Shown piece after piece: positions 1 through 64,000 of a DNA stretch of 64,000 nt (positions within the stretch are counted from its first letter, which is position 1; the number at the start of each line of letters is the position of its first letter). The notes below the pieces were generated by a model. That model did not search any database and was not told the DNA's origin. It saw only the letters and a program-made list of their open reading frames with translations. The stretch covers positions 2,046,001 to 2,110,000 of the forward strand of contig JBHGNT010000011.1 in the NCBI GenBank assembly GCA_043228905.1. Direction: 5' to 3'. The stretch is from Azolla caroliniana. Its lineage: Eukaryota > Plantae > Polypodiophyta. The position numbers were made by a program, and so were the translations under genes.

Positions 1-449
1 GGGACAAATCAGGGACGAGGTCGAAGTCAAGGGGGAGGCCCACTTGTTTTTATTGCGGAAAGCCGGGGCACTTCCAGAAGAATTGCCGATACTTCTGGAA
101 GGAGAAAGGAACCGACAATGCCGATTCAAAGAAGGGTCCGGTGTTATATACACATAACGTTGGTGAGGGCAGGTCACTAATATTTACATTAGTGAAGGGT
201 ATGTTCACTAATGTTAAAAAAGGGGCTAATGTGATTGGATAGAAGGAATGATAGGTGCATGCACTATCATGATTTGGGCAACCAATGAACGGAGACCCTT
301 TTAGAAAGGCACATCTATTCAAGGGGCCTAGGAAAAGGTATAAATATGAGGCTTAGCTACCCTCATAAGGACATTATATATTTTCTATCCAATGTATTTT
401 CCTTCTTTCACTTTACTTTGGTCTATTGATTATTAATAGACTCTTAACA
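1..449 (+). mobile_element. 3' part of the 5' LTR of gypsy element A (starts before the window)
   Basis: TATAAATA at 339-346; ends ...TTAACA at 449 directly before a canonical PBS; gag and protease follow. Confidence 0.8.
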
Positions 450-450
450 G

Positions 451-462
451 TGGTATCAGAGC
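451..462 (+). promoter_or_regulatory. Primer-binding site for tRNA-iMet
   Basis: TGGTATCAGAGC one base after the LTR-terminal CA. Confidence 0.9.
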
Positions 463-698
463 ATTTACTAACAAATTTTTTTGTTGTTTTGATGTTTTTT
501 GCGTGTGAGTGATGGGGATCTAACAAGGCTCATTATGCTCTTCACAAAATCAAAACAACATTCTTAACCCGGTATTCTTCTTTCTCGATCTCTCTTTTCT
601 TTTCTATGATGCTTTCTTCTTGGTCATATGGAAGTGGTATTACGTTTTCTTTTCTTTTCTTTCTTCTTTCTACCATGATACAATATTAATTTACTTAT

Positions 699-1140
699 GC
701 ATCGGGTTGAGCGTGTTTGCACTAATCGCACACGCTCAACTCATGGCCCTTTTGCATATTGAGATGTATCTCCCACGCTCCCCTCTCTTGAGCCATCTCT
801 TACAATAATAATTATTCTTGTGCATTGGGTCGAGCGTGTTTGCCCTAATCGCACACGCTCACCTAATGGCCCTTTTGCATATGATGTTGAGTATGACACT
901 CTTCCCTTTATTGAGCCATCACTTGGCCGATTCTATGGGATGTTGTGGTCTTGACGAGGTGTATGTCACCTACCTATGCCAATCTACTCTCTATTGAGCC
1001 ATCACTTGGCCGATTCTATGGGATGTTGTGGCCTTAACGAGGTATATGTCGCTTACCTATGTCACTTTACTCTTTATTGAGCCATCACTTGGCCGATTCT
1101 AGGGAGATGTGGCAGTCTTGAGGAGGTGCATGTCAACTAC
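699..1140 (+). repeat. Tandem repeats in the leader of element A (2 x ~123 bp with hairpin; 3 x ~84 bp)
   Basis: GAGCGTGTTTGC..ACACGCTCA at ~705 and ~830; TTGAGCCATCACTTGGCCGATTCTA at ~911, ~994 and ~1077. Confidence 0.85.
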
Positions 1141-2138
1141 CTTAGGGTTTCATACCTTAAGGCATACTTAATGTTCATACACCTAATTGATTATTATTCT
1201 AATTATTTTCTAATTATACAAATTATCTTTTTACTTTTTGATGATTTTCTCATAATTGTCATTAAATACCCACCAACAATTAACTCTCTTTCTTGCCCTT
1301 ATTTTAAGTTCATCTACACTATTTACGTACGTTTAATGGTGTAACGATTCGTGTAGACTAATTTTTAATATTGAGTGGGCATCATGCCGCTTTTTGAACA
1401 TTTTTTCCAAAGTGTTCTCTAGGTTTGACTCATGTAATCAAGCCTTAGAACTCGATTAAAAAACACATGAGTTTCCCTATTGATGTTTTACTCATAAATT
1501 TGAGTACCACATCTTTGCACACACCACCACCACCATTTGTATCAATTTGTGGCTTATGTCACAATTGTACAAATTACAACCACCATATTGGGATGTATAT
1601 GTGCATACCTCACACCATCCATTTATTTGTGACATTTTTTTTAGTAGGTAGCACATGGGTTTTTTGACCCTTGCTTTCATCACTGCTTGATTCTTATGGG
1701 TAGTGTGTTATTTTATCATTTTTATCATAACATTTGCTTGTTACTCGCAAGACTAGAATATTACTTGTGAGTGCACTTGTTTTTTCACGTAATACACTTT
1801 CTCGACCATATCAATACATGTTGGGTTGACATTCTAAAATAAGGCTAACGAGGAAACTACATTGATGTTAGAACCATGGTTGAGCCTCGGGGAGCCACCA
1901 TGATTATTCAAGATAGAGATCCGAGAAAGACATCTTATCTATGTTTTCCCCCATGTTTTTTAAAACACCATAGTGTTACCATAGTTATCGGATCTTGAGT
2001 CACATCTCATATGTCTAGAGGGGTAAAGACGTGTCAAGATGCTTTCTTGGTAAAGTTCTTACAATCAAAATTTCAAGCATTCATTTTGCTTGTGTATTTT
2101 TTGAACCTCATTTATATTGCATACCCACAACTTGCATC

Positions 2139-2900
2139 ATGGAACAAGTTTTGAACGTTGTTGGAGCGATCTCTCCGACCGAGACCTCTCAACTCCAATC
2201 CACATCTCGCACACAAGTTGAGATCACTATTGAGCAATTGCTCACTATTACCTTGAATCAATTGGCCGAAATGAGGCAGGCCAATATGGCATTAGAAAAG
2301 AAATTCCAAGAATTGACTATTGAGTCCAAGAAAGAAGGTGAAACTTCTTTCGTAGTAACGCCATTCAAGGGAGATAAGAAAGAAGGAACCAAGGAGGCCA
2401 TTAGCACTTGGCTTGGTCGTAGGGAGTCTCACTTTGAGCTCCACCCCAAGCCTGATGTTGTGAAAATTGGTTATGTCAGTCGTGAGTTAGGTGGCCGAGC
2501 TGCTGATTGGTGGCGCGACCTAAAAACAACAACGAACTTACCCACAAGTTGGGAAGGTTTCACTGATGTTTTTAAGAAATAGTTTTTGCAGCCACCTTCT
2601 CAAATTGAACAAACACAACACTTGCTCACATTGTCGAGTAAGCCATTTACCTCTCTTGGGGATTATGTGCATCATGCTCGGACCCAGATCCAAAAATCGG
2701 GACTTACGAGTGAGAAATGGTTTGTTGCTTGCTTTTTTAATGGTATTCCCAATGGGGATTACCATTGAATTGTCCATGACAAGGACCCCACAACTTTCGA
2801 GGAAGCCGTCAACATTGTACTTTGGTACCATAGGACTTCCAAGAAAGACCACAATAAACCTGAGTTCGCCAAAACTCTAAATGTCAAGTTCATTGGGAAA
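2139..2900 (+). pseudogene. Gypsy gag (retrotransposon gag domain), disrupted
   Basis: PFKGD..WL..E.HF, LGGRAADWW and TSWEGFTDVFKK*FLQP motifs; in-frame stops. Confidence 0.75.
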
Positions 2901-3108
2901 CGTAGGCAATCCAGTGACACTCTTGACCGCAACTCTAGAAACCGAACCTCTTCTGTGCATATTGCAAGAAGCGGGGCCACACAAAGGATACATGTCGTCC
3001 TCTTGAGAGGAAATCAATGAACACCCCTCCTCAAGACAAATCTACGAGTCACACAGGTGAGTCTTTTGATGTTGTTGAAGTTCATACCAACCATGTAAGT
3101 TCATGTGA

Positions 3109-3670
3109 ATGCACTTTTCCCTCACATTTACTTGGAATGATTTACTTCGAGCAGTCGGGTATATCAAAGGAACACAAGCACATTTCTTGTTTGATTCCAG
3201 TAGTTCTCACAATTTTCTTAATGATCACTTTGTGCAGCAAATGGAACTCCACATTAACGCAAGTGAACATATCTATCAAGTTCACATGGCAAATGGAAGT
3301 TTTCAATACATTAGCGGCATTGTTTCTCAACTGCCAATTCAAATAGATACCTATTTGGAGAAGCTAGACTTTCCTGTTATGAAACTTATGAAACTACAAT
3401 CCGCAGATGTCATTTTAGGATACCCTTGGTTTTTTAATAAAAACCCTTCTTTGTCCATTGATTGCGTTAATCACTCAATCACATTTGAACTTAATAATTG
3501 TAAACATTTTATTCAATGTTCCAAACTTCCTTCTCGTTCACTTGTGTCTTCTAAATCTTTAAGTGAGTATTCTAGTTCATTAATTTATTCGTGTGTAATT
3601 GATCTTGTGCGTCAATTTTATTATTTTAATATTGACCCCACACAGACTAACGTTAGAAAACATCTCAGAC
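3109..3670 (+). pseudogene. Gypsy aspartic protease, truncated by an LTR at 3671
   Basis: FLFDSSSSHNFL (degenerate DSG), VHMANG and DVILGYPWF motifs. Confidence 0.85.
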
Positions 3671-4962
3671 TGTAGTATGCTTAATTACGTAATAACCTCA
3701 AATTTCTCTCCTACATCTCTCCTCTATCTTTTTCCTTCGATTTGCTACTCCTTATATATATGTGCCTTGGCGCGCTGTCGCGGTAGTCTGCGGTTGCATG
3801 TCTGATCCAGGCGGGACCATCGGGGTCATGGACCAGGAGGGGAGGAGTTGCTGGGAACCCGAAAGCTCCGGAGCTTGCCACGTTTCCGGCCGGTTCGATC
3901 CCGGATACTCTCCGGACGCGACCGATAACCGCATGGGAAGTGAGGGAGAGTGCCCTCTTCATTTCTGCCCCTTTCGCTCGTATGTACAAGGCGCCCAAAA
4001 GAGGCACGAGACATGGCCCGGTTAACCGCGCTTGCGCACACACACACTCACATGTACACGCAACGCTCGCTGCGATGCCAGTTCCACACGGAGAGGAAGA
4101 GGGAGCTTGCATCCTAGGGTTGTTTGGGGAGCCCCCAAGGTCGTTCATGCGACGGGACCCTCGTGCAGGGCACGCCTCTTCCAAAACGACCACCTCTAGT
4201 CACCAAGCCGCCTTCAAGGGAGCGCACGGGCTCGCTGAACCGAGTTGGCTCTTGCACGCCAAGGAGGGAAACCTGCCAACGAACCACCCAACGCGCGCTC
4301 TCTTTACAAGCGGCGGGAGCAAACAACCACACACACATAGACATACTGAACCGTGGAGTACTGAGGACCAACAAGCAGGAACTCAGGGAAGGCGTAGACA
4401 ATCTGCACGTTGCCCGCCACAACTAAACACGCCACCTACGCACGCACACAAAGGACACCGAAACCCTAACAGAGAATAGAGACCGCACACACCAAGATGA
4501 AACCCTAACAGAGAATAGAGAAAGACGTTATTCACAGAAGTTTATTAACACTAAACGGAACCTCAAAATGTGGAACAAAACTCTTTGGGACCCAACGGGT
4601 GGGAACCCTTGTACAAGAAGCGTGCCCTCCCTTTTATAGAACAAGGTGAGGGTCGCGTGACTATGTGGGATAAATCCCGTGATACATGGGATCCTCCGTC
4701 CCAACTTTCGGCGCCATAAAGGCGCCCTTATTCCCTATACAAGTTTTACAAGAGTGGGTGCACATGGTGCACCTTGCTGATTCCTCCAATATCTCCCGGT
4801 TTCTCACGGTAGCGCAGAATCTTCACGACAACGCTCCTTCTCCTTCCACATTTACGGCTATGTTTATTTTGGCTACTTCTGATTGGCTTCAGTTGTTTTA
4901 GCTACTGTTATCTAATACTTGTTACGTTTCACATATGATACTGTTTTGGCCGATGGACAACA
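3671..4962 (+). mobile_element. Short LTR of family B (~235 bp) split by a 1055-bp insertion
   Basis: TGTAGTA...GACAACA; 3671-3775 plus 4835-4962 align along their length with 13964-14196. Confidence 0.9.
3776..4830 (-). mobile_element. GC-rich solo LTR with TGTCGCG...CACGACA termini and 4-bp TSD
   Basis: Interrupts LTR B; TSD GCGC/ACGC, checked against the uninterrupted copy at ~14062; TATA-like CTATAAAAG on the minus strand at ~4635. Confidence 0.8.
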
Positions 4963-4964
4963 CC

Positions 4965-4981
4965 TGGCACGCCCGTGGGAC
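4965..4981 (+). promoter_or_regulatory. Putative PBS complementary to a tRNA-Arg 3' end
   Basis: TGGCACGCCCGTGGGAC two bases after the LTR CA; resembles the TGGCACGCCCNGTGGGAC Arg PBS of Tat/Ogre-type elements with one base missing. Confidence 0.7.
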
Positions 4982-5054
4982 AGTGCCTTGGCACGTCGAA
5001 CCCAACAAATCGAAATTTCCCCAAAAACCTTGTTGAAATTAATTAGAGTTAATG

Positions 5055-7844
5055 CTAGGTCAAAATGTGGAGGATTCCCTCCGTCTGGTTTGGTTTTGTG
5101 GTTTCGTCCTTAGGAATGGTCGCAGGGTCAGGTTGTGGTGTGCTGGTGTTTTCGGTCAAAATGTCTGTTGCACGCTCCTTTTTGTTGTTGCTCGAGGATC
5201 TTGGGGAGGTTGGGGTGTGGCTGTCCGGCTTTATCGGTCGGTCTTCGACTGTGACAGGTTGTTTCGGAGCGTTATCGTTCAAGGCTTGCTCCGTTTGGAT
5301 CATCACCAACATTTGGTCGTCGTTGAATTCCTCAAGGAGGGTGCCGATGGCTTTGGTGTGGGTATCAGCTAGGGCATGAAAATCCTTGGTGAGGTCTTCT
5401 CGGATCATTTGTATGCTATTGTCGTCCATCTTGTAGAAGCCTTTTCCTCCCTTCCTTCAGTTTTTGGCGTCCGCCTGTAGGACTTGCATTTCGGTTGCTT
5501 GAGCCGACCATTGCTTCCAACTTGCAACTAGTGTTTCCTCGACCTTTTTGTTTAATATCTGTCGTTGCTTCATGACTAACACATTGATGCGTTCCTCCCG
5601 TGTGTCGTACATTGTTTGAAGAGCCAATGTCTCATACTTGGCTCTTTCTATGTCGAGCCGTAATTTCCCTGTAAGAATTTCGCAAGATGTATTGACTGCC
5701 TTGACACTTGCCGCTGTTTCCTCCATTACTTTGTCGATTCGTCGGTTGAACTGTGTTTGAGCCTCCTCTAGTTCTTTTATGTGTTGTTCGTGTGTCTGCT
5801 CACGTTCGTGGATACTATCTATTTGGTGTTTGGGGAGCTCATCAAATAACCGGATGTGCTCGTTTTTTACGTCTTCGTATTTTTGCAAAAATTGACTCAA
5901 GCATACTTGCATTTCCACGAGTTCTTTGTTCAATGAAGCGATTTGTGCAACCGCAATGTCCTGTATGGATGTAATAGAGTCGACCACTTTTTCTTCTGTC
6001 TCCTTGACCTTAGCCATCTGTTCTTGTAGCACCTTCATAAGTTCGGCTTCCTTGTGCATGGATTTCTCCTTGCTTTTGACGGCCTCCGCTTGTGCGTGCT
6101 TGTAGCATTCTTTCACTTTTTCTGCAATGGTTTTGTGCAGATCAATCTCTTCTTCATATTGGCGAATAGTTTCGCCTATATCTTCGTCGGTTTGCACAAC
6201 TGTTGTCGCCAGAGCGGTAGGGCAAGGTCGCATGGTATGATCGACTGTGTTGGTTCGTTCGCACACATCGGGATGGTCCGTTTGTGTCGTCGTCCTGGTC
6301 TGTTCGAGCCAATGTGGTAAGTCCGTCTACATTGATTGATCATTGGAGGTAGAAGGGGGAGGGTAGAGGGGGCGGTGGTGGCTGATCCCGTGTTCGAAGC
6401 TGCTGCTCTAATTCGGCCCGTTGTGCTTTAGAGGCTTGCCATAGGTCTATGGCAGCCTTTGCTTGCTTGCTTCTTTGTTACGGGTAGCCATGTCTTTGGC
6501 GGCATGCGTCGCTCTGTCCAATTCCTGGTATACTTCGACCAACTCCGTGTTGAGCTTTGGAAGCTCAATGCGTGTTCGTCGTTTCTTTGTTGCCTGTTTG
6601 CGTCCAACCTTCCGTAGTTTCGGCTCATCATCTGAAGCCAGTTCATTGTCTAAGGCTCTCTCTATGACCTGCTACTGCTGCTCGACGTGTTCCTGGGCCA
6701 TGCGGGCCATGACAGCTACATCGAGACAAGACAAAAAGTCGATGAGATCGTATGCTGTGCCATGTTGCAAATGTGCTCCGAGTTCGAATGCTTCCCCTGG
6801 TAGATCGCAGAAGGTTAATACTTCATCCTCCGAAAATTGTGATTGCTGACCTTGCTCAATAGGTATGTTGGGATCCATCGTGTTGGTTGTCACGATTGCG
6901 GTAGTTTCCTTCGAGCGGAGGACCAATTGTTTGTTGGCAACCAACATTCCATCCTTGATCTACATGGTGTAGGTAGTGTTGGTGCGACGACGTTTTGCGG
7001 CGGATCAGGTTCTGGTGATGCTTGTTTTGTGCGCTCCTGTTGTTGTTCGGTCTCCACTAACTGTGGGACCTCTAGAACAAACTTTGGCTGTTCGGCCTAT
7101 TTGGCTGGTTTCGAGGGTAGTGTCGGGCGGGGTGAGGGTATTGCCCGTGCCATCTTATCACGACCGTGTATAGTGATATTGTCCCCGTCTTCGGTGTTTT
7201 GCTCGTCTTGGGTTGTGGACATGGCCTAGTTATCTTAATCTTGCCACTCTTCATGCGACAACTGCAATGTTCATTGTCGTTTAGCCCTAGGGGGTGCAAC
7301 AGGGAGCGCCAATGTCTGTCGTGGCGGTTGTGCTTGGGGAGGGTACAACATGGCAGTGTATTGTGCTAGCACGGGTAAAAATCGTTTCTCGATTGAAAAG
7401 AAGCGATGGCCGCTCGGACACCTTCCCCGATGATGATCCCCTAATCGATTGCTCTGCCGCGGTAAGCTGTAATAATTAATCCTGCTTATTCTTTGGCATG
7501 CCATAGGGGTTTGCGTGGATGCAGGCGTACTCGAGGAGGAAATGGGCTAGGTTCCCAAAGAACTCATTGGGACCTCCATGTGTGCGATGAGCTTTTCCTG
7601 AAAGTGAATATTCTCTGAAATGTTGCTCCAAGATGTGTTGAGGCAGTGCGTCGATATCGTGTTCACCTCCGCTCTGCAGATGAAGCGCTGCTCGGATCAT
7701 GTTGTTGGAGATGGTGTCAGGGTGGATCCTTCTAGCGATGGCCTGAGCTTCTGGGTGGGGATGTGCATCGTGGACGTTGAGATATCCTGAGAGGTTGTGT
7801 TTGGACACCTAGGTGCGGAGTTCTCTAGATACTTCGAGCGGCAT
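5055..7844 (-). pseudogene. Large accessory ORF downstream of pol (coiled-coil rich), broken into pieces
   Basis: Collinear minus-strand ORFs 7476-7808, 6672-6947, 5457-6266 (E/K/Q heptad-rich) and 5055-5429; CT-rich leader and TATA-like TATTTAAA at ~8145 upstream. Confidence 0.6.
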
Positions 7845-8271
7845 GGTGAGGGTTGGAGAGTCAGGTAGATAGGGAGAAGGCTGTGGAAATGGAGAACGAG
7901 AGAAAGCTTGGTTAGAGAGAGGAGGTGAGTGGGAGCAGTTCTGCACAGAAGGAGCGAAAGCTTGAGAGTTCTTGCAAGTGTGGTGGCTCTGGCTATTGGT
8001 GATGTTTTTATGTGTGTGCCTCGGTTCTCGAGACGTGCCCTTGTGCCCTAGATTCAGAATCTTGCTTGCCATGCTAGGAGTTAAGGGCCACACGTCGTGT
8101 GAACCATTTGTATTTACTTTTCTTGAACATCGCATCTCGTCTTTAAATAGTGAGTGGGTTTCCTTTTTTATTTTTTCCCCATAATAATATTGTACATGTA
8201 GACGGTAGGTAGGGTTGTTACCATAATTAAGGTGTGATCCCCTCGGAATCCTTTGTTCCACTTACCATTGG

Positions 8272-11200
8272 TTGGTAAATGGGTTAGGTGGTGTCGTTCC
8301 ACGATACGGTTTCAAGCGAAACCCGTTGACCCAATAATGTAGCGCTTCGCCGGCCAGTGTGCCGAGTTGAAAGGTGATGTTGTATGTGTTGATGATCGAA
8401 GCTTGCCGGGCATAGCCCCAAGTTTTGTTTGAAAAACCAGGACCGGCTGCCCGATTTCAAAAGTTTTGTTCGGTATCCGACAATGTCTATCGACAAAGGC
8501 TTTCCTTCGTCTCTGGCCGTGCTCCAATTGAGCCAGATTGGTAATTCGTTGTTCTCCGAGTTCGAGCAATTGGACCAGACGTTGGTGTTCGGATTCTGAT
8601 TCCGGTAATCGTTTGGCTATTTGTATTCGCAAGCTGGGTACCTGGAATTCAATGGGCATTACAACTTCTAATCCGAAAGCTAGCCGAAAAGGCGTTGAGC
8701 CGATACTGGTTTTTAAGGTTGTGTGATAAGCCTATAAAGCATTGTGTAATTCATCATCCCAATCCATGTGATTCTCATTGACGATTTTCTTAAGAATGGT
8801 CTGAAGGGTTTTATTTGTTGATTCAACAAGACCATTAGCTTGGGGGTAGTACGGGGTGCTTTTCTTGTGCATGACGGTGTAGTGGGAGGTTAATTCGCGG
8901 ATGATTCGATTGACGAAGTGTCCTTCGTGATCACTTACTAGCTCGATTGGACAATCGAAACAACACCATAAATTTTTGTAAATGAATTTCGCGGTTGATG
9001 CTGCCATGTTATCTCGAAGCGCTTTTGCTTCGACCCATTTCGTACAGTAATCGGTTGCTACTAGTATATATTTGTTTTCGGTGCGTGTGGCAGGAGGTTT
9101 ATAAGGGCCTACAAAATCCAAGCCCCATTTTTGGAATGGTTCCAAGGGAAGGATCGGCTGGTGCGGCATGCAGTCGCGCTCATCTGGTTGTCCAATTCGT
9201 TGACAAAGATCACACTGTTTACAAAATTTGTGAGCATCCTTTTTCGTGGTCGGCCACTAGAGCCCACTCTGCCAGATTTTTCGGGCTGTGGCGTCGCCTC
9301 CATAATGCCCACCCGCAATCTGTGGTGAGCTTCCCGAAGTATGGTGTCTTTCTCGAATTGTCGAATTGCGCACCTCCAGATGCCATCTGAGGCTTTGTGA
9401 TACAGTGTATTTGTGAATAAACAGAAATTACGGCTTCAGAGTGCTAACCGTTTCTGAGTGTCAAGTGGGAGGTGATCCAGGGGAAGTCCCATACTTAGGA
9501 ATTGTGTCATTTAGGTGATCCAGGCGTCGTTAGGATTAGACTCGATGGGTGTGGTGTCAATGGAGAATAGGGCGGTGTCCGGTAAGTTAGCGTATTCCTG
9601 ATCCGACGGTTCTCCCGTTTCCAAACGGCTAATATAGTCGGCAATGGCGTGTTGAACTCCTGGTCGGTGTTGAATCTCGAAATCGAACTCCTGAAGGAGC
9701 ATCATCCATCGTGCTAACCGACTAGTCAGAGCTTGCTTATTTACAAGGTAAAGTAGTGCCGAATGATCTATGTGGAACGTGAATTTTCGGCTGAGCAGAT
9801 AATGCCGAAATTTCGTAAGGCTATATATCATGTCGAGTGCTTCTCGTTTCGTGGTGGAGTAATTCCTTTCTGCTGTCAAGAGTTGACGGCTCGCGTAGTA
9901 GACTGGGCGATACCAATTGGGTGGGGTTTTTTGCATTAAAGCACTACCGATCGCAATATTGGATGTGTCCACGAATACGTGAAAGGGCTCTGTCCAATCC
10001 GGGGGTTGGACTACTGGGGCTTGGGACAACATGACTTTCAGTGTTTGGTATGCCGTGTCTTCTCATTCTGTCCATCTAAAAGGTACCGTATGGACTGCTG
10101 CGTGTAAAGGGGTCGCAGAATCGGCAAGGTATCGGAGCATACGACTATGCCACCGTATTTGGCCCAGAAATCAGATGAGTGCTTTGGCCGTAGTGGGGGC
10201 CGGGGCATTCAAGATGGCTTGCACCTTGTCTGGGTCCATAGTGATACCCTCTTTACTAACAATGTGACCTAGTAAAGCTCCGCTTGTCACTTGGAAAGCA
10301 CATTTGGCCGGATTGAGGTTGAGTCGTGCGTGCTGACATCTCTTGAGGCATAATCGTAATTGCACAAGGTGTTCCGCGTGTTGTCCATAAACAACAAAAT
10401 CATCAAGGAAGACTTGCAAAAAGGCTGGAATGAAGTCCTTGAAGATTTTAGAGATTATGCGTTGAAATGTGGCGGGGGTTGTTTTCAAGTCGAACATCAT
10501 AACCACGACCACGAATACACCCCATTTTGTTATGAAGGCTGTTTTCTCTTGATCATCTGGGTGCATGCGAATTTGATTATAGCCACTGAAACTGTCGAGG
10601 AAGCTATAACAATCGTGGCCGGCCATTGTATCAAGGATGATGTCGGTGCATGGAAGTGGGAAGGCATCCGTGATCGTGACGACGTTAAGTTTCCGGTAAT
10701 CCACACAAACCCAGATTTGTCCATTCTTTTTCGGGACGACCACAATAGGACTTAGCTATGTGGCCCTTTTCACCGGCCTGATGAATCCTACGCGTAGTAA
10801 TTTATCGATTTCATCTTCTACTTTCGCCGCATAGTTGGGATTCATACAATATCGTCGTTGTTGAATTGGCCGTGCGTCTGTTTGAAGGTGTATCTGGTGT
10901 TGGTAGTACTGAGGATCTAAGCCTGTCATGTCGCTGTAGGACCACGCGAACACGTCCTGATACTCCGTAAGCAGTCCAATTAAGGCCGATCTGTCCCTAG
11001 TTGCTAGGTCTTTGGCAATTTTTATGGTATGTGGCTCGGAAGGTGAGCCGAGGTTGACCTCTTCTAAGGTGGAGGCTTTTACACATTGCGATATTGCTAA
11101 TTCACGGTCAAGTGCGTCACAGGCTTGTAGAAGTTCTTTTATTAACGCCTGGTCGGGTTTCGTGGGGAACTTCGTGATCGATGGCATTGGCTATGTAGGG

Positions 11201-13620
11201 TTCGACGGCCGAAAGGACGTCGATTTCAAAAAGCGGAACTATCGTAGGGTGGTCATCCACGAACGAGTTCAGCTCGTCATCTGCGAGACCATCTAACATA
11301 TGGAATCCTTCGGTGTATAATGGGTTGTTGTCAGAAGAAGTCGGGGTTCGTGCTTTTGTAAGAATGCGGACTTTAGTTTTTCCGCACCAAAATGAGATCA
11401 TGTTACGCTGCCAGTGCTGCTTGATGTTGGCGGTACGTAGCCATGGACGCCCAAGCAAGAGGGGGTAAGCCCCGGGGGCCTCTAAGTGTAAGATTACGGC
11501 TGACACGATAAAAGCATGCCCTCCCAAGGTAAATTCCAAGTTTCGAATGAGGCCTATTGGGCGTATCGACCGTGTATACACCATTCGTAACCAGAATGGA
11601 CACAACTCCCATTGAGTGATGCCGATCTTGTTGCATGTCACTTCGCTGATCACATTGACGCCTGAACCACCATTAATAATGCATCTGGGAACTTTGTGAC
11701 CTCGTAAGATGAGTTGTACAACTGGATTTTGTGAATCCATAAGAGGAGATCCTGGTGTTGGGGCTGTGAGGTTTACGGATGGATGCAACGGATCCCGATT
11801 TGTGAGTGAATGGACCATCTCCTTGAAGCGAGGTAACAGGTGGAGTAGTTATTGCAGCGGCATGGATATTTGGGAGTCCGCGAGTGCTTGCCACCCGAGA
11901 TCGGTATCCGTGTGATCGGTGGAGCTAGGTTGATCCGAGTGTGCGGTCTGTAGTTGGCCGTGTTTTTGTTCATTGGATTCCACCATGTCGGCTTTCATAC
12001 GGTCTATGTTGGCGTTATTGGTTGTATCTACCCAGTCCTTAGCCTGTTGCCGAACAGAGTCCTAGATGTCCCACCGTGATTGCTGCATGGTCTTACTGCG
12101 TGTGGTCACCAACTGCATGTTAACCGTGACTCATGTTTACTGCTGGTGCTTTTCCCCTATTGTTGGTGGGGCACTCGTTGGCATAGTGACCTAGGTGATT
12201 GCACTTAAAGCAAGTGATGGGTGTCAAGGTATTGAGGGTCGCCGTGCTCGAAGTGGGTTTGTGGTGGTTTTCGTGGTTGATCCTCCCGTCCCTGCGGAGA
12301 ATATCACTGTGGAGGGTTGTCCTGAGCCTCCATTGGGGGGTTGTGCCAGTTATTCTCGCGTTAGTTATCGCGGCGGCGATTGTCAAAGTGTCGGTGGTTG
12401 CTGAAATTACAAAAACCGCAATTATAGTGCCAATGCTTGTTCATGTGGTGTGGCTGATTGGGGTAGCAATAGGGCTCGATACAATATTGGTTTTCCGGAT
12501 TGTAACATGTCGTGTCAAAGGTACTCCCCTGTGTTGTACTATGGACGGTTTTCTTCCCACGGCCGTGTAGCCTCTCTGTTGAGTGGGGGTGGTTTTGCTT
12601 GATTAGGACGAGGCTCAATTTGGTGAACTGGGCTGTGTTTGTCCGGTTCAACATGTTATATTTGCACTAGACCGTGTGGACCCGTGAATGGCAGATGGGG
12701 TAGTGTGGTCGTGAAGGATAGTCAAGGGCGGAGTGCCTAGATCTGGCACATACCGTGCATTGTAACACTTGCTAGAACTGTGTTTCCTTAGTTGTGGGTA
12801 AGGCAGTTTGAAGCGTGCCCATTGTGAATTTCTATGATGTGCCCTATCGAGCGCAAGAACACGGGCAACTACTTGCTCGATGGTTTGTTGTGAAAAACCC
12901 GTGAGAGCCAACATCGTGCATAAAGGCTCACGGAGGTCAGCCAAGAACTTATCCTTGAGATGGTTGGTTGAGACATGTTGTGCCAGTTGGCGGTAGAGAT
13001 CTTGAAATTGGAGAACAAATTGGGATACGATTTCGTTGGGTGCTTGTGTGATTGTGTAAAATAGCCGAAGCAATTCCCGTTTGGGAATCTCTCAGTGGAA
13101 TAATTCTAGAAACTGCGTGCAGACATCCTGGAATGTAGTGAACTCCCCAGGATCGTGCCGAGAAAACCAGCGTGCAGCGGGGCCGTCGAGGGAGAGGGTG
13201 AATTTGGCGATTTTGGAGGCGTCGATCTCCACGTCCATGAGCCGTTGTGTCGAATGGTTGGCTTGCCACGTGTTGAGAGTGGATGTGGGCTTCGGCATCC
13301 GGGCCATCCGTGTAACGGACATAGGGGTGATAAGCCACTATATCAAGATCTGGGTCGTCTGGAAGGGTCGGGAATGGGTTGCGCTCCGGTGGAGGTGAGA
13401 CTTTCGGAGGACTTGGAGGGGTAGAAATATCAGGACTGATATGTGACTGTGAGTCTGGGATTACTGGTGGTGAAGATTGGGTTTTCGGATTGACTGATGG
13501 TGAGATTCGTGATTCTCGGGACAAATGTTCTGTGAGCACGGAATCGGCCGTCTCCTTGGCAAGCTCGGTGCGGCGAGACGGTGGCCGGAACGAGTACTTC
13601 TTTTGGGCGTTGTACTAGCG
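8272..13620 (-). pseudogene. Non-chromovirus Ty3/gypsy gag-pol (gag, CCHC, PR, RT, RNase H, INT) with frameshifts
   Basis: CFKCNHLGHYANEC knuckle (~12200); IINGGSGVNV protease; VCVDYRKLN and FLDD RT; FHVFVDTS/YYASR RNase H; WGLDFVGP and YYPQANGLVE integrase. Confidence 0.95.
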
Positions 13621-13963
13621 ACTGGGATTACCACCACGTGAATTGGCTGTGCTACACAACGTGAACCGAGCGTGCCAAAGTGTGTTACCTTCCACTCCGG
13701 AGGCTACACCTTCGATTCCTAACCGGAATCAGACCAAAGGACTGTGGTATGTGGTGGTCGAAATCGCTTTTACGAAATGGGATGGCACCCTACAGATTAC
13801 ATAAGAGAAAGTCTCGGCTTATGTATACACGATAGGGAGAGATAGATTACTTAACAATTATTAAAAGCGAACATTGACACAACATAGGCCCAGCACTGTT
13901 TAGATTATGGAATGAGAAATGATTACAGTTACACGACTATCTGCCAGAATGTATTAGATACAC

Positions 13964-14196
13964 TGTAGTATGATTAATTACGTAATAACCTCAGGCTTCT
14001 CTCCTATATCTGTCCTCTATCTTTTTCCTTTGATCTGCTGCTCCTTATATATATGTTCCTTGGCGCGCTCCTTCTCCTTCCACGTTTACGGTTGTGTTTA
14101 TTTTGGCTGCTTCTGATTGCTTTCGGTTGTTTTACCTACTATTACCTAATACCTATTACGTTTCACATATGATACTATTTTGGCCCACGGACAACA
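13964..14196 (+). mobile_element. Second family-B LTR, most likely a solo LTR
   Basis: TG...CA termini; flanks TACAC/CACAC; interrupts a minus-strand ORF that reads EEEVNPV|YLIHSGR* once the LTR is removed. Confidence 0.8.
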
Positions 14197-14860
14197 CACA
14201 CCGGATTAACTTCCTCTTCCAGTCGTGTTGGAACCGGAATTACTTGTTTTGTCGGAGGTGTTGGTGGTGTAGTTTCTGACTCGGGTGCTGGTGTGTGCTC
14301 AAACCTATCTTCCTCCGGCTCATCCAGAGTATCATGACTAGATCTATAATTCGAGTGGACGCTCCACTCATCGATGTCTGATTCCAACTCGATTGCCGAA
14401 AAGGCTTTCGAATCACCGACTCCTGCTGCTAAAGTCTACAATACCGCATTAGAGTCGATCAGACTAGTAAGGTTGCTTTCTTCGTCTAAGTGTCGTTGAT
14501 TTTGAATTTGGATTGTCTCGTATGCGACCCACCAAATCTCTCTGGGAAAAGACTGATCCTGCCGAATCTTTTCTACCGCATGCTGGTAAGCCTCCCGCCT
14601 CCGCAGTCGCTCGGCTAGAGTTCTCGCTCGTTCAGCCACTCGGTCATTCGTCTGTCTAGATATCCATCCTTGTTCCTCACTGCTCTATGCAAAATCGTGG
14701 TCATCAAAATTATGTTACTCCTGAGCTGGACTATGCGCTAACACAGGGTATTCCCTTCTGGAATACACATCCAAAGGGTGGTCGGAGATATGGATGGTGA
14801 TTCCTCACTTTGACACTTATCAATAACCGCTACTTCTCGGAACACATACAACGTATCCGT
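14197..14860 (-). pseudogene. Remnant of an extra ORF upstream of the gypsy gag
   Basis: ORFs 14436-14639 and 14175-14387 are in one frame separated by a stop; composition like the adjacent gypsy; no recognisable domain. Confidence 0.4.
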
Positions 14861-14869
14861 CACTCAATT

Positions 14870-14960
14870 TGTGTGGAATAGTGCTCGGCCACATCCGAGT
14901 CTCAAACTCACAATGGAAGAAATAAATAGAAAATAGCAACGCACTTCCGCAGACAACACA
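14870..14960 (-). mobile_element. 3' end fragment of a copia-type LTR
   Basis: Reverse complement TTCTTCCATTGTGAG..ACTCGGATGTGGCCGAGCACTATTCCACACA matches 59390-59440 and 31050-31077. Confidence 0.7.
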
Positions 14961-14964
14961 CTTC

Positions 14965-15874
14965 CTCAAGGGGATTTTCACCACTAGCACAACGGCCAGG
15001 AAGCTGCAGTTCAGGCAGGAGCTCAACAATGTTTGACAGAAAGATCTATCTGTGGTTGATTACACGACCTGAATCAAGGAGATTTGCGACTCTCTTGCCT
15101 CTGTCAATGTGAACGTCGAGGAGGATGAAATGGAGCAGGTTTGTCTTGGAGGGTTAGCGTCAAAGTTCAGAGCATTCCGAACGGTAGTCTATACAAGGGA
15201 GAATACACCTTTGTTCTTCGAGCTTCAGTCGATGTTGCTCGTGGAGGAAAATCATGCGGGTGCGTCGACGAGCACGCACGTCGATGGCAGGATGTTGTAC
15301 ACGGAGGAAGATAGGCCCCGTGGTTGTGGCAGACGAGGCAGATTGGCGTGCAATGGAGGCGGCTGAAAAGAGAAGAACGTGCGGCATTATCGAAATTCCG
15401 GAAGCAGGGGGAGCCATAGCGGCGCCGGAAGCCTGCAAGAGAAGGCCGTGACGGAATGCCAGTATTGTGGCAAGAAAGGTCACAGGGAGAGCGAGTGCTG
15501 GAAGAAGAAAGCTGATTTGGACAAAGCCAAATTGAGCAGAAGAGACGTAGGAAGGTGTTAGAAATTGCACTACGCCGAAGGCTCCGAATGAGCCGAAAAG
15601 GGATCGGGCCCAGACTTTGTAATGAAGCACAAGGCCAATTCGATGGCCATGAACACCTTGAAATCGAGCGAAGTGTGATATGTTGATTCCAGAGTGTCAA
15701 ATCATATGACGAGTTATGAGGAATGGTTCTCGTACTTGGAGAAATAGGAAAAGCAAGGAGTGGTCGAAACGGGAGACGACACTCTGCATACCATTGAACA
15801 TGTCGGAGAAGTTCCTCTCATCAACGTCGGGCAGAAAGGGAAACTTATGAACGTGTTGCACATCCTGACAATAA
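14965..15874 (+). pseudogene. Copia gag-protease fragment
   Basis: TTARKLQFRQELNN, FFELQSMLLVEENH, CQYCGKKGHRESEC knuckle and YVDSRVSNHM protease; same family as 56219-59614. Confidence 0.9.
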
Positions 15875-17799
15875 TAGCAATGGGCACGGTTTTCGCTCAA
15901 ACCGAACCGAACCATTAAACCATGGCTTAACGGTTTATCAGTTCAAATATAAATAGATAGTTTGGTTTGGTTTATAAAGTGTTAGGTCGGTTTGGTTTTG
16001 GTTTGGTTTGGTTTAAAACTTGACGGTTTATCGGTTTATCGGTTCCTTATATATGTGGTTCGGTTGATCGGTTTATAGGTTCATACATACCCCTAGCCCT
16101 TGGGCCCTAATTTTTCACACCAGTTTCTAAGTTCCCACTTTTTAGTGCTCATTTTCAACTTTTCATTTGAAAAATTAAACTTCATCCCTCGGGCCTCTGT
16201 CACGACTCACCAACTCCTATGTGCAAGAAGTTCGAAAAGGAAGTGCAGGCGGCAATAGGCTAACAGGCTACAACCACTTCATCCCTCTTCCTATCATTCT
16301 ATCTTCCTCAAGTATCATACCTCCATACTCTACTCCACTTTCTACCTCAACCACTTCTACTATAGGCTTTAGATATATATAAAATAAAACGTATATAAGC
16401 TATATCAGAAATCAACATTAGACATTCCTCTAGTAACAAATAGGTCAAATGGTGTCAAACAAACATCTTGGCATCCCAGAGCTAGGTTATATTTCTAGTG
16501 AAAAAAGCATTCCAAACAAAAGAGTATCAATGCTCATTCAGTTTTCTAAGCACTTGAAGCTTCATGAAGAAGTTCCATTGTAAAAGCAAGTCCAAGATAG
16601 GAAAATTCGTAGTTGGTTACGGATGTCCAATCTATGGAGGATCTTGGATTCGTATTGTATAAGCGTTCATCTCAATTTTGATGTGTGTAATGATGATGAG
16701 GGCATCAAGAAGAGGGTAGTAGGATACATTATTTCTCGTGTTCCAAAATTCTTTACACAATAGGATGTTGTCTTTACTCCCTTAAGTTATCCAGATTCCT
16801 AGAAAGAAAAGTTGATTGATAATTACTTATAATTGAAAATACAACAGGGTGATAGTAAGGGAGTGCATTTTCTCACCATTGATACATAGTCTCATGATAA
16901 TATACTATATATATATATATATAGAACACAAAAAATTTAATTACCATTGAAATACCAAATTGATTGATTCTATGACGTTTTTCTTGGGTCTGTACAGAGT
17001 CTTCCCTTGGGTTGTAAAGTTCACACCCAAGAAGACTAAACCTGGAAAACATTTGTGTAAAATATTCTGGTCTTATTGTAACATGAATATTGATATTTTA
17101 ATCGTTATTGTTATTTCATTTGTTGCGGATTTTAATGTGGTAGAGGTTATTTCATTTTTGTCTTTTTGTGCTTTTTAATTTGTCCTAATAGGAGCTCCAT
17201 TTCAGTGGGGTAATGATCAGTGTTGGGCAAAGTTTTTAACTCCTACCGGAAATTTTCCTGCTGCTTGTGATCCTAACCGGAAATTAAAAATTTTAACCGG
17301 CCACTTTCCTACAAGTGATAATGTCAACCGGAACATGTTAAATTTTTTTTTTACCACATACCAATTTTTTTTAGCACATGTATGATGCAACAACCATATG
17401 GGCTTTAAGATGCCCCATGTACATATGCACATAGAGAGTCCACTAATCATTATGTTGTCCTAAATATACATATAGCAAACTATCCACCCCACATGAGATC
17501 ATTTGAGTTCAATTGACAAAACCCTCCCCCTTTGATGATAGAAGCATTGTTACATCAGTCAAAAACAATGACTAGCACCACTAAAACCATACAGGTGAGT
17601 ATACCTTTAAGTGAAAAGGATAATCTCTAAGATATGAGTAATGACATACAAGTCCAAGCATCCAAAACTTAGTCGTATGTCCATATTAGCATGTTACTAT
17701 CACAACTCCACAAACAAGGGTCATGTAACTTGAATTTTAGCAAATAAATTACCAGTTGTCTTGTATGTGATATCAGATTGGCAATGATAGGAATATTAC

Positions 17800-18345
17800 C
17801 TCTCTTAACATGGAAAAGTGTATTTCATGGTTTGCAAGAACCAACATTATAAGATCAACATCCTGCTCAATTTCTAGAGTGTCAAAGATGCTATACTAGA
17901 AACAGTTGATAACAATGAAAACCATTTTTATTTCATGTACAGTAGAAAATACATAGAAGTCCATACAAACAATGGAAAGTATTGGAATCAAAGCCACGAA
18001 GATTTATCTCCAAGCAAATGTATGACATGACTTTATGCCCCCCTTCACCTAGGGAGTTTGCATCAACAAAATAACCTAAGATGTAGAAATACTACAGGGT
18101 GGGAACAACATGTGATGGTCATGCTATTTAGCCAGTAGACCCTAGGTTCCTACTTTGATCTGACGCCATCCAGGATCATGATTGAGTCAAAGGTGTATAT
18201 AGTATCAAAGAGTAACTGCCAAACTGTCCATGAAAGGAGTCCCTGGTGTGATTACATTTGAATCACAAGCTTCAAACTTCTCCTTGGGAGGAATAATTCG
18301 ACCTTCTGCCTCAAATTCCCTGCTCAATCTTTCTTCTTTGGTAGC
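17800..18345 (-). pseudogene. XRN3: Captured fragment of a 5'-3' exoribonuclease (XRN2/3/4 family): three consecutive exons with introns
   Basis: Exon 18345-18154: [15 protein letters not shown]...[12 protein letters not shown]...YYIHL*LNHDPGWRQIK. Exon ~18075-17968: [16 protein letters not shown]...HCLYGL. Exon 17862-17800: DVDLIMLVLANHEIHFSMLRE. AG/GT boundaries mostly intact. Exact paralog uncertain. Confidence 0.9.
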
Positions 18346-18895
18346 CTTGATCAAACATGGTAGATTATAATTAATCAGAACATAGTAAAAATTCTATCAA
18401 TCCCTATTTTCAAACAACATGCATAGGCAAGATAGTCCTGTATTTTAAAAAATCACCTTCATTTAGTCTATAATACAGCTTGATTCTCATAAAACAAATA
18501 TAATTTTATTACATTGACATAGACCCATCATTGTAAGTGTGCAATATCCCCTCCACAAATTGATTAGCGAGATTCATGAAATGGAATGAATTGAACTTAA
18601 GAGCCAATATCTCTACGTATACACCATATCAAGTGAAACTAACAAAAGAAAGCTAGATAGGGGAATGATATGATACTCACTCTAGTCAAACTCAAGAGCC
18701 AAGTACCTGATGTAGACCTCGTTGATGATACAAAAGAAACAACGACTCTAATTCTGCTCTCGTTCAAATCAATAGATAAAAAATCATTAAGTTCAATTTA
18801 TCTTCCCCAAAAGAACTTGTTTTTTAAATTAATGCATATTCTTTAACTGATGATTTTGAACATGCAAAATTAAACTTTCACTTTCTAGGCATTAC

Positions 18896-18942
18896 CTTTT
18901 ATGAACATCCACATATTCATCTGTCTCATCATCAATCTCTTC
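18896..18942 (-). pseudogene. Captured exon of a CNNM/DUF21-CBS domain gene
   Basis: tgcag|EEIDDETDEYVDVHKR|gtaat, matching the QEEIxDETDxYxDVHKR motif of plant DUF21/CBS proteins. Confidence 0.75.
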
Positions 18943-19529
18943 CTGCATTATTATTAACCCACAAAGGTGCATGAGATTAAAGAAACAAAGTAGCCCATAG
19001 TCGAGAATCGAGATGTATGTGCAAACTGATTGGAGTTTAATACACTAATGAATTAGCCCCATTAAGGCAACCACGAAAACATACATCTAATGGTTTGACA
19101 AGTCGAGGGTTCCTTCTGCATTTGCGTGGATCGGAAGGCTATCAAACATCTGATAATCTCCACAACATGAGTACAAACAAATGACCTTGCGTCCCACATC
19201 ATTGTTATGCAATTGACACGGAGACAACAGATTAGATCAATCCCCATATTAACTGCACAAAAGATCAAAATGAATAAATTGAGTTGATGATAAACGACTT
19301 AAGCACAAAAAACCCAACCAAACGACTTAAGCACAAACCTTGAAAACAAAACACACTATTCACGAAGAGGTAATACAAAACATAGGAAAAGAGAGGGGAA
19401 ACAGGGGGAAACAGGGATTCGAGAGTTTGGAAACAGGGGGGAAACATGGAAAAGAGGGATTGGATAGTGTAGGGAAACAGGGGAAAACAAACAAAATGTG
19501 GGGGAAACAGAAAGAAAGTGGGAGGGGGA

Positions 19530-19654
19530 AATACGAGAGAGAGGGAGAGAGTGACAGACACTGTGTATGTGTGTAGTAGAGAGAGAGAGAGAGAATTACT
19601 TTTCTTTTTATACGAGAGAGAGGGAGAGAGTGACAGACACTCTGTGTGTGTAGT

Positions 19655-19686
<32 letters not shown>

Positions 19687-19744
19687 TTACTTTTTTTTTA
19701 TACGAGAGAGAGGGAGAGAGTGACAGACACTCTGTGTGTGTAGT

Positions 19745-19779
<35 letters not shown>

Positions 19780-19870
19780 ATTACTTTTTTTTTATACGAG
19801 AGAGAGGGAGAGAGTGACAGACACTCTGTGTGTGTTAGTAGAGAGAGAGAGAGAGAGAGAGAGTTACTTT
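19530..19870 (+). repeat. Four ~80-90 bp units built on (GA)n and (GT)n microsatellites
   Basis: TACGAGAGAGAGGGAGAGAGTGACAGACAC...GAATTACTTTT repeated. Confidence 0.9.
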
Positions 19871-21179
19871 TTTATTACTTTTTTTTGTAATGCATAAATA
19901 GCCGGTTCATAAAATATGAACCGGCTAGATTCCAGTTTTGGGGAAATTCTAGCCGGAATCAATTCCGGCTATTCCCCACCTTGGTCGGCAAAAGTCCTCA
20001 CCCAACCGGAACGCTAACACTGTTCTTGGGACTTTGCCCAACACTGGTAATGATTCTTGAGATATATAATAATGATAAAGATGATAGTAATGAGCTCTAC
20101 GAATGCATTTTGTGAGAATTTGATAACAAATTTAGCCAGAAATTGGATAAGAAATTTTTACCAATGAAGCTCACTAAATATTGGTAAATCAGCTTATAAA
20201 ACATGTGGGAAGGAATCTTTGAAGTGCATCCATGTTTCTCTTTACTTTCTTAAATAGCCTTTAATTTTGTTATTTCTCCAAATGTCCAAATCTATGGATT
20301 AAGCACCTGATTGTTGAAGTGTGTAATTGTTTGAAATTGGGGTCAACCAATGTCAAGTAAAGCAGTTTTGAAAAAGTAGGGGCATTTGCAAGTTTTAACC
20401 TATTCAAAATAATGAATAAAGTAAGGATTATGTCAGTGGTTCACATTTGATAATTTAATTTGCTTCCATCAACTTTAGGTTTGTTTAATCCTCAAAACTC
20501 ATGTTCTTCATTGTTGACAAAAATTTCTCCTTTACTTAGTGGAGAAATATTTTGCACCTCATCACCACCAACTTTTGTGTATGTCCCATGCATGTAAAAG
20601 TAACTTATCATCTTCAATGGATTACCATGTCCTACACATTATCTATTTGTAAGATGCTATATGTTTTATAAATGAGAATGTGATTTTTCGTTACAAGTGG
20701 TTGGTTTGAATCTAACGTCATTTAGCTTGAGGTCATCTAAAATAATCATTATCCTCAGAAAGTATCACAACATTGATATTGAGTGAATCAATACTAAGAA
20801 GACTTAATATGTTAAACTACAATTTGAAGATTTTGTCTTCCATACATCATATAAAAGGACTACATATCTCTCATTGCTTATTATGAACATAAAAATTAGG
20901 CCTTATCAATTTTGGAATTAGCAGGGCCATTGCTTCCAACAAACAATATTTAGGAACATTTTACCACATGCTTGGTAAGTAGGCTCAATCTTTTGATGCT
21001 TGATGACCTTCATGTGCTGATTAAACTAGAAAATTTTGTGGGTGAGTTTTTAGTTATCTAATTCAATTCTATATAACATTTTATAGCAAAGAAGGAACTA
21101 TGTGTGTTATTTGAGTGATTGATATGTGCTGATTGAGTTTTATAGGAACAACATTGAATGGAATCATCATCTCAAACTA

Positions 21180-23296
21180 ATGCAACAATGGAGTCATCTT
21201 TAGTTAATGTTAGCCATGGGCGAACAACTACAAGCAGCTCAAGAAAAAGGCAACGAACATCATGGACAGATGCTCACATCATATCATATATGGATAATGG
21301 CACACCTCGACGATGATGCCATCATTGTGCTATTTGTTGGTCTTCTACAACATCCACAGATACTATAACAAAGCATTTGGCAGAAAAGCATCGTCTATCC
21401 GGTGATTCAAACCAAAATTCAGGTATATCACGACAAATTCAATCTTCTATCGAGTCTGCTAAAGTATCTCATGTTTTAGAGAATAAAATTGATGCTGCCA
21501 TCACAAAGTATATTGTGATGGGAATATTGCCCCATGCATATGTGGAGTCACTTGAATTTAAGGAGTTCATACATCAAATTGTGCCTGGATATCAAGTGAA
21601 GACAAGGCGCATGATTAAATGTTCCATCTTAGAAATGTATGTGGTGTTGCACCATCAGGTGATAGATTTGCTATCTAAATGCGAATCAAGATTTTCCATA
21701 ACTTTTGATGGTTGGTCAAATAGTAGTCTAAAGGGCTTCTACTCGGTGACACTTCATTGGGCATGTCTTGAGACAGCATGGTCGAGGTGAATGTTATTAG
21801 ATTTTGTGCATGTATTTCCAGGTGTAGGATCAGGGAAACGTTGTGCACATGCCCTCTTTCGTCGACTTCGATCCTTTAATATCTCTAGTCGATTATTAGC
21901 TACAATTTTTGATGGAGCTAGTGATGCACAAGCGGCTGCAAAGGAGTTGAGCATGTTGTTACAAAATGAGCATGGTAAGGAAATTTTGGCTTCGTCACAT
22001 ATGTTACGGTGTATGGTACATACTTTTCAGTTGGGCATCAAGTCAGCTTTAGAGGTTATCTCACCCTTAACAGAAAAGTTGAGAACAATTCTCTCGACTA
22101 TAAGATCTAGTAAGGTTTGAAGGGAAGTATTTTGGAAGTATGCTAGGCTAGTTGAACATCGTGAAAGAGAACCCCCAAGGCTTGATGTTGTTACAAGATG
22201 GAATTCTACCTTGGAAATGTTTAGGCAAGCTATCAAGGATAGAGATGTATTGACTTTAACAATTTCAGATTTAACAATATCAAGTGATTTCAATGGTTAT
22301 GTCTTGACCGGAGAAGATTGGAGCCACATACATGCCATGGAGGAATGGCTAGATACACCTGCAGAGGTTTCTACTTTTCTAGGAGGGTCAAGGTATCCCA
22401 CATTATCGCTAGCATCTCTAGCGTATAATTGTTTACTAAATCATTGTAATCAATTTTTGGATTCTTCACTTCCAACATCATCTAGATTCACACAAGAGGT
22501 CAAAGTGCGTCTGAGAATTGCTTACAATATTTAATTAAGTATCAAGAATCGTTGAAGTCTATTCCATCTTCCATAACAATGTTTCTTGATCCCAAGTAAT
22601 GCTTACCTTTATGTCTTACAATTGTCATCATGCTTGCTGATTTTTTATTTGGGTTTTAATTCTTTTTATTCGTTACATAGATTGCCTCTTCCAAATGATC
22701 ATACAGAAAGAGAGTTAGATATTAAGTTGGTTGAAAGCATGATTACATTCCATTACCACTCGTTCTTGAGTGATGTCGAACCATCGTTGGCTTCAACCAT
22801 AATTCCTCCAAATGATAATAACTCTAAAATTTGGAGATTAATGGGTGTAAGTAATAAAAGTCTTGTTTCTGATTCACAATAAAAAATTGAGCACTTTATA
22901 AGACTTCCTTCAGATGGCACAGACAAGGATCCATTACAATGGTGGAATGATAATAAATCTACAATGCCACAACTATATAGGATGGCATGTGATTACCTCG
23001 CTGTACCGGCATCAACAGTACCCGCTGAAGAGGCTAATTCAGCAGCAAAAATGACCTTTGATAATAGGATCAAACTTCATGCACAATCAAAGCTGAAATG
23101 TGTATTCAATCATGGATGGATGTTTTTAAAAGAATCTAATGTTCAATTTCCCGATAATTTTCACACTATTTATGAAGAACTAATAATGAATTTGGATGAT
23201 CTTGTTAGTGAAGATGAGGTAATAGAGTACATCTTACATGATAGTCAAAGGAAAATTAAGGTGTGGTTACTTTTTACTTGGTTGTTTTTTATTTGA
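21180..23296 (+). pseudogene. hAT transposase with stops and frameshifts
   Basis: SITFDGWS, LRCMVHTFQL, LDVVTRWNSTLEMF and YPTLS motifs; dimerisation domain WW...PQLYRMACDYLAVPASTVPAEEANS. Confidence 0.92.
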
Positions 23297-24132
23297 GACG
23301 TTACTTGTTATTTTGATTACTAATTACTTACGTGTTTTATGTATTTTATATATATAGGAATCATGTTGATTCTTCACAAGTTAATGACTATGGTGGTTGC
23401 AATTGGAGATCCTCAAAGTCAATGTAATTTTTACTACATACTTTTTACTATTTTGTTTTTCATTCGATTTTTTATAAATTTATTATTATTAATTACTTAA
23501 TTCTTTTATATATTTTATACTTTCAGGAATCCCTAATTCAAACTTAAAGAAAAGATTGGAAATGAGAAGATGAACACTCATTTACATATATGGATTTGGA
23601 AAATGCTTCATTTGAAGTATAAACTCTATTATATGGATTGTTATTTTTTAGTTACATATTTGGATGTAAAGTTTGAACTCTACTATATGGATTTTACTAT
23701 CATTCCAAAAAACATTTATCTTTTTATGTCATATCTTATCATTTTCTAAAAATTAGTAATTCTCAAAAAATGTGGTGTGAATTTCTATTTATTTTATGAT
23801 ATTTGTTATTCTAGAGTATTTGGTTTGGTTCAATTTGTAGATCCGTTTTCATTGGATTATGTCAAAACAGTTTGGTTTGGTTTGGTTTTTTGTATGATAA
23901 ACTAGTTTGGTTTTAATTTTTGACAAACCGGTTTCGGTTTGGTTTAAAACGGTTTGGTTTCACCTACATTTTAAATGGTTTGGTTTAAATGGTTCAACTC
24001 TAAACAATTCGGTTTAAAGGGCTTCAAAATTTTTAAATGGTTTGGTTTGGTTTGGTTTTTATTATGAATAGTTGGTTTGGTTTGGTTTCAAGGTCAAGAA
24101 ACCGAACTGAAACTGAACTGCGCCCATTGCTA

Positions 24133-24533
24133 AGCACAGAGGTACGGGCCTATCTGGACGGCGATATGCACCTGGGAGAAGCCACTATCCTTCTTCGACT
24201 TGCAATTGATGCTGATGGTCGAGGAAAACCACGCGAGTGGATCGAGGAACACTCAATCGGACATCGGGATGATGTACACGGAGGCGGATCGGCCCCGTGG
24301 GCATGGCGGATGAGGTGGATCAACATCCAACAGTGGCGGTCGACAAGAGCTAGAAAGAAGGCACATAGGTGGTGTAGACAACAGCTCTGATCCTCCACAA
24401 GCACAGGGAGTCAAGGCGGCGTCGGAAACCGGCAATGAAAGGCGAAAATGAAATGCTGGTATTGTTGCAAGAAAGGCCATCGAGAGAGCGAGTGTTGGAA
24501 GAAGTGTGCCGATTCGGACAAATCCGGATCCGG
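24133..24533 (+). pseudogene. Second copia gag fragment (continues at 32036-32240 beyond the gypsy insertion)
   Basis: SFFDLQLMLMVEENH and CWYCCKKGHRESEC; frame restored across the insertion (SGKAGQRSRQSSHYTEG...VWYVDS). Confidence 0.85.
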
Positions 24534-25254
24534 TGTCGTGATGTGGCTCGCCTAGAAGCGTAACATTGCTCAAACAGAAGATAACTTGAAAGTGAGGAAG
24601 GAATCACTAGGATTTTGGACAAAAGAGACGAAACGAGTAAAGATGGAGTAAATAGAGATCAACAAGATATGACAAGATACGATGTAGAATGATATTTGAA
24701 GGAATATAAGAAATTTATAATTATTTCATAAAAGAGTTACAAAATGGTTGTGAGCGTCATTGAACCTTCGAACTTTGTCTCATCAGGTAACCGCTCTTCT
24801 CTTTCTTGATAGTAGACCACAATCTTCCCTTCTATCTTTAGATGATGATATGACTCCAACCTCCGCCCTTTCGTTGCGGGTTGAGTACCACAACCACCAA
24901 GCTAGATTTTCTCTTGTATTTTGAAGATTTTTTATTATCTTCACCTTCTTCTCTTCCTCTTTCTCTCTTATGATGGTTTTTACATTATAATTCTCTCTTG
25001 ATCTGATACAATATAATTATATTCAATCTTATTGATTGATATCTCATACAATATAGTTCTCTTCGATTTCGAATCCTTGATATCCCTTCTATCTATACTC
25101 CCTTCTCCTTTTATAGGAAAGGGATGGTTCTACATGTGGGCCATGTGGCGCACATGTAGAGAGGCTCTTGCATGTGTGCTATATGGTGCACATGTAGTAC
25201 ATTACATACAATTGTAGCTTAAATAAAACAACACATATATTCTTACAAATATTA

Positions 25255-25325
25255 CAAGTATTGGCTAGATGGTAAGGTTTGAGTCTCACAAGCTAGAGGT
25301 TGTTGGTTCATGTCCTCTCTTGCCC
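25255..25325 (+). other. tRNA-like A-box/B-box cassette in the LTR of element C
   Basis: TGGCTAGATGGTA ... GGTTCATGTCC; the other LTR retains GGAGGTTCAAGTCCTC at ~31845. Confidence 0.6.
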
Positions 25326-25469
25326 ATGTACAATGTATTTTTTTCTTTATTTGCCTCATATAATGTATAATATAGTGCTTTGTTCGTATGATCCTTATGT
25401 ATAATACACTATCAAGATTCGTTTTAGTTATGTATTTATCTTATTGTAGACTTTTAATGTGAAGTTGTC

Positions 25470-28400
25470 CTACTTCACGACATCCACCCCCTCTAGACCT
25501 GCACATCCTTCGGCATGTGCCACTATCTTTCTATCTTCATGTTGATCTATTGGAGGAGGTTCAAGCTCAAATCTTTTCTTAAATAGTTTTATCCTCTTTC
25601 CAGGTACCACATTTAGAATTAGTGTCCCATCCAATTCACAAAGTTTATAGGTAAAGTTATCATGTACTTTTCTTACTATATAAGGCCCAAACCATCCTTC
25701 AACAAACTTGTATAAAATGCTATGTTGATTATCTAAACTGCTATCATACACAAGCACCCAATCCCCTTCTTCTATTTTCTTAGGTCCAATTTTGTGAGTT
25801 TTATCAAAACAAATTTTATTCTTCAATCGAGCCTCTAATCGTTGGGTTGCTAATTTTAAATTTTAAGGTTGACGCTCTAATTGTTGAATTTGCAAAGCAC
25901 GCAATTCTTCCCTGCTCACCTCTTCTCTCCATGGAATAGATGTCCATGACATAATTGATTCTTCTACCGGTATGATGGGCTTTTGGCCAAGTATCAATTC
26001 AGTTGGCTTGTATCCTATTACTGAACTATGCGTCGTCCAATCCGCCCATAGTGCATAAGGTAGCATGCATGGCCAATCTCTTATTTTACCTTTATAGCTT
26101 TTCACGACCGCCTTAAATATTGGGCTATGTCCTCTTTCAATATTTCCATTGGATTTTGGATTATAAGCAGTTGTAAGTGAGAACTTGACCCCTATCCGAC
26201 TGAAGAATTATCTAGCTTCATCAGAATCAAGTTCTCCTCTATCTACAATTATTTTACCAACACACCCATAATGACATATTACATCTTCTAACAAAGATTT
26301 ACATACAACTCTAGTTGTTTTTTGTCATAGTGGTCTTGCTTCTACTTGGTTTGTAAGGTCTTCTCTTGCTAGTACTAAATATCGCATTTGACCTTCCCCA
26401 AGTGACATTGTCACTAGATCGACCATCCATTTATAATGCATCGATGATGAATATGTTGGTTTTAGCTCATCTTGATACCGAACAGTTGAATACCTCTGGT
26501 AGACCTCACAGGTTTCCACAAATTTCATTACATCTTTATACATATATGGCCAACAATCTGTTTCAACCACTACGCCTGCTCCGATCAAGTAATCTCTATC
26601 TATTTTTAATGTCGTAAGCAAACCCCACAATTCTCATTTAACTTGCGCAGAATTTCTTTGTCTATGATTTAATATCTTTGCCCCAAACATGATAGCATAT
26701 CGATGTTGCTCTTCTTCTTCTTGGTTGATAACCCAATCAATCCCAATTGGACTAGTATCAACTATCACTATAATTGGTCTTTCACCTTTGTAGTCTGGTT
26801 GACGAAGAATTGGAGCTTTCAATTGTTGAAAAACTTGTGTATTTTCATCAGTCCAAATAAACTTCTTCCCTTTTTTTAAAAGTTGGTAGAGAGGATTTGA
26901 GACATGTGCAAAGTGTGGTAACCAAATATGATAAAACACATATGTACCTAAAAATCTTCTCACCTTTGTTACCGATTCGCAAACTTCCTTCATATTTTGT
27001 ATTGCTTTAATTTTGATTGGCGAAGGCTTCCACCCATACCAACCACACATATGAGTAATTATCAGAATTTTGTTCTGCCCAAAAAATTGACTTCGTTCTT
27101 GATAGTGTTAAATGTACTTGCTCAAGCTTATTTAAAATACTTTCATAATCATTAATGTGATTGATCACAAACTTTCTGCTACCATTTCCAACTATAGTCT
27201 CATCTTTCTCTCTTTCTAAGCATCCCTTAATAGGAATATCATCTAAAAATGGCATAGTTACCTTTGGGATGTACTCGTGTAGAACTTTGTTCATTGCATT
27301 CATCATATGAGCAACTAAATTTGTTGCGCCTTGAGGTAGAGTGCACATTCGAACCAACCCAATTGGTGTTTTCATTGTTGTGATATTGCGACTATCAATT
27401 GCTTGCTGAAATTGGTCATATCCCGAATATAGGTCTCCCATAGAGTAAATCGCTCTCACAACAAAAGCTTCTGCAAATTCATCAACGATCAGTTCGATTC
27501 TTGCATTTTGGATTGTGACTTTGTTCACTGGTTGTATATCTTGAATGAATCTTAGAGAACCATCTTTCTTTGGAATTGTGACCATCGATTGGAGTATGGT
27601 GCATTAGAAGGATCTACAATCTTCATGTTGATTTTATCCTTCAGCAACTCCAACAATTTAGGCAATCGAGTTCTCGATACTGCAATAGGTTTAAAATTCC
27701 AAGGAATATGAGGGATAGTAAATATTACCATTGGCGTCACCACCTTTGGATCTACACAACCAATCTCCTCAACTTTGAATGCGAACGCTTTCCCATGCCT
27801 AAAGATCATTTCCTTGAAAGTCGACATCTTTGATTGTAGTAGAAATTCACCCCCTCCGATTCTCAAGTTATTTATTGTCTCTGAAGTGAAGTGATGTCCA
27901 ATCTTCTCTATCGGTCGAAGCATAGGCTCAGTTGATGTTGCCTCCATCTTTTCTTCGCTACCAATAGGTAATGGTATTGTAGCAGGTTTGATCTTTTTAT
28001 CTATTGTTTGTATTTTCTATTACATAAACTTTCTACTTCTTCATATTTACAATTATACCTATCAGTCGCATAATTCATATCAATTGAATTTACATTTATC
28101 TTTCTAACACTCTCATCATCTTCTTTCAAATACATTTCTAACTCTTTTATGGTATTTGCAAAAGAAACTTCTTCCATAATAATTTCAAATATGCTCTTCC
28201 ATTTGAAGTACTCCATTATCCTTCAATGCTTGTTGAAACAAGGCATTCATACATCCTAGTCACACATATAGCACCACTTTTAGAAACATGAAATTACTTA
28301 TTCATATGTTGTAATGCCCGACATGAGGGTTTTTTAATAATGGAACTATTGCAACCCTCATTGCCAATAGTCCTAGTCAAAAACCTGATTATTAAAATCA

Positions 28401-30370
28401 TCACATTCTTTTGGTATCGAAAATCACGAAGCTCTTGCTTGTTCCTCTCATCATTTGGGCGAATTTTCATAAACTGTACATTTCGTCATCCATCTTGGCT
28501 ACGTATTTTCGCATAGGCTGAACCATTGTCGAGGACTTTGGTTTCCATCTGTACTGTTGTGATGTATGGTTGCCCCAAGATTATTGGATAGGTAGATCCT
28601 TCCTTCACAAAGAAATGTTGATCTACTTCTATATCACCAATAGTAACCTTTACATGCACCAAATAAGTCTTCGTTGACTGATGTGGTCACTTTTACTCGC
28701 CAACCATGTTGAGTATCAATTGGCCATCTACCTTTCATGTAAAAATCAACACTCATTATATTTATTTCAGAACCATGATCAATAAGTGTCATCACGGGGT
28801 CTGGAACATTTCCAATCTTCACATGATGCTCAGTAGTGGCTTCTTGCATCTGTTGAACTTATCATTGAGGTTGATGCATGTTGAGAGTCAACAATGATAT
28901 TGTTTGGCTCGTTGCTCACCACTTCATATGCCACCTTTCGATCCGTCTTTTTAACCTACTCATTAACTTGCTTATTTCTTCGCACAATATCAATTATTTC
29001 ATCATGAAATTCCTTTTTTGCAATACCTAACAATTCCCTTAGTGTAAATTCTACTCGACTGTCTAGTATTCTTGTTTCTAAAATTTTCTTTAAATCTGTA
29101 TCCTTTTCAATATCAAACATTAATTTGAAAGAAGGACCAAATTTACCTTTTTCAACTTTTGTGTCCATATCTTTTCTTTTGCTTTCTCTTGTTTCATGCT
29201 TTTATGTCGAGCCAGTCTCATCATCCGGACTTTTCCTTTTTTCTTCCACTATCACCTCATAGTCTTGGTGTTCTGGCATCTTAGCATAGATGGTCATAGC
29301 ATCTACCAGAACATCCCATCCAGTGTTTTTCCTTACAAAATCTCCGGCAACATGAAGGTCTTCCATCTTCAGATTTTGCTTTTTTGTGGAACTTACAACC
29401 TTCTCCCAGAATGATGATTGGCATGGCGTTTTATCGAGATGCATTCCTGCCGTTGCCGAATAGTACATTGTAGAAGTCTTCCTTGCTTCAACTTCTTCAA
29501 ACTTGACAACACCATCACCAAAGTTCTTTGTAAGTGGACTCCTAGTTTTAGTTAAGTAAATCTTACCATTTTTCCAATAGACCTAGTGTCGATTTTCTAT
29601 GTCTTTATATTCCTCACAATCACGTAATCGATGTTTGAGACTATCACAATGCATGCATCGAGGTCGAAATGGTTCCCATGACCTTGAAGTCTGACCATTC
29701 TCAAGCTTTGCCACTTTAATTGTTAAATCTTTCATACTTTGAACAAAATTATCAAGCAACGACTCACTATTAGTTCCGATCATTTGTCGTGGTTCTCAAC
29801 CAAGTCTTTGAACTTTAATGTTTTGCTCGAGCCGATTCATGATTCACACATGTGGTATTTGTAGCATTGTACCATTCCTTTGCATTCTTTTCATAAATTT
29901 ATTATAAGAATTTATTAGCTCATTCCAATCTGCAGTTATACCCTCCTCGATATTTGCTACTTCAAGCATAAGTTCCAACTCCTTTCTATATCTGTTGTCA
30001 ACTGCCTACAAAAATAAAGCAACCTTTTGCCAAGACAAAGAATTTCTTTCTTCTGGCTTTAAGTGTCCATACAATTTATCAAACTCCTTTTTTTTGTCAG
30101 CCACAAATAATCCTTTATCTTCTTTTAAGACCCATTCATGGAATGAACGCATAGTATCTCCAGAAAAATCTTCACAAGCATATTCAGACATAAGTGTTTC
30201 TTTGAATGCATCCCAATCCAAACTATGCAATGTTTGTATTTCACGAATTCTATCTCTTAATTCCATGTCCACTCATTTATAAAAGTTTGCTATCATATTT
30301 ACATCATTCACACCAAACATTTCCCTTTCATCATAATATATATTCAAGTACTTTGAAATATGTGTGCCAT
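25470..30370 (-). pseudogene. gag-pol of element C
   Basis: PRCMHCDSLKH knuckle; LIDHGSEINI protease; RFIQDIQPVN, DLYSGYDQF, LPQGATN and PFLDD RT; VDTSPIG RNase H; WMVDLV integrase; WFGPY C-terminus running into the LTR. Confidence 0.93.
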
Positions 30371-30372
30371 CA

Positions 30373-31077
30373 TGTTAGGAAACAGGTCCCTCCGGATGGG
30401 AAGTGAGAAGAACAGTGCTGATGAGAAACCGGATGAGGAGCACCCGGCTACGGAGTACCCGGTGAGAACCGGATGAGGAGTACCCGGCTACGGAGGACCC
30501 AGTGAGAACCGGAAGAGGAGTACCTGGCTACGGAAGACTCGGTGAGAACCAGATGAGGAGTACCCGGTGAGAACCGGATGAGGAGTACCCGGCAAGAGCC
30601 GGATGGTGAAGGCCCGATGAGAAGTGCTCACTGGATGAAGGGACATCTTCGTAAATATGTTTCTGAGAGTCCATCGAGGCTATATTTGTAAATAGCCGAA
30701 AAGTCATATTAGTATAAATATGACTTAGGGCAAACAAAGAAAAATGATTGTTGTTTTCATTCTTGTTGGCACGAGATTAGAGCGCAACAGTGTACAGAGA
30801 AAGAGAGAGAGAGAGAGAAAGAGACGAAGAGTTTGTATCTTTGCTGTAACCGCCGCTTGTGGCGAAGACAGTGAACAAGAGGTCGTTGCCTCTGTGTTCA
30901 TCTATTGTATCTTGTTACATAGTGATAGTTAGCAGTTAGTGGACTGCCGTGGTTTTTTCCCGTGTTTGGGTTTTCCACGTAAACATCCTGTGTACTCTTC
31001 TCTCCACTGTGTCGTGCATTCATTCCCGTTTTCTGTGTTTGATTCTAAGCTCGGTTGTGGCCGAGCATTGCGCAACA
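30373..31077 (+). mobile_element. Copia-type LTR inserted in element C, with an internal tandem repeat at 30400-30630
   Basis: TGTTAG...GCAACA; GGTTTTCCACGTAAA U5-like motif; repeated GAGAACCGGATGAGGAGTACCCGG units; no TSD. Confidence 0.7.
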
Positions 31078-31251
31078 AGTGTGTGTGTTCCTGTCACATC
31101 AAACATACCAATCTTCTCTTGGACTTCTCTAAGGCATGAAATAATTGATCTTGATTCAACTTTTCAATCAACAACCTTACCATATCCATTGTACTCGTAC
31201 TTGCCTTGTTGATGTTGATCTTTACTTTAGATGTCTCTTCTACTTCCCCGT

Positions 31252-31269
31252 TTCATGTCGAGATCACCA
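31252..31269 (-). promoter_or_regulatory. Putative tRNA-Trp PBS
   Basis: TGGTGATCTCGACATGAA, 5 nt after the 5' LTR; similar to TGGTGAACCCGACGTGAA (plant tRNA-Trp complement, recalled). Confidence 0.6.
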
Positions 31270-32722
31270 GATTGTGTCGTGGTGTGGCTTAGCTAGAAGT
31301 GTTGCATTCCTCAGACAAAAGATAACATGAAAGGAAGGAATCACTAGGATTTTGGACGGAAGAGACGAAAAGAGTAGAGATGAAGTAAATAGAGATCAAC
31401 AAGGTATGATAAGATATGATGTAGAATGATATTTGAAGGAATATAGGAAATTTATCATTATTTCATGAAAGAGTTACAAAATGGTTGCGAGCATCATTGA
31501 ACCTTCAAACTTTGTCTGACTAGTAACCGCTCTTCTCTTTCTTGATAGTAGACCGCCATCTTCCCTTCTATCTTTAGATGACGGTATGATTCGAACCTCC
31601 ACCCTTTCGTTGCAGGTTGAGCACCACAACTGCCAAGCTAGATCTTCTCTTGTATTTTGAAGATTTTTTATTATCTTCACCTTCTTTTCTTCCTCTTTCT
31701 CTCGTATGATGGTTTTTACATTATAATTCTCTCTTGACCCGATACAGTACAATTATATTCAATCTTATTTATTGATATCTCTTACAATATAGTTCTCTTC
31801 GATTTCGATTCCTAGATATCCCTTCTATCTCATGAGGTGGAGGTGGAGGTTCAAGTCCTCTCTTGCCCATGTAATACAATGTATTTTTTTCTTTATTTGC
31901 CTCTACATATCATGTATAATATAGTGCTTTGTTTGTATGATCCTTATGTATAATACACTATCAAGATTCATCTTAGTTATGTATTTATCTTATTGTAGAC
32001 TTTTAATGTGAAGCTTTCCTACTTCTCGACACTGGCAAGGCCGGACAAAGGAGTCGGCAAAGCTCGCACTACACCGAAGGATCAGGAGGATCAGAAGGAT
32101 CCAGAACTGGAAAGACCAAAAAAATGCCATCCTTTGTGATGCAGCATGTCAAGGCGAACAGAATGAAGAAAACCACCTCACAATCGGATGAGGTGTGGTA
32201 CGTTGACTCTCGAGCATCAAACACATGACAAGCCATGAACAATCCAAATGATCAGGTACCATTCAAGTAGCGAAAGATGAGCTTAACTTCCTGCCAATGC
32301 TTAACTCATGGGCAATGCATAAACCTGCTCATCTGAGAGACAACAAACTGAATATCGGGTCAGGTTATGCATAAGTAAATCAAGCATCCAACTTCCTGTT
32401 GATAGAGAATAACATCAAATGCATCTCTAGCATCATGAAGGCTCAAACATAAACCTATCTCCATGGGAGTGGCAATAGGTTTACAATCTTCAAGGCCAAA
32501 ACGTTGCAATAATGTGTTAATATATTTTGATTGACACAAAGTTGTTCCACATCAACTTGCATAAATTGAATGCCCAAATAATGATGCAAATGTCCCAAAT
32601 CTGACATATCAAAAGAGGCATGCAAATCATCCTTAAAGTCAACAATGTGCTTCTCATTGGGACTATTGAGCAATATATCATCAACATACATAACCATGAT
32701 CAGAAATACATCATCAGCACGT

Positions 32723-33492
32723 TGTCGTGATGTTTTCGACACATAGTGTGAAACCTCCTCAAAAGAGAATAAAATAGTAGTCCAAATTAACTAATGTTGT
32801 TAAATCAACTATAGTAATAAATGAAAGGATAAAAAGTTAGAAACGGTTTTCGAAAGTAGACAAAAGTAGAGAAAAAGATGGGAAAAGAAAAGCTAGGCGT
32901 GGATATGAGGAGCAAGGTTGAGTAAAAAACTCATAATTTCCTCGTCCAATGTCCAAATTAGAAAAGGAAATATGCATAAGAAAGCTAACCGAAAGAGATT
33001 TTTAAGAATATCTTGCATGTCAAATTTGACGTTGCAGAACAAAAATAGGGATAAAAAGAAACTCAACTCATATAGACAAACTTTTAGGGGTAAAAAAAAC
33101 GGAAGCAAGAAATCCTAAACCTATAATAAGAGCTCATTTTAAGAAGAAGGGGGGAGGGAGAAAGAACGCGGAAGCTCTATTCAATTGGAAAGCGGAAGAA
33201 GAAGGATCAACAACATCAAGAGGCATCATCAACAAAGAAACTCCTTCTATATTCCACTCTCTTCCTCATTCCTTTATAAACAATCCTTGATATTCACATC
33301 CAACCCGTTGTAACATGATTCTTATATTATAAAAGAATCTATTATTTTGATATAAACTAATGTTTTCTTTCATCTACTTGTCTTATGTGTAAATCTTGAT
33401 TGTGTTGTGCGTGTGAACTCTAATTCCTTCCAGTCCATAACCCCGACGGTTCTGCCTCACGATCCGCACATAGTGACAGATTTTTCACGACA
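32723..33492 (+). mobile_element. Solo LTR TGTCGTG...CACGACA with 4-bp TSD
   Basis: TSD ACGT/ACGC; removing the insertion plus 4 bp restores the copia RT frame (STL*CKRADDVFLIMVMYVDD). Confidence 0.85.
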
Positions 33493-36304
33493 ACGCTTAC
33501 ACTATAAGGTGCTTTCAGTTGGACTACTCTCAAACCCAAATGCAATCGAATAGGCATGTATCTTTTCATGCCAAGAACATGGTGCTTGCATCAACCCATA
33601 TATAATGCCTTTCTCAACCTACACACTTTGTGTTCATGCCCTTTCTACAAAAAACCACCGGGTTGAGATACATACACTTCCTCATGAAGATCACCATTTA
33701 GAAATGTTGTTTTAAAGTCCAACTGATGTACATTCCAACCACGATGAGCTGCAGCAATTGCATAGATGCTAAGGTAGTAGTTATACGGCAAGTGGGAGCA
33801 AAGGTCTCATCAAAATCAATGTTTTTTTTCTTGGGCATAACCTTTCGCAACAAGCCTAGCCTTATACTTGTCAACGTTTCAATCAAGTTTACGCTTCAGT
33901 TTATATACCCACTTAGTGCCAATAGCCTTCTTGCCATGAGGCACGTCACATAAAGACCATGTGCCAATCTTCATAATAGCATCATATTCCGATTGCATAG
34001 TAGCCATCCAATTTTCTGAATTTTGTGCTTCATCAAAAGAAACAGGTTCATTCTCATCACAAAGACTAGAGGCAGCCATAGCATAACAATGTGATGCAAA
34101 AGAAGCACTATGAGAACCTGAACAAGTACGGTATGACAAAGGAACATCTAATTTTCTAGATCTTGCAAAGTCTACAAAAGCCATTTAGGCACAGTCTTTG
34201 CCTCCTCTATATCAGCCCTCTCATTAATGAGTGCATCATGTAAGTCTGCATCAGAAATAGAATGATCTACATCATTATGAGTAGCTTCCAAAGGTTGAGA
34301 AGGTGCCTCAAGTGGATCAACACTTAACTGTCCACTTGTAAAAAGAGGTAACAAAGTGTCATAAACATCTCTGGAGCTAATTGATGTCTCCTTAGTACAT
34401 GAAAGAAGTGGTTGAATTGCATCCTCCACAAAAACAACATCACAGCTAACCAGAATGCGTTTAGATTGTGGATGATACAAACGATAGCCTTTACTTTCAG
34501 AACTGTATCCTACAAATATACATGTCACTACTTTATCATCCAATTTTTTGCATTGTTGTTTAGGCACTAATGCATATGCCAAGCAACCAAAAACACGCAA
34601 ATGAGCAGCAAATAGCTTTCGGCCATGCCAAGCCTCATATGGAGTGATAGAGTGCAATGCTTTAGTGGGACACCTTTTAAGTACATATGTTGCACACATG
34701 ACAGCCTCAAGCCAGAAACTATGTGGTAAAGCCTGACTTTTGACCATACACCTCGCCATTTCCATGAGTAACCTATTCTTTCTTTCAACAACTCCATTCT
34801 GTTGAGGTGTATACGACACTGTACACTGATGTTTTATCCCACGTTCAGCCAAAAATGCATTAAACTTAGAAGACATATACTCCCCCCCTCGATCACAAAG
34901 GAGGGTGCCCATTTTACATGCTAACAAATTTTCAACGGAAGCTAGAAACTGTTTGAAGCACATAAACACTTCGGACATTGCCTTCAATGGATATACCCAT
35001 GCATGCTTGGAAAATTCATCAATAAAAGTCAAGAAGTAAAGATAGTTCCCAAGAGAATGTGTCTGCATAGGACCACATACATCACTATGAACAAGCTGCA
35101 ATTTTTGTGTAGCTCTAACTAAACCATTTTTTGGAAAGGATGAGCGTTGCATTTTGCCCTAAATACAACCTTCACAAACATGCTTCTAAGGTACATCAAG
35201 TTTGGGCAAGGAGGACACCAGTTGAGAGTTTTGCAAACGAAGCAAACTTGTAAAATTCAGATGACCAAAGCGTGCATGCCAAAACTTTGCATCTAAAATA
35301 GCTTGAGAATCATGTATTGCACATGTTGAATCATTTATAGATCTTTCATAATCTATGAGCTTATACAGTTCACGACATAAAACACTAAAAGCAATAATAA
35401 CATCGCCATTAGACAGATCATGAACTATACACTTGTCATCAACAAATTTAACAACCAAGCCAATGTTGGCTAATGTTGTAACTGACAACAGATTTTTCTT
35501 GATCCCTGGCACAAACAAAGCATCTAACAAGGTGAAAGAACTACCATCAACGGTAATCAAAATTATCTTACCAACACCCATAACTGGATAACATGAGTTA
35601 TGGCACATGTGATAGTATTCCTTATAGAGGCAAACTCCAATGAAGTGAAGAAATTGTGTTGCAAGGTAATATGTTTGGTTGCCCCACTGTCAAAGTACCA
35701 AACATCTTATTCAGATCTATATTAGACATACATTATTTTCAAAACCGCATTAGACATACATTATTCATATCTGCATTAGACACACATTAGTAAAGATGGG
35801 CCAAACCTACAAACAATAGCAAATGCCCATTTTTTGCACAAGATTTGCAGACTCTATTTTCGATGCAGAGACTTCTGCAACAAGGAGTCCCACCTCTTTT
35901 TTCTTTACCTCTTTTGTAGGCAATTTTGGGCAATTCTTTATAATATGATCAGTTCCTTTACAGTATTTGCAAAACAATTTTTGTTTCTACTCTTGTTTTT
36001 TTTCGTTCACTTGTGAAGTATTAGCAAATCTCTGCTTACTAGCAGATGAGTTCCATTTACCTTTGCCCTTCTTACTAGCTAGGAAAGCTTGACCTGCAAC
36101 ACGCATAATAGACTTGTTTTGCCTAGACTGATCTTCATGTAACAAAACAGAAACTAACTCCGTGAACGATAAGGCATTGGGATCACCTTTCATCATTAAA
36201 CAAAGGGTAGAAGCAAAACTCTAATATGAATCAGGAAGACCATTTAGAACGGTCTAAACAAGTGAACTATCTGGTATTATTTCATCATCAGAAATTAATT
36301 GTTC

Positions 36305-36696
36305 TGTTAATAATTAGGTAATTAAGCAAGGGTTAATTAACGTCTAATTATGTGATTAAGCAACGTAAGATTATGTGATATGTGTGTGTATGTATGTGAA
36401 GGGAAGAGAGAGAGGAAGTTAACACTTACGAACAACGAGACAAGATGGGGGATGATTAACTATATTAAAAAGCATCATCAAATACAAAAATACCCACAAT
36501 GAGGTATATATACATCTTATGTGCAAAGGTGCACATGTGTGAGTAGAATATACGTACAAAGGTGTAAGTCCTATATTAAATGATCATGGGAGTGGAGGAT
36601 CTACAATGTATCCCACTCAAGTACAAAATCCTATTTAAGTCTTTAAGGTCAACACACTAACTAGACCCTATCTAGGTAACTACTAAGTTACGTGTG
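36305..36696 (-). mobile_element. Truncated LTR of the copia family at 56219
   Basis: Aligns with 56219-56578 (TGTTAATAATTAGGTAATTAA...TAAGTTACGTGTGTTG); interrupts gag. Confidence 0.85.
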
Positions 36697-37771
36697 TTGC
36701 TCACTCTCCAACTGTTTTCAGAGATAAGCAACACAAGCCTCGTTTATTGCTTGGTACAAAGTGGTAAGAGTATCCCAAGCATCCTTTGTTGTCTTGCAAG
36801 AGCGAATATGGGGAATAATGGCACATTTCACAAACAAAACTATCAACTCATGTGCTTGAGCATCTCTGCCATCCCAACGAATTTGTTCTGCATTTGGTAC
36901 AACAAAAACTGCAACATTAGCATGAGTAGGATGATCAACATTCTCGACAGAATCAGTACCATCAGCATTTGTGTTCTCAACAACAAGACGTTTTTCAACC
37001 CCTTGAACCACATTCCACAACCCTTTTGCTACTAATACATGGCACATCATATTCCAGAGAGGGTAATTTGTTCCATCCAATGTATCCTCAACAGCAAGCA
37101 TCTGAAATACATCATTGCTCTCAGTCATGGCCATTGATTGAGCACGTTTTGATGCAAAAAATGAACTTTTGAATGAATGGAATGTCGTAGAAGACTCAAG
37201 GAGGTTTTTAGTAGGATTGAATCGACTTTGAAGCAAAAAAAAACACAACTAAAAGCAGAGGAAGAAAACACGGAGAAATTTTTTTTGCAGCATATACTCA
37301 AGTCTTATTCACTATCTCAAAATATGTCAACAAGTCTTATTCACTATCTCAAGCTTCATGTTGAAACTTCATGCTCAAGCTTCTTCTTGAAGCTTCGTGC
37401 TCTAGTTCCTCATTGAAGATTCACTTTCAAGCTTCTTGTTGAAGCTTCATGCTCAAGTGTCGTCTTGATTCTTTATGTCACGGACAAGTATAATAGAGCA
37501 AAGCGAAGACAAGACTAGAAAACAAGAGAGAGGAAAAGAACAAGAACTTAGCTTATAGAATCCGTAACTGGTGTTGTTCACCTTGATTAGAATCAAGGTG
37601 CACCTGAGTATTTATACAAGAAGGTAGGGCTATGTAAGCCAACTAGAAATAGAGTATGCTTGAGGATGCATGCAATAGAGAATGCATGCAAGCTAGAAAT
37701 GAGGATGCATGCAAGCTAGGAACTTCCAATCTTCAATCTATACTACATGAAGTTGGATTTAGTACAAGGAT

Positions 37772-37840
37772 GCATATGTAGCTCAATTGGTAGAGTTGCC
37801 CAATAGAGACCATGAGGTCTTGGGTTCAATCCCTACCTTC
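37772..37840 (+). other. tRNA-like A-box/B-box cassette in the chromovirus 3' LTR
   Basis: TAGCTCAATTGGTAGAG ... GGGTTCAATCCC with tRNA spacing; no intact acceptor stem. Confidence 0.75.
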
Positions 37841-37876
37841 CTCCGAGAGCCATATGTCTATGACATTATCTTCCCT

Positions 37877-40800
37877 CTAAGGCCGCCTCCTAAGACGCAT
37901 TTTGTAAATGTATAACTGGTTCCCATGTGGCGTTTGAAAGAGGGTAAGCTTTCCATAAGACCAAGTATTGAAGTCTTCGTCGACACAAGCAATAATCGAA
38001 GATCCGGTCAACCTCGTACTCCTCACATGTCGATAATTCCACAGGCGGCGACGGAGGAGGATGTCGTCCTGGAATGCGAGAAGGATGGTAGAGTTTGAGG
38101 AGAGAGACATGGAAAACATTGTGAAGCCGAAATGTGGGAGGAAGTTTTAACCGGAAGGCTATTGGGTTAACGCCCTCGAGGATACGAAAGAGGCCTGGCT
38201 TTTTGTCGTCGAGCTTCCCGCAGGGACGGATGGTTGTGATGTTGCAACGTAGCATCCAAACCATGTCATCGACTGTGAAGGTTGCCGCAACCAAGCAATG
38301 TCAGTTTGCGTGAGCTTTATACCGTTTGCCAGCGGCACGAAGCTCAAGGGAGAGATCACGATGGACATCTTGTAAGGTGTGGGTACACCTCTCGGCCGAC
38401 GGATTAACGGAAATCTCCGGAATGGAAATGCTGAAACGAGGGTGGAAATGATAGTTTACAAAGAATAGGGAAACCTTAGTTGAGGCATGGATATTATTAT
38501 TGTAGGAAAAGTCCACCATGGTAAGGAAGTCCACCCAATCGTCTTGTTGGTAGCTGATTGTAAAATGGAGGTATTGTTCAAGGATTTGGTTGAATCTTTC
38601 GGTTTAGCCATCAATTTGAGGGTGGTGCGCGGTTGACAAGTTCACAGTAATCCCGAATGTCTGTAGAAGTCGGCACCACAAGTGGGAGATAAATTGAGGA
38701 CCTTGATCAGAAGTGATATCCTCAGGGAAGCCATGTAATCAGACGACATTTTTCAAAAAATGGTCAGCCATCTCCTCCTCCGAAATGGTTTTCGAACATG
38801 GGACAAAGTGAGCCATCTTCGAAAACCGATCGACGATCACTAGCACCGCGTTATGGTCATCGACCCGAGGAAGGTCGGTGATAAAGTCCATGGAGAGAGA
38901 TGATCAAGGTTGACTAGGAATTGGAAGTGGGTGTAGAAGGCCGTAGGGACGATGGTGAGCCGCTTTGGAGCGAGCATAGACGTCACAAGTTTTGATAAAT
39001 TCTTTGACCAATTTCCAAGGTTGGGGACACCAAAACCCCCCGAGACAGCAATGCCAGCGTTTTCGCGACCCCAAAGTGTTCGACAAGAGGATCATCATGG
39101 CAAGTTTGTAGTACTCAAATGAGACATGAGCCAATTGGTATGTAAAGGAGGTGATTATGATAGAGTAGCCCATCCTGAGTTGTAAAGTAACTGAGATCCG
39201 AGCTTTGCATTTCCTGGGATGGGTTGTTGAGGCGCGCCATGATGTCGGTAGTGAAAGGGTTCGATGTTTGTTGCTTGGGCAATCTCGTTGAGCAAGGAAT
39301 CATCATGCAACATATAGGTTGTGAACATGTGGAGTTGATCAGGCCACTATAAACAATGTGATTGCTGAGAATATGCATCATCACCTAGGCGTAATGCAAA
39401 GTTGGGTCGCCGAGAGAGAGCATCCGCTTTCCCATGTTGAACGTTCGGTCAAAACAAGATTTTGAAGTCGTAGTCGGCGAGAAAAGATGACCAGCGAGCC
39501 GGCCTCTGATTCAACGTATGAGTGGTGGTGAAGTAGATGAGATTCTTGTGGTCGGTCAGCACTTGAATACAATGTTGGGCCCAGCTAGATAGGGTCGCCA
39601 TTTGGCGAAGGCCGAAATGATAACTGCAAGCTCCTTGTCGTAGACCGGATAATTGATTTTCAGGGCTGTAAACTTCTGAGAGTAGAAGGCGACCGGATGT
39701 AGGGTGCCATCATCGTCGAGTTGAGACAAGACCGCACCTGTGGCAAAGTCGGAGGCGTCGGTTTCAACCTAGAAAGGGCGGGTGGGGTCGGGTTGGACTA
39801 ACACGGGGGCGGAGAGAAAAGTTGCTTTGAGGGTATTAAAAGCATTGTGTGCCGCAGGGGTCCAAAGAATGGAGTATCTTTCTGGGTAAGCTGGATAAGA
39901 GGTTGGACCAGGGAAGAGAACCTGTCTGTAAATCGTCTATAAAAATTTGCAAAACCAAGAAACAATTGTACCTCTTTCAACTGAGTTGGGAGAGGCCAAT
40001 CAGTGATTGCTACTACCTTGCGTTCATCCATTGTGATCCCAATAGGTGAGATCATGTAACCCAAGAATTCGACAAAGGTCTGATTGAACTCTCATTTCTC
40101 ACTTTTGGCGAAGAGCCCATATTCCCGGAGTTTGGTGAGAACCAACCGGGCGTGGTGTGTGTGCTCCTCCCAATTGGAAGAAAAAACTAGGATGTCGTCA
40201 AGGTAGATGACCACGAAATGATTGAGATACTCTCGAAAAATATAGGTCATCATGTATTGGAAGACGGTCCGACTGTTGGTAAGGCCGAATGGCATCACTT
40301 TGTACTCGAAATGTCCATAGTGCGTCCGAAAAGCCATTTTCCACTCGTCCCTAGGCTTGATGCGCACCAAATTGTAGGCGCCCCGAAGGTCGATTTTGGA
40401 GAAGATATGCCCAGTTCGGAGTCGATCAAGGAGCATTGGAATTAAGGGCAGGGGGTAACGATTATGCACCGTAACTTTGTTGAGACCCCGATAATCCACA
40501 CATAAGTGTAAGGAGTCGTCCTTCTTTTTGACAAATAAGATTGGTGCCCCAACCAGTGATTGGAGGGTTGAATGAAGCCCTTCGCGAGATTCTCAACCAA
40601 ATATGTGCGGAGAGCCTCAAGTTCAAGTTCAGATAACCCATAGATAGGACCGAATGGGGGATGCTCGCCCGCTTGGAGTTTGATTGGGCAATCGTAGGCG
40701 CGATGAGCTGGTAACCGATTGGCATTCCACTTTTTGAAGGTGTCGGAAAAGTCGCTATATCGGACGGGTAAATTGTTGACAAGAACGATGACGTCCCCCG

Positions 40801-42345
40801 ACACAACGAACAGTGTAATGACCAAACCGGACTCGATTGCAACAAAATCAAGAGAGTGTCGTGACCTAGCAGGAATTGGCCTTACTGGAAAAGTGATGGA
40901 GCGGTTACACCAATCCACCGTCGGATTGTATGTCTCCAACCAAAATAGCCCCAACATAATCGGATGTCGGGGGGTTGCGATGAGGTAGAACGTGAGTTCC
41001 TCATGATGCACCCCAACTTGAAGTACCAATGGGATAGTGGCTTCAATAACTGCCCCCGAAGAGAGGACCTGACCGTCGATCGCCTCAACGGATATGGGTT
41101 GTGATGTGCGGACGGTGGGGATATTATGTGCGCGGACAAACAATTTATCGATAAAGCAAGTAGATGCTCCAGAGTCGAGCAAGGCATGAGAATGTATTGA
41201 AGTCGAACCAAAACAAAGACTTACTTGCAAAGAGAACCCTCCTAATGGTGGAACGGACTTGTACGAGCATGGAGAAGGTGAGTAACGGGAAGCGTCCAGC
41301 GGCACGACTCCTACTACAGTCGGACTTGGTCGTTTTCCTGTTGTCGAGGAACCTCCGCAAGACATGCACGATGGAATTGGTGTCGTGGGCCCCGCACCGG
41401 GCAGTGGCAGATGACATGGCCAAGGTTGCCACAATAGAGACAAAGTCCATTGTCCCGATGATGCTAGCGTTGGGCTTCAATTACTGGTTGGAACGGAGCG
41501 TGGTCGATCTCCATCGGGGTCTGGAAATCGACCTCCATTGTGGTATGGGTATCACTAGGTGATGGTAAGGTTGGCATGGGAGACAAGTAGGGCCTGGCGT
41601 TTGATGCGTTTTGGGAAGAAGCCTGAGACCCGCGAGTACCCCGTTCTTCTTGACGAAGTTCGAAGAGACGATTATCACACTGGACAACTTGGGAGATTAC
41701 TTGAGACAACGATGTGGGCTCCGAGAAGTTTGAGAGAAGAGTCTTGACGTCGTTTCGAAGACCGCAACAGAAATGGTTGCATAGGGCATGGTCATCCCAA
41801 CTGACATCGCAGGCAATCTGACGGAACTTTGAGGCGTAGACCAAGGCTGGAAGTGAGCCTTGTTGGAAAGAATAAAGCTTTGTGAGTGTCGTTCGTTGCC
41901 GGTCTGTCTCGCCAAACATCGCTTCGAGCTCCTCAATGAAAGTGGTGTAGTTTTCTAAGAGAGGGGATGAGGTCTCGATCAAGGGTGCAAACCACATTTG
42001 CGTCGGCTTGGAGAGAAGCGTGCCGACAAGCCCAACCCGAGAAAAGTCGCTAGCATACCGTTGGGGTTGTAACCGGATGATAAGTTGAATTTGGTTGATG
42101 AAGCCGTGAAGATACGCCCTCATGCCATTGAATTTTTCCGGTAGGCTGATGGTTGGTTCGAGGACATATGGATGGGAAGAGGACGTGGTCGGGCTAGGTG
42201 CCGACGATGGTTGTGACTTGATGGGTGGTGGATTTCTTGAAGTGCCGGATTGCAACTCTCATAATGATTCCCGAAGGATTTCATTATCTAGTTGAAGTTG
42301 TTGCAAGGCTGCCATGACTTGGTTTAGGTTGTCGACAAAGCCAGA
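37877..42345 (-). pseudogene. Chromovirus gag-pol with chromodomain
   Basis: LPEKFNG gag; LLDSGAST protease; [10 protein letters not shown] and YLDD RT; integrase; LHNVFHVSLLK then EYEVDRI...YLVLWKAYP...TWEP chromodomain. Confidence 0.95.
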
Positions 42346-42660
42346 TATGGTAGCAAGAAGAGCGTGAAGGTGAACAAACTGTCACGGACAAGTATAATAG
42401 AGCAGAGCGAAGACAAGACTACAAAACAAGAGAGAGGAAAAGAACAAGAACTTAACTTATAGAATCTGTAACTGGTGTTGTTCACCTTGATTAGAATCAA
42501 GGTGCACCTGAGTATTTATACAAGAAGGTAGGGCTATGTAAGCCAGCAAGAAATAGAGTATGGATGGGGATGCATGCAATAGAGTCTGCATGAGAATGTG
42601 TAAAGCTAGAAATGAGGATGTTCAATCTATACTAAATGAAGTTAGATTTAATATAAGCAT

Positions 42661-42722
42661 GCATATGTAGCTCAATTGGTAGGGTTGCCCAATAGAGACC
42701 ATAAGGTCTTGGGTTCACTACC
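42661..42722 (+). other. tRNA-like cassette in the chromovirus 5' LTR
   Basis: TAGCTCAATTGGTAGGG ... GGGTTCA, B box partly deleted. Confidence 0.65.
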
Positions 42723-45668
42723 TTCCTTTGAGAGGCATATGTTTAAGCTATGACATTTTATGCTTGAGCTTCATCCTAAATATTTGTGCTAAAGTTTTGT
42801 CTTAAAGTTTTGTGTGGATAGTGGGAAAGTGAGGCACTTAACATTTCCTTGTACTAGGTACTCCATAATGTTTTAAGCTATAAAAAATTTCCTTCACTTG
42901 TTCTTGAACCTTCCTTTTCAAACCTGATTGTAAAGAGAATCCAATCTAGAAGCAAAAAATAAGGATATTTAAAATTAAGAAACTCTAAACTTAGACAATA
43001 AAAAATAAGAAAGGAGACAAATAACAATAATCAATGAAAAATTCAAAACTACAACTATTAACAGAAATGTAATCAGCGATTACGTGATGCAAATTGTCGG
43101 GTGGTTATAGCAATTAACTAGAAAAATATAATAAATATTTAGGAAACAAATAATGAGATCAATAAGCAACAATAATGGCCTAACACCTTCACAAGTATCT
43201 TCTCTTCTCGATGCCTTAGAGCCCTCTATGGTTGACACAACATGCTTCAAGGGCTTACGAAAAGCGCTTCAAGTTGGTTTCCCTAGTAGCGATGCCGAAA
43301 TCGATGTGTCGCCTCAAGGGGTTCTTGCATGTTTATTAGTGACCATTCAAAGGAATACGTGGTCATTGTCATGGTTGAGTTTTGTCAATCGTCACATCAA
43401 TATGCACCTAAACATCTAGGAAATTATTCACATACTACAATTTCTTTGCACCCTTCTAAGCCCTTAATGTACATTTCTTGTAAGTGTGGTTGGTGGCAAA
43501 TAAGAAGATATTGTTGATTAACTTTGTATTTGATTTCTAGCTCATTCCTTATCTTTGAGAGATTAAGCGTGAGTTAAGTCATAAAGTTAGTTAATCTTTC
43601 TATTGTCATTGCTATTTAGGAGAGGTATATCTCTATAGAGTTTAATTAGGTACCCTAGAACATCTCATTAAATACTTTCAAGAGTGACTGATACCCACTT
43701 CTTTCCCACAAAAGGGCACATATGTGTTGGATCACTCACAACGATCTAACATGATGTTAACCATTATATCATCGTGTTGATACGAGCAACATTGGGACAA
43801 CTATCTAGGAGGTTTTAGGGATGGTTAAAGGAACATAGTACCACATTATAAAATAGTCATCGTCCTCATAGATTTATCAAAGTAATTATGCATTATGATT
43901 GAAAAAAACAAAAAATCACACCCTTAAAATACATTGAAGAACTGCCAAATTGACTTACTATCTACGTCCACAACTAAACATACTTTTGCAGCATTTGATT
44001 CACCTATACTATATTGGCCAATAAGGTGTTGGGAATCTTAGGGAGATGCTTCCAGTAAAGAGCATCTGTGTGGGCTTCTTCTACATGAATGACCTCAAAA
44101 TATGTCAATTCTTGTTTGTCTTTAATTTCAAGACACTTAAATATTTTGGAACTCTTATATTCCTCACTCAATGATTGTAGTTTGACATGATTAAATTACT
44201 TTTATTTCCAACATTAATATCTACATCAACTTCCCCAACAAACTATCATAATTCCATGTTCATATAACCTATCTTTAAGGAGTATACGAGGAAAAAACAA
44301 GAAGTTCCCAATTTGAAGAAGACAACAACCAATCCACAACTTCTGTGAGGTTGGTTAATGACAACAATGACAAAGGATGGGCAAACATGAGACCAACAAT
44401 TTCTCTCTTGCTTAGCTCTCTCTCTTGGAGAATTTAGCATGCCTTCGGTCTCTATCTAATGTCACTTCTTTCCTTTGGTTAGGGTTTGCTTACCACAATT
44501 CCCTTGTCATAATGGATATGATTGTGAGGAGACCCCATTTCTCATATACTAGTTTGTCGTCCTCTTTATTTAATGCTTTGTCCATTGGGTAGCGCGTTGT
44601 CAATCCTTGGAGCTTGATCCATCTTTACTATTTCACCTTTTTAAGACATTCAGTGATATTTTGACATGTCCTTTGCCTTGATTTGACACTTCCCTATGGA
44701 TTGAGAAGGTCCAATGATCTTATCATTGCTCCTAGAGCTTGTTCCTCAATCTCCATGTATTTGTCACATGCAACACGACTCAAACTCATACAAGCAGTCA
44801 TATTTTCCTATTTTCGTTGATGCTATCATTGTTGAAGAAACTACCAAGATTCATTAAATGATATTATATGGAAGAAAGAGTAAAGACCAAGGATGATGTG
44901 GGTTTCCAAGTTCAAAATTTTGGAGGATTATATGCTAGCTCGGTGTCAACCTCTTAAAACGTACGATGTGTGTATGGTCAACCATGGGTGTAGATAAATT
45001 TTGTGGAAAATGTTGGTATCCCCATAAACAAATTGAGGATTAGAGCCCCATGGTGACATTTGATCAATAGTACTACTCATTTATTTACTTAGAAGTTGTT
45101 ATGGCTCAAATCTTAATGCTCTCTGGCAACAAACTTTGAGATACTTCAGTTGACAATCACCAAAGTACAGGGGCAGAATAATTCTCTACCACTGGAGGTA
45201 CTTGCATCTTCATGGCCCTTGCATTTGGATAAAAGGTAAGTCTCAATTCTCAAGTTTGATTTATTGAGGAAGAGAAAAAAACAAAAATTCTTCTACTAGA
45301 AAACGGGAATTTGAGCAACTGAAAAGCACGATAGAGAGATTTCTTCAAGGATTATAGTAAGAAAGAAGAGAGTAAATTATCTTTTTGTGACCAGAGAGAG
45401 ACTCATGAAATACGTTGGAGAACGTTGAAGCACATAAATTATCACATCAATATGGAACTCAACATGAAGAGTTTGTAAAGCCAATGAGTGAAAAAATTGA
45501 TTGGAAAATGTATGTAATTCAACTTTGGGCGATTCTTGCAGATGATAGGTATTTTTTTCACATTAATTTCATAGGCATAAAGCTCATTAAACATAGTTAT
45601 TGAAGTCATAGAATAAGATTCATCAAAGATAATTTGTTATTGTTTACTAGCAAAAATATAGTTCCAAA

Positions 45669-46633
45669 CATAGAACGTAATATTCGTGTTCGTGCAACCA
45701 TTCAAACATTTGGAAACGAGCACGTTTGAAATGGGAAAAATATGTACTCTTTTGTTTTAGATTTTTTTCACTTAATCTTGTTACAATTTAGTTTACCCTA
45801 GTGGTAAGGAGTCATGTTGTTTTTGTGTATGTCTTGGGTTCGATTCCTAGTTTTCTCATCTCTTTCTTCTCTCTCTCTCATTAGTACCATGTCATAGCAA
45901 AATTTTATGTTAGTGTTATAATAGTTTTTTTCTTTTATTTTTTTAATTATTAGAACTAAACACAACATAGTGGTAAGTTGCTATGCTACTATTACTTGTG
46001 TCTTGGGTTCAATTCCCAACTTTCTCATATCCTCTTGTTAGTGTTGTGGCAAAATTTTATGTTTGTGTCATGTTCCTTTTTCTTCTTTTTCTTTCTTTCT
46101 TTGATATTAGAAATTAGCTCACCCGAGTGGTAAGTTGTTATGCTACTACTGCCTATGGCATGGAAATTTTTTATGTTAGTGTCATGTTCCTTTTTCTTTC
46201 TTTCTTTGTTATTAGAAATTAGGTCATCCTAGTGGTAAGTTGTTATGCTACCTACTACTGCCTATGTCATGTTTTCTTCATATTCTCGAATATATGTTTT
46301 ATGAGTTTTTGAACGTTTGATTATAATTTATAAGGACATATTTTTTTTCAATCTCTATAGTTCATACTCATTTTTTTGTAAAGTTCTAAAGTGAGGATGG
46401 TAGAGATGTCTTGATTCGCTCCCAAAAGTATGCGTGTGATACAATGCAAATATTGCAACCATACTTATGTTGGTGGTTCACAATGGATTAGAGTCCACTT
46501 ATTGGGATTGAGAGTGAATCAATGTATAATATAGACCCTAGTCAATCCAATCCAACTTTTAGATGATCTTCCATACACGTTTGAATCATTCTCGAATGCG
46601 AATGCACGTATGATACGTATGGTTCATTCTATG
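45669..46633 (+). mobile_element. Non-autonomous hAT with BED-finger remnant and tRNA-like repeats
   Basis: TIR CATAGAA...TTCTATG; perfect 8-bp TSD GTTCCAAA; QCKYCNHTYVGGSQWIRVHLLG at ~46442-46507. Confidence 0.88.
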
Positions 46634-49600
46634 GTTCCAAAGTATTTCTCTCCATCACTTGGCACAAATTCCATACATGCCCAATTCCTAAAGACATTTT
46701 GATTGGTATGTCACATGGACATGTCACATAACAACCATAAGGGTGAACATAAAGACACTTTGACAAAATCCTTCCCGTAAATAAAAGAATCTATTACTTA
46801 TCCAAAAATTCTGAAATTGCATTAATAACCATACTTATGTTTTAGTTGACATGAAATTGATAACATGGGAGAAAACTTGAGGTGTACATGGTTATTGTCA
46901 TGCCCATTTAATGAAAACATGGAAAAGGAGCCTATGATCTTTTTTCACGAGGTAAACCACGTGGACATAAATACCAGAAACTTGAGGCATGAAATCTCCC
47001 TCAAGACCAAAGCCTATCTCTTAGTTAAATAAATTTGCATCAAAACCTACTCATTGTCACAATATTTGTACATGTCATTCTAATTTTGTCCTAGACGAAG
47101 GGTGGAGTTGTTGCTCGATAATTTGATTGGAGAGCAATCTATGAGCTAGGGAATTGTTTCTGATGAACTATCGTTCTTCTTGTACTAACAGTACAACAAG
47201 TTTTTATTACTCATATTCCATCCATCTAAACAAGTTTCTACGATGTTCATAAAACACGTGTAGGAAATGTGCTAAATAGGATTAATGCTCATAGATAAAC
47301 TTAGGGAGAGTGTTTTTCTTTGTTGATCCCATCTTATTATAGGAACCATAATCTCAATGATTTTGAGCCAAACTTTTAATAGTTTGAAAAGTTGTGAATC
47401 TTCCAAAGTTATCTTCATCTAATAGGCTTTTGTCATGTATGTAGGTTTTGCATCCTCATCCAAACCAAGCCTAAGAAAATAGAGTTGTTTGGCCTACATG
47501 GCATTATGTTAATGTAACTTTCTTTTTGGACATATCCATACTCCATTGGGTTGTTTCAACCTTTAAATCCAAAAATATGTTTTTTCCACTCCCTATTGCT
47601 TCACATTAAATATGGGTTTCCAATGTAGCATATACCCTCCTCCATGTATAAATTTTTGAACTTTGCTTAACTAGATAAATTTGTTTGACAAAGAAATTCT
47701 AAAAACTTTGATAGTCTACAACATCTTAATCCTACTTGGTTTCAGCCTTTAACTATCTATGTTAATGGGTAATCAATAAGGCACTAGGTTTGTCATGTGA
47801 GAAATCCTAATTTTGGCTGGAATATTTTGGTTACAAATATTTATGTTAAATATCTCTTATTTATAAAAAATAATAGTAGAATTAACCAGAATGTTATTGT
47901 TCATAGGTCATGCATTATTGATCATTAATGGGTACTAAACTTAATGGGATTGGTCATGGATGCCAAAGGGCGCATTTCCAAAATGTCACGAACATGTCTC
48001 AAAAGCATGCAGGTATTCGGAATAGTCTCATTGGAATGAATGACAAGCTTGACCTCCACACATGCTCATGAAAAATTCCTCGTACAAAATGCACTAGCCA
48101 TTTTTGATTGGTTGTAAAGATGGTATACTTCTCTAATGCATCCATTTTAGATCCTCTTGTGTCCTTCTTGATAGTGGTAGCGGTCAACATGCAAAGCCAA
48201 GTAAAAAATTCTGTTTTGAAAATTATTTGTCATACCGAGGACGAGCATTGAGAAGCTCACATTCAAAATTCCCTACTACCCATCATCAAAAAATTTGAAG
48301 CAACAAAAAGTCGGCTCTAAATTTTAGGACGTTTTATTTTGATAACCAATGTTAATGAACATTTCTTTAACTTTTTAACGTCGATGTCAATGTGGGAAAA
48401 TGCAAAAGTAGAGGAATCACGTTAGAAATGTCAAATTTATCCCAAATGACCTCGTGGTTTGCATCATGGCATATCCTTTGTGTTTCCTATCGTTCACATT
48501 CTCCACCAAGTTGTGAGCTAGGGTTATTATTTAGATGTGGGTTATCTAGATATGAGCAATTGCCTCGGCTTCCAATTCTTTAAGTAACCTTTTCAATCCT
48601 ATCCAGCTTTTATATGGTGTGACCACACTATTCTTGGTTGAAAATTGTGATGGCAATAACCATGATCTCATATAAAATCTTGCCCCTATGTCTTTGAGTT
48701 GTGCTTAAGTTAGAGCCAACAAGTTACCTGATTAACAATCTAGGTTTATGATTGAAAGTGCCCAAGTGTCATGTGGATTTGGTTGTAGTTAATTTTACAG
48801 ACTCTTTGGGCATGGGATGGGCTCATAGTAAAATCTTGTCTCACAATTTTGGGTTTTGTAAGTTGTAGACTTTTTGGGTCGTAGTTAATTTAAGTTAATT
48901 TTACAAGCTATAGAGTAAATGCTAGTTCATTCACGATGGGAGGTTGTGAATTGAACAAGCTCAGGTAAGATGTTGCCAATCAATGCAAATCAACGACACG
49001 AGACAAATAAATGTGGCACCCATTTGTTTTGGAGCCAATGTATATGGTTATGTATGGAAGAGGATGTCCATTGTCCAACAACTTAGCCTAAACCTGGCCT
49101 TATTATTAAGCAAGGTAAAAAAAATAGGAAAAGTACCAATGTACCACTCTGAAAATCACCAAACTACTATTCCTTTTCTACCACATCACACCAATATCAA
49201 ACTTGTGTAATTAAGTGGCAATTAATGCACCGTCACTTCTTGCAAAGGCAACGTAATAATCATATTTACTGAACTTTGTGTGTGCAAAATTATCTGGTCA
49301 AACAATGGTGAGATTATTGTCCATTATGATGTTCATTTCAGTCATTGTGTAATAAGTGGTGTTAAATTATGTTTATTTGGTAAATACAAACCAATTCCTT
49401 AGTTTTTGCTTGATGACTCTAATATTCTATTTACCAGCTATTGATGATCAAGATTAGCGAATTGCTAAAATTCGGAAATTTGGATGGATTTTTGGTAAAT
49501 TTTTGAGAATTATCATGCCATGGGTAAATTTCGTGAAGACATGTTTGGCTCATTTCAATCAAAGTCGAGGAATACAAGGTGACGTCCAATCACTCAACTT

Positions 49601-50164
49601 CAAGGCAACATATAGCAAGAATTGTAGGACAACATTAGATTAATCATCAAGACACGCGTTGACCACTTAAACCTCAAGATTGTATTTGACTACATACTTA
49701 TCTTTGAAGAATGTGGCAATCCGAACATAGTCGAATAAAAAGACCTTCTCTTTAGTTATTGCCCGCATATGTAGAGAGGATGGTAATAACTCGACTATAG
49801 ACATACCTTATCTTTTTACCCAACCAATCCTAGATATATGTATGGGCTCCTAAAGCACAAAACAACATTTGTCTGCTTTGTGAGTTTGAACCCAAAGATA
49901 GTTTTGGTTTGATTGGTCACTTGGTTTATAAGATTTGGCCGCTTGGTTTAATGAGGTGAACGCAAAATACACTTCGAAGGTTTGAAGTATTTATGTTGGG
50001 GAAATTCCGGGGTATTATACCAAATTCTCGGCAAGTTATGCATGTTTTGTTGTAAAGAGAATGTTTGGGCATTGTGGCATATTAGGCGATGTCTTGGTCA
50101 CAAGTAGTCTAAACATGGAGAGTTAAGGGTATGAAAGCGAGGGGCTTAATTATATCGTGGATCG

Positions 50165-50567
50165 TGGAACATTCTAGGTCGTTCTAGAATAGTATAAACA
50201 TGGAGGTTAAGGGTATGAAAGTGAGGAGGGCTTAATTATATAGTGGATCGTGGAACATTCTAGGACGTTCTTGAACGTTCTAGGGTTCTACCGAATCGAG
50301 CCTGGTCTGGGCCCCTTGCCCGCTCGACCACAAAAGCTCCTGCCCCCCCTGCCCGCCTGCCCGAACTGACCGAAGCTCTCGGACGGCCGCCTGTCCGTAC
50401 TTCTGGAAACTTCTAGGGTTCTACCGATTCGAGCCTGGTCTAGGTCCCCTGCCCGCCCGACCACAGGGGCCCTTGCCCGCCTGAACCTCCCCAACCGACC
50501 GAAGCACCCGAACAGCCGCCTGCCCGCACACGCTGTTGCCGTGGTTGACTTCCGGAAACTTCTAGAC
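50165..50567. promoter_or_regulatory. Cluster of four heat-shock elements in tandemly duplicated sequence
   Basis: GAAcaTTCtaggtcgTTCtaGAA (50167); GAAcaTTCtaGGAcgTTCttGAAcgTTC (50253); TTCtgGAAacTTC (50401); TTCcgGAAacTTC (50550). Confidence 0.7.
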
Positions 50568-50659
50568 CCTTCTCTTTCTAGACCCCTTGTTTCTCTCTCT
50601 AGAGTCTAGACCCACTCTCTCTCTCTAGACCTCCTGCAGGTCCTCGTTGAACTGAAGAT

Positions 50660-50844
50660 GAAGAAGAAGAAGAAGAAGATGATGATGATGATAATGTGCT
50701 TCTTTCTTCTTCTTCTTCTTCTTCTTCTTCTTTCTTCCTCTCCGTTTGATGAGTCCCTGCGCTGGCTGTGATCTCTGAAGCTCCAATGGAGAGCTCCGCT
50801 TCCAACACGTGACTGTCTGCTTTACCGTTGAATGTGATGAGATA

Positions 50845-50881
<37 letters not shown>

Positions 50882-51063
50882 GGAACAGTTCCCGACGAAA
50901 CAAAATCTCTTGCAGAATCAGATAAAAACACCACCGCCTTCACCATCATCATTTATGGACATGTCATGGGAGCGGTGACAGGTGAAACGCTCTGCCTGCA
51001 GAGCTCTCTCTCTCAAGATTTCATGGAAATTTTCCTCTTTTCTCGTCGCTTTCACGAAAATTT

Positions 51064-51095
<32 letters not shown>
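50660..51095. repeat. Microsatellites (GAA)n, (GAT)n, (CTT)n, (GA)n and (CT)n in the promoter/5' UTR region
   Basis: Directly visible. Confidence 0.9.
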
Positions 51096-51097
<2 letters not shown>

Positions 51098-51563
51098 CCA
51101 ATCAATCTTGTTGGCCATTTTAGCTAGCCTCTCAACAGACGTTAATTATTTTCAGCTTTCCTTTTCTCCCCCAATCATCATTCGCTGTCGTTGAAGAGCC
51201 TGCGCTTTTTTTTGACAATCTCTTTGATTTTCTGTAATTTTCATCCTTCTGGAATTAGAAAATATGTCAAGGTTTTGCTGTAGAGTGCATAAATATATTT
51301 CCACAGCTACTATGAAAGCTTCCATGGGAAGGTAGCCGTAGTAATTCGGATAAAAGACAGGAATTCCTTATAACAGAGATTGTCCCTAAAAAACCTTTGA
51401 ATTTCATTGATTCATGAAAAACTGTGTGTCTGTGTGCCTTTCCTTTATACATACATTGATTGTGTGTTTTCTTTGGTACTCTCTGAACCTTAGAATCCCA
51501 TTTGGTTGCAGACTGAGCTGAGCCATACCCAAATTCCTCAACAATTTCAACACAGAGACAGAA

Positions 51564-54206
51564 ATGGAAGCTTCTTCTTGTGATCGACCAAATGACACCA
51601 TGGAGTCTTCATCTCCATGTCCTCCTCAATCCACAGAAAGGTAGAATTTCCTCCACATCCTATTTTCCTCTTTTTGCTTTTTTCTTTTCATGCGACATGT
51701 CTGTAATCACCAAATGTATTCGTAGCTCATGCTTTAATGTCTCAAATCCAGCATTTCCATTCTCTTTCTTTAGTAGTAGCCATCTATCTCCTCAAGAGAA
51801 GAATGATATAATCTTAGCTGTTACACTAATCCTTTCCATTTTCCTTCTGTAGAAAATGGATGATACAAACTAGCTATTTATTATATATATATATATATTA
51901 ACCTTTTGGTATGTTTTTTCTCCATTTCCATTTTTCTTATCAGTAATCATCAAGCTTCCGAAAAGGATTCATCTACCATGACTATAGAGTTTCTGAGAGC
52001 GAGGTTGTTGTCGGAACGATCAGCATCAAAATCCGCCAGGCAACAAGTCCAGCAGATGTCACAACAGGTGCTTGAATTCCTTACTCTAATTGGCTTATGA
52101 TTTCTGTTATTTTGAATAGAATGTGTCTCTTCTTCTTCTAGCAAAAGGAGTCTCAATGAAACTTTGCTGAGAGACGTGAAGTTTTTCATCTAACTTCTAT
52201 CAGAGGTTAAAAGCTCTTGCTTATAGGTTTCTATGCCAATAATAGAAGGAAAAACCTTTGATTATAGTCGTTTTCCCTGTCAGAAGGAGGAAATCTCTCG
52301 ATGTTTTACCTCAAACAATTGATCTATTTACTTATAGATTTTTATAATGGATAGAAGAAACAAGTTCTTTTCTTTAGCTGCTCCTTCTCTGGCAGTAGAA
52401 AGGAAGTTCAAGTTTGTTACTACGAATTGATCTTGTTATGCATTTGATGTTTTCTTATAGTGATAGATAGAAGAGAAAGCTCTTTCTCTGCATAATTGAT
52501 GATGAAGTTTTGTTCACATTTTTTCTTTTTCTTGTAGCTTTCAAAGCTTCAGGCTCACTTAGACATGGAGATCATGCAAAGAAAGAAAGCTGAAGGTGCC
52601 ATGGAAAGGATGCTTAAATTCCTCAGTTCCAAAGGTCTTTCAGTAGATTGCCTAGAGAAAGTAGAGGAAAATTTGGAAAGCATCAAAGAGGTAGATGGCC
52701 ATGGAGCTCCCTCAGATGCATCAGGAAAGTCTATAACAAAGCATGCAGTGAATAGTACTTGTTTCCATGGCTATCACGAGGATTCACCGGGATCAGATGC
52801 TCATGATCCCAACGATAATAACCTTGTAGGTAAACCCAAGCCTTATAAATCACAACTTGATTATGAGTGTAACTTTCAAGCTAGTATGAAGCTTTCTTCA
52901 ATGAGTCCTATTGCACACATGCATCAAAATACTGAAGATTATACCAATGAATTTGCTGATAAGAAGTCACAGACAACAGATTCTACTGATTATGAAGCGA
53001 AGTATGTTCTCTTCTTTTTTGTAATTTTATTTCTGCATATACTATTTGAATTATTTTCCATCGTGTGTTTGAATGTGTTTTTTCTTAATTCTGGCACTGA
53101 TACTGCATTTTAGGCTCAACACATCATTCAAGTTGAAGTCAATGCTATATCAGATAATGGAGGAGGTCAAAACTATCCCCAAAGAACAACCAATGGAATC
53201 CATGCTTCAAGGTTTGGTGGATAATGTTATCAATCTATTCGCAGGCAAGGATGGAAATGATCTTTGTGAGAATAGTAGCAAACCTTATGATCCTGCCCAT
53301 GTAGAGAAGCTAAAGGATTATTCAAAGCATCATGAATCAATTTATTCAAAGCAGAAGTCTTCTCCATCAAGGAATGTAAATCTAAGCACGATTACAGCAT
53401 CAGAAAGATGTGTAATCAAGGGTGAAATACAAAATTCTCAAGCTCACTATGCAGCCAAAGCTAAAGGATTCGATTCTCAGCCAAAGGATGCACCACTTCA
53501 CATAAGGCAAACAATGCGAGATCCATGTAAAGAAGGAAAAATGGTGAGTTCTGATTTAACGTATGCATCTAGAATGGCATATCACCCAGATATGTCGATG
53601 CACTGTGCTATACCAGGATCCATATCGGAACAAGCAATGTTCACCAATGGCCATATCCAAAGTAGTGAATGCACAACTATCGGCGGAGCACCGTGTGTAG
53701 TTGAATCTCCACATTCAGGAATGCATTATCATCGGGCAATGAGTTATGGAGAAGGGCATGGAGCTTGGCATCATGGAAAAGGAAATGAAGGCATGGTCAA
53801 GGGTGGGATTATCCATGATATGATACCACATGGAATTCATAAACAGCAAGATGTGGTATATGGGAACTTTGGAATGCATGGAGGCTATGCTTACCATCCG
53901 GGCGGTGTGGGAGGACCTCGTTCTCTAACAGATGACAGGAATGGATCAAGGCTTGGGGATATTTTGAGTGTTTTACAAGAGGCGAGGCAATGTGTGAGAG
54001 ATCAACGATCAGAAGATCTATTGATTGGATCATCATCTTCTTCTTCATTGAGTGGAGGATACCCTCATGCAGAAAGATGCGAAGGTCTTAGGAGAAGTAG
54101 ATCGGTATCCTCGAGCTCACACTTTGCTATTCGTAGTTTCAATCAGAACAACCTCCAACCAAGAGAGGTTGATCTTGGTAATGGCATCACATTGTATACG
54201 GATTGA
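51564..54206 (+). CDS. Host gene: uncharacterised plant coiled-coil protein; exons 51564-51640, 51944-52067, 52538-53001, 53114-54206
   Basis: GT-AG introns give one continuous frame; conserved land-plant motif MTIEFLRARLLSERS.SKSARQ...QRKKAE; long low-complexity C-terminus without stops. Confidence 0.85.
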
Positions 54207-54853
54207 TCCAAAAACTCTGAAAGAGACCAAAAAAAGTACTTTATTTCTTCTCATGGCTCAGCCGTTTAACATTCTCTTCTAACGCTGCAGGGTTTGTAGA
54301 AATTGCAAGATCTATGATCTATCCCCATAGCTTCATATAAAATTTTGCCAATCATTCGACCGGCCGTTCCCACAACAATTGTGATCTATCTATCAATACT
54401 ATCATAGATGGCATATCGTTGCTTCCGAACTTCCTATAAATGGGGATCATCTTAGCCGATATTTCATGTACATATTTAATCTCTAGGAAAGCTTTGACAA
54501 TCAGAATTTAATCCTATTCTGAAAAGATGGAGTTATGAAGGGAAGCATTAATCAAGAATGATATGAAGCCTTGGCTCAATTACATTGTGCTATTCATTCC
54601 CAATTACTTGTATTAGATATTGGATGCAAAAATGATGAACCACAGAAGCACACTGGCACTTTTGTCTACTGATACATTAAGATGATCATTAGTAGCATTA
54701 TTTTTTGTAGATGAATAATAATTAGAACTTGTTTTACCCCACCTTGGTAAAGCAAGTAAAGGGCACACCAATAATAAGGAGCCTAATTGAGCCTTAGGTG
54801 AGAGAGCCAATGTCCACAGGTGTGAAAAGGGGAAATCCAACGTCTTAATCTAA

Positions 54854-54903
<50 letters not shown>

Positions 54904-56218
54904 ATATCAGATTAATCGTCAACTATGAATATAGCACTTTCATGCAATGCTCAAAGTTCAAGTTTTGCTTTCCACACATTGTTAAATTAGTCCACCAATC
55001 CCTACACACAATGCACCCTTGATTGCAATGCCCATTAGTAAAATCCTCACTCCTAGAGTCACCACTAGATTAACCAACAAAATGTGTGAAAATATTTCTC
55101 TTTTGGTCCATTATGTCATTTTGAATACCAAGGCCAACTCTCTCCCTCCCTCTCTCTTTGTATTTTTTTCTGAATTTTTTTCATTGGGTTCTCTCTGCTT
55201 TGTGTAGGAAAGTTCAATAGATTTAAATACCACTAGAATTTTCTCTTCGTTTATTGATGTGATTATTGCAATGCATTCCCAACACAATTTGGTATTGGTA
55301 CTCTTTATAACAATTAAAGTATTGCAAAATGTTTATTTCATCAAATGTCCTTATCTTTCTATTTCGTTTAGAGCTGTTTGAGGATACATACATTTCCATT
55401 CTGTTCATTTTTATTTTTCTTTGCATGAACAACATGGTCATATTAGAAAATGCTTGATACATATTGGTGCCATAATTTTTGAGCATGAACAAAGCAACGT
55501 TGTGACCACACACTTTTGAATCAAGAAAGCATACATAACCCTTTATGGGAATCTAAACTTACATACTTGGTGGGTTTCAATACTTATTGTGAAAAGAGAA
55601 AACTTCATCTGCCACCAAAAGTTCTCTTTCATAGATTCCACAACATGCACAACATAAAGTTTTTGACCTTATAATGTAACAATAATGACGAGGTCAGTCC
55701 AAAGTATTTTATAATCAAGATTCCCTACCAAAGGCTTTTGGAAGGTATATATAATAAAGCTAGAGGGCTTAAAGAGAAAAAAAAACTGAAAGTTGAGAAG
55801 AACCATTGGCAATAAAGCTTTATTGCTTGCCCGCAATGTGGATTCACATGCATAGCAAGTTGAATCAATGAGAAAGGTCGCGATTTTCTATGTGGCCACA
55901 CTTTGATATTCGAACATTAGAACAAGAAATGCCATCTTTTATTCAATTCATGGGCATCGGATCGCCTTCATTCCTTTAGTAACTGCTCCCAACATTCATC
56001 ACCTTCATTGAAAAAGTGGTTTTAGCATGCCACTTATGGTGCCAAGCTCTTTTTACAAACTATGGTGATTTATAGGCTAAGTAAGATCCTTGGCCCACTA
56101 CATTTTAATAGCTTTATGATTCAAAGTCCCACTACATCAGCTTTATGATCCAAACTCCCACTAAATCTTAATAACTATAATAACTAGAATCATCTTAATA
56201 TAAAATGTAAAAACTACA

Positions 56219-59200
56219 TGTTAATAATTAGGTAATTAACTAGGGTTAATTCTTGACTAATTATGTGAGTAGTTAAGCAGCGGAAGGTTATGTGATATGT
56301 GTGTATGTGTAAGAGAGGAAGAGAGAGAGGAAGATACATTTATGAACAATAATATCAATGGGGGATGATTAACGATAGTGTATATTAAAAAACATCTCAT
56401 GTGCCTTTGCACATGTGTGAGTAGAATATAGGTACAAAGGTGTAAGTCCTATATTAAATGAATATGGGAGTGGCGGATCTACAATGTATCCCACTCAGGT
56501 GCAAAATCCTATTTAAGGCTTTAAGGTCCACCCACTAACTAGATTCTATCTAGGTAACGACTAAGTTACGTGTGTTGACTAACTAACTAAATCTAGCTGA
56601 GCTTGATATCTCAACACGCCCCCTCAAGCTCTAGTGTGAGGTGTCTGACATCCGATTCTACTTTCGGCGTTGTCTAGCTTTTGATGTTTGCTTCTGTTCG
56701 ACTTTTGACGTTGGCATTTTCGTGGTAGTTTCGGTTCCTCCCCCTCAAGCCTATGACAAAGGCTTGGGTCAAATGCTTTCACCCATCGTGGGTCACAGGC
56801 CACTTCTACAAAGCTCTTGGGCTCTTGTTTGGTTGCTACCTTCATCGCGAAGGCATAATGATGGGCTATATACTCGTTGTAGCCGAGCCGAGTGACGAGG
56901 TTCTTTTCTCTAGATGAGCGTCAAAGTTTTTCGCTCGCCGATGGGAGCGCCTTTTTTACTCCGGGTGTCCGCATGATGGGTACACCAAACTCATTGTCTA
57001 CTGAGTGAGCCGACACATTCGAATCACTATCGTCGGGGTGGTCGACTTTGTATTTGGGCATCTTACCTTTGCCTTTGTCCGATTTCGGACTTGGCCGCGA
57101 CGTGCTTTGGTCGTTTGAAGGCTTGGGTGGTCCACTTAGCTCGGTAGAGCTTGGATGGTCCTTTAATGAAGGACTTGGCCGAATATCGTCCTCTGAGTTG
57201 ACGTTCAACTCTTCCTTGATCAGGGTCGGGTGGAGCCGAATCGGGCTTATACCAAGATGCCGATTCGTCGAAGACTACATCTCGACTCACCCGAACTGCT
57301 TGGGTCAAAGGGTTATAGCACTTGTATGCCTTTTTCTTGGACAAGTATCCTACGAGGATACATTTCTCTGACTTCGCGTCGGGCTTCTGTCGGTTTTCGT
57401 TTGGGATGCATACACATTCGCAATGCTTTCGAACACTTTGAGGTGTGACAGGATTGACTTCCTTTCGACAAGGAGCTCGTATGGAGTTAGATCATGTACT
57501 CCATTAGTGGTGCATCGATTCATGAGATAGTCGGCCGTGGATGCCGCTTCAGCCCAATAGAAGTTCTGCATGTGCTTCTCATGCATCATGGCGCGTGCTA
57601 CCTCGAATATGTGCCGATTCTTCCTTTCGGCTACTCCATTTTGTTGGGGTGTGTGTGGGCATGAGAATTATCTCCGGATGCCTTGGAAGTAGGAGATGCA
57701 TTTGTCATAGAAGTACTCCTTGCCTCCATCCGATCGTAGGCATCGAATGTGTCAAGAGGTTTCTTTTTCAACTTGGCCCTTGAGCTTTTGGAAGTCGGAG
57801 AGAACTTTTCTCTTCTTCATCATCGGGAAGATCCACGTGTAGTGGGAGTAGTCATCGATGAAGGTGACATAGTATCGGCATTTGAGCCGGTTCCCATACA
57901 TCCAAATGTATGACGTCAAGGAGGCCTTTGCTTACATAGGTCTCCTTCGGGAATGGGAGTCGATGTTGTTTGCTGAGTTGACATGCTTCACACACTCGGT
58001 CGACTCGTTTTGAATCGAAGGTCGGAAGTCCGATGATGACTCCCTTTGATTGCATTGCTCAACGCCATTGGAGGTTGATGTGGTTGATTCTTTTGTGCCA
58101 CAACTCGATGCTTGTCTCAGTGTGACCTTTGGCATACATGGCCTATTTCACCTCGTTCGAATCGAGGATGAACCTTCGACCGTCTCTCCATCCTTTACCT
58201 ATGAGTTGGCCATCTTTCTCAATGAAGCATCCTTCATTGTTGAAACGAACTTGCATGCCTTGCTCCACGATTTGGCCAACCGAGACCGAATTCTTTGTTA
58301 TTGTGGACACGTGCAAGTCATTCTTGATGCAAGTTTGTTTGCCTTCTTTCCCGAATGGGACATTGTCGATGTGTCGAATGGGATGTATGGTGTCATCTCT
58401 CATCTCTATGAAGCTAGGTCAATCCGGTGTTCTTAAGTCAGGAAACCACGCGTGGTGTGACATCATATGATGTGAGGTGCCGGAGTCGACGAACCACACG
58501 TCTTCCGAGTTGGAGGTGCTTATGGAGTCGGAGGCCATCATAGAGTTCACTCTATGTCTAATTACGAATAGTCCATCGTAGTCGTCGTATTCGTAGTTGG
58601 TTGTGTAGTTTGTGAGTTGTCGGCTTGTCGAAGCCGACTCACTTCTCTTCTTCGGACACTCCTCTTCGCGGTGGCCAATTTCGCCGCAATAGTTGCAAGT
58701 AATGGGCCACGTTTGCTGACCTTGTTCAGCATGGAAGCACCCCCTTCTTTTGAAGGTTCCTTGATGGCTTCCGTCTTGTTGTCGAAGGTTTGGGTCGAAT
58801 CGACCTCTTCTACCGCCTCGACCTCGTCCTCGACCACCATCCGAATTCGAGAAGAACATTTGTCCTTCCGACGTCTTGGTCTTGGTTCGGACATGGTTCT
58901 CTTCAACCAATAGCATTGATTGAAGGTCGAAGAACGAAGGAGGGTTTTCCCTTGCCAAAATTGTCGTTCTTGACGAGTCGAATCATTGTGCGAGGCCGCC
59001 CAAGCATACTTGAACCATCTCGTCTTCGTCGACGTTTATGTTGATTGAGCCAACCAAGTCACAAATGCTCGTGATCTTGGCGGTATAGTCAAACACGAAC
59101 ATATCTTTTTGTCGAATGTTGTTCAACTCTTGTCGGAGTTGAAGCTTGCGGGCGGTCGTGTTGGCGGCGAACATCTTCTTCAAGTACTCCCATACCTCTT

Positions 59201-59614
59201 TAGGCATCTTGGCATCTCCAATGTGGCTAAACATGTGATCGTGGACACATGTTGCCAAGAAATACATACCCTACTCTTCTTATAGTGCTTCTTATAGTGA
59301 TAGTTGGAGTCTATTGGATCCCGTGTTTTTTCCCTATTAGGGTTTTCCACGTTAACATCCCGTGTTTGTCTTATTTGTATTTTCTGTATTCTTCCATTGA
59401 GTGATTAAGACTCGGTTGTGGTCGAGTGCTATTCCGCACAGTAAATCCTATATTAAATGAACATGGGTGTGGAGGATCTACAATGTATCCCACTCAAGTG
59501 CAAAATCCTATTTAAGACTTTAAGGTTAATACACTAACTAGGTTCTATCTAGGTAACGACTAAGTTATGTATGTGACTAACTAACTAAATCTAGTTGAGC
59601 TTGATATCTCAGCA
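56219..59614 (-). mobile_element. Internally deleted copia element (gag, PR, INT; RT/RH lost)
   Basis: LTR 56219-56616 and partial LTR 59441-59614; perfect TSD CTACA; PPT TTGAGGGGGCG; CNYCGEIGH, WFVDSGTSHHM and YWAEAASTA motifs. Confidence 0.92.
59270..59440 (+). mobile_element. 3' fragment of another copia-type LTR replacing part of the 5' LTR and PBS
   Basis: GGTTTTCCACGTTAA and CTCGGTTGTGGTCGAG shared with 30930-31077. Confidence 0.7.
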
Positions 59615-60859
59615 CTACAAATAATGCAAAGACATGCTAACATGGGATCTCAAATATGAAGATGTTATGTAGACACCAAACATGCCACAACCCTGAATAC
59701 CTCAAGAAAATCCAATGAAGAGAAACATGAGTTGACCTATGAGAAGTCTTATTTGGAATTGGCATTTTGAAACCCCAACTATAGAACCCCACATTGTACA
59801 AATATATCAATTTAATAGAGTGATGCATCCTATGTTCTAGTTACACTATGCAAAAGAAATACAATCTAGCACCATTATTTTGATTTCTAGAGAGTGGTTC
59901 TCAAACTACTCAAATAATGCTAGCTCAGTTCAATTGGGCAATGCATAGGAGAGCCAAATAGTTGCAATCCCCATTTAGTTTCGGAATAGAAGTATGATCA
60001 CCATGCAACAAATTTCCCACATGCTCAATGTAAAGAGGATCTTGATCTCAATCAACATGTTGCTAAAGAAAGGTATAAGAGGACACTTACCAAGTCATCA
60101 TGACACATCTTGAAAGGCAATTTCATAACACTATGGTGGTACAACAACTATACCCGCTTGTAGTGATCGGCCATAGTTGCGATGCTAGAATTGACGTTGT
60201 GGCATGATTGGCTAGCTAACATGCCACAATTTGAGCTTAAACAATTATCAACACTTACGAACTACATCTTGATCTTCAACATGTAGAAACTTATTTATAT
60301 GATAAATATCAATTGGGGAAATTGTCACGGATGAAGAATTGAAGATAAAGAGATGGGGAAGTTGATGAGATAGGGAGATCGAGAAGTTGATGACAATGAG
60401 TAAAAGTATCTATTCCATGATCGGTGTTGATCTTCTTGATGTTAACAAGGGAGATCAACCCTTTTTATACATGTAGTGAGGCATGATAAGCATGCTCATG
60501 CCAAGTCTTACATACTATAATATCAAGCATACTAAGTCTTGCATGCCAAGTCTTACATACTGAGTCTTACATACCACTCTTTATACAAAGGTTTGAAGTC
60601 TAAAGTTTGTCTACGAGAAATATATATATACAAGGGCCTAAGGTTCACATTCGAGTTGATGTTCATGACAGAAATAGGTCTGGAATTTGCACTCAACATA
60701 TTACGAGGCGGTACACAAACCATTAGAGCTATTTTGCATCAACATCTTCTAGAAAATGCTAGAAAGATCTCTAAGAAGTGCCTAATTATTCATCACCTTC
60801 GTCAATGATGCTACCTAGAAAACATTGGCTTACTCAATCAAGTCCAATATAGAAGTGCT

Positions 60860-60965
60860 CCAAAATAGTCTAGATCTTCATTCGGTGGCATATTGAGGTC
60901 GAACTCATACCAAACACAAGCTAAAAATCCTTTGATCAGATAACAAAGGTGAATATACCTCCCAA
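60860..60965 (+). pseudogene. Highly decayed copia integrase remnant
   Basis: IL*SDNKGEYTS motif. Confidence 0.45.
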
Positions 60966-61098
60966 GCCTTACCCATGTACATGTTCGACAAAGGGATTCA
61001 TCTTTAATGGATAGTTCCCTACACCAGATGTAGAATGATGGATTGAATGAATGAACCCGACTCCAATAGAGAGTGATGATAATGCTTCAATATATTGG

Positions 61099-61860
61099 TG
61101 TCGTGATGTGGTGTTCCTAGAGTAAAAAGGGGGAGAAAAGGGCAGTAAATGGATAGCACATAAATTTATAAGAATAATTAAGTGTGAAAAATTATAAAAA
61201 GTTAATGGATTAATGGTTAAGGCTAGTGACTGTTGGGAGGTGTAGGGTTTGAATCCTAACATGTATGTGTGTGGGAAATATGCCTTTTTTTGTATTTTGA
61301 AGAAAAAGAAGGAATGTGAATTTATTATGGTGGGTAGGCTCTCCTCTCACTATAAAAGAGGGGATTGAGCGCTTATTTTAGGGAAATTGGATTTTTTTGG
61401 GGTTTAGGTGTTTTTTGGAGAACTTGTCTTTTTCTTTTTCTTTCGTTTTAGGGTTTGGGATTTCTCTTTACTTTATTTTAGGGTTTTCTTTTCTCTTCTT
61501 CACTTTTATGGTTTTTGGATGTTGGGTTATTTTATTAAAAGTCTTCTTGCTTAGAAGAGGGATAGAAGCGACAAGAAAGGACGCAGTCAAAGAGGAGGAT
61601 GCAAACAAGGGTGTAGAAAGCTAGATGACAAAATGGGAGGTGATAATTGTTTGTGAGCTTAGGACACCGAAACTCAAAGACCTTCCTAGATCATTCTCTC
61701 TTTCTATTGTAAACATCACCATTATTATACCCTATGTTAAGAGGTTTCTTCATTGTAATTGAGCGATGAACATAGTTCTTAATTTATTTTTCATGGAAAC
61801 AATTTTTGTTAGTGTTAATCTCATTAAATTCAGTTATGTAAACATGTTGTGTGGCGTTGT
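61099..61860 (+). mobile_element. Probable truncated LTR starting TGTCGTG, with a tRNA-like cassette (61205-61262) and TATA (~61351)
   Basis: Same left terminus as the other TGTCGTG elements; right end not found. Confidence 0.45.
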
Positions 61861-62424
61861 TGTAAGAGAGTGCTCATAGGGGTTGATTCTACAAGAGCCC
61901 ATGGGAATCCATGAGTGCCCATTCAATTGCCCAAGTGCCCATTCATTTGGCGAGAGCCCATTTGATTGCACAAGCGCTTGTTCATAGCCATGTGCCAACT
62001 CATTCCACAAGAGCCCTTTCATCCCATGAGAGCCCCAAGGACTCCTTGAGCACCCATTCATAGTATGTATGCTAGCTCATTCCATGAGAGCCCCTTGGAT
62101 TCTCTGAGTGCCTATTTATAGCACATGCATCAACTCATTTCCTGAGAGCCATTGCATCCATTAGATCCCTGTGAAATCCATGAGCGCCCATTTATTCCAT
62201 GAGCGTCTTGATTCCACACCATCCTTACATTACACAAAGGTTTTCCATGAAAGGGGAATTACCCAAGGGCATTTCATGAGAGCAACCCATGAAGGAAGCA
62301 CACGAAAGTTCGTCCACTTAAGAAATGCATGAAGGATTTTGAGAACTTCTAAGGTCATTGCATCAGCTTGGTTTAGGTCCCCCATGATCCATCTCGAATA
62401 TCACACGCATGCGCAAGTTTACGT

Positions 62425-63539
62425 TGTCATGAAGATCCTTCACTACGTGTGGATCGTGAGGCGGAACCGCTAGGGTTCTGGACCGGAAGGATTTGAAGTT
62501 TGCACAAGCTTTAGTGAGAAAGTATTTAAGATAAATTGAAAGAGAGAGAGAACTTGAGATAAGAAAGAATGCTTGACTTTAGATTGAGAGACATTAAGAT
62601 TGAACTCTTGACTTTAGATTTGAAGAACAAGATTGATACATCAATTAGATAACAAATTTCTTACTTTTAATTTCTTGATTAATACCTCGCTTCCTTTTTG
62701 TCTTTTTCAACCACTCTTTTATAGATGCCCCATGCATATGATGCATGTGAGGCTACAAGACATGCATACAATGCAGGGAATGCATGTGATGCATGTTTGC
62801 CATTTGGCCCTCATGCATTAAATGTGATGCATGATAACCATGTCACTCAATCAAGCTCTAATATGAGAATTTACATGTAAAAGTATAATGATAGAAAAAA
62901 ACATTTTTAAGCAAATGATTTAGCTTAGTGGTAAGTCTACTACCTCCTATCTTGGGGGTGCAAGGTTCAAGCCTTGCTTGCATCCCTTTGATTACAAATT
63001 TCTAATTGGTTTAGTCTAGATGATTTTGTTTGTTTCACACTGAAATCGTCGCGATTAACCAATCCGATCGATCCGTTCCGCTTCCGACCCAGTGATCCGG
63101 TCTATCTGGTCCAGTCCCGGTTTGATCGCCGTCGCCGTCCGTCCGTCCGGTCACCCAAAACAATTACAAGTAGTTAAGCGACAGTTTAGCCCAAGAACAT
63201 TCTATGTTCCACTCATAGACAAAAAGTAATAAGTTCTGGCTTTGCTGATATAATGTGGGATCTTGATTTGTCCTATATATGTGGGATATCTCATAGTTTT
63301 GTTTTTCTCTTCTTCTTCTCAAACTTCACATTCGCATAACGTGACATTTATTTGTCCGTTTCAAATGTAGTAAAGTACATTCAGATGCTCTTGAAGACCT
63401 CCATATTCCCGTACCAAGATATTAAGCTAATCTAAAATAGTATCTTTACTATCATTGTTTCATGTCTTGTGTGAAGAACCACACTCGATTTTGGACATTC
63501 CTCGCAATTTTCACACCGTTGCTGAAAATCTTCACGACA
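62425..63539 (-). mobile_element. Solo LTR TGTCATG...CACGACA with perfect 4-bp TSD ACGT
   Basis: Empty-site copy TTTACGTGACACTACAAATG at ~63735 confirms the duplication; TATA on the minus strand at ~62720. Confidence 0.9.
62912..62985 (+). other. tRNA-like cassette in the solo LTR
   Basis: A box TAGCTTAGTGG; T-arm-like GCAAGG-TTCAAG-CCTTGC with a perfect 6-bp stem. Confidence 0.7.
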
Positions 63540-64000
63540 ACGTGACACTACAAATGATAGTGTCAAACAAAGACACTACAAACAATAGCATACATGATCA
63601 ACCTATTGTCCTCGAAGCCCACGAAAGTTCGTCCACTTAAGAAATGCATGAAGGATTTTGAGAACTTCTAAGGTCATTGCATCGGCTTGGTTTAGGTCCC
63701 CCATGATCTTGCTCAAATATCATGTGCACACACATTTACGTGACACTACAAATGATAGTGTCAAACAAAGGCACTACATACGATAGCATAAATGATCAAC
63801 CTATTGCCCTCGAAGCCCATGAAGCTACAAGTACTACATGTACTACAATTTGGGAAAAAAACCAACTTTGCATGTTAAGAATATGCACTTATGTTGGCGG
63901 AGCAACAACAAGAACTATTCCCTTGGTCAATGTAATGCATTTTCTCAACTATGACCTCAACAGACAATTTCAGTACCAATTATGGGACCTAGAGCAATAG

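What the first reader, a model, noticed from the sequence alone, without database searches (positions are those of the whole stretch)
3776..63539. LTR elements with TGTCRYG...CWCGACA ends, 4-bp TSDs and CG-centred target sites
Seen: four insertions share these termini but have dissimilar internal LTR sequence. Each has a 4-bp duplication centred on CG: GCGC/ACGC (3776-4830), CCGG/CTGG (24534-32031), ACGT/ACGC (32723-33492) and ACGT/ACGT (62425-63539). The 4-bp length is checked internally by empty-site paralogs (first and last) or by restoring the host reading frame (middle two). A fifth left end at 61099 follows TTGG, possibly a deaminated TCGG. Established: plant LTR retrotransposons normally make 5-bp TSDs with weak sequence preference, as the copia and chromovirus here do. 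Inference: a gypsy lineage whose integrase targets (perhaps methylated) CpG, which would steer it into other TEs. All four sit inside repeats.
Basis: partly seen in the sequence, partly recalled or inferred. Interest (0 to 1): 0.8.

Follow-up and report, generated by a model that had tools for sequence, protein, structure and literature searches.

The report
Phygy retrotransposons that target CG sites
These are jumping genes that insert almost only at CG sites and duplicate four bases, a habit already published for the moss Phygy lineage to which they likely belong; here they are abundant in what is likely a fern or lycophyte genome, and their integrase likely reads the CG sequence itself rather than a methyl mark.

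Summary
All four elements have the stated ends and 4-bp CG-centred duplications. Genome-wide, 123 of 147 host flanks of one family are NCGN and 23 more are TG/CA decay products, against 5 of 52 for a chromovirus control. Of 49 solo LTRs, 24 have a perfect 4-bp duplication and none a 5-bp one.

It is not new. Neumann et al. 2019 define Phygy (Physcomitrella) by a 4-bp NCGN duplication, a tRNA-Trp primer site and no chromodomain or extra RNase H. All were met here; the phylogenetic test against Phygy references could not be run.

Added here: at least 5,072 LTR-plus-primer-site copies in a seedless vascular plant; several families, one apparently non-coding; a VCGB target; a 3-8 nt LTR-primer spacer.

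Methylation dependence is untested. Steering into other transposons is not supported: flanks look like CG-weighted random DNA.

Side finding: one family keeps the gag-pol pseudoknot but has pol in the +1/-2 frame (17 of 17 copies; other families -1, 9 of 9), a likely -2 frameshift.

The parts
3776..4830 (-). E1: solo LTR (1055 bp) of an apparently non-autonomous family; TSD GCGC/ACGC; sits in the 3' LTR of an Athila-like element
   Evidence: no Gag-Pol match in 4 two-LTR stretches
14065..14068 (+). Empty-site paralog of E1 (single GCGC) in the other LTR of the host element
24534..32031 (-). E2: full-length, decayed Ty3/gypsy element; TSD CCGG/CTGG; inserted in a copia gag; LTR divergence K2P 0.088
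31275..32031 (-). E2 5' LTR (757 bp)
31252..31274 (-). 5-nt spacer plus 18-nt tRNA-Trp primer-binding site (this copy decayed; exact in family copies)
30373..31096 (.). Unrelated solo LTR (copia-like by a recalled motif) nested in E2, perfect 5-bp TSD CATCA; internal control
28395..30372 (-). E2 gag (DUF4100 match) and protease region, broken by stops and frameshifts
28323..28386 (-). ORF1/ORF2 junction: G_GTT_TTT site, 5-nt spacer, stem and predicted pseudoknot
25473..28016 (-). E2 RT, RNase H and integrase remnants; no chromodomain
25483..25494 (-). Polypurine tract abutting the 3' LTR
24534..25482 (-). E2 3' LTR (949 bp)
32723..33492 (+). E3: solo LTR (770 bp); TSD ACGT/ACGC; in a copia RT; family copies have an 8-nt spacer, tRNA-Trp PBS and pol of the same clade
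61099..61160 (-). E5: LTR 3'-type end of the same kind, after TTGG; truncated, far end not found (end coordinate marks only the stretch compared)
62425..63539 (-). E4: solo LTR (1115 bp); perfect TSD ACGT; in a locally duplicated repeat; family has gag-pol of the same clade
63738..63741 (+). Empty-site paralog of E4 (single ACGT)

Best explanation
These are several families of one non-chromoviral Ty3/gypsy lineage, likely Phygy, that insert at VCGB sites with a 4-bp duplication, and their integrase likely picks the site by bending the DNA at the central step and reading the C-G pair directly, with methylation likely tolerated but not needed. Shown: element anatomy, tRNA-Trp primer site, polypurine tract, 4-bp duplication, CG centre, avoidance of T at position 1 and A at position 4, and later decay of the CG to TG/CA. 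Inferred: a PFV-like intasome geometry; base-specific contacts, with two lineage-conserved candidates (Glu at the PFV Ala188 position, and the QHSTxRKF loop of the C-terminal domain); removal of 3-8 extra nucleotides at the U5 end; trans-mobilisation of the non-coding E1 family. Nesting in repeats would follow from CG density and from selection against insertions in genes.
For: CG at 123 of 147 host flanks, TG/CA at 23, other 1 (hand count of the 200 rows listed of 309 matches), versus 5 of 52 for a chromovirus (hand count of 100 rows of 146; Fisher p 5e-22). Solo LTRs: 24 of 49 perfect 4-bp, 39 of 49 with at most 1 mismatch, 0 of 49 at 5 or 6 bp. Family-blind sample: 21 of 25 host flanks CG, 3 CA, 1 other (30 loci). 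T1 3 of 72 and A4 3 of 72 against 33% and 35% background; the same avoidance, with a central YR step, is reported for retroviruses with 4-bp duplications (PMC4422553 passages). The closest solved integrase by sequence is PFV's (E 1e-21). ZAM integrase binds CGCGCg directly on oligonucleotides (PMC2527525 passages; that these were unmethylated is my inference). Phygy features match (PMC6317226 supplement table). Flank CpG density equals CG-weighted sampling.
Against: Flexibility alone cannot explain it: TA, TG and CA are each as common as CG in the flanks (5.2, 6.8, 6.7 versus 4.6%), yet 38 of 39 good duplications have CG in at least one copy and none is TA-centred, so a specific readout is needed and its chemistry was not tested. 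No methylation data were examined. All 21 Pfam hits in 91 flanks were retrotransposon domains and none a host gene, which also fits a preference for methylated DNA. No Physcomitrella reference was among the homologs listed. 10 of 49 solo pairs and 4 of 17 full-length E2 pairs had 2 or more mismatches; some are visibly mis-called junctions or tandem arrays, and they were kept in the counts.
Confidence: 0.65

Rival explanations
1. The integrase reads 5-methyl-CpG, so the lineage is steered into already silenced DNA.
For: Near-exclusive use of CG among flexible YR steps; 21 of 21 flank Pfam hits are retrotransposon domains; no chromodomain that could do the steering; Phygy nested in Tcn1 was the commonest repeated nested pair in P. 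patens (PMC6911290 passage) and Phygy is enriched at liverwort centromeres (PMC12885004 passage).
Against: Flanks are CpG-rich (o/e 0.86 versus 0.71 locally; 0.82 expected from CG weighting) and no more repetitive than chromovirus flanks. ZAM shows CG-type targeting by direct binding. Decay of the duplicated CG only shows methylation after insertion.
Confidence: 0.17
2. Same target rule, but a separate lineage (sister to Phygy or a fungal Ylt1-like import) that shares the 4-bp NCGN rule and the tRNA-Trp primer.
For: No named Physcomitrella hit among the 120 rows listed in each; the RT clade is very distant from the two other gypsy RTs of the window; Atlas look-alike clusters were led by Oomycota/Basidiomycota (RT) and Basidiomycota (integrase), leads only; some full-length copies are 6.9-7.3 kb, below Phygy's 7.7-10 kb.
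Against: Duplication length, NCGN motif, primer tRNA, missing accessory domains and E2 size all match the one plant lineage published with them; liverwort and fern RTs are 69-76% identical to E2 RT and in the same clade (99/96), and Phygy is reported from a liverwort.
Confidence: 0.12
3. They are TatI elements (also 4-bp duplication and tRNA-Trp primer).
For: TatI: 4 bp (100%), tRNA-Trp 75%, 4 elements.
Against: TatI always has an extra RNase H; none was found in an unbroken pol ORF by Pfam or by reading the RH-INT linker. RT is far from the window's other non-chromovirus (27% identity to a clade member; tree). NCGN is given for Phygy only.
Confidence: 0.02
4. Integration is not CG-specific and the pattern comes from chance, ascertainment or survival in TE-rich DNA.
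For: The four window cases are few, and the search patterns favour well-preserved ends.
Against: The patterns did not constrain the duplication; the chromovirus control searched the same way gave 5 of 52; the family-blind sample gave 21 of 25.
Confidence: 0.01

Closest known systems
Phygy, non-chromovirus Ty3/gypsy clade of Physcomitrella patens (Neumann et al. 2019, PMC6317226; passages, part 2 of section 3 and two supplements read)
   Same: 4-bp duplication with NCGN, tRNA-Trp primer site, no chromodomain, aRH or extra ORF, polyprotein filling the internal part, E2 size 7.8-8.0 kb.
   Different: Host is not a bryophyte by a one-gene tree; motif refined to VCGB; thousands of copies including a non-coding family; some families 6.9-7.3 kb; ORF organisation (listed as not determined for Phygy) is gag-PR overlapping RT-RH-INT.
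PFV and MLV-type integrases with 4-bp duplications (PMC4422553, passages)
   Same: 4-bp stagger, central YR step, T disfavoured at the first and A at the last duplicated base; PFV integrase is the best PDB sequence match.
   Different: Retroviral preferences are weak and accept any YR step; here CG is close to obligatory.
ZAM of Drosophila (PMC2527525, passages)
   Same: Gypsy-type integrase with a strong CG-based target (CGCGCg), bound directly.
   Different: Longer motif plus a second nearby binding site; here there is little signal outside the four duplicated bases.
TatI and Selgy (PMC6317226 supplement table)
   Same: 4-bp duplications; TatI also uses tRNA-Trp.
   Different: TatI has aRH; Selgy uses tRNA-Ala and is about 5 kb; neither is listed with NCGN.
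Arterivirus -2/-1 frameshift site GG_GUU_UUU (PMC4937337 and PMC5009743, passages); for the E2 side finding only
   Same: Same slippery letters, stop right after a -1 slip, short spacers favour -2.
   Different: The arterivirus site is stimulated by proteins on a C-rich motif; E2 has a predicted RNA pseudoknot 5 nt downstream.

Membership tests
Phygy | RT-RH-INT clade with P. patens Phygy references | not testable with these tools
   Reference FASTA and element table too large to read; no named P. patens hit listed. The RT tree shows only one clade of E2, E3, E4, Riccia and Adiantum sequences.
Phygy | Ty3/gypsy domain order GAG-PROT-RT-RH-INT | tested here: met
Phygy | 4-bp target-site duplication | tested here: met
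   24 of 49 perfect, 0 at 5 bp; 11 of 17 and 6 of 8 full-length pairs perfect
Phygy | NCGN insertion preference | tested here: met
   123 of 147; 21 of 25
Phygy | tRNA-Trp primer-binding site | tested here: met
   PBS complement matches host tRNA-Trp(CCA) genes, 4 of 4 loci scanned of 62 matches; seen in E1-E4 families
Phygy | No chromodomain, no aRH, no extra ORF | tested here: met
   Pfam of one unbroken ORF2; linker read; two long ORFs per E2 copy
Phygy | Size 7.7-10 kb | tested here: inconclusive
   E2 7.8-8.0 kb; other coding families 6.9-7.3 kb; descriptive rather than defining
TatI | Additional archaeal-type RNase H | tested here: not met
Selgy | tRNA-Ala primer site, about 5 kb | tested here: not met
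   tRNA-Trp; coding copies 6.9-8.0 kb
Chromoviruses (Tcn1, Galadriel) | Chromodomain at the integrase C-terminus | tested here: not met
   no Chromo hit on ORF2, whereas the window's chromovirus has one
Ylt1-like fungal gypsy | RT/INT clade with Ylt1 and Tca3 | not testable with these tools
   No named references; Atlas rows are leads only; one paper holds both Ylt1 and Physcomitrella, and its Ylt1 passages describe only fungal members

The most novel reading that the evidence does not exclude
The Phygy integrase is a methyl-CpG reader: with no chromodomain, it finds silenced DNA through the target base pair itself, giving a plant retrotransposon lineage a direct DNA-methylation-guided way to hide in other transposons. 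(A separate, likelier novelty, about 0.5, is a retrotransposon family that switched its gag-pol signal from -1 to -2 frameshifting.)
Probability: 0.15. Interest if true: 0.8.

Novelty: new member of a known kind. Interest (0 to 1): 0.35.

Why it matters
The CG rule is in print but only as one line about one moss. This genome shows it across several families and thousands of copies in a vascular plant, with young copies and a clean control. That makes testable why an integrase would target the most methylated and mutable dinucleotide. If methylation is read, it would be a new route of insertion targeting. If not, it is a rare strongly sequence-specific plant integrase. In practice, annotation that expects 5-bp random duplications, or treats Phygy as moss-only, will under-call a major repeat class here. 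The E2 junction offers a natural -1 versus -2 frameshift comparison.

Tried and rejected
Chance or ascertainment: rejected by the chromovirus control and the family-blind sample. TatI, Selgy, chromovirus: rejected on domains and primer. Specific steering into TEs: not supported; the control is small (13 flanks), the background is one 84-kb region, and only the longest ORF per flank was scanned. Longer palindromic target: little signal outside the four bases (8 atypical flanks were left out of the logo, 91 kept). E5 family: 3 matches, no far end. Naming the closest proteins: 10 clusters looked up, no organism names. Atlas searches gave only generic RT and integrase clusters. Expression: no RNA holder listed. 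Contigs of 3 runs, probably DNA, were laid on the junction; two span it without indels and no joint lies at it, which says nothing on splicing. Formal covariation for stem 1 is weak (97.8% paired; 23 of 500 shuffles as high; 1 pair with double changes); stem 2 was judged from complementarity only. Papers PMC12810828, PMC7466625, PMC10886601, PMC2864245 and PMC13469084 (passages) did not bear on the target rule. Earlier-findings look-ups by words and by sequence returned nothing. No structure prediction was run.
Full report
Observation. All termini and flanks are at the stated coordinates. For 3776-4830 (E1) and 62425-63539 (E4), paralogous empty sites in the window carry one copy of the four bases. 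For 24534-32031 (E2) and 32723-33492 (E3), four bases is the tried length that keeps the host copia frame, which fixes it modulo 3. Two unrelated elements in the window show 5-bp duplications: a chromovirus (CTTTA/TTTTA) and a solo LTR nested in E2 (CATCA/CATCA). The end at 61099 resembles LTR 3' ends of the lineage but has no far end and no close family. E3 and E4 share 77 bp at 79%, so the LTRs are not all unrelated.

Anatomy. E2 lies on the minus strand: 5' LTR, 5-nt spacer, primer site, gag with a DUF4100 match, protease, RT, RNase H, integrase, purine tract, 3' LTR. The primer site is complementary to host tRNA-Trp(CCA): 62 places match the tRNA 3' arm, and 4 of 4 scanned are tRNA-Trp genes. 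Copies of all four families carry this site. E3- and E4-family two-LTR copies hold pol that falls in one RT clade with E2, Riccia and Adiantum sequences (99/96), far from the window's chromovirus and its other non-chromovirus (27 rows, 16 unnamed, long outgroup branches, no Phygy reference). Four E1-family two-LTR stretches show no Gag-Pol match and no Pfam domain in the long ORFs scanned, so E1 is likely non-autonomous. The genome has 5,072 exact matches of GACA, a 1-10 nt gap and the primer site. About 70 of the 100 listed have a 4-nt spacer and 17 a 3-nt spacer (hand count); E2 has 5 and E3/E4 have 8. Some E2 copies have identical LTRs, so the lineage moved recently.

Target rule. I searched the E2 LTR start with ten free upstream positions (309 matches, 200 listed, counted by hand). 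53 rows were the internal purine tract. Of 147 host flanks, 123 were NCGN, 13 NTGN, 10 NCAN and 1 other. The same search for a chromovirus gave 5 CG among 52 host flanks (100 of 146 listed; Fisher p 5e-22). Among 49 solo LTRs of the four families with both ends found, 24 had a perfect 4-bp duplication, 39 had at most one mismatch, and none matched at 5 or 6 bp. Full-length pairs were perfect in 11 of 17 E2 copies and 6 of 8 copies of other families. In a family-blind sample, the first 30 primer-site matches, 25 host flanks were scorable: 21 CG, 3 CA, 1 other. T at position 1 and A at position 4 are avoided (3 of 72 each, against 33% and 35%), giving VCGB, with little signal further out.

Are the elements steered into other transposons? 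Flanks are CpG-rich (0.046 per base, o/e 0.86). Sampling the local 84 kb in proportion to CG gives 0.038, o/e 0.82 and the same median (0.044), so most of this follows from needing a CG. Repeat hits were found in 50 of 91 flanks against 8 of 13 for the chromovirus. Pfam hit 21 of 91 flank ORFs, all retrotransposon domains and no host gene. That fits selection in a repeat-rich genome as well as targeting. These controls are small.

Mechanism. Shown: 4-bp stagger, CG centre, VCGB. From the literature: retroviral integrases with a 4-bp stagger kink the target at a central pyrimidine-purine step and disfavour T at the first and A at the last duplicated base (PMC4422553, passages). The best PDB sequence match of this integrase is PFV's. 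Flexibility does not explain why TA, TG and CA, each as common in the flanks, are hardly used, so I infer a base-specific readout. Candidates are Glu at the PFV Ala188 position (ADRGEL in 63 of 78 homologs; 12 not matched by the pattern) and a conserved C-terminal loop; no structure was predicted. ZAM integrase binds its CGCGCg target directly (PMC2527525, passages), a precedent that needs no methyl mark. That CG in plant repeats is mostly methylated is recalled, so the enzyme must probably tolerate 5mC. Whether it prefers it cannot be read from sequence; I give that about 0.17.

What is known. Neumann et al. 2019 state that Phygy elements prefer NCGN, the one exception among plant lineages. 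Their table lists 186 elements, 4 bp (100%), tRNA-Trp 81%, 7.7-10 kb and no extra domain. Those features were met, apart from some shorter families. TatI, Selgy and chromoviruses fail on a defining feature. The defining phylogenetic test could not be run: the reference FASTA and element table were too large to read, and they may also already show the spacer or more hosts. Phygy was described as specific to P. patens and has since been reported in a liverwort (PMC12885004, passages). The host here falls outside the supported bryophyte clade (95/95) and outside seed plants in a one-gene Lhca3 tree, unresolved among ferns and lycophytes. I found no paper describing Phygy in ferns or lycophytes (listings, with passages read for 4 of the 18 papers holding 'Phygy'), and none on methyl-CpG targeting by such an integrase (listing). 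The library lacks most subscription papers.

Side finding. All families examined have gag-protease overlapping RT-RH-INT, with a T-run followed by a stem whose loop can pair downstream. In 9 of 9 scorable copies (of 11) of other families, pol is in the -1 frame after G_GAT_TTT or a close variant, with a 6-nt spacer. In 17 of 17 scorable E2 copies (of 20), pol is in the +1/-2 frame after G_GTT_TTT with a 5-nt spacer, and a -1 slip would meet a stop. The E2 pseudoknot arm differs by a compensatory A-T pair for G-C (by inspection). The site matches the arterivirus -2 site, and short spacers favour -2 (PMC4937337, PMC5009743, passages). The passages seen list -2 shifts for phage Mu, arteriviruses and a totivirus, not a retrotransposon (one search). 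Rivals are a +1 shift, initiation at an in-frame ATG just upstream, splicing at CAG|G, or dependence on other families' pol. Probability of -2 is about 0.5.

Verdict. The pattern is real, strong and genome-wide, and it is most likely the Phygy lineage with its published NCGN preference. New are the host range, scale, VCGB refinement, a non-coding partner family and the frameshift lead. Interest 0.35; new member of a known kind.

Noticed in passing
window 28323-28386 (-); L164:3398-3469; L255:3123-3194: E2 family has pol in the +1/-2 frame (17 of 17 scorable copies) behind G_GTT_TTT, a 5-nt spacer and a predicted pseudoknot; other families use -1 (9 of 9). Likely -2 frameshifting; an upstream ATG and a possible splice acceptor are rivals.
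   Followed up: partly
window 31270-31274; G000-wide: Spacer between LTR end and primer site is long and family-specific (mostly 4 nt; 5 in E2; 8 in E3/E4), and 4 nt separate the G-run of the purine tract from the 3' LTR; this suggests trimming of more than 2 nt before integration.
   Followed up: partly
window about 4960-5010 (-), host element about 3669-14197: The Athila-like host of E1 has a tRNA-3'-end-like stretch ending in CCA 2 nt before its 3' LTR instead of a purine tract, as several earlier notes on this genome describe; tRNA identity not tested here.
   Followed up: no
G000:C8:17796786-17823371, C16:4989495-5105657, C5:10105608-10112201: Tandem clusters of tRNA-Trp 3'-arm matches, about 1.2 kb apart on C8; the primer tRNA of a very abundant lineage may be amplified. 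Not scanned as whole tRNAs.
   Followed up: no
L153-L157, L163; L160, L162: E1-family two-LTR elements have GC-rich, non-coding, internally repeated bodies of about 3 kb or more; E3/E4-type LTRs also bound short deletion derivatives with gag remnants.
   Followed up: partly
window 32723-33492 versus 62425-63539; L158, L160: E3-type LTRs share their 3' end and spacer with E4 but carry at least two different 5' parts, suggesting LTR recombination between families.
   Followed up: partly
window 30373-31096; L155: A solo LTR with a 40-bp internal tandem repeat sits in E2 gag with a 5-bp duplication; a relative sits inside an E1-family element.
   Followed up: no
G000:C10:1342245-1355948: Three E2 LTR starts about 6.8 kb apart: a tandem array sharing an LTR.
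   Followed up: partly
window 21317-23293 (+): hAT transposase remnant (dimerisation domain) next to the copia that hosts E2.
   Followed up: no
window 51540-54206 (+): Likely multi-exon host gene with no Pfam match in its long ORFs.
   Followed up: no
LTR termini of all families: The CG inside each terminus (TGTCG) is in the TCG context that the lineage avoids as a target; possibly limits insertion into its own ends. Speculative.
   Followed up: no

Follow-up and report, generated by a model that had tools for sequence, protein, structure and literature searches.

tRNA-derived A-box/B-box units in the LTRs of Tcn1 and Phygy gypsy elements of Azolla caroliniana

LTRs and tRNA-like units in the window

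The window analysed here is a stretch of 64,000 nucleotides from Azolla caroliniana (assembly GCA_043228905.1, contig JBHGNT010000011.1, positions 2,046,001 to 2,110,000), and all coordinates count from its first letter. Three insertions on the minus strand are central to this work: a Ty3/gypsy element of the Phygy lineage (element C, 24534..32031), a chromovirus of the Tcn1 lineage (37476..42755), both with broken reading frames, and a solo LTR of the Phygy family S (62425..63539), which is flanked by an ACGT target duplication.

The 3' LTR of element C (24534..25482) contains a TATA box on the minus strand (25109..25117), found at the same place in other copies of the family, and a CATG-rich block (25130..25200), seen in the sequence, that is likely composed of transcription-factor sites. 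Beyond this block lies a tRNA-derived unit in U3 (25255..25325, A box from 25262, B box 25305-25315), which is on the plus strand and antisense to the element. The 5' LTR (31275..32031) carries a deletion of 192 nt, by which the TATA box, the CATG block and the A box were lost while the B-box half of the unit stayed. The original prediction of a unit in both LTRs of two elements thus fails for element C. A second tRNA-like unit is located in R/U5 of the 3' LTR (24841..24911, minus strand, A box from 24904). It is in sense direction, directed away from the TATA box, and is also retained in the 5' LTR (A box from 31640). This R/U5 unit was absent from the original description.

In the 3' LTR of the chromovirus (37476..37865) the TATA box is found at 37610-37617, a CATG/RY block at about 37640-37700 and the antisense unit on the plus strand at 37772..37843 (A box from 37779, B box 37823-37833). 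Its 5' LTR (42380..42755) has the corresponding A box at 42668. Solo LTR S shows the same order, with the TATA box at 62717-62724, a CATG/RY block at about 62730-62845 and the antisense unit on the plus strand at 62914..62984 (A box from 62921, B box 62964-62974).

To score these units we used an A-box/B-box weight matrix that was trained solely on tRNA genes of the host genome itself, which avoids circularity. For the A boxes at 25262, 37779, 42668 and 62921, all on the plus strand, scores of 21.8, 30.7, 22.1 and 29.1 bits were obtained, respectively. The background at a threshold of at least 21 bits was 0.1 matches per window (20 shuffles of the window). The spacing from G19 to G53 was 34 nt, i.e. 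the tRNA value, in all four units. The TATA boxes (at ~25112, ~37612 and ~62720) are on the minus strand, and the orientation of the elements is backed by the coding strand, the PBS and the PPT. In all three LTRs the U3 unit is antisense and 150-201 nt away from the TATA box. These measurements confirm the antisense units in the U3 of three LTRs as well as the positions that had been proposed for the TATA and A boxes. A unit in both chromovirus LTRs, which had also been proposed, was recovered by the score at 42668, but the B box of the 5' LTR carries a 4-nt deletion.

The units were rejected as tRNA genes. ARAGORN found no tRNA over the 64-kb window and Rfam no tRNA match over the whole window, while the chromovirus unit alone reached 15.5 bits against the Rfam tRNA model, below the cut-off of 29. 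A cloverleaf with acceptor, D, anticodon and T stems, as for a functional tRNA gene, was not found in the units.

Further tRNA-like sequences occur in the window. An old LTR starting at 61099 holds a unit on the plus strand (61199..61266) that is likely in sense direction, with a TATA box on the plus strand at about 61352 and a T run after the unit. In 8 of 10 copies of this family the U3 unit is in sense direction, and the family has a T run ahead of its TATA box. Antisense direction is therefore likely, from these sequences, a rule with exceptions, one old family being sense. A tandem of tRNA-like units on the plus strand (45787..46270, A boxes at 45794 and 45963) shows a relationship to a free repeat outside LTRs, namely to one of its halves. 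As a control, a solo LTR of another Tcn1 family (60323..60670, minus strand) has a TATA box and a CATG block and lacks a scoring unit.

Lineages and family-wide presence

Elements were assigned to Tcn1 and Phygy by the rules in the supplement of Neumann et al. 2019 (PMC6317226), whose sections on these lineages describe them from mosses and club-mosses; the RT tree used alongside holds rows of the host genome only. By these rules the chromovirus is classed as Tcn1: a chromodomain is found behind the integrase (PF00385, E = 4.3e-9; PF24626, E = 3.8e-16), the element is self-primed, with 12 nt after the 5' LTR complementary to the start of R, and there is a 5-bp target duplication with one mismatch (4 of 5 letters identical). 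The self-priming site 24-36 nt behind the TATA box pairs with the PBS and supports the orientation of the chromovirus. Element C and S are classed as Phygy by the tRNA-Trp PBS, which in Phygy elements corresponds to the 3' end of tRNA-Trp(CCA) genes of the host, and by the NCGN target, which in element C is a 4-bp duplication (CCGG/CTGG).

Element C and the S-type element form a single RT clade with 100/100 support among the rows of the host genome. Since both are Phygy of one clade, their units do not represent independent captures, and three independent captures in the three LTRs of the window were rejected. Between Tcn1 and Phygy the RT identity is 20-32%, with unit-less lineages between them. 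The convergent capture put forward originally thus stands for Tcn1 versus Phygy, but not for C versus S, which share ancestry. Carriers hold RT, RNase H, integrase and gag. In one of them the gag (389 aa) and pol (1222 aa) frames are both open and the LTRs identical, so that the carriers include autonomous elements.

A survey sample of five arbitrary 200-kb blocks, i.e. 1 Mb of the 523-Mb genome, yielded 63 sites of at least 21 bits, seven of which were true tRNA-Asp genes; shuffles gave 4.0 per Mb. Among the 76 sites of at least 19 bits in this sample, 62 had a spacing of 34-35 nt. We also carried out an element-first survey, in which elements were found by LTR pairs and coding domains before any unit was scored. 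Here the antisense U3 unit was present in both LTRs of all eight self-primed Tcn1 elements and in four of seven classed Phygy elements, two further ones with partial LTRs being left unclassed. It was found in neither of two Met-primed chromoviruses, in none of eight long non-chromovirus gypsies and in none of 18 copia pairs, some of them partial. The three unit-less Phygy elements belong to one derived clade with a short U3 and LTR pairs that are 97% alike, which suggests, on sequence grounds, that this clade has lost the unit.

The window families were followed in sets of 30 loci each, taken as the best of 694-3310 candidates and hence biased towards complete copies. In these sets all 30 whole-LTR loci of the chromovirus align across the unit, and a U3 unit of at least 17 bits is present in 28 of 30 S loci and in 26 of 30 C loci. 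Among these best matches 12 of the 30 C copies have a tandem pair of U3 units. The U5 unit of C reaches at least 11 bits in 28 of 30 loci and at least 17 bits in 17 of 30, again for the best matches. Its score was equalled in none of 2000 shuffles, and family F6 has a similar U5 unit. Judged by unit position and direction, the C and F6 promoters appear bracketed by outward-pointing units in U3 and U5.

When the queries contained U5, R and TATA only, 17 of 30 copies of the chromovirus had a unit of at least 17 bits, as did 12 of 20 S copies. The remaining ones were weaker or interrupted copies, or had private deletions with differing break points, and a clean empty site was not found among these 50 copies picked by U5 alone. 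The U3 units also lacked what is expected of an independent SINE insertion, namely a tail and TSD of its own and absence from sister LTRs. The claim that the unit replicates with the element is thus borne out, both family-wide in LTR copies and by the Tcn1 elements of the element-first survey. Its absence from the family, a possible objection, does not apply to the chromovirus, C and S loci.

In several LTR copies the stretch upstream of the A box is interrupted, as might be seen if the units were landing pads that draw the integration of elements targeting tRNA genes. The break points are, however, scattered (-9, -11, -36, -49, -91 and -142 in the 30 chromovirus copies, -55 to -80 in C), and inspection by eye of 18 distinct host tRNA upstream regions revealed an LTR end at a fixed place in none of them. 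We consider such a role highly improbable.

Conservation and origin of the units

We compared the units of 13 family representatives. The A boxes were 0.65-0.69 and the B boxes 0.75-0.76 identical, while upstream, middle and downstream parts were at 0.26-0.40; since these units were found by the matrix, the box identity is overstated, and the element-first counts provide the unbiased support. An AGGT-like word ahead of the T stem is common to the 13 representatives. In the T arm the inner three pairs are kept in 11-13 of 13, two of them being B-box letters, and the outer two in 4-5 of 13. Pairs are held in 3-6 of 13 representatives for the acceptor stem, 3-6 of 13 for the anticodon stem and 8-10 of 13 for the D stem. 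Over the 13 families the boxes and the spacing of 34-35 nt are kept and the cloverleaf is not. One chromovirus subfamily retains all seven acceptor-stem pairs, which indicates tRNA ancestry. The original description has the T-arm pairing partly or fully kept and the acceptor stems lost; the inner T pairs and most acceptor stems agree with it, and this subfamily does not. By sequence we regard the U3 units as derived from tRNA genes. Naming the isotype of the donor was dropped, given a best non-box identity of just 0.38-0.50 to 10 host tRNA isotypes in a partial tRNA sample that included organelle-like genes.

Within families the boxes do not stand out clearly. For the chromovirus family we found 0.048 substitutions per site in the boxes against 0.075 in the neighbours, with 0.047 in U5 and 0.048 in the stretch between the boxes. 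In the S family the values were 0.088 in the boxes and 0.073 in the neighbours, with A-box variants in many copies. Such a weak contrast is expected if most differences post-date insertion, but it does not lend any support either. Boxes are hence more alike than their neighbours between families, but not clearly so within them.

A shared layout of TATA box, CATG block and unit had been proposed. All three LTRs named in it do have the CATG block, but in three further unit-bearing Tcn1 families this place holds TTCTAGAA arrays and just 0-1 CATG. The CATG block was therefore rejected as part of the shared layout and is family-specific. TATA-like words upstream of the A box were found in 11 of 13 representatives. 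The host tRNA genes gave a similar share (28 of 34, 0.82) and AT-matched random sequence 0.56, but the numbers are small and the test is weak.

Over a length of about 87 nt, chromovirus-type units resemble the head of a free SINE-like repeat at 71-80% (74-77% for the unit of the window), and the likeness begins at the 5' end of the repeat. The units of other families reach 48-60%. The idea of an independent SINE thus has some footing in this resemblance, but the chromovirus unit is fixed in its family and has neither tail nor TSD of its own.

Two Tcn1 clades and Phygy agree in where the unit sits and in which direction it points. For relatives elsewhere we collected 80 loci from metagenomes with a relationship to the Tcn1 integrase end, of which 17 had too little downstream DNA and 63 were scored. 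An antisense unit of at least 20 bits was present in 5 of 63 and of at least 17 bits in 7 of 63 (shuffles 0.05 and 0.3, respectively), and a sense unit at either threshold in none of the 63. Among the seven, one was off position and two loci had an identical unit sequence. At the DNA level the six carriers with the unit in position resemble copies in the host genome at 73-89%. Unit-less Tcn1-like relatives are common elsewhere, and no relative was found in viral contigs. A quickly built tree of 66 rows places the carriers in two groups apart from each other within the Tcn1-like set, and the unit-less lineages between them include the solo LTR family of 60323-60670. Units were, as far as trees and sequences tell, gained at least twice, in Tcn1 and in Phygy, and a third gain is likely. 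There may instead have been one gain and subsequent losses within Tcn1, or transfer between unit and repeat in the other direction.

These data bear on the idea that the units are passengers, i.e. heads of SINEs which inserted into U3, were carried along by successful families and are slowly decaying. The resemblance of the chromovirus unit to the 5' head of an abundant free repeat would fit, as would the lack of extra conservation within families, the tolerated losses and the commonness of tRNA-like repeats in the host genome. Passengers would hardly account, however, for separate gains at equal place and direction, for tandem and U5 copies, or for the fact that none of the 28 LTR pairs from other lineages has the unit. 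Likewise, Tcn1 families that are 80-91% alike in RT are just 52-63% alike over the unit and all have kept boxes and spacing. We regard mere hitch-hiking as distinctly unlikely.

Possible roles and relation to known systems

How chromoviruses that target silent chromatin get transcribed is a standing question. The boxes and their spacing are kept while the RNA fold (D, anticodon and acceptor stems) is not, which points to a role as DNA-binding sites for TFIIIC and TFIIIB. With a probability that we put slightly below even, the U3 units act as DNA platforms for these factors that would keep the nearby Pol II promoter open against silent chromatin. A SINE-like head would have inserted in U3 and then been fixed, its donor still being present for the chromovirus family. 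The A and B boxes would bind TFIIIC, and the antisense direction would set TFIIIB on the promoter side, such that any Pol III transcript would leave the TATA box behind. The bound complex would form a nucleosome-poor barrier, any RNA from the unit being a by-product, and the unit would be beneficial rather than essential.

Besides the kept boxes without fold, we favour this platform because of the position of the unit between the outer edge of the 5' LTR with its flanking chromatin and the enhancer/TATA region, because a chromodomain suggests heterochromatin targeting by Tcn1 elements, as stated in the relevant part of PMC7466625, and because in fission yeast tRNA genes and TFIIIC-bound elements confine heterochromatin, as described in the barrier sections of PMC2048757. 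The element-first counts, the equal position and direction in separate lineages, the U5 and tandem units and the TATA-like words ahead of the A box also count in its favour. Against it stand boxes that are not clearly better kept than their neighbours within families, the spread of the derived Phygy clade and of at least one Tcn1 family (60323-60670) without a scoring unit, the commonness of unit-less Tcn1-like relatives elsewhere and the sense direction in one old family.

Chromatin barriers work in either direction, so that the direction of the unit alone does not single out the platform. The fixed antisense direction could also be read as a sign of working Pol III genes, with antisense RNA as their purpose, for copy-number tuning or as a decoy. 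The Tcn1 transcript from the 3' LTR would cross the PPT and the integrase end, while Phygy units would yield RNAs of about 100 nt. The intact boxes and spacing would suit this role, and so would the T4 runs located 11-49 nt behind the B box in 28 of 28 scored S copies and within 68 nt in 19 of 25 C copies, as well as the position of the T run ahead of the TATA box in the sense family. Foamy virus LTRs do produce Pol III RNAs, according to the account in PMC3993851. The transcribed body is, however, conserved between families neither in sequence nor in fold, and a T4 run within 60 nt was found in none of 6 Tcn1 representatives. The T4 test is also weak, as the rule is obeyed by 22% of random sites and by no more than 24% of the host tRNA genes in the sample. 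We rate a purpose of the RNA itself as unlikely.

A simpler role would be that of a plain activator, in which TBP-containing TFIIIB 100-200 nt from the TATA box boosts Pol II initiation and no barrier is involved. The divergent geometry, a distance from unit to TATA box of 115-295 nt across the sampled families, and enhancer-like blocks (CATG/RY or the arrays mentioned above) between the two would agree with it. This distance, however, varies more than twofold, and neither the U5 unit nor the sense family agrees with a fixed geometry. Moreover, tRNA genes often reduce nearby Pol II transcription. Direct activation thus seems quite improbable to us.

A bolder proposition, which we hold only tentatively and consider rather doubtful, is that autonomous plant gypsy elements took over tRNA-type Pol III promoters several times and use them as built-in insulators, the Pol II promoter of two families being bracketed by them. 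If this were true, elements landing in heterochromatin would bring their own anti-silencing barrier, and this would be a first natural TFIIIC barrier in plants. Plants are not known to have CTCF or well-defined insulator proteins. Among the barriers known elsewhere, those of fission yeast are likewise A/B-box DNA at domain edges but are host loci (tRNA-gene and TFIIIC sections of PMC2048757), and mouse B2 SINEs are mobile tRNA-derived boundaries but free SINEs and linked to CTCF (PMC8136502).

The closest relatives in design are the Helenus elements (TRIMp3; Kojima 2024, PMC10886601), described in the main account as non-coding TRIMs of 311-1263 bp with tRNA-derived sequence in both LTRs. As in our units, boxes A and B are kept and the tRNA function is lost, and an origin by SINE insertion into an LTR, on several occasions, is proposed there. 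In Helenus, however, the unit is thought to be the element's own promoter, while here it sits in coding gypsy elements of 5-8 kb with a TATA box and is, by sequence, mostly directed away from the element's RNA, which would speak against such a use. The carriers have the tRNA-like A/B boxes in the LTR, but are neither non-coding nor within about 1.3 kb. According to the same account, autonomous partners have to rely on Pol II, and Selaginella is the sole plant case; it mentions tRNA-like sequence in "not a few" LTRs of Repbase, its analysis covering just TRIMs below 1000 bp. It also treats Cassandra and Ajax, which resemble the present case by a long-persisting Pol III promoter module in the LTR but are derived from 5S rRNA and non-autonomous, the Cassandra RNA starting from the module. 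Foamy viruses are, as here, autonomous retroelements with A/B-box Pol III units beside the Pol II promoter in the LTR, but they make defined microRNA hairpins with terminators (unit descriptions in PMC3993851), while a conserved RNA fold was not found here.

A tRNA-like LTR unit is not mentioned in the passages and supplement rows on Tcn1 and Phygy of Neumann et al. 2019 (PMC6317226), and the relevant passage of a 2026 preprint (10.64898/2026.03.01.708851) cites tRNA-like LTR motifs for TRIMs only. An account of this layout in Tcn1 and Phygy LTRs was not found in the open-access papers searched. From sequence comparison the units appear real, lineage-wide and partly convergent, and extend the theme of Pol III promoters in LTRs to autonomous elements, with their function being inferred only. 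A unit of about 70 nt that was gained repeatedly at one position of the LTR and lost in some relatives provides a natural experiment, with matched LTRs that carry 0, 1, 2 or 3 units. About 56 strong non-tRNA matches per Mb in our sample correspond to tens of thousands of A/B-box sites genome-wide, which could shape TFIIIC binding and mislead tRNA annotation.

An old LTR family with a probably sense-oriented unit

An old LTR family, whose copy in the window begins at 61099 (window 61099-62000; also loci L221-L230), carries a tRNA-like unit, i.e. an A-box/B-box sequence, which scores with the matrix built from host tRNA genes in 8 of the 10 copies. The unit is followed by a T run that lies ahead of the TATA box. 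It probably points in the sense direction of the LTR, for which the TATA box provides the sole cue: a PBS and a PPT were looked for in this family and neither was found.

Sequence between the unit and the TATA box

In three Tcn1 families (LTRs of L134, L149 and L166) the stretch between unit and TATA box is occupied by TTCTAGAA arrays, which resemble heat-shock elements. The families of the window carry in their place CATG/RY repeats, presumably B3-factor-like sites.

A free repeat with facing units

Units of this type also occur in an abundant non-LTR repeat of about 215 nt (window 45787-46270; sampled loci L341-L360; 1840 first-look candidates). It comprises two differing tRNA-like units that face each other, one of them homologous to the LTR unit of the Tcn1-lineage chromovirus. 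The repeat, which is SINE-like or MITE-like, is surrounded by GA microsatellites and frequently arranged in tandem.

Other LTRs and host tRNA genes

Two further solo LTRs (window 3776-4830 and 32723-33492), whose ends are of the Phygy type and which sit at NCGN targets, contain no scoring tRNA-like unit. The former is nested within an LTR of the 4.8-14.2 kb element. In this long non-chromovirus element (window 4832-14197) and seven sampled relatives a purine tract before the 3' LTR is absent, and a GC-rich motif is found there. A local duplication at 63540-63823 holds, near 63735, an empty copy of the target site of solo LTR S, a Phygy-lineage insertion.

Host tRNA genes form tandem clusters of one isotype each (L200; C8:17.80-17.82 Mb and C16:4.99-5.11 Mb of the source genome, G000), with Asp in L200 and Trp also clustered. 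In L052 an LTR of the element C family is split by ~500 nt (~2123-2636) that resemble plastid cytochrome b6 sequence.
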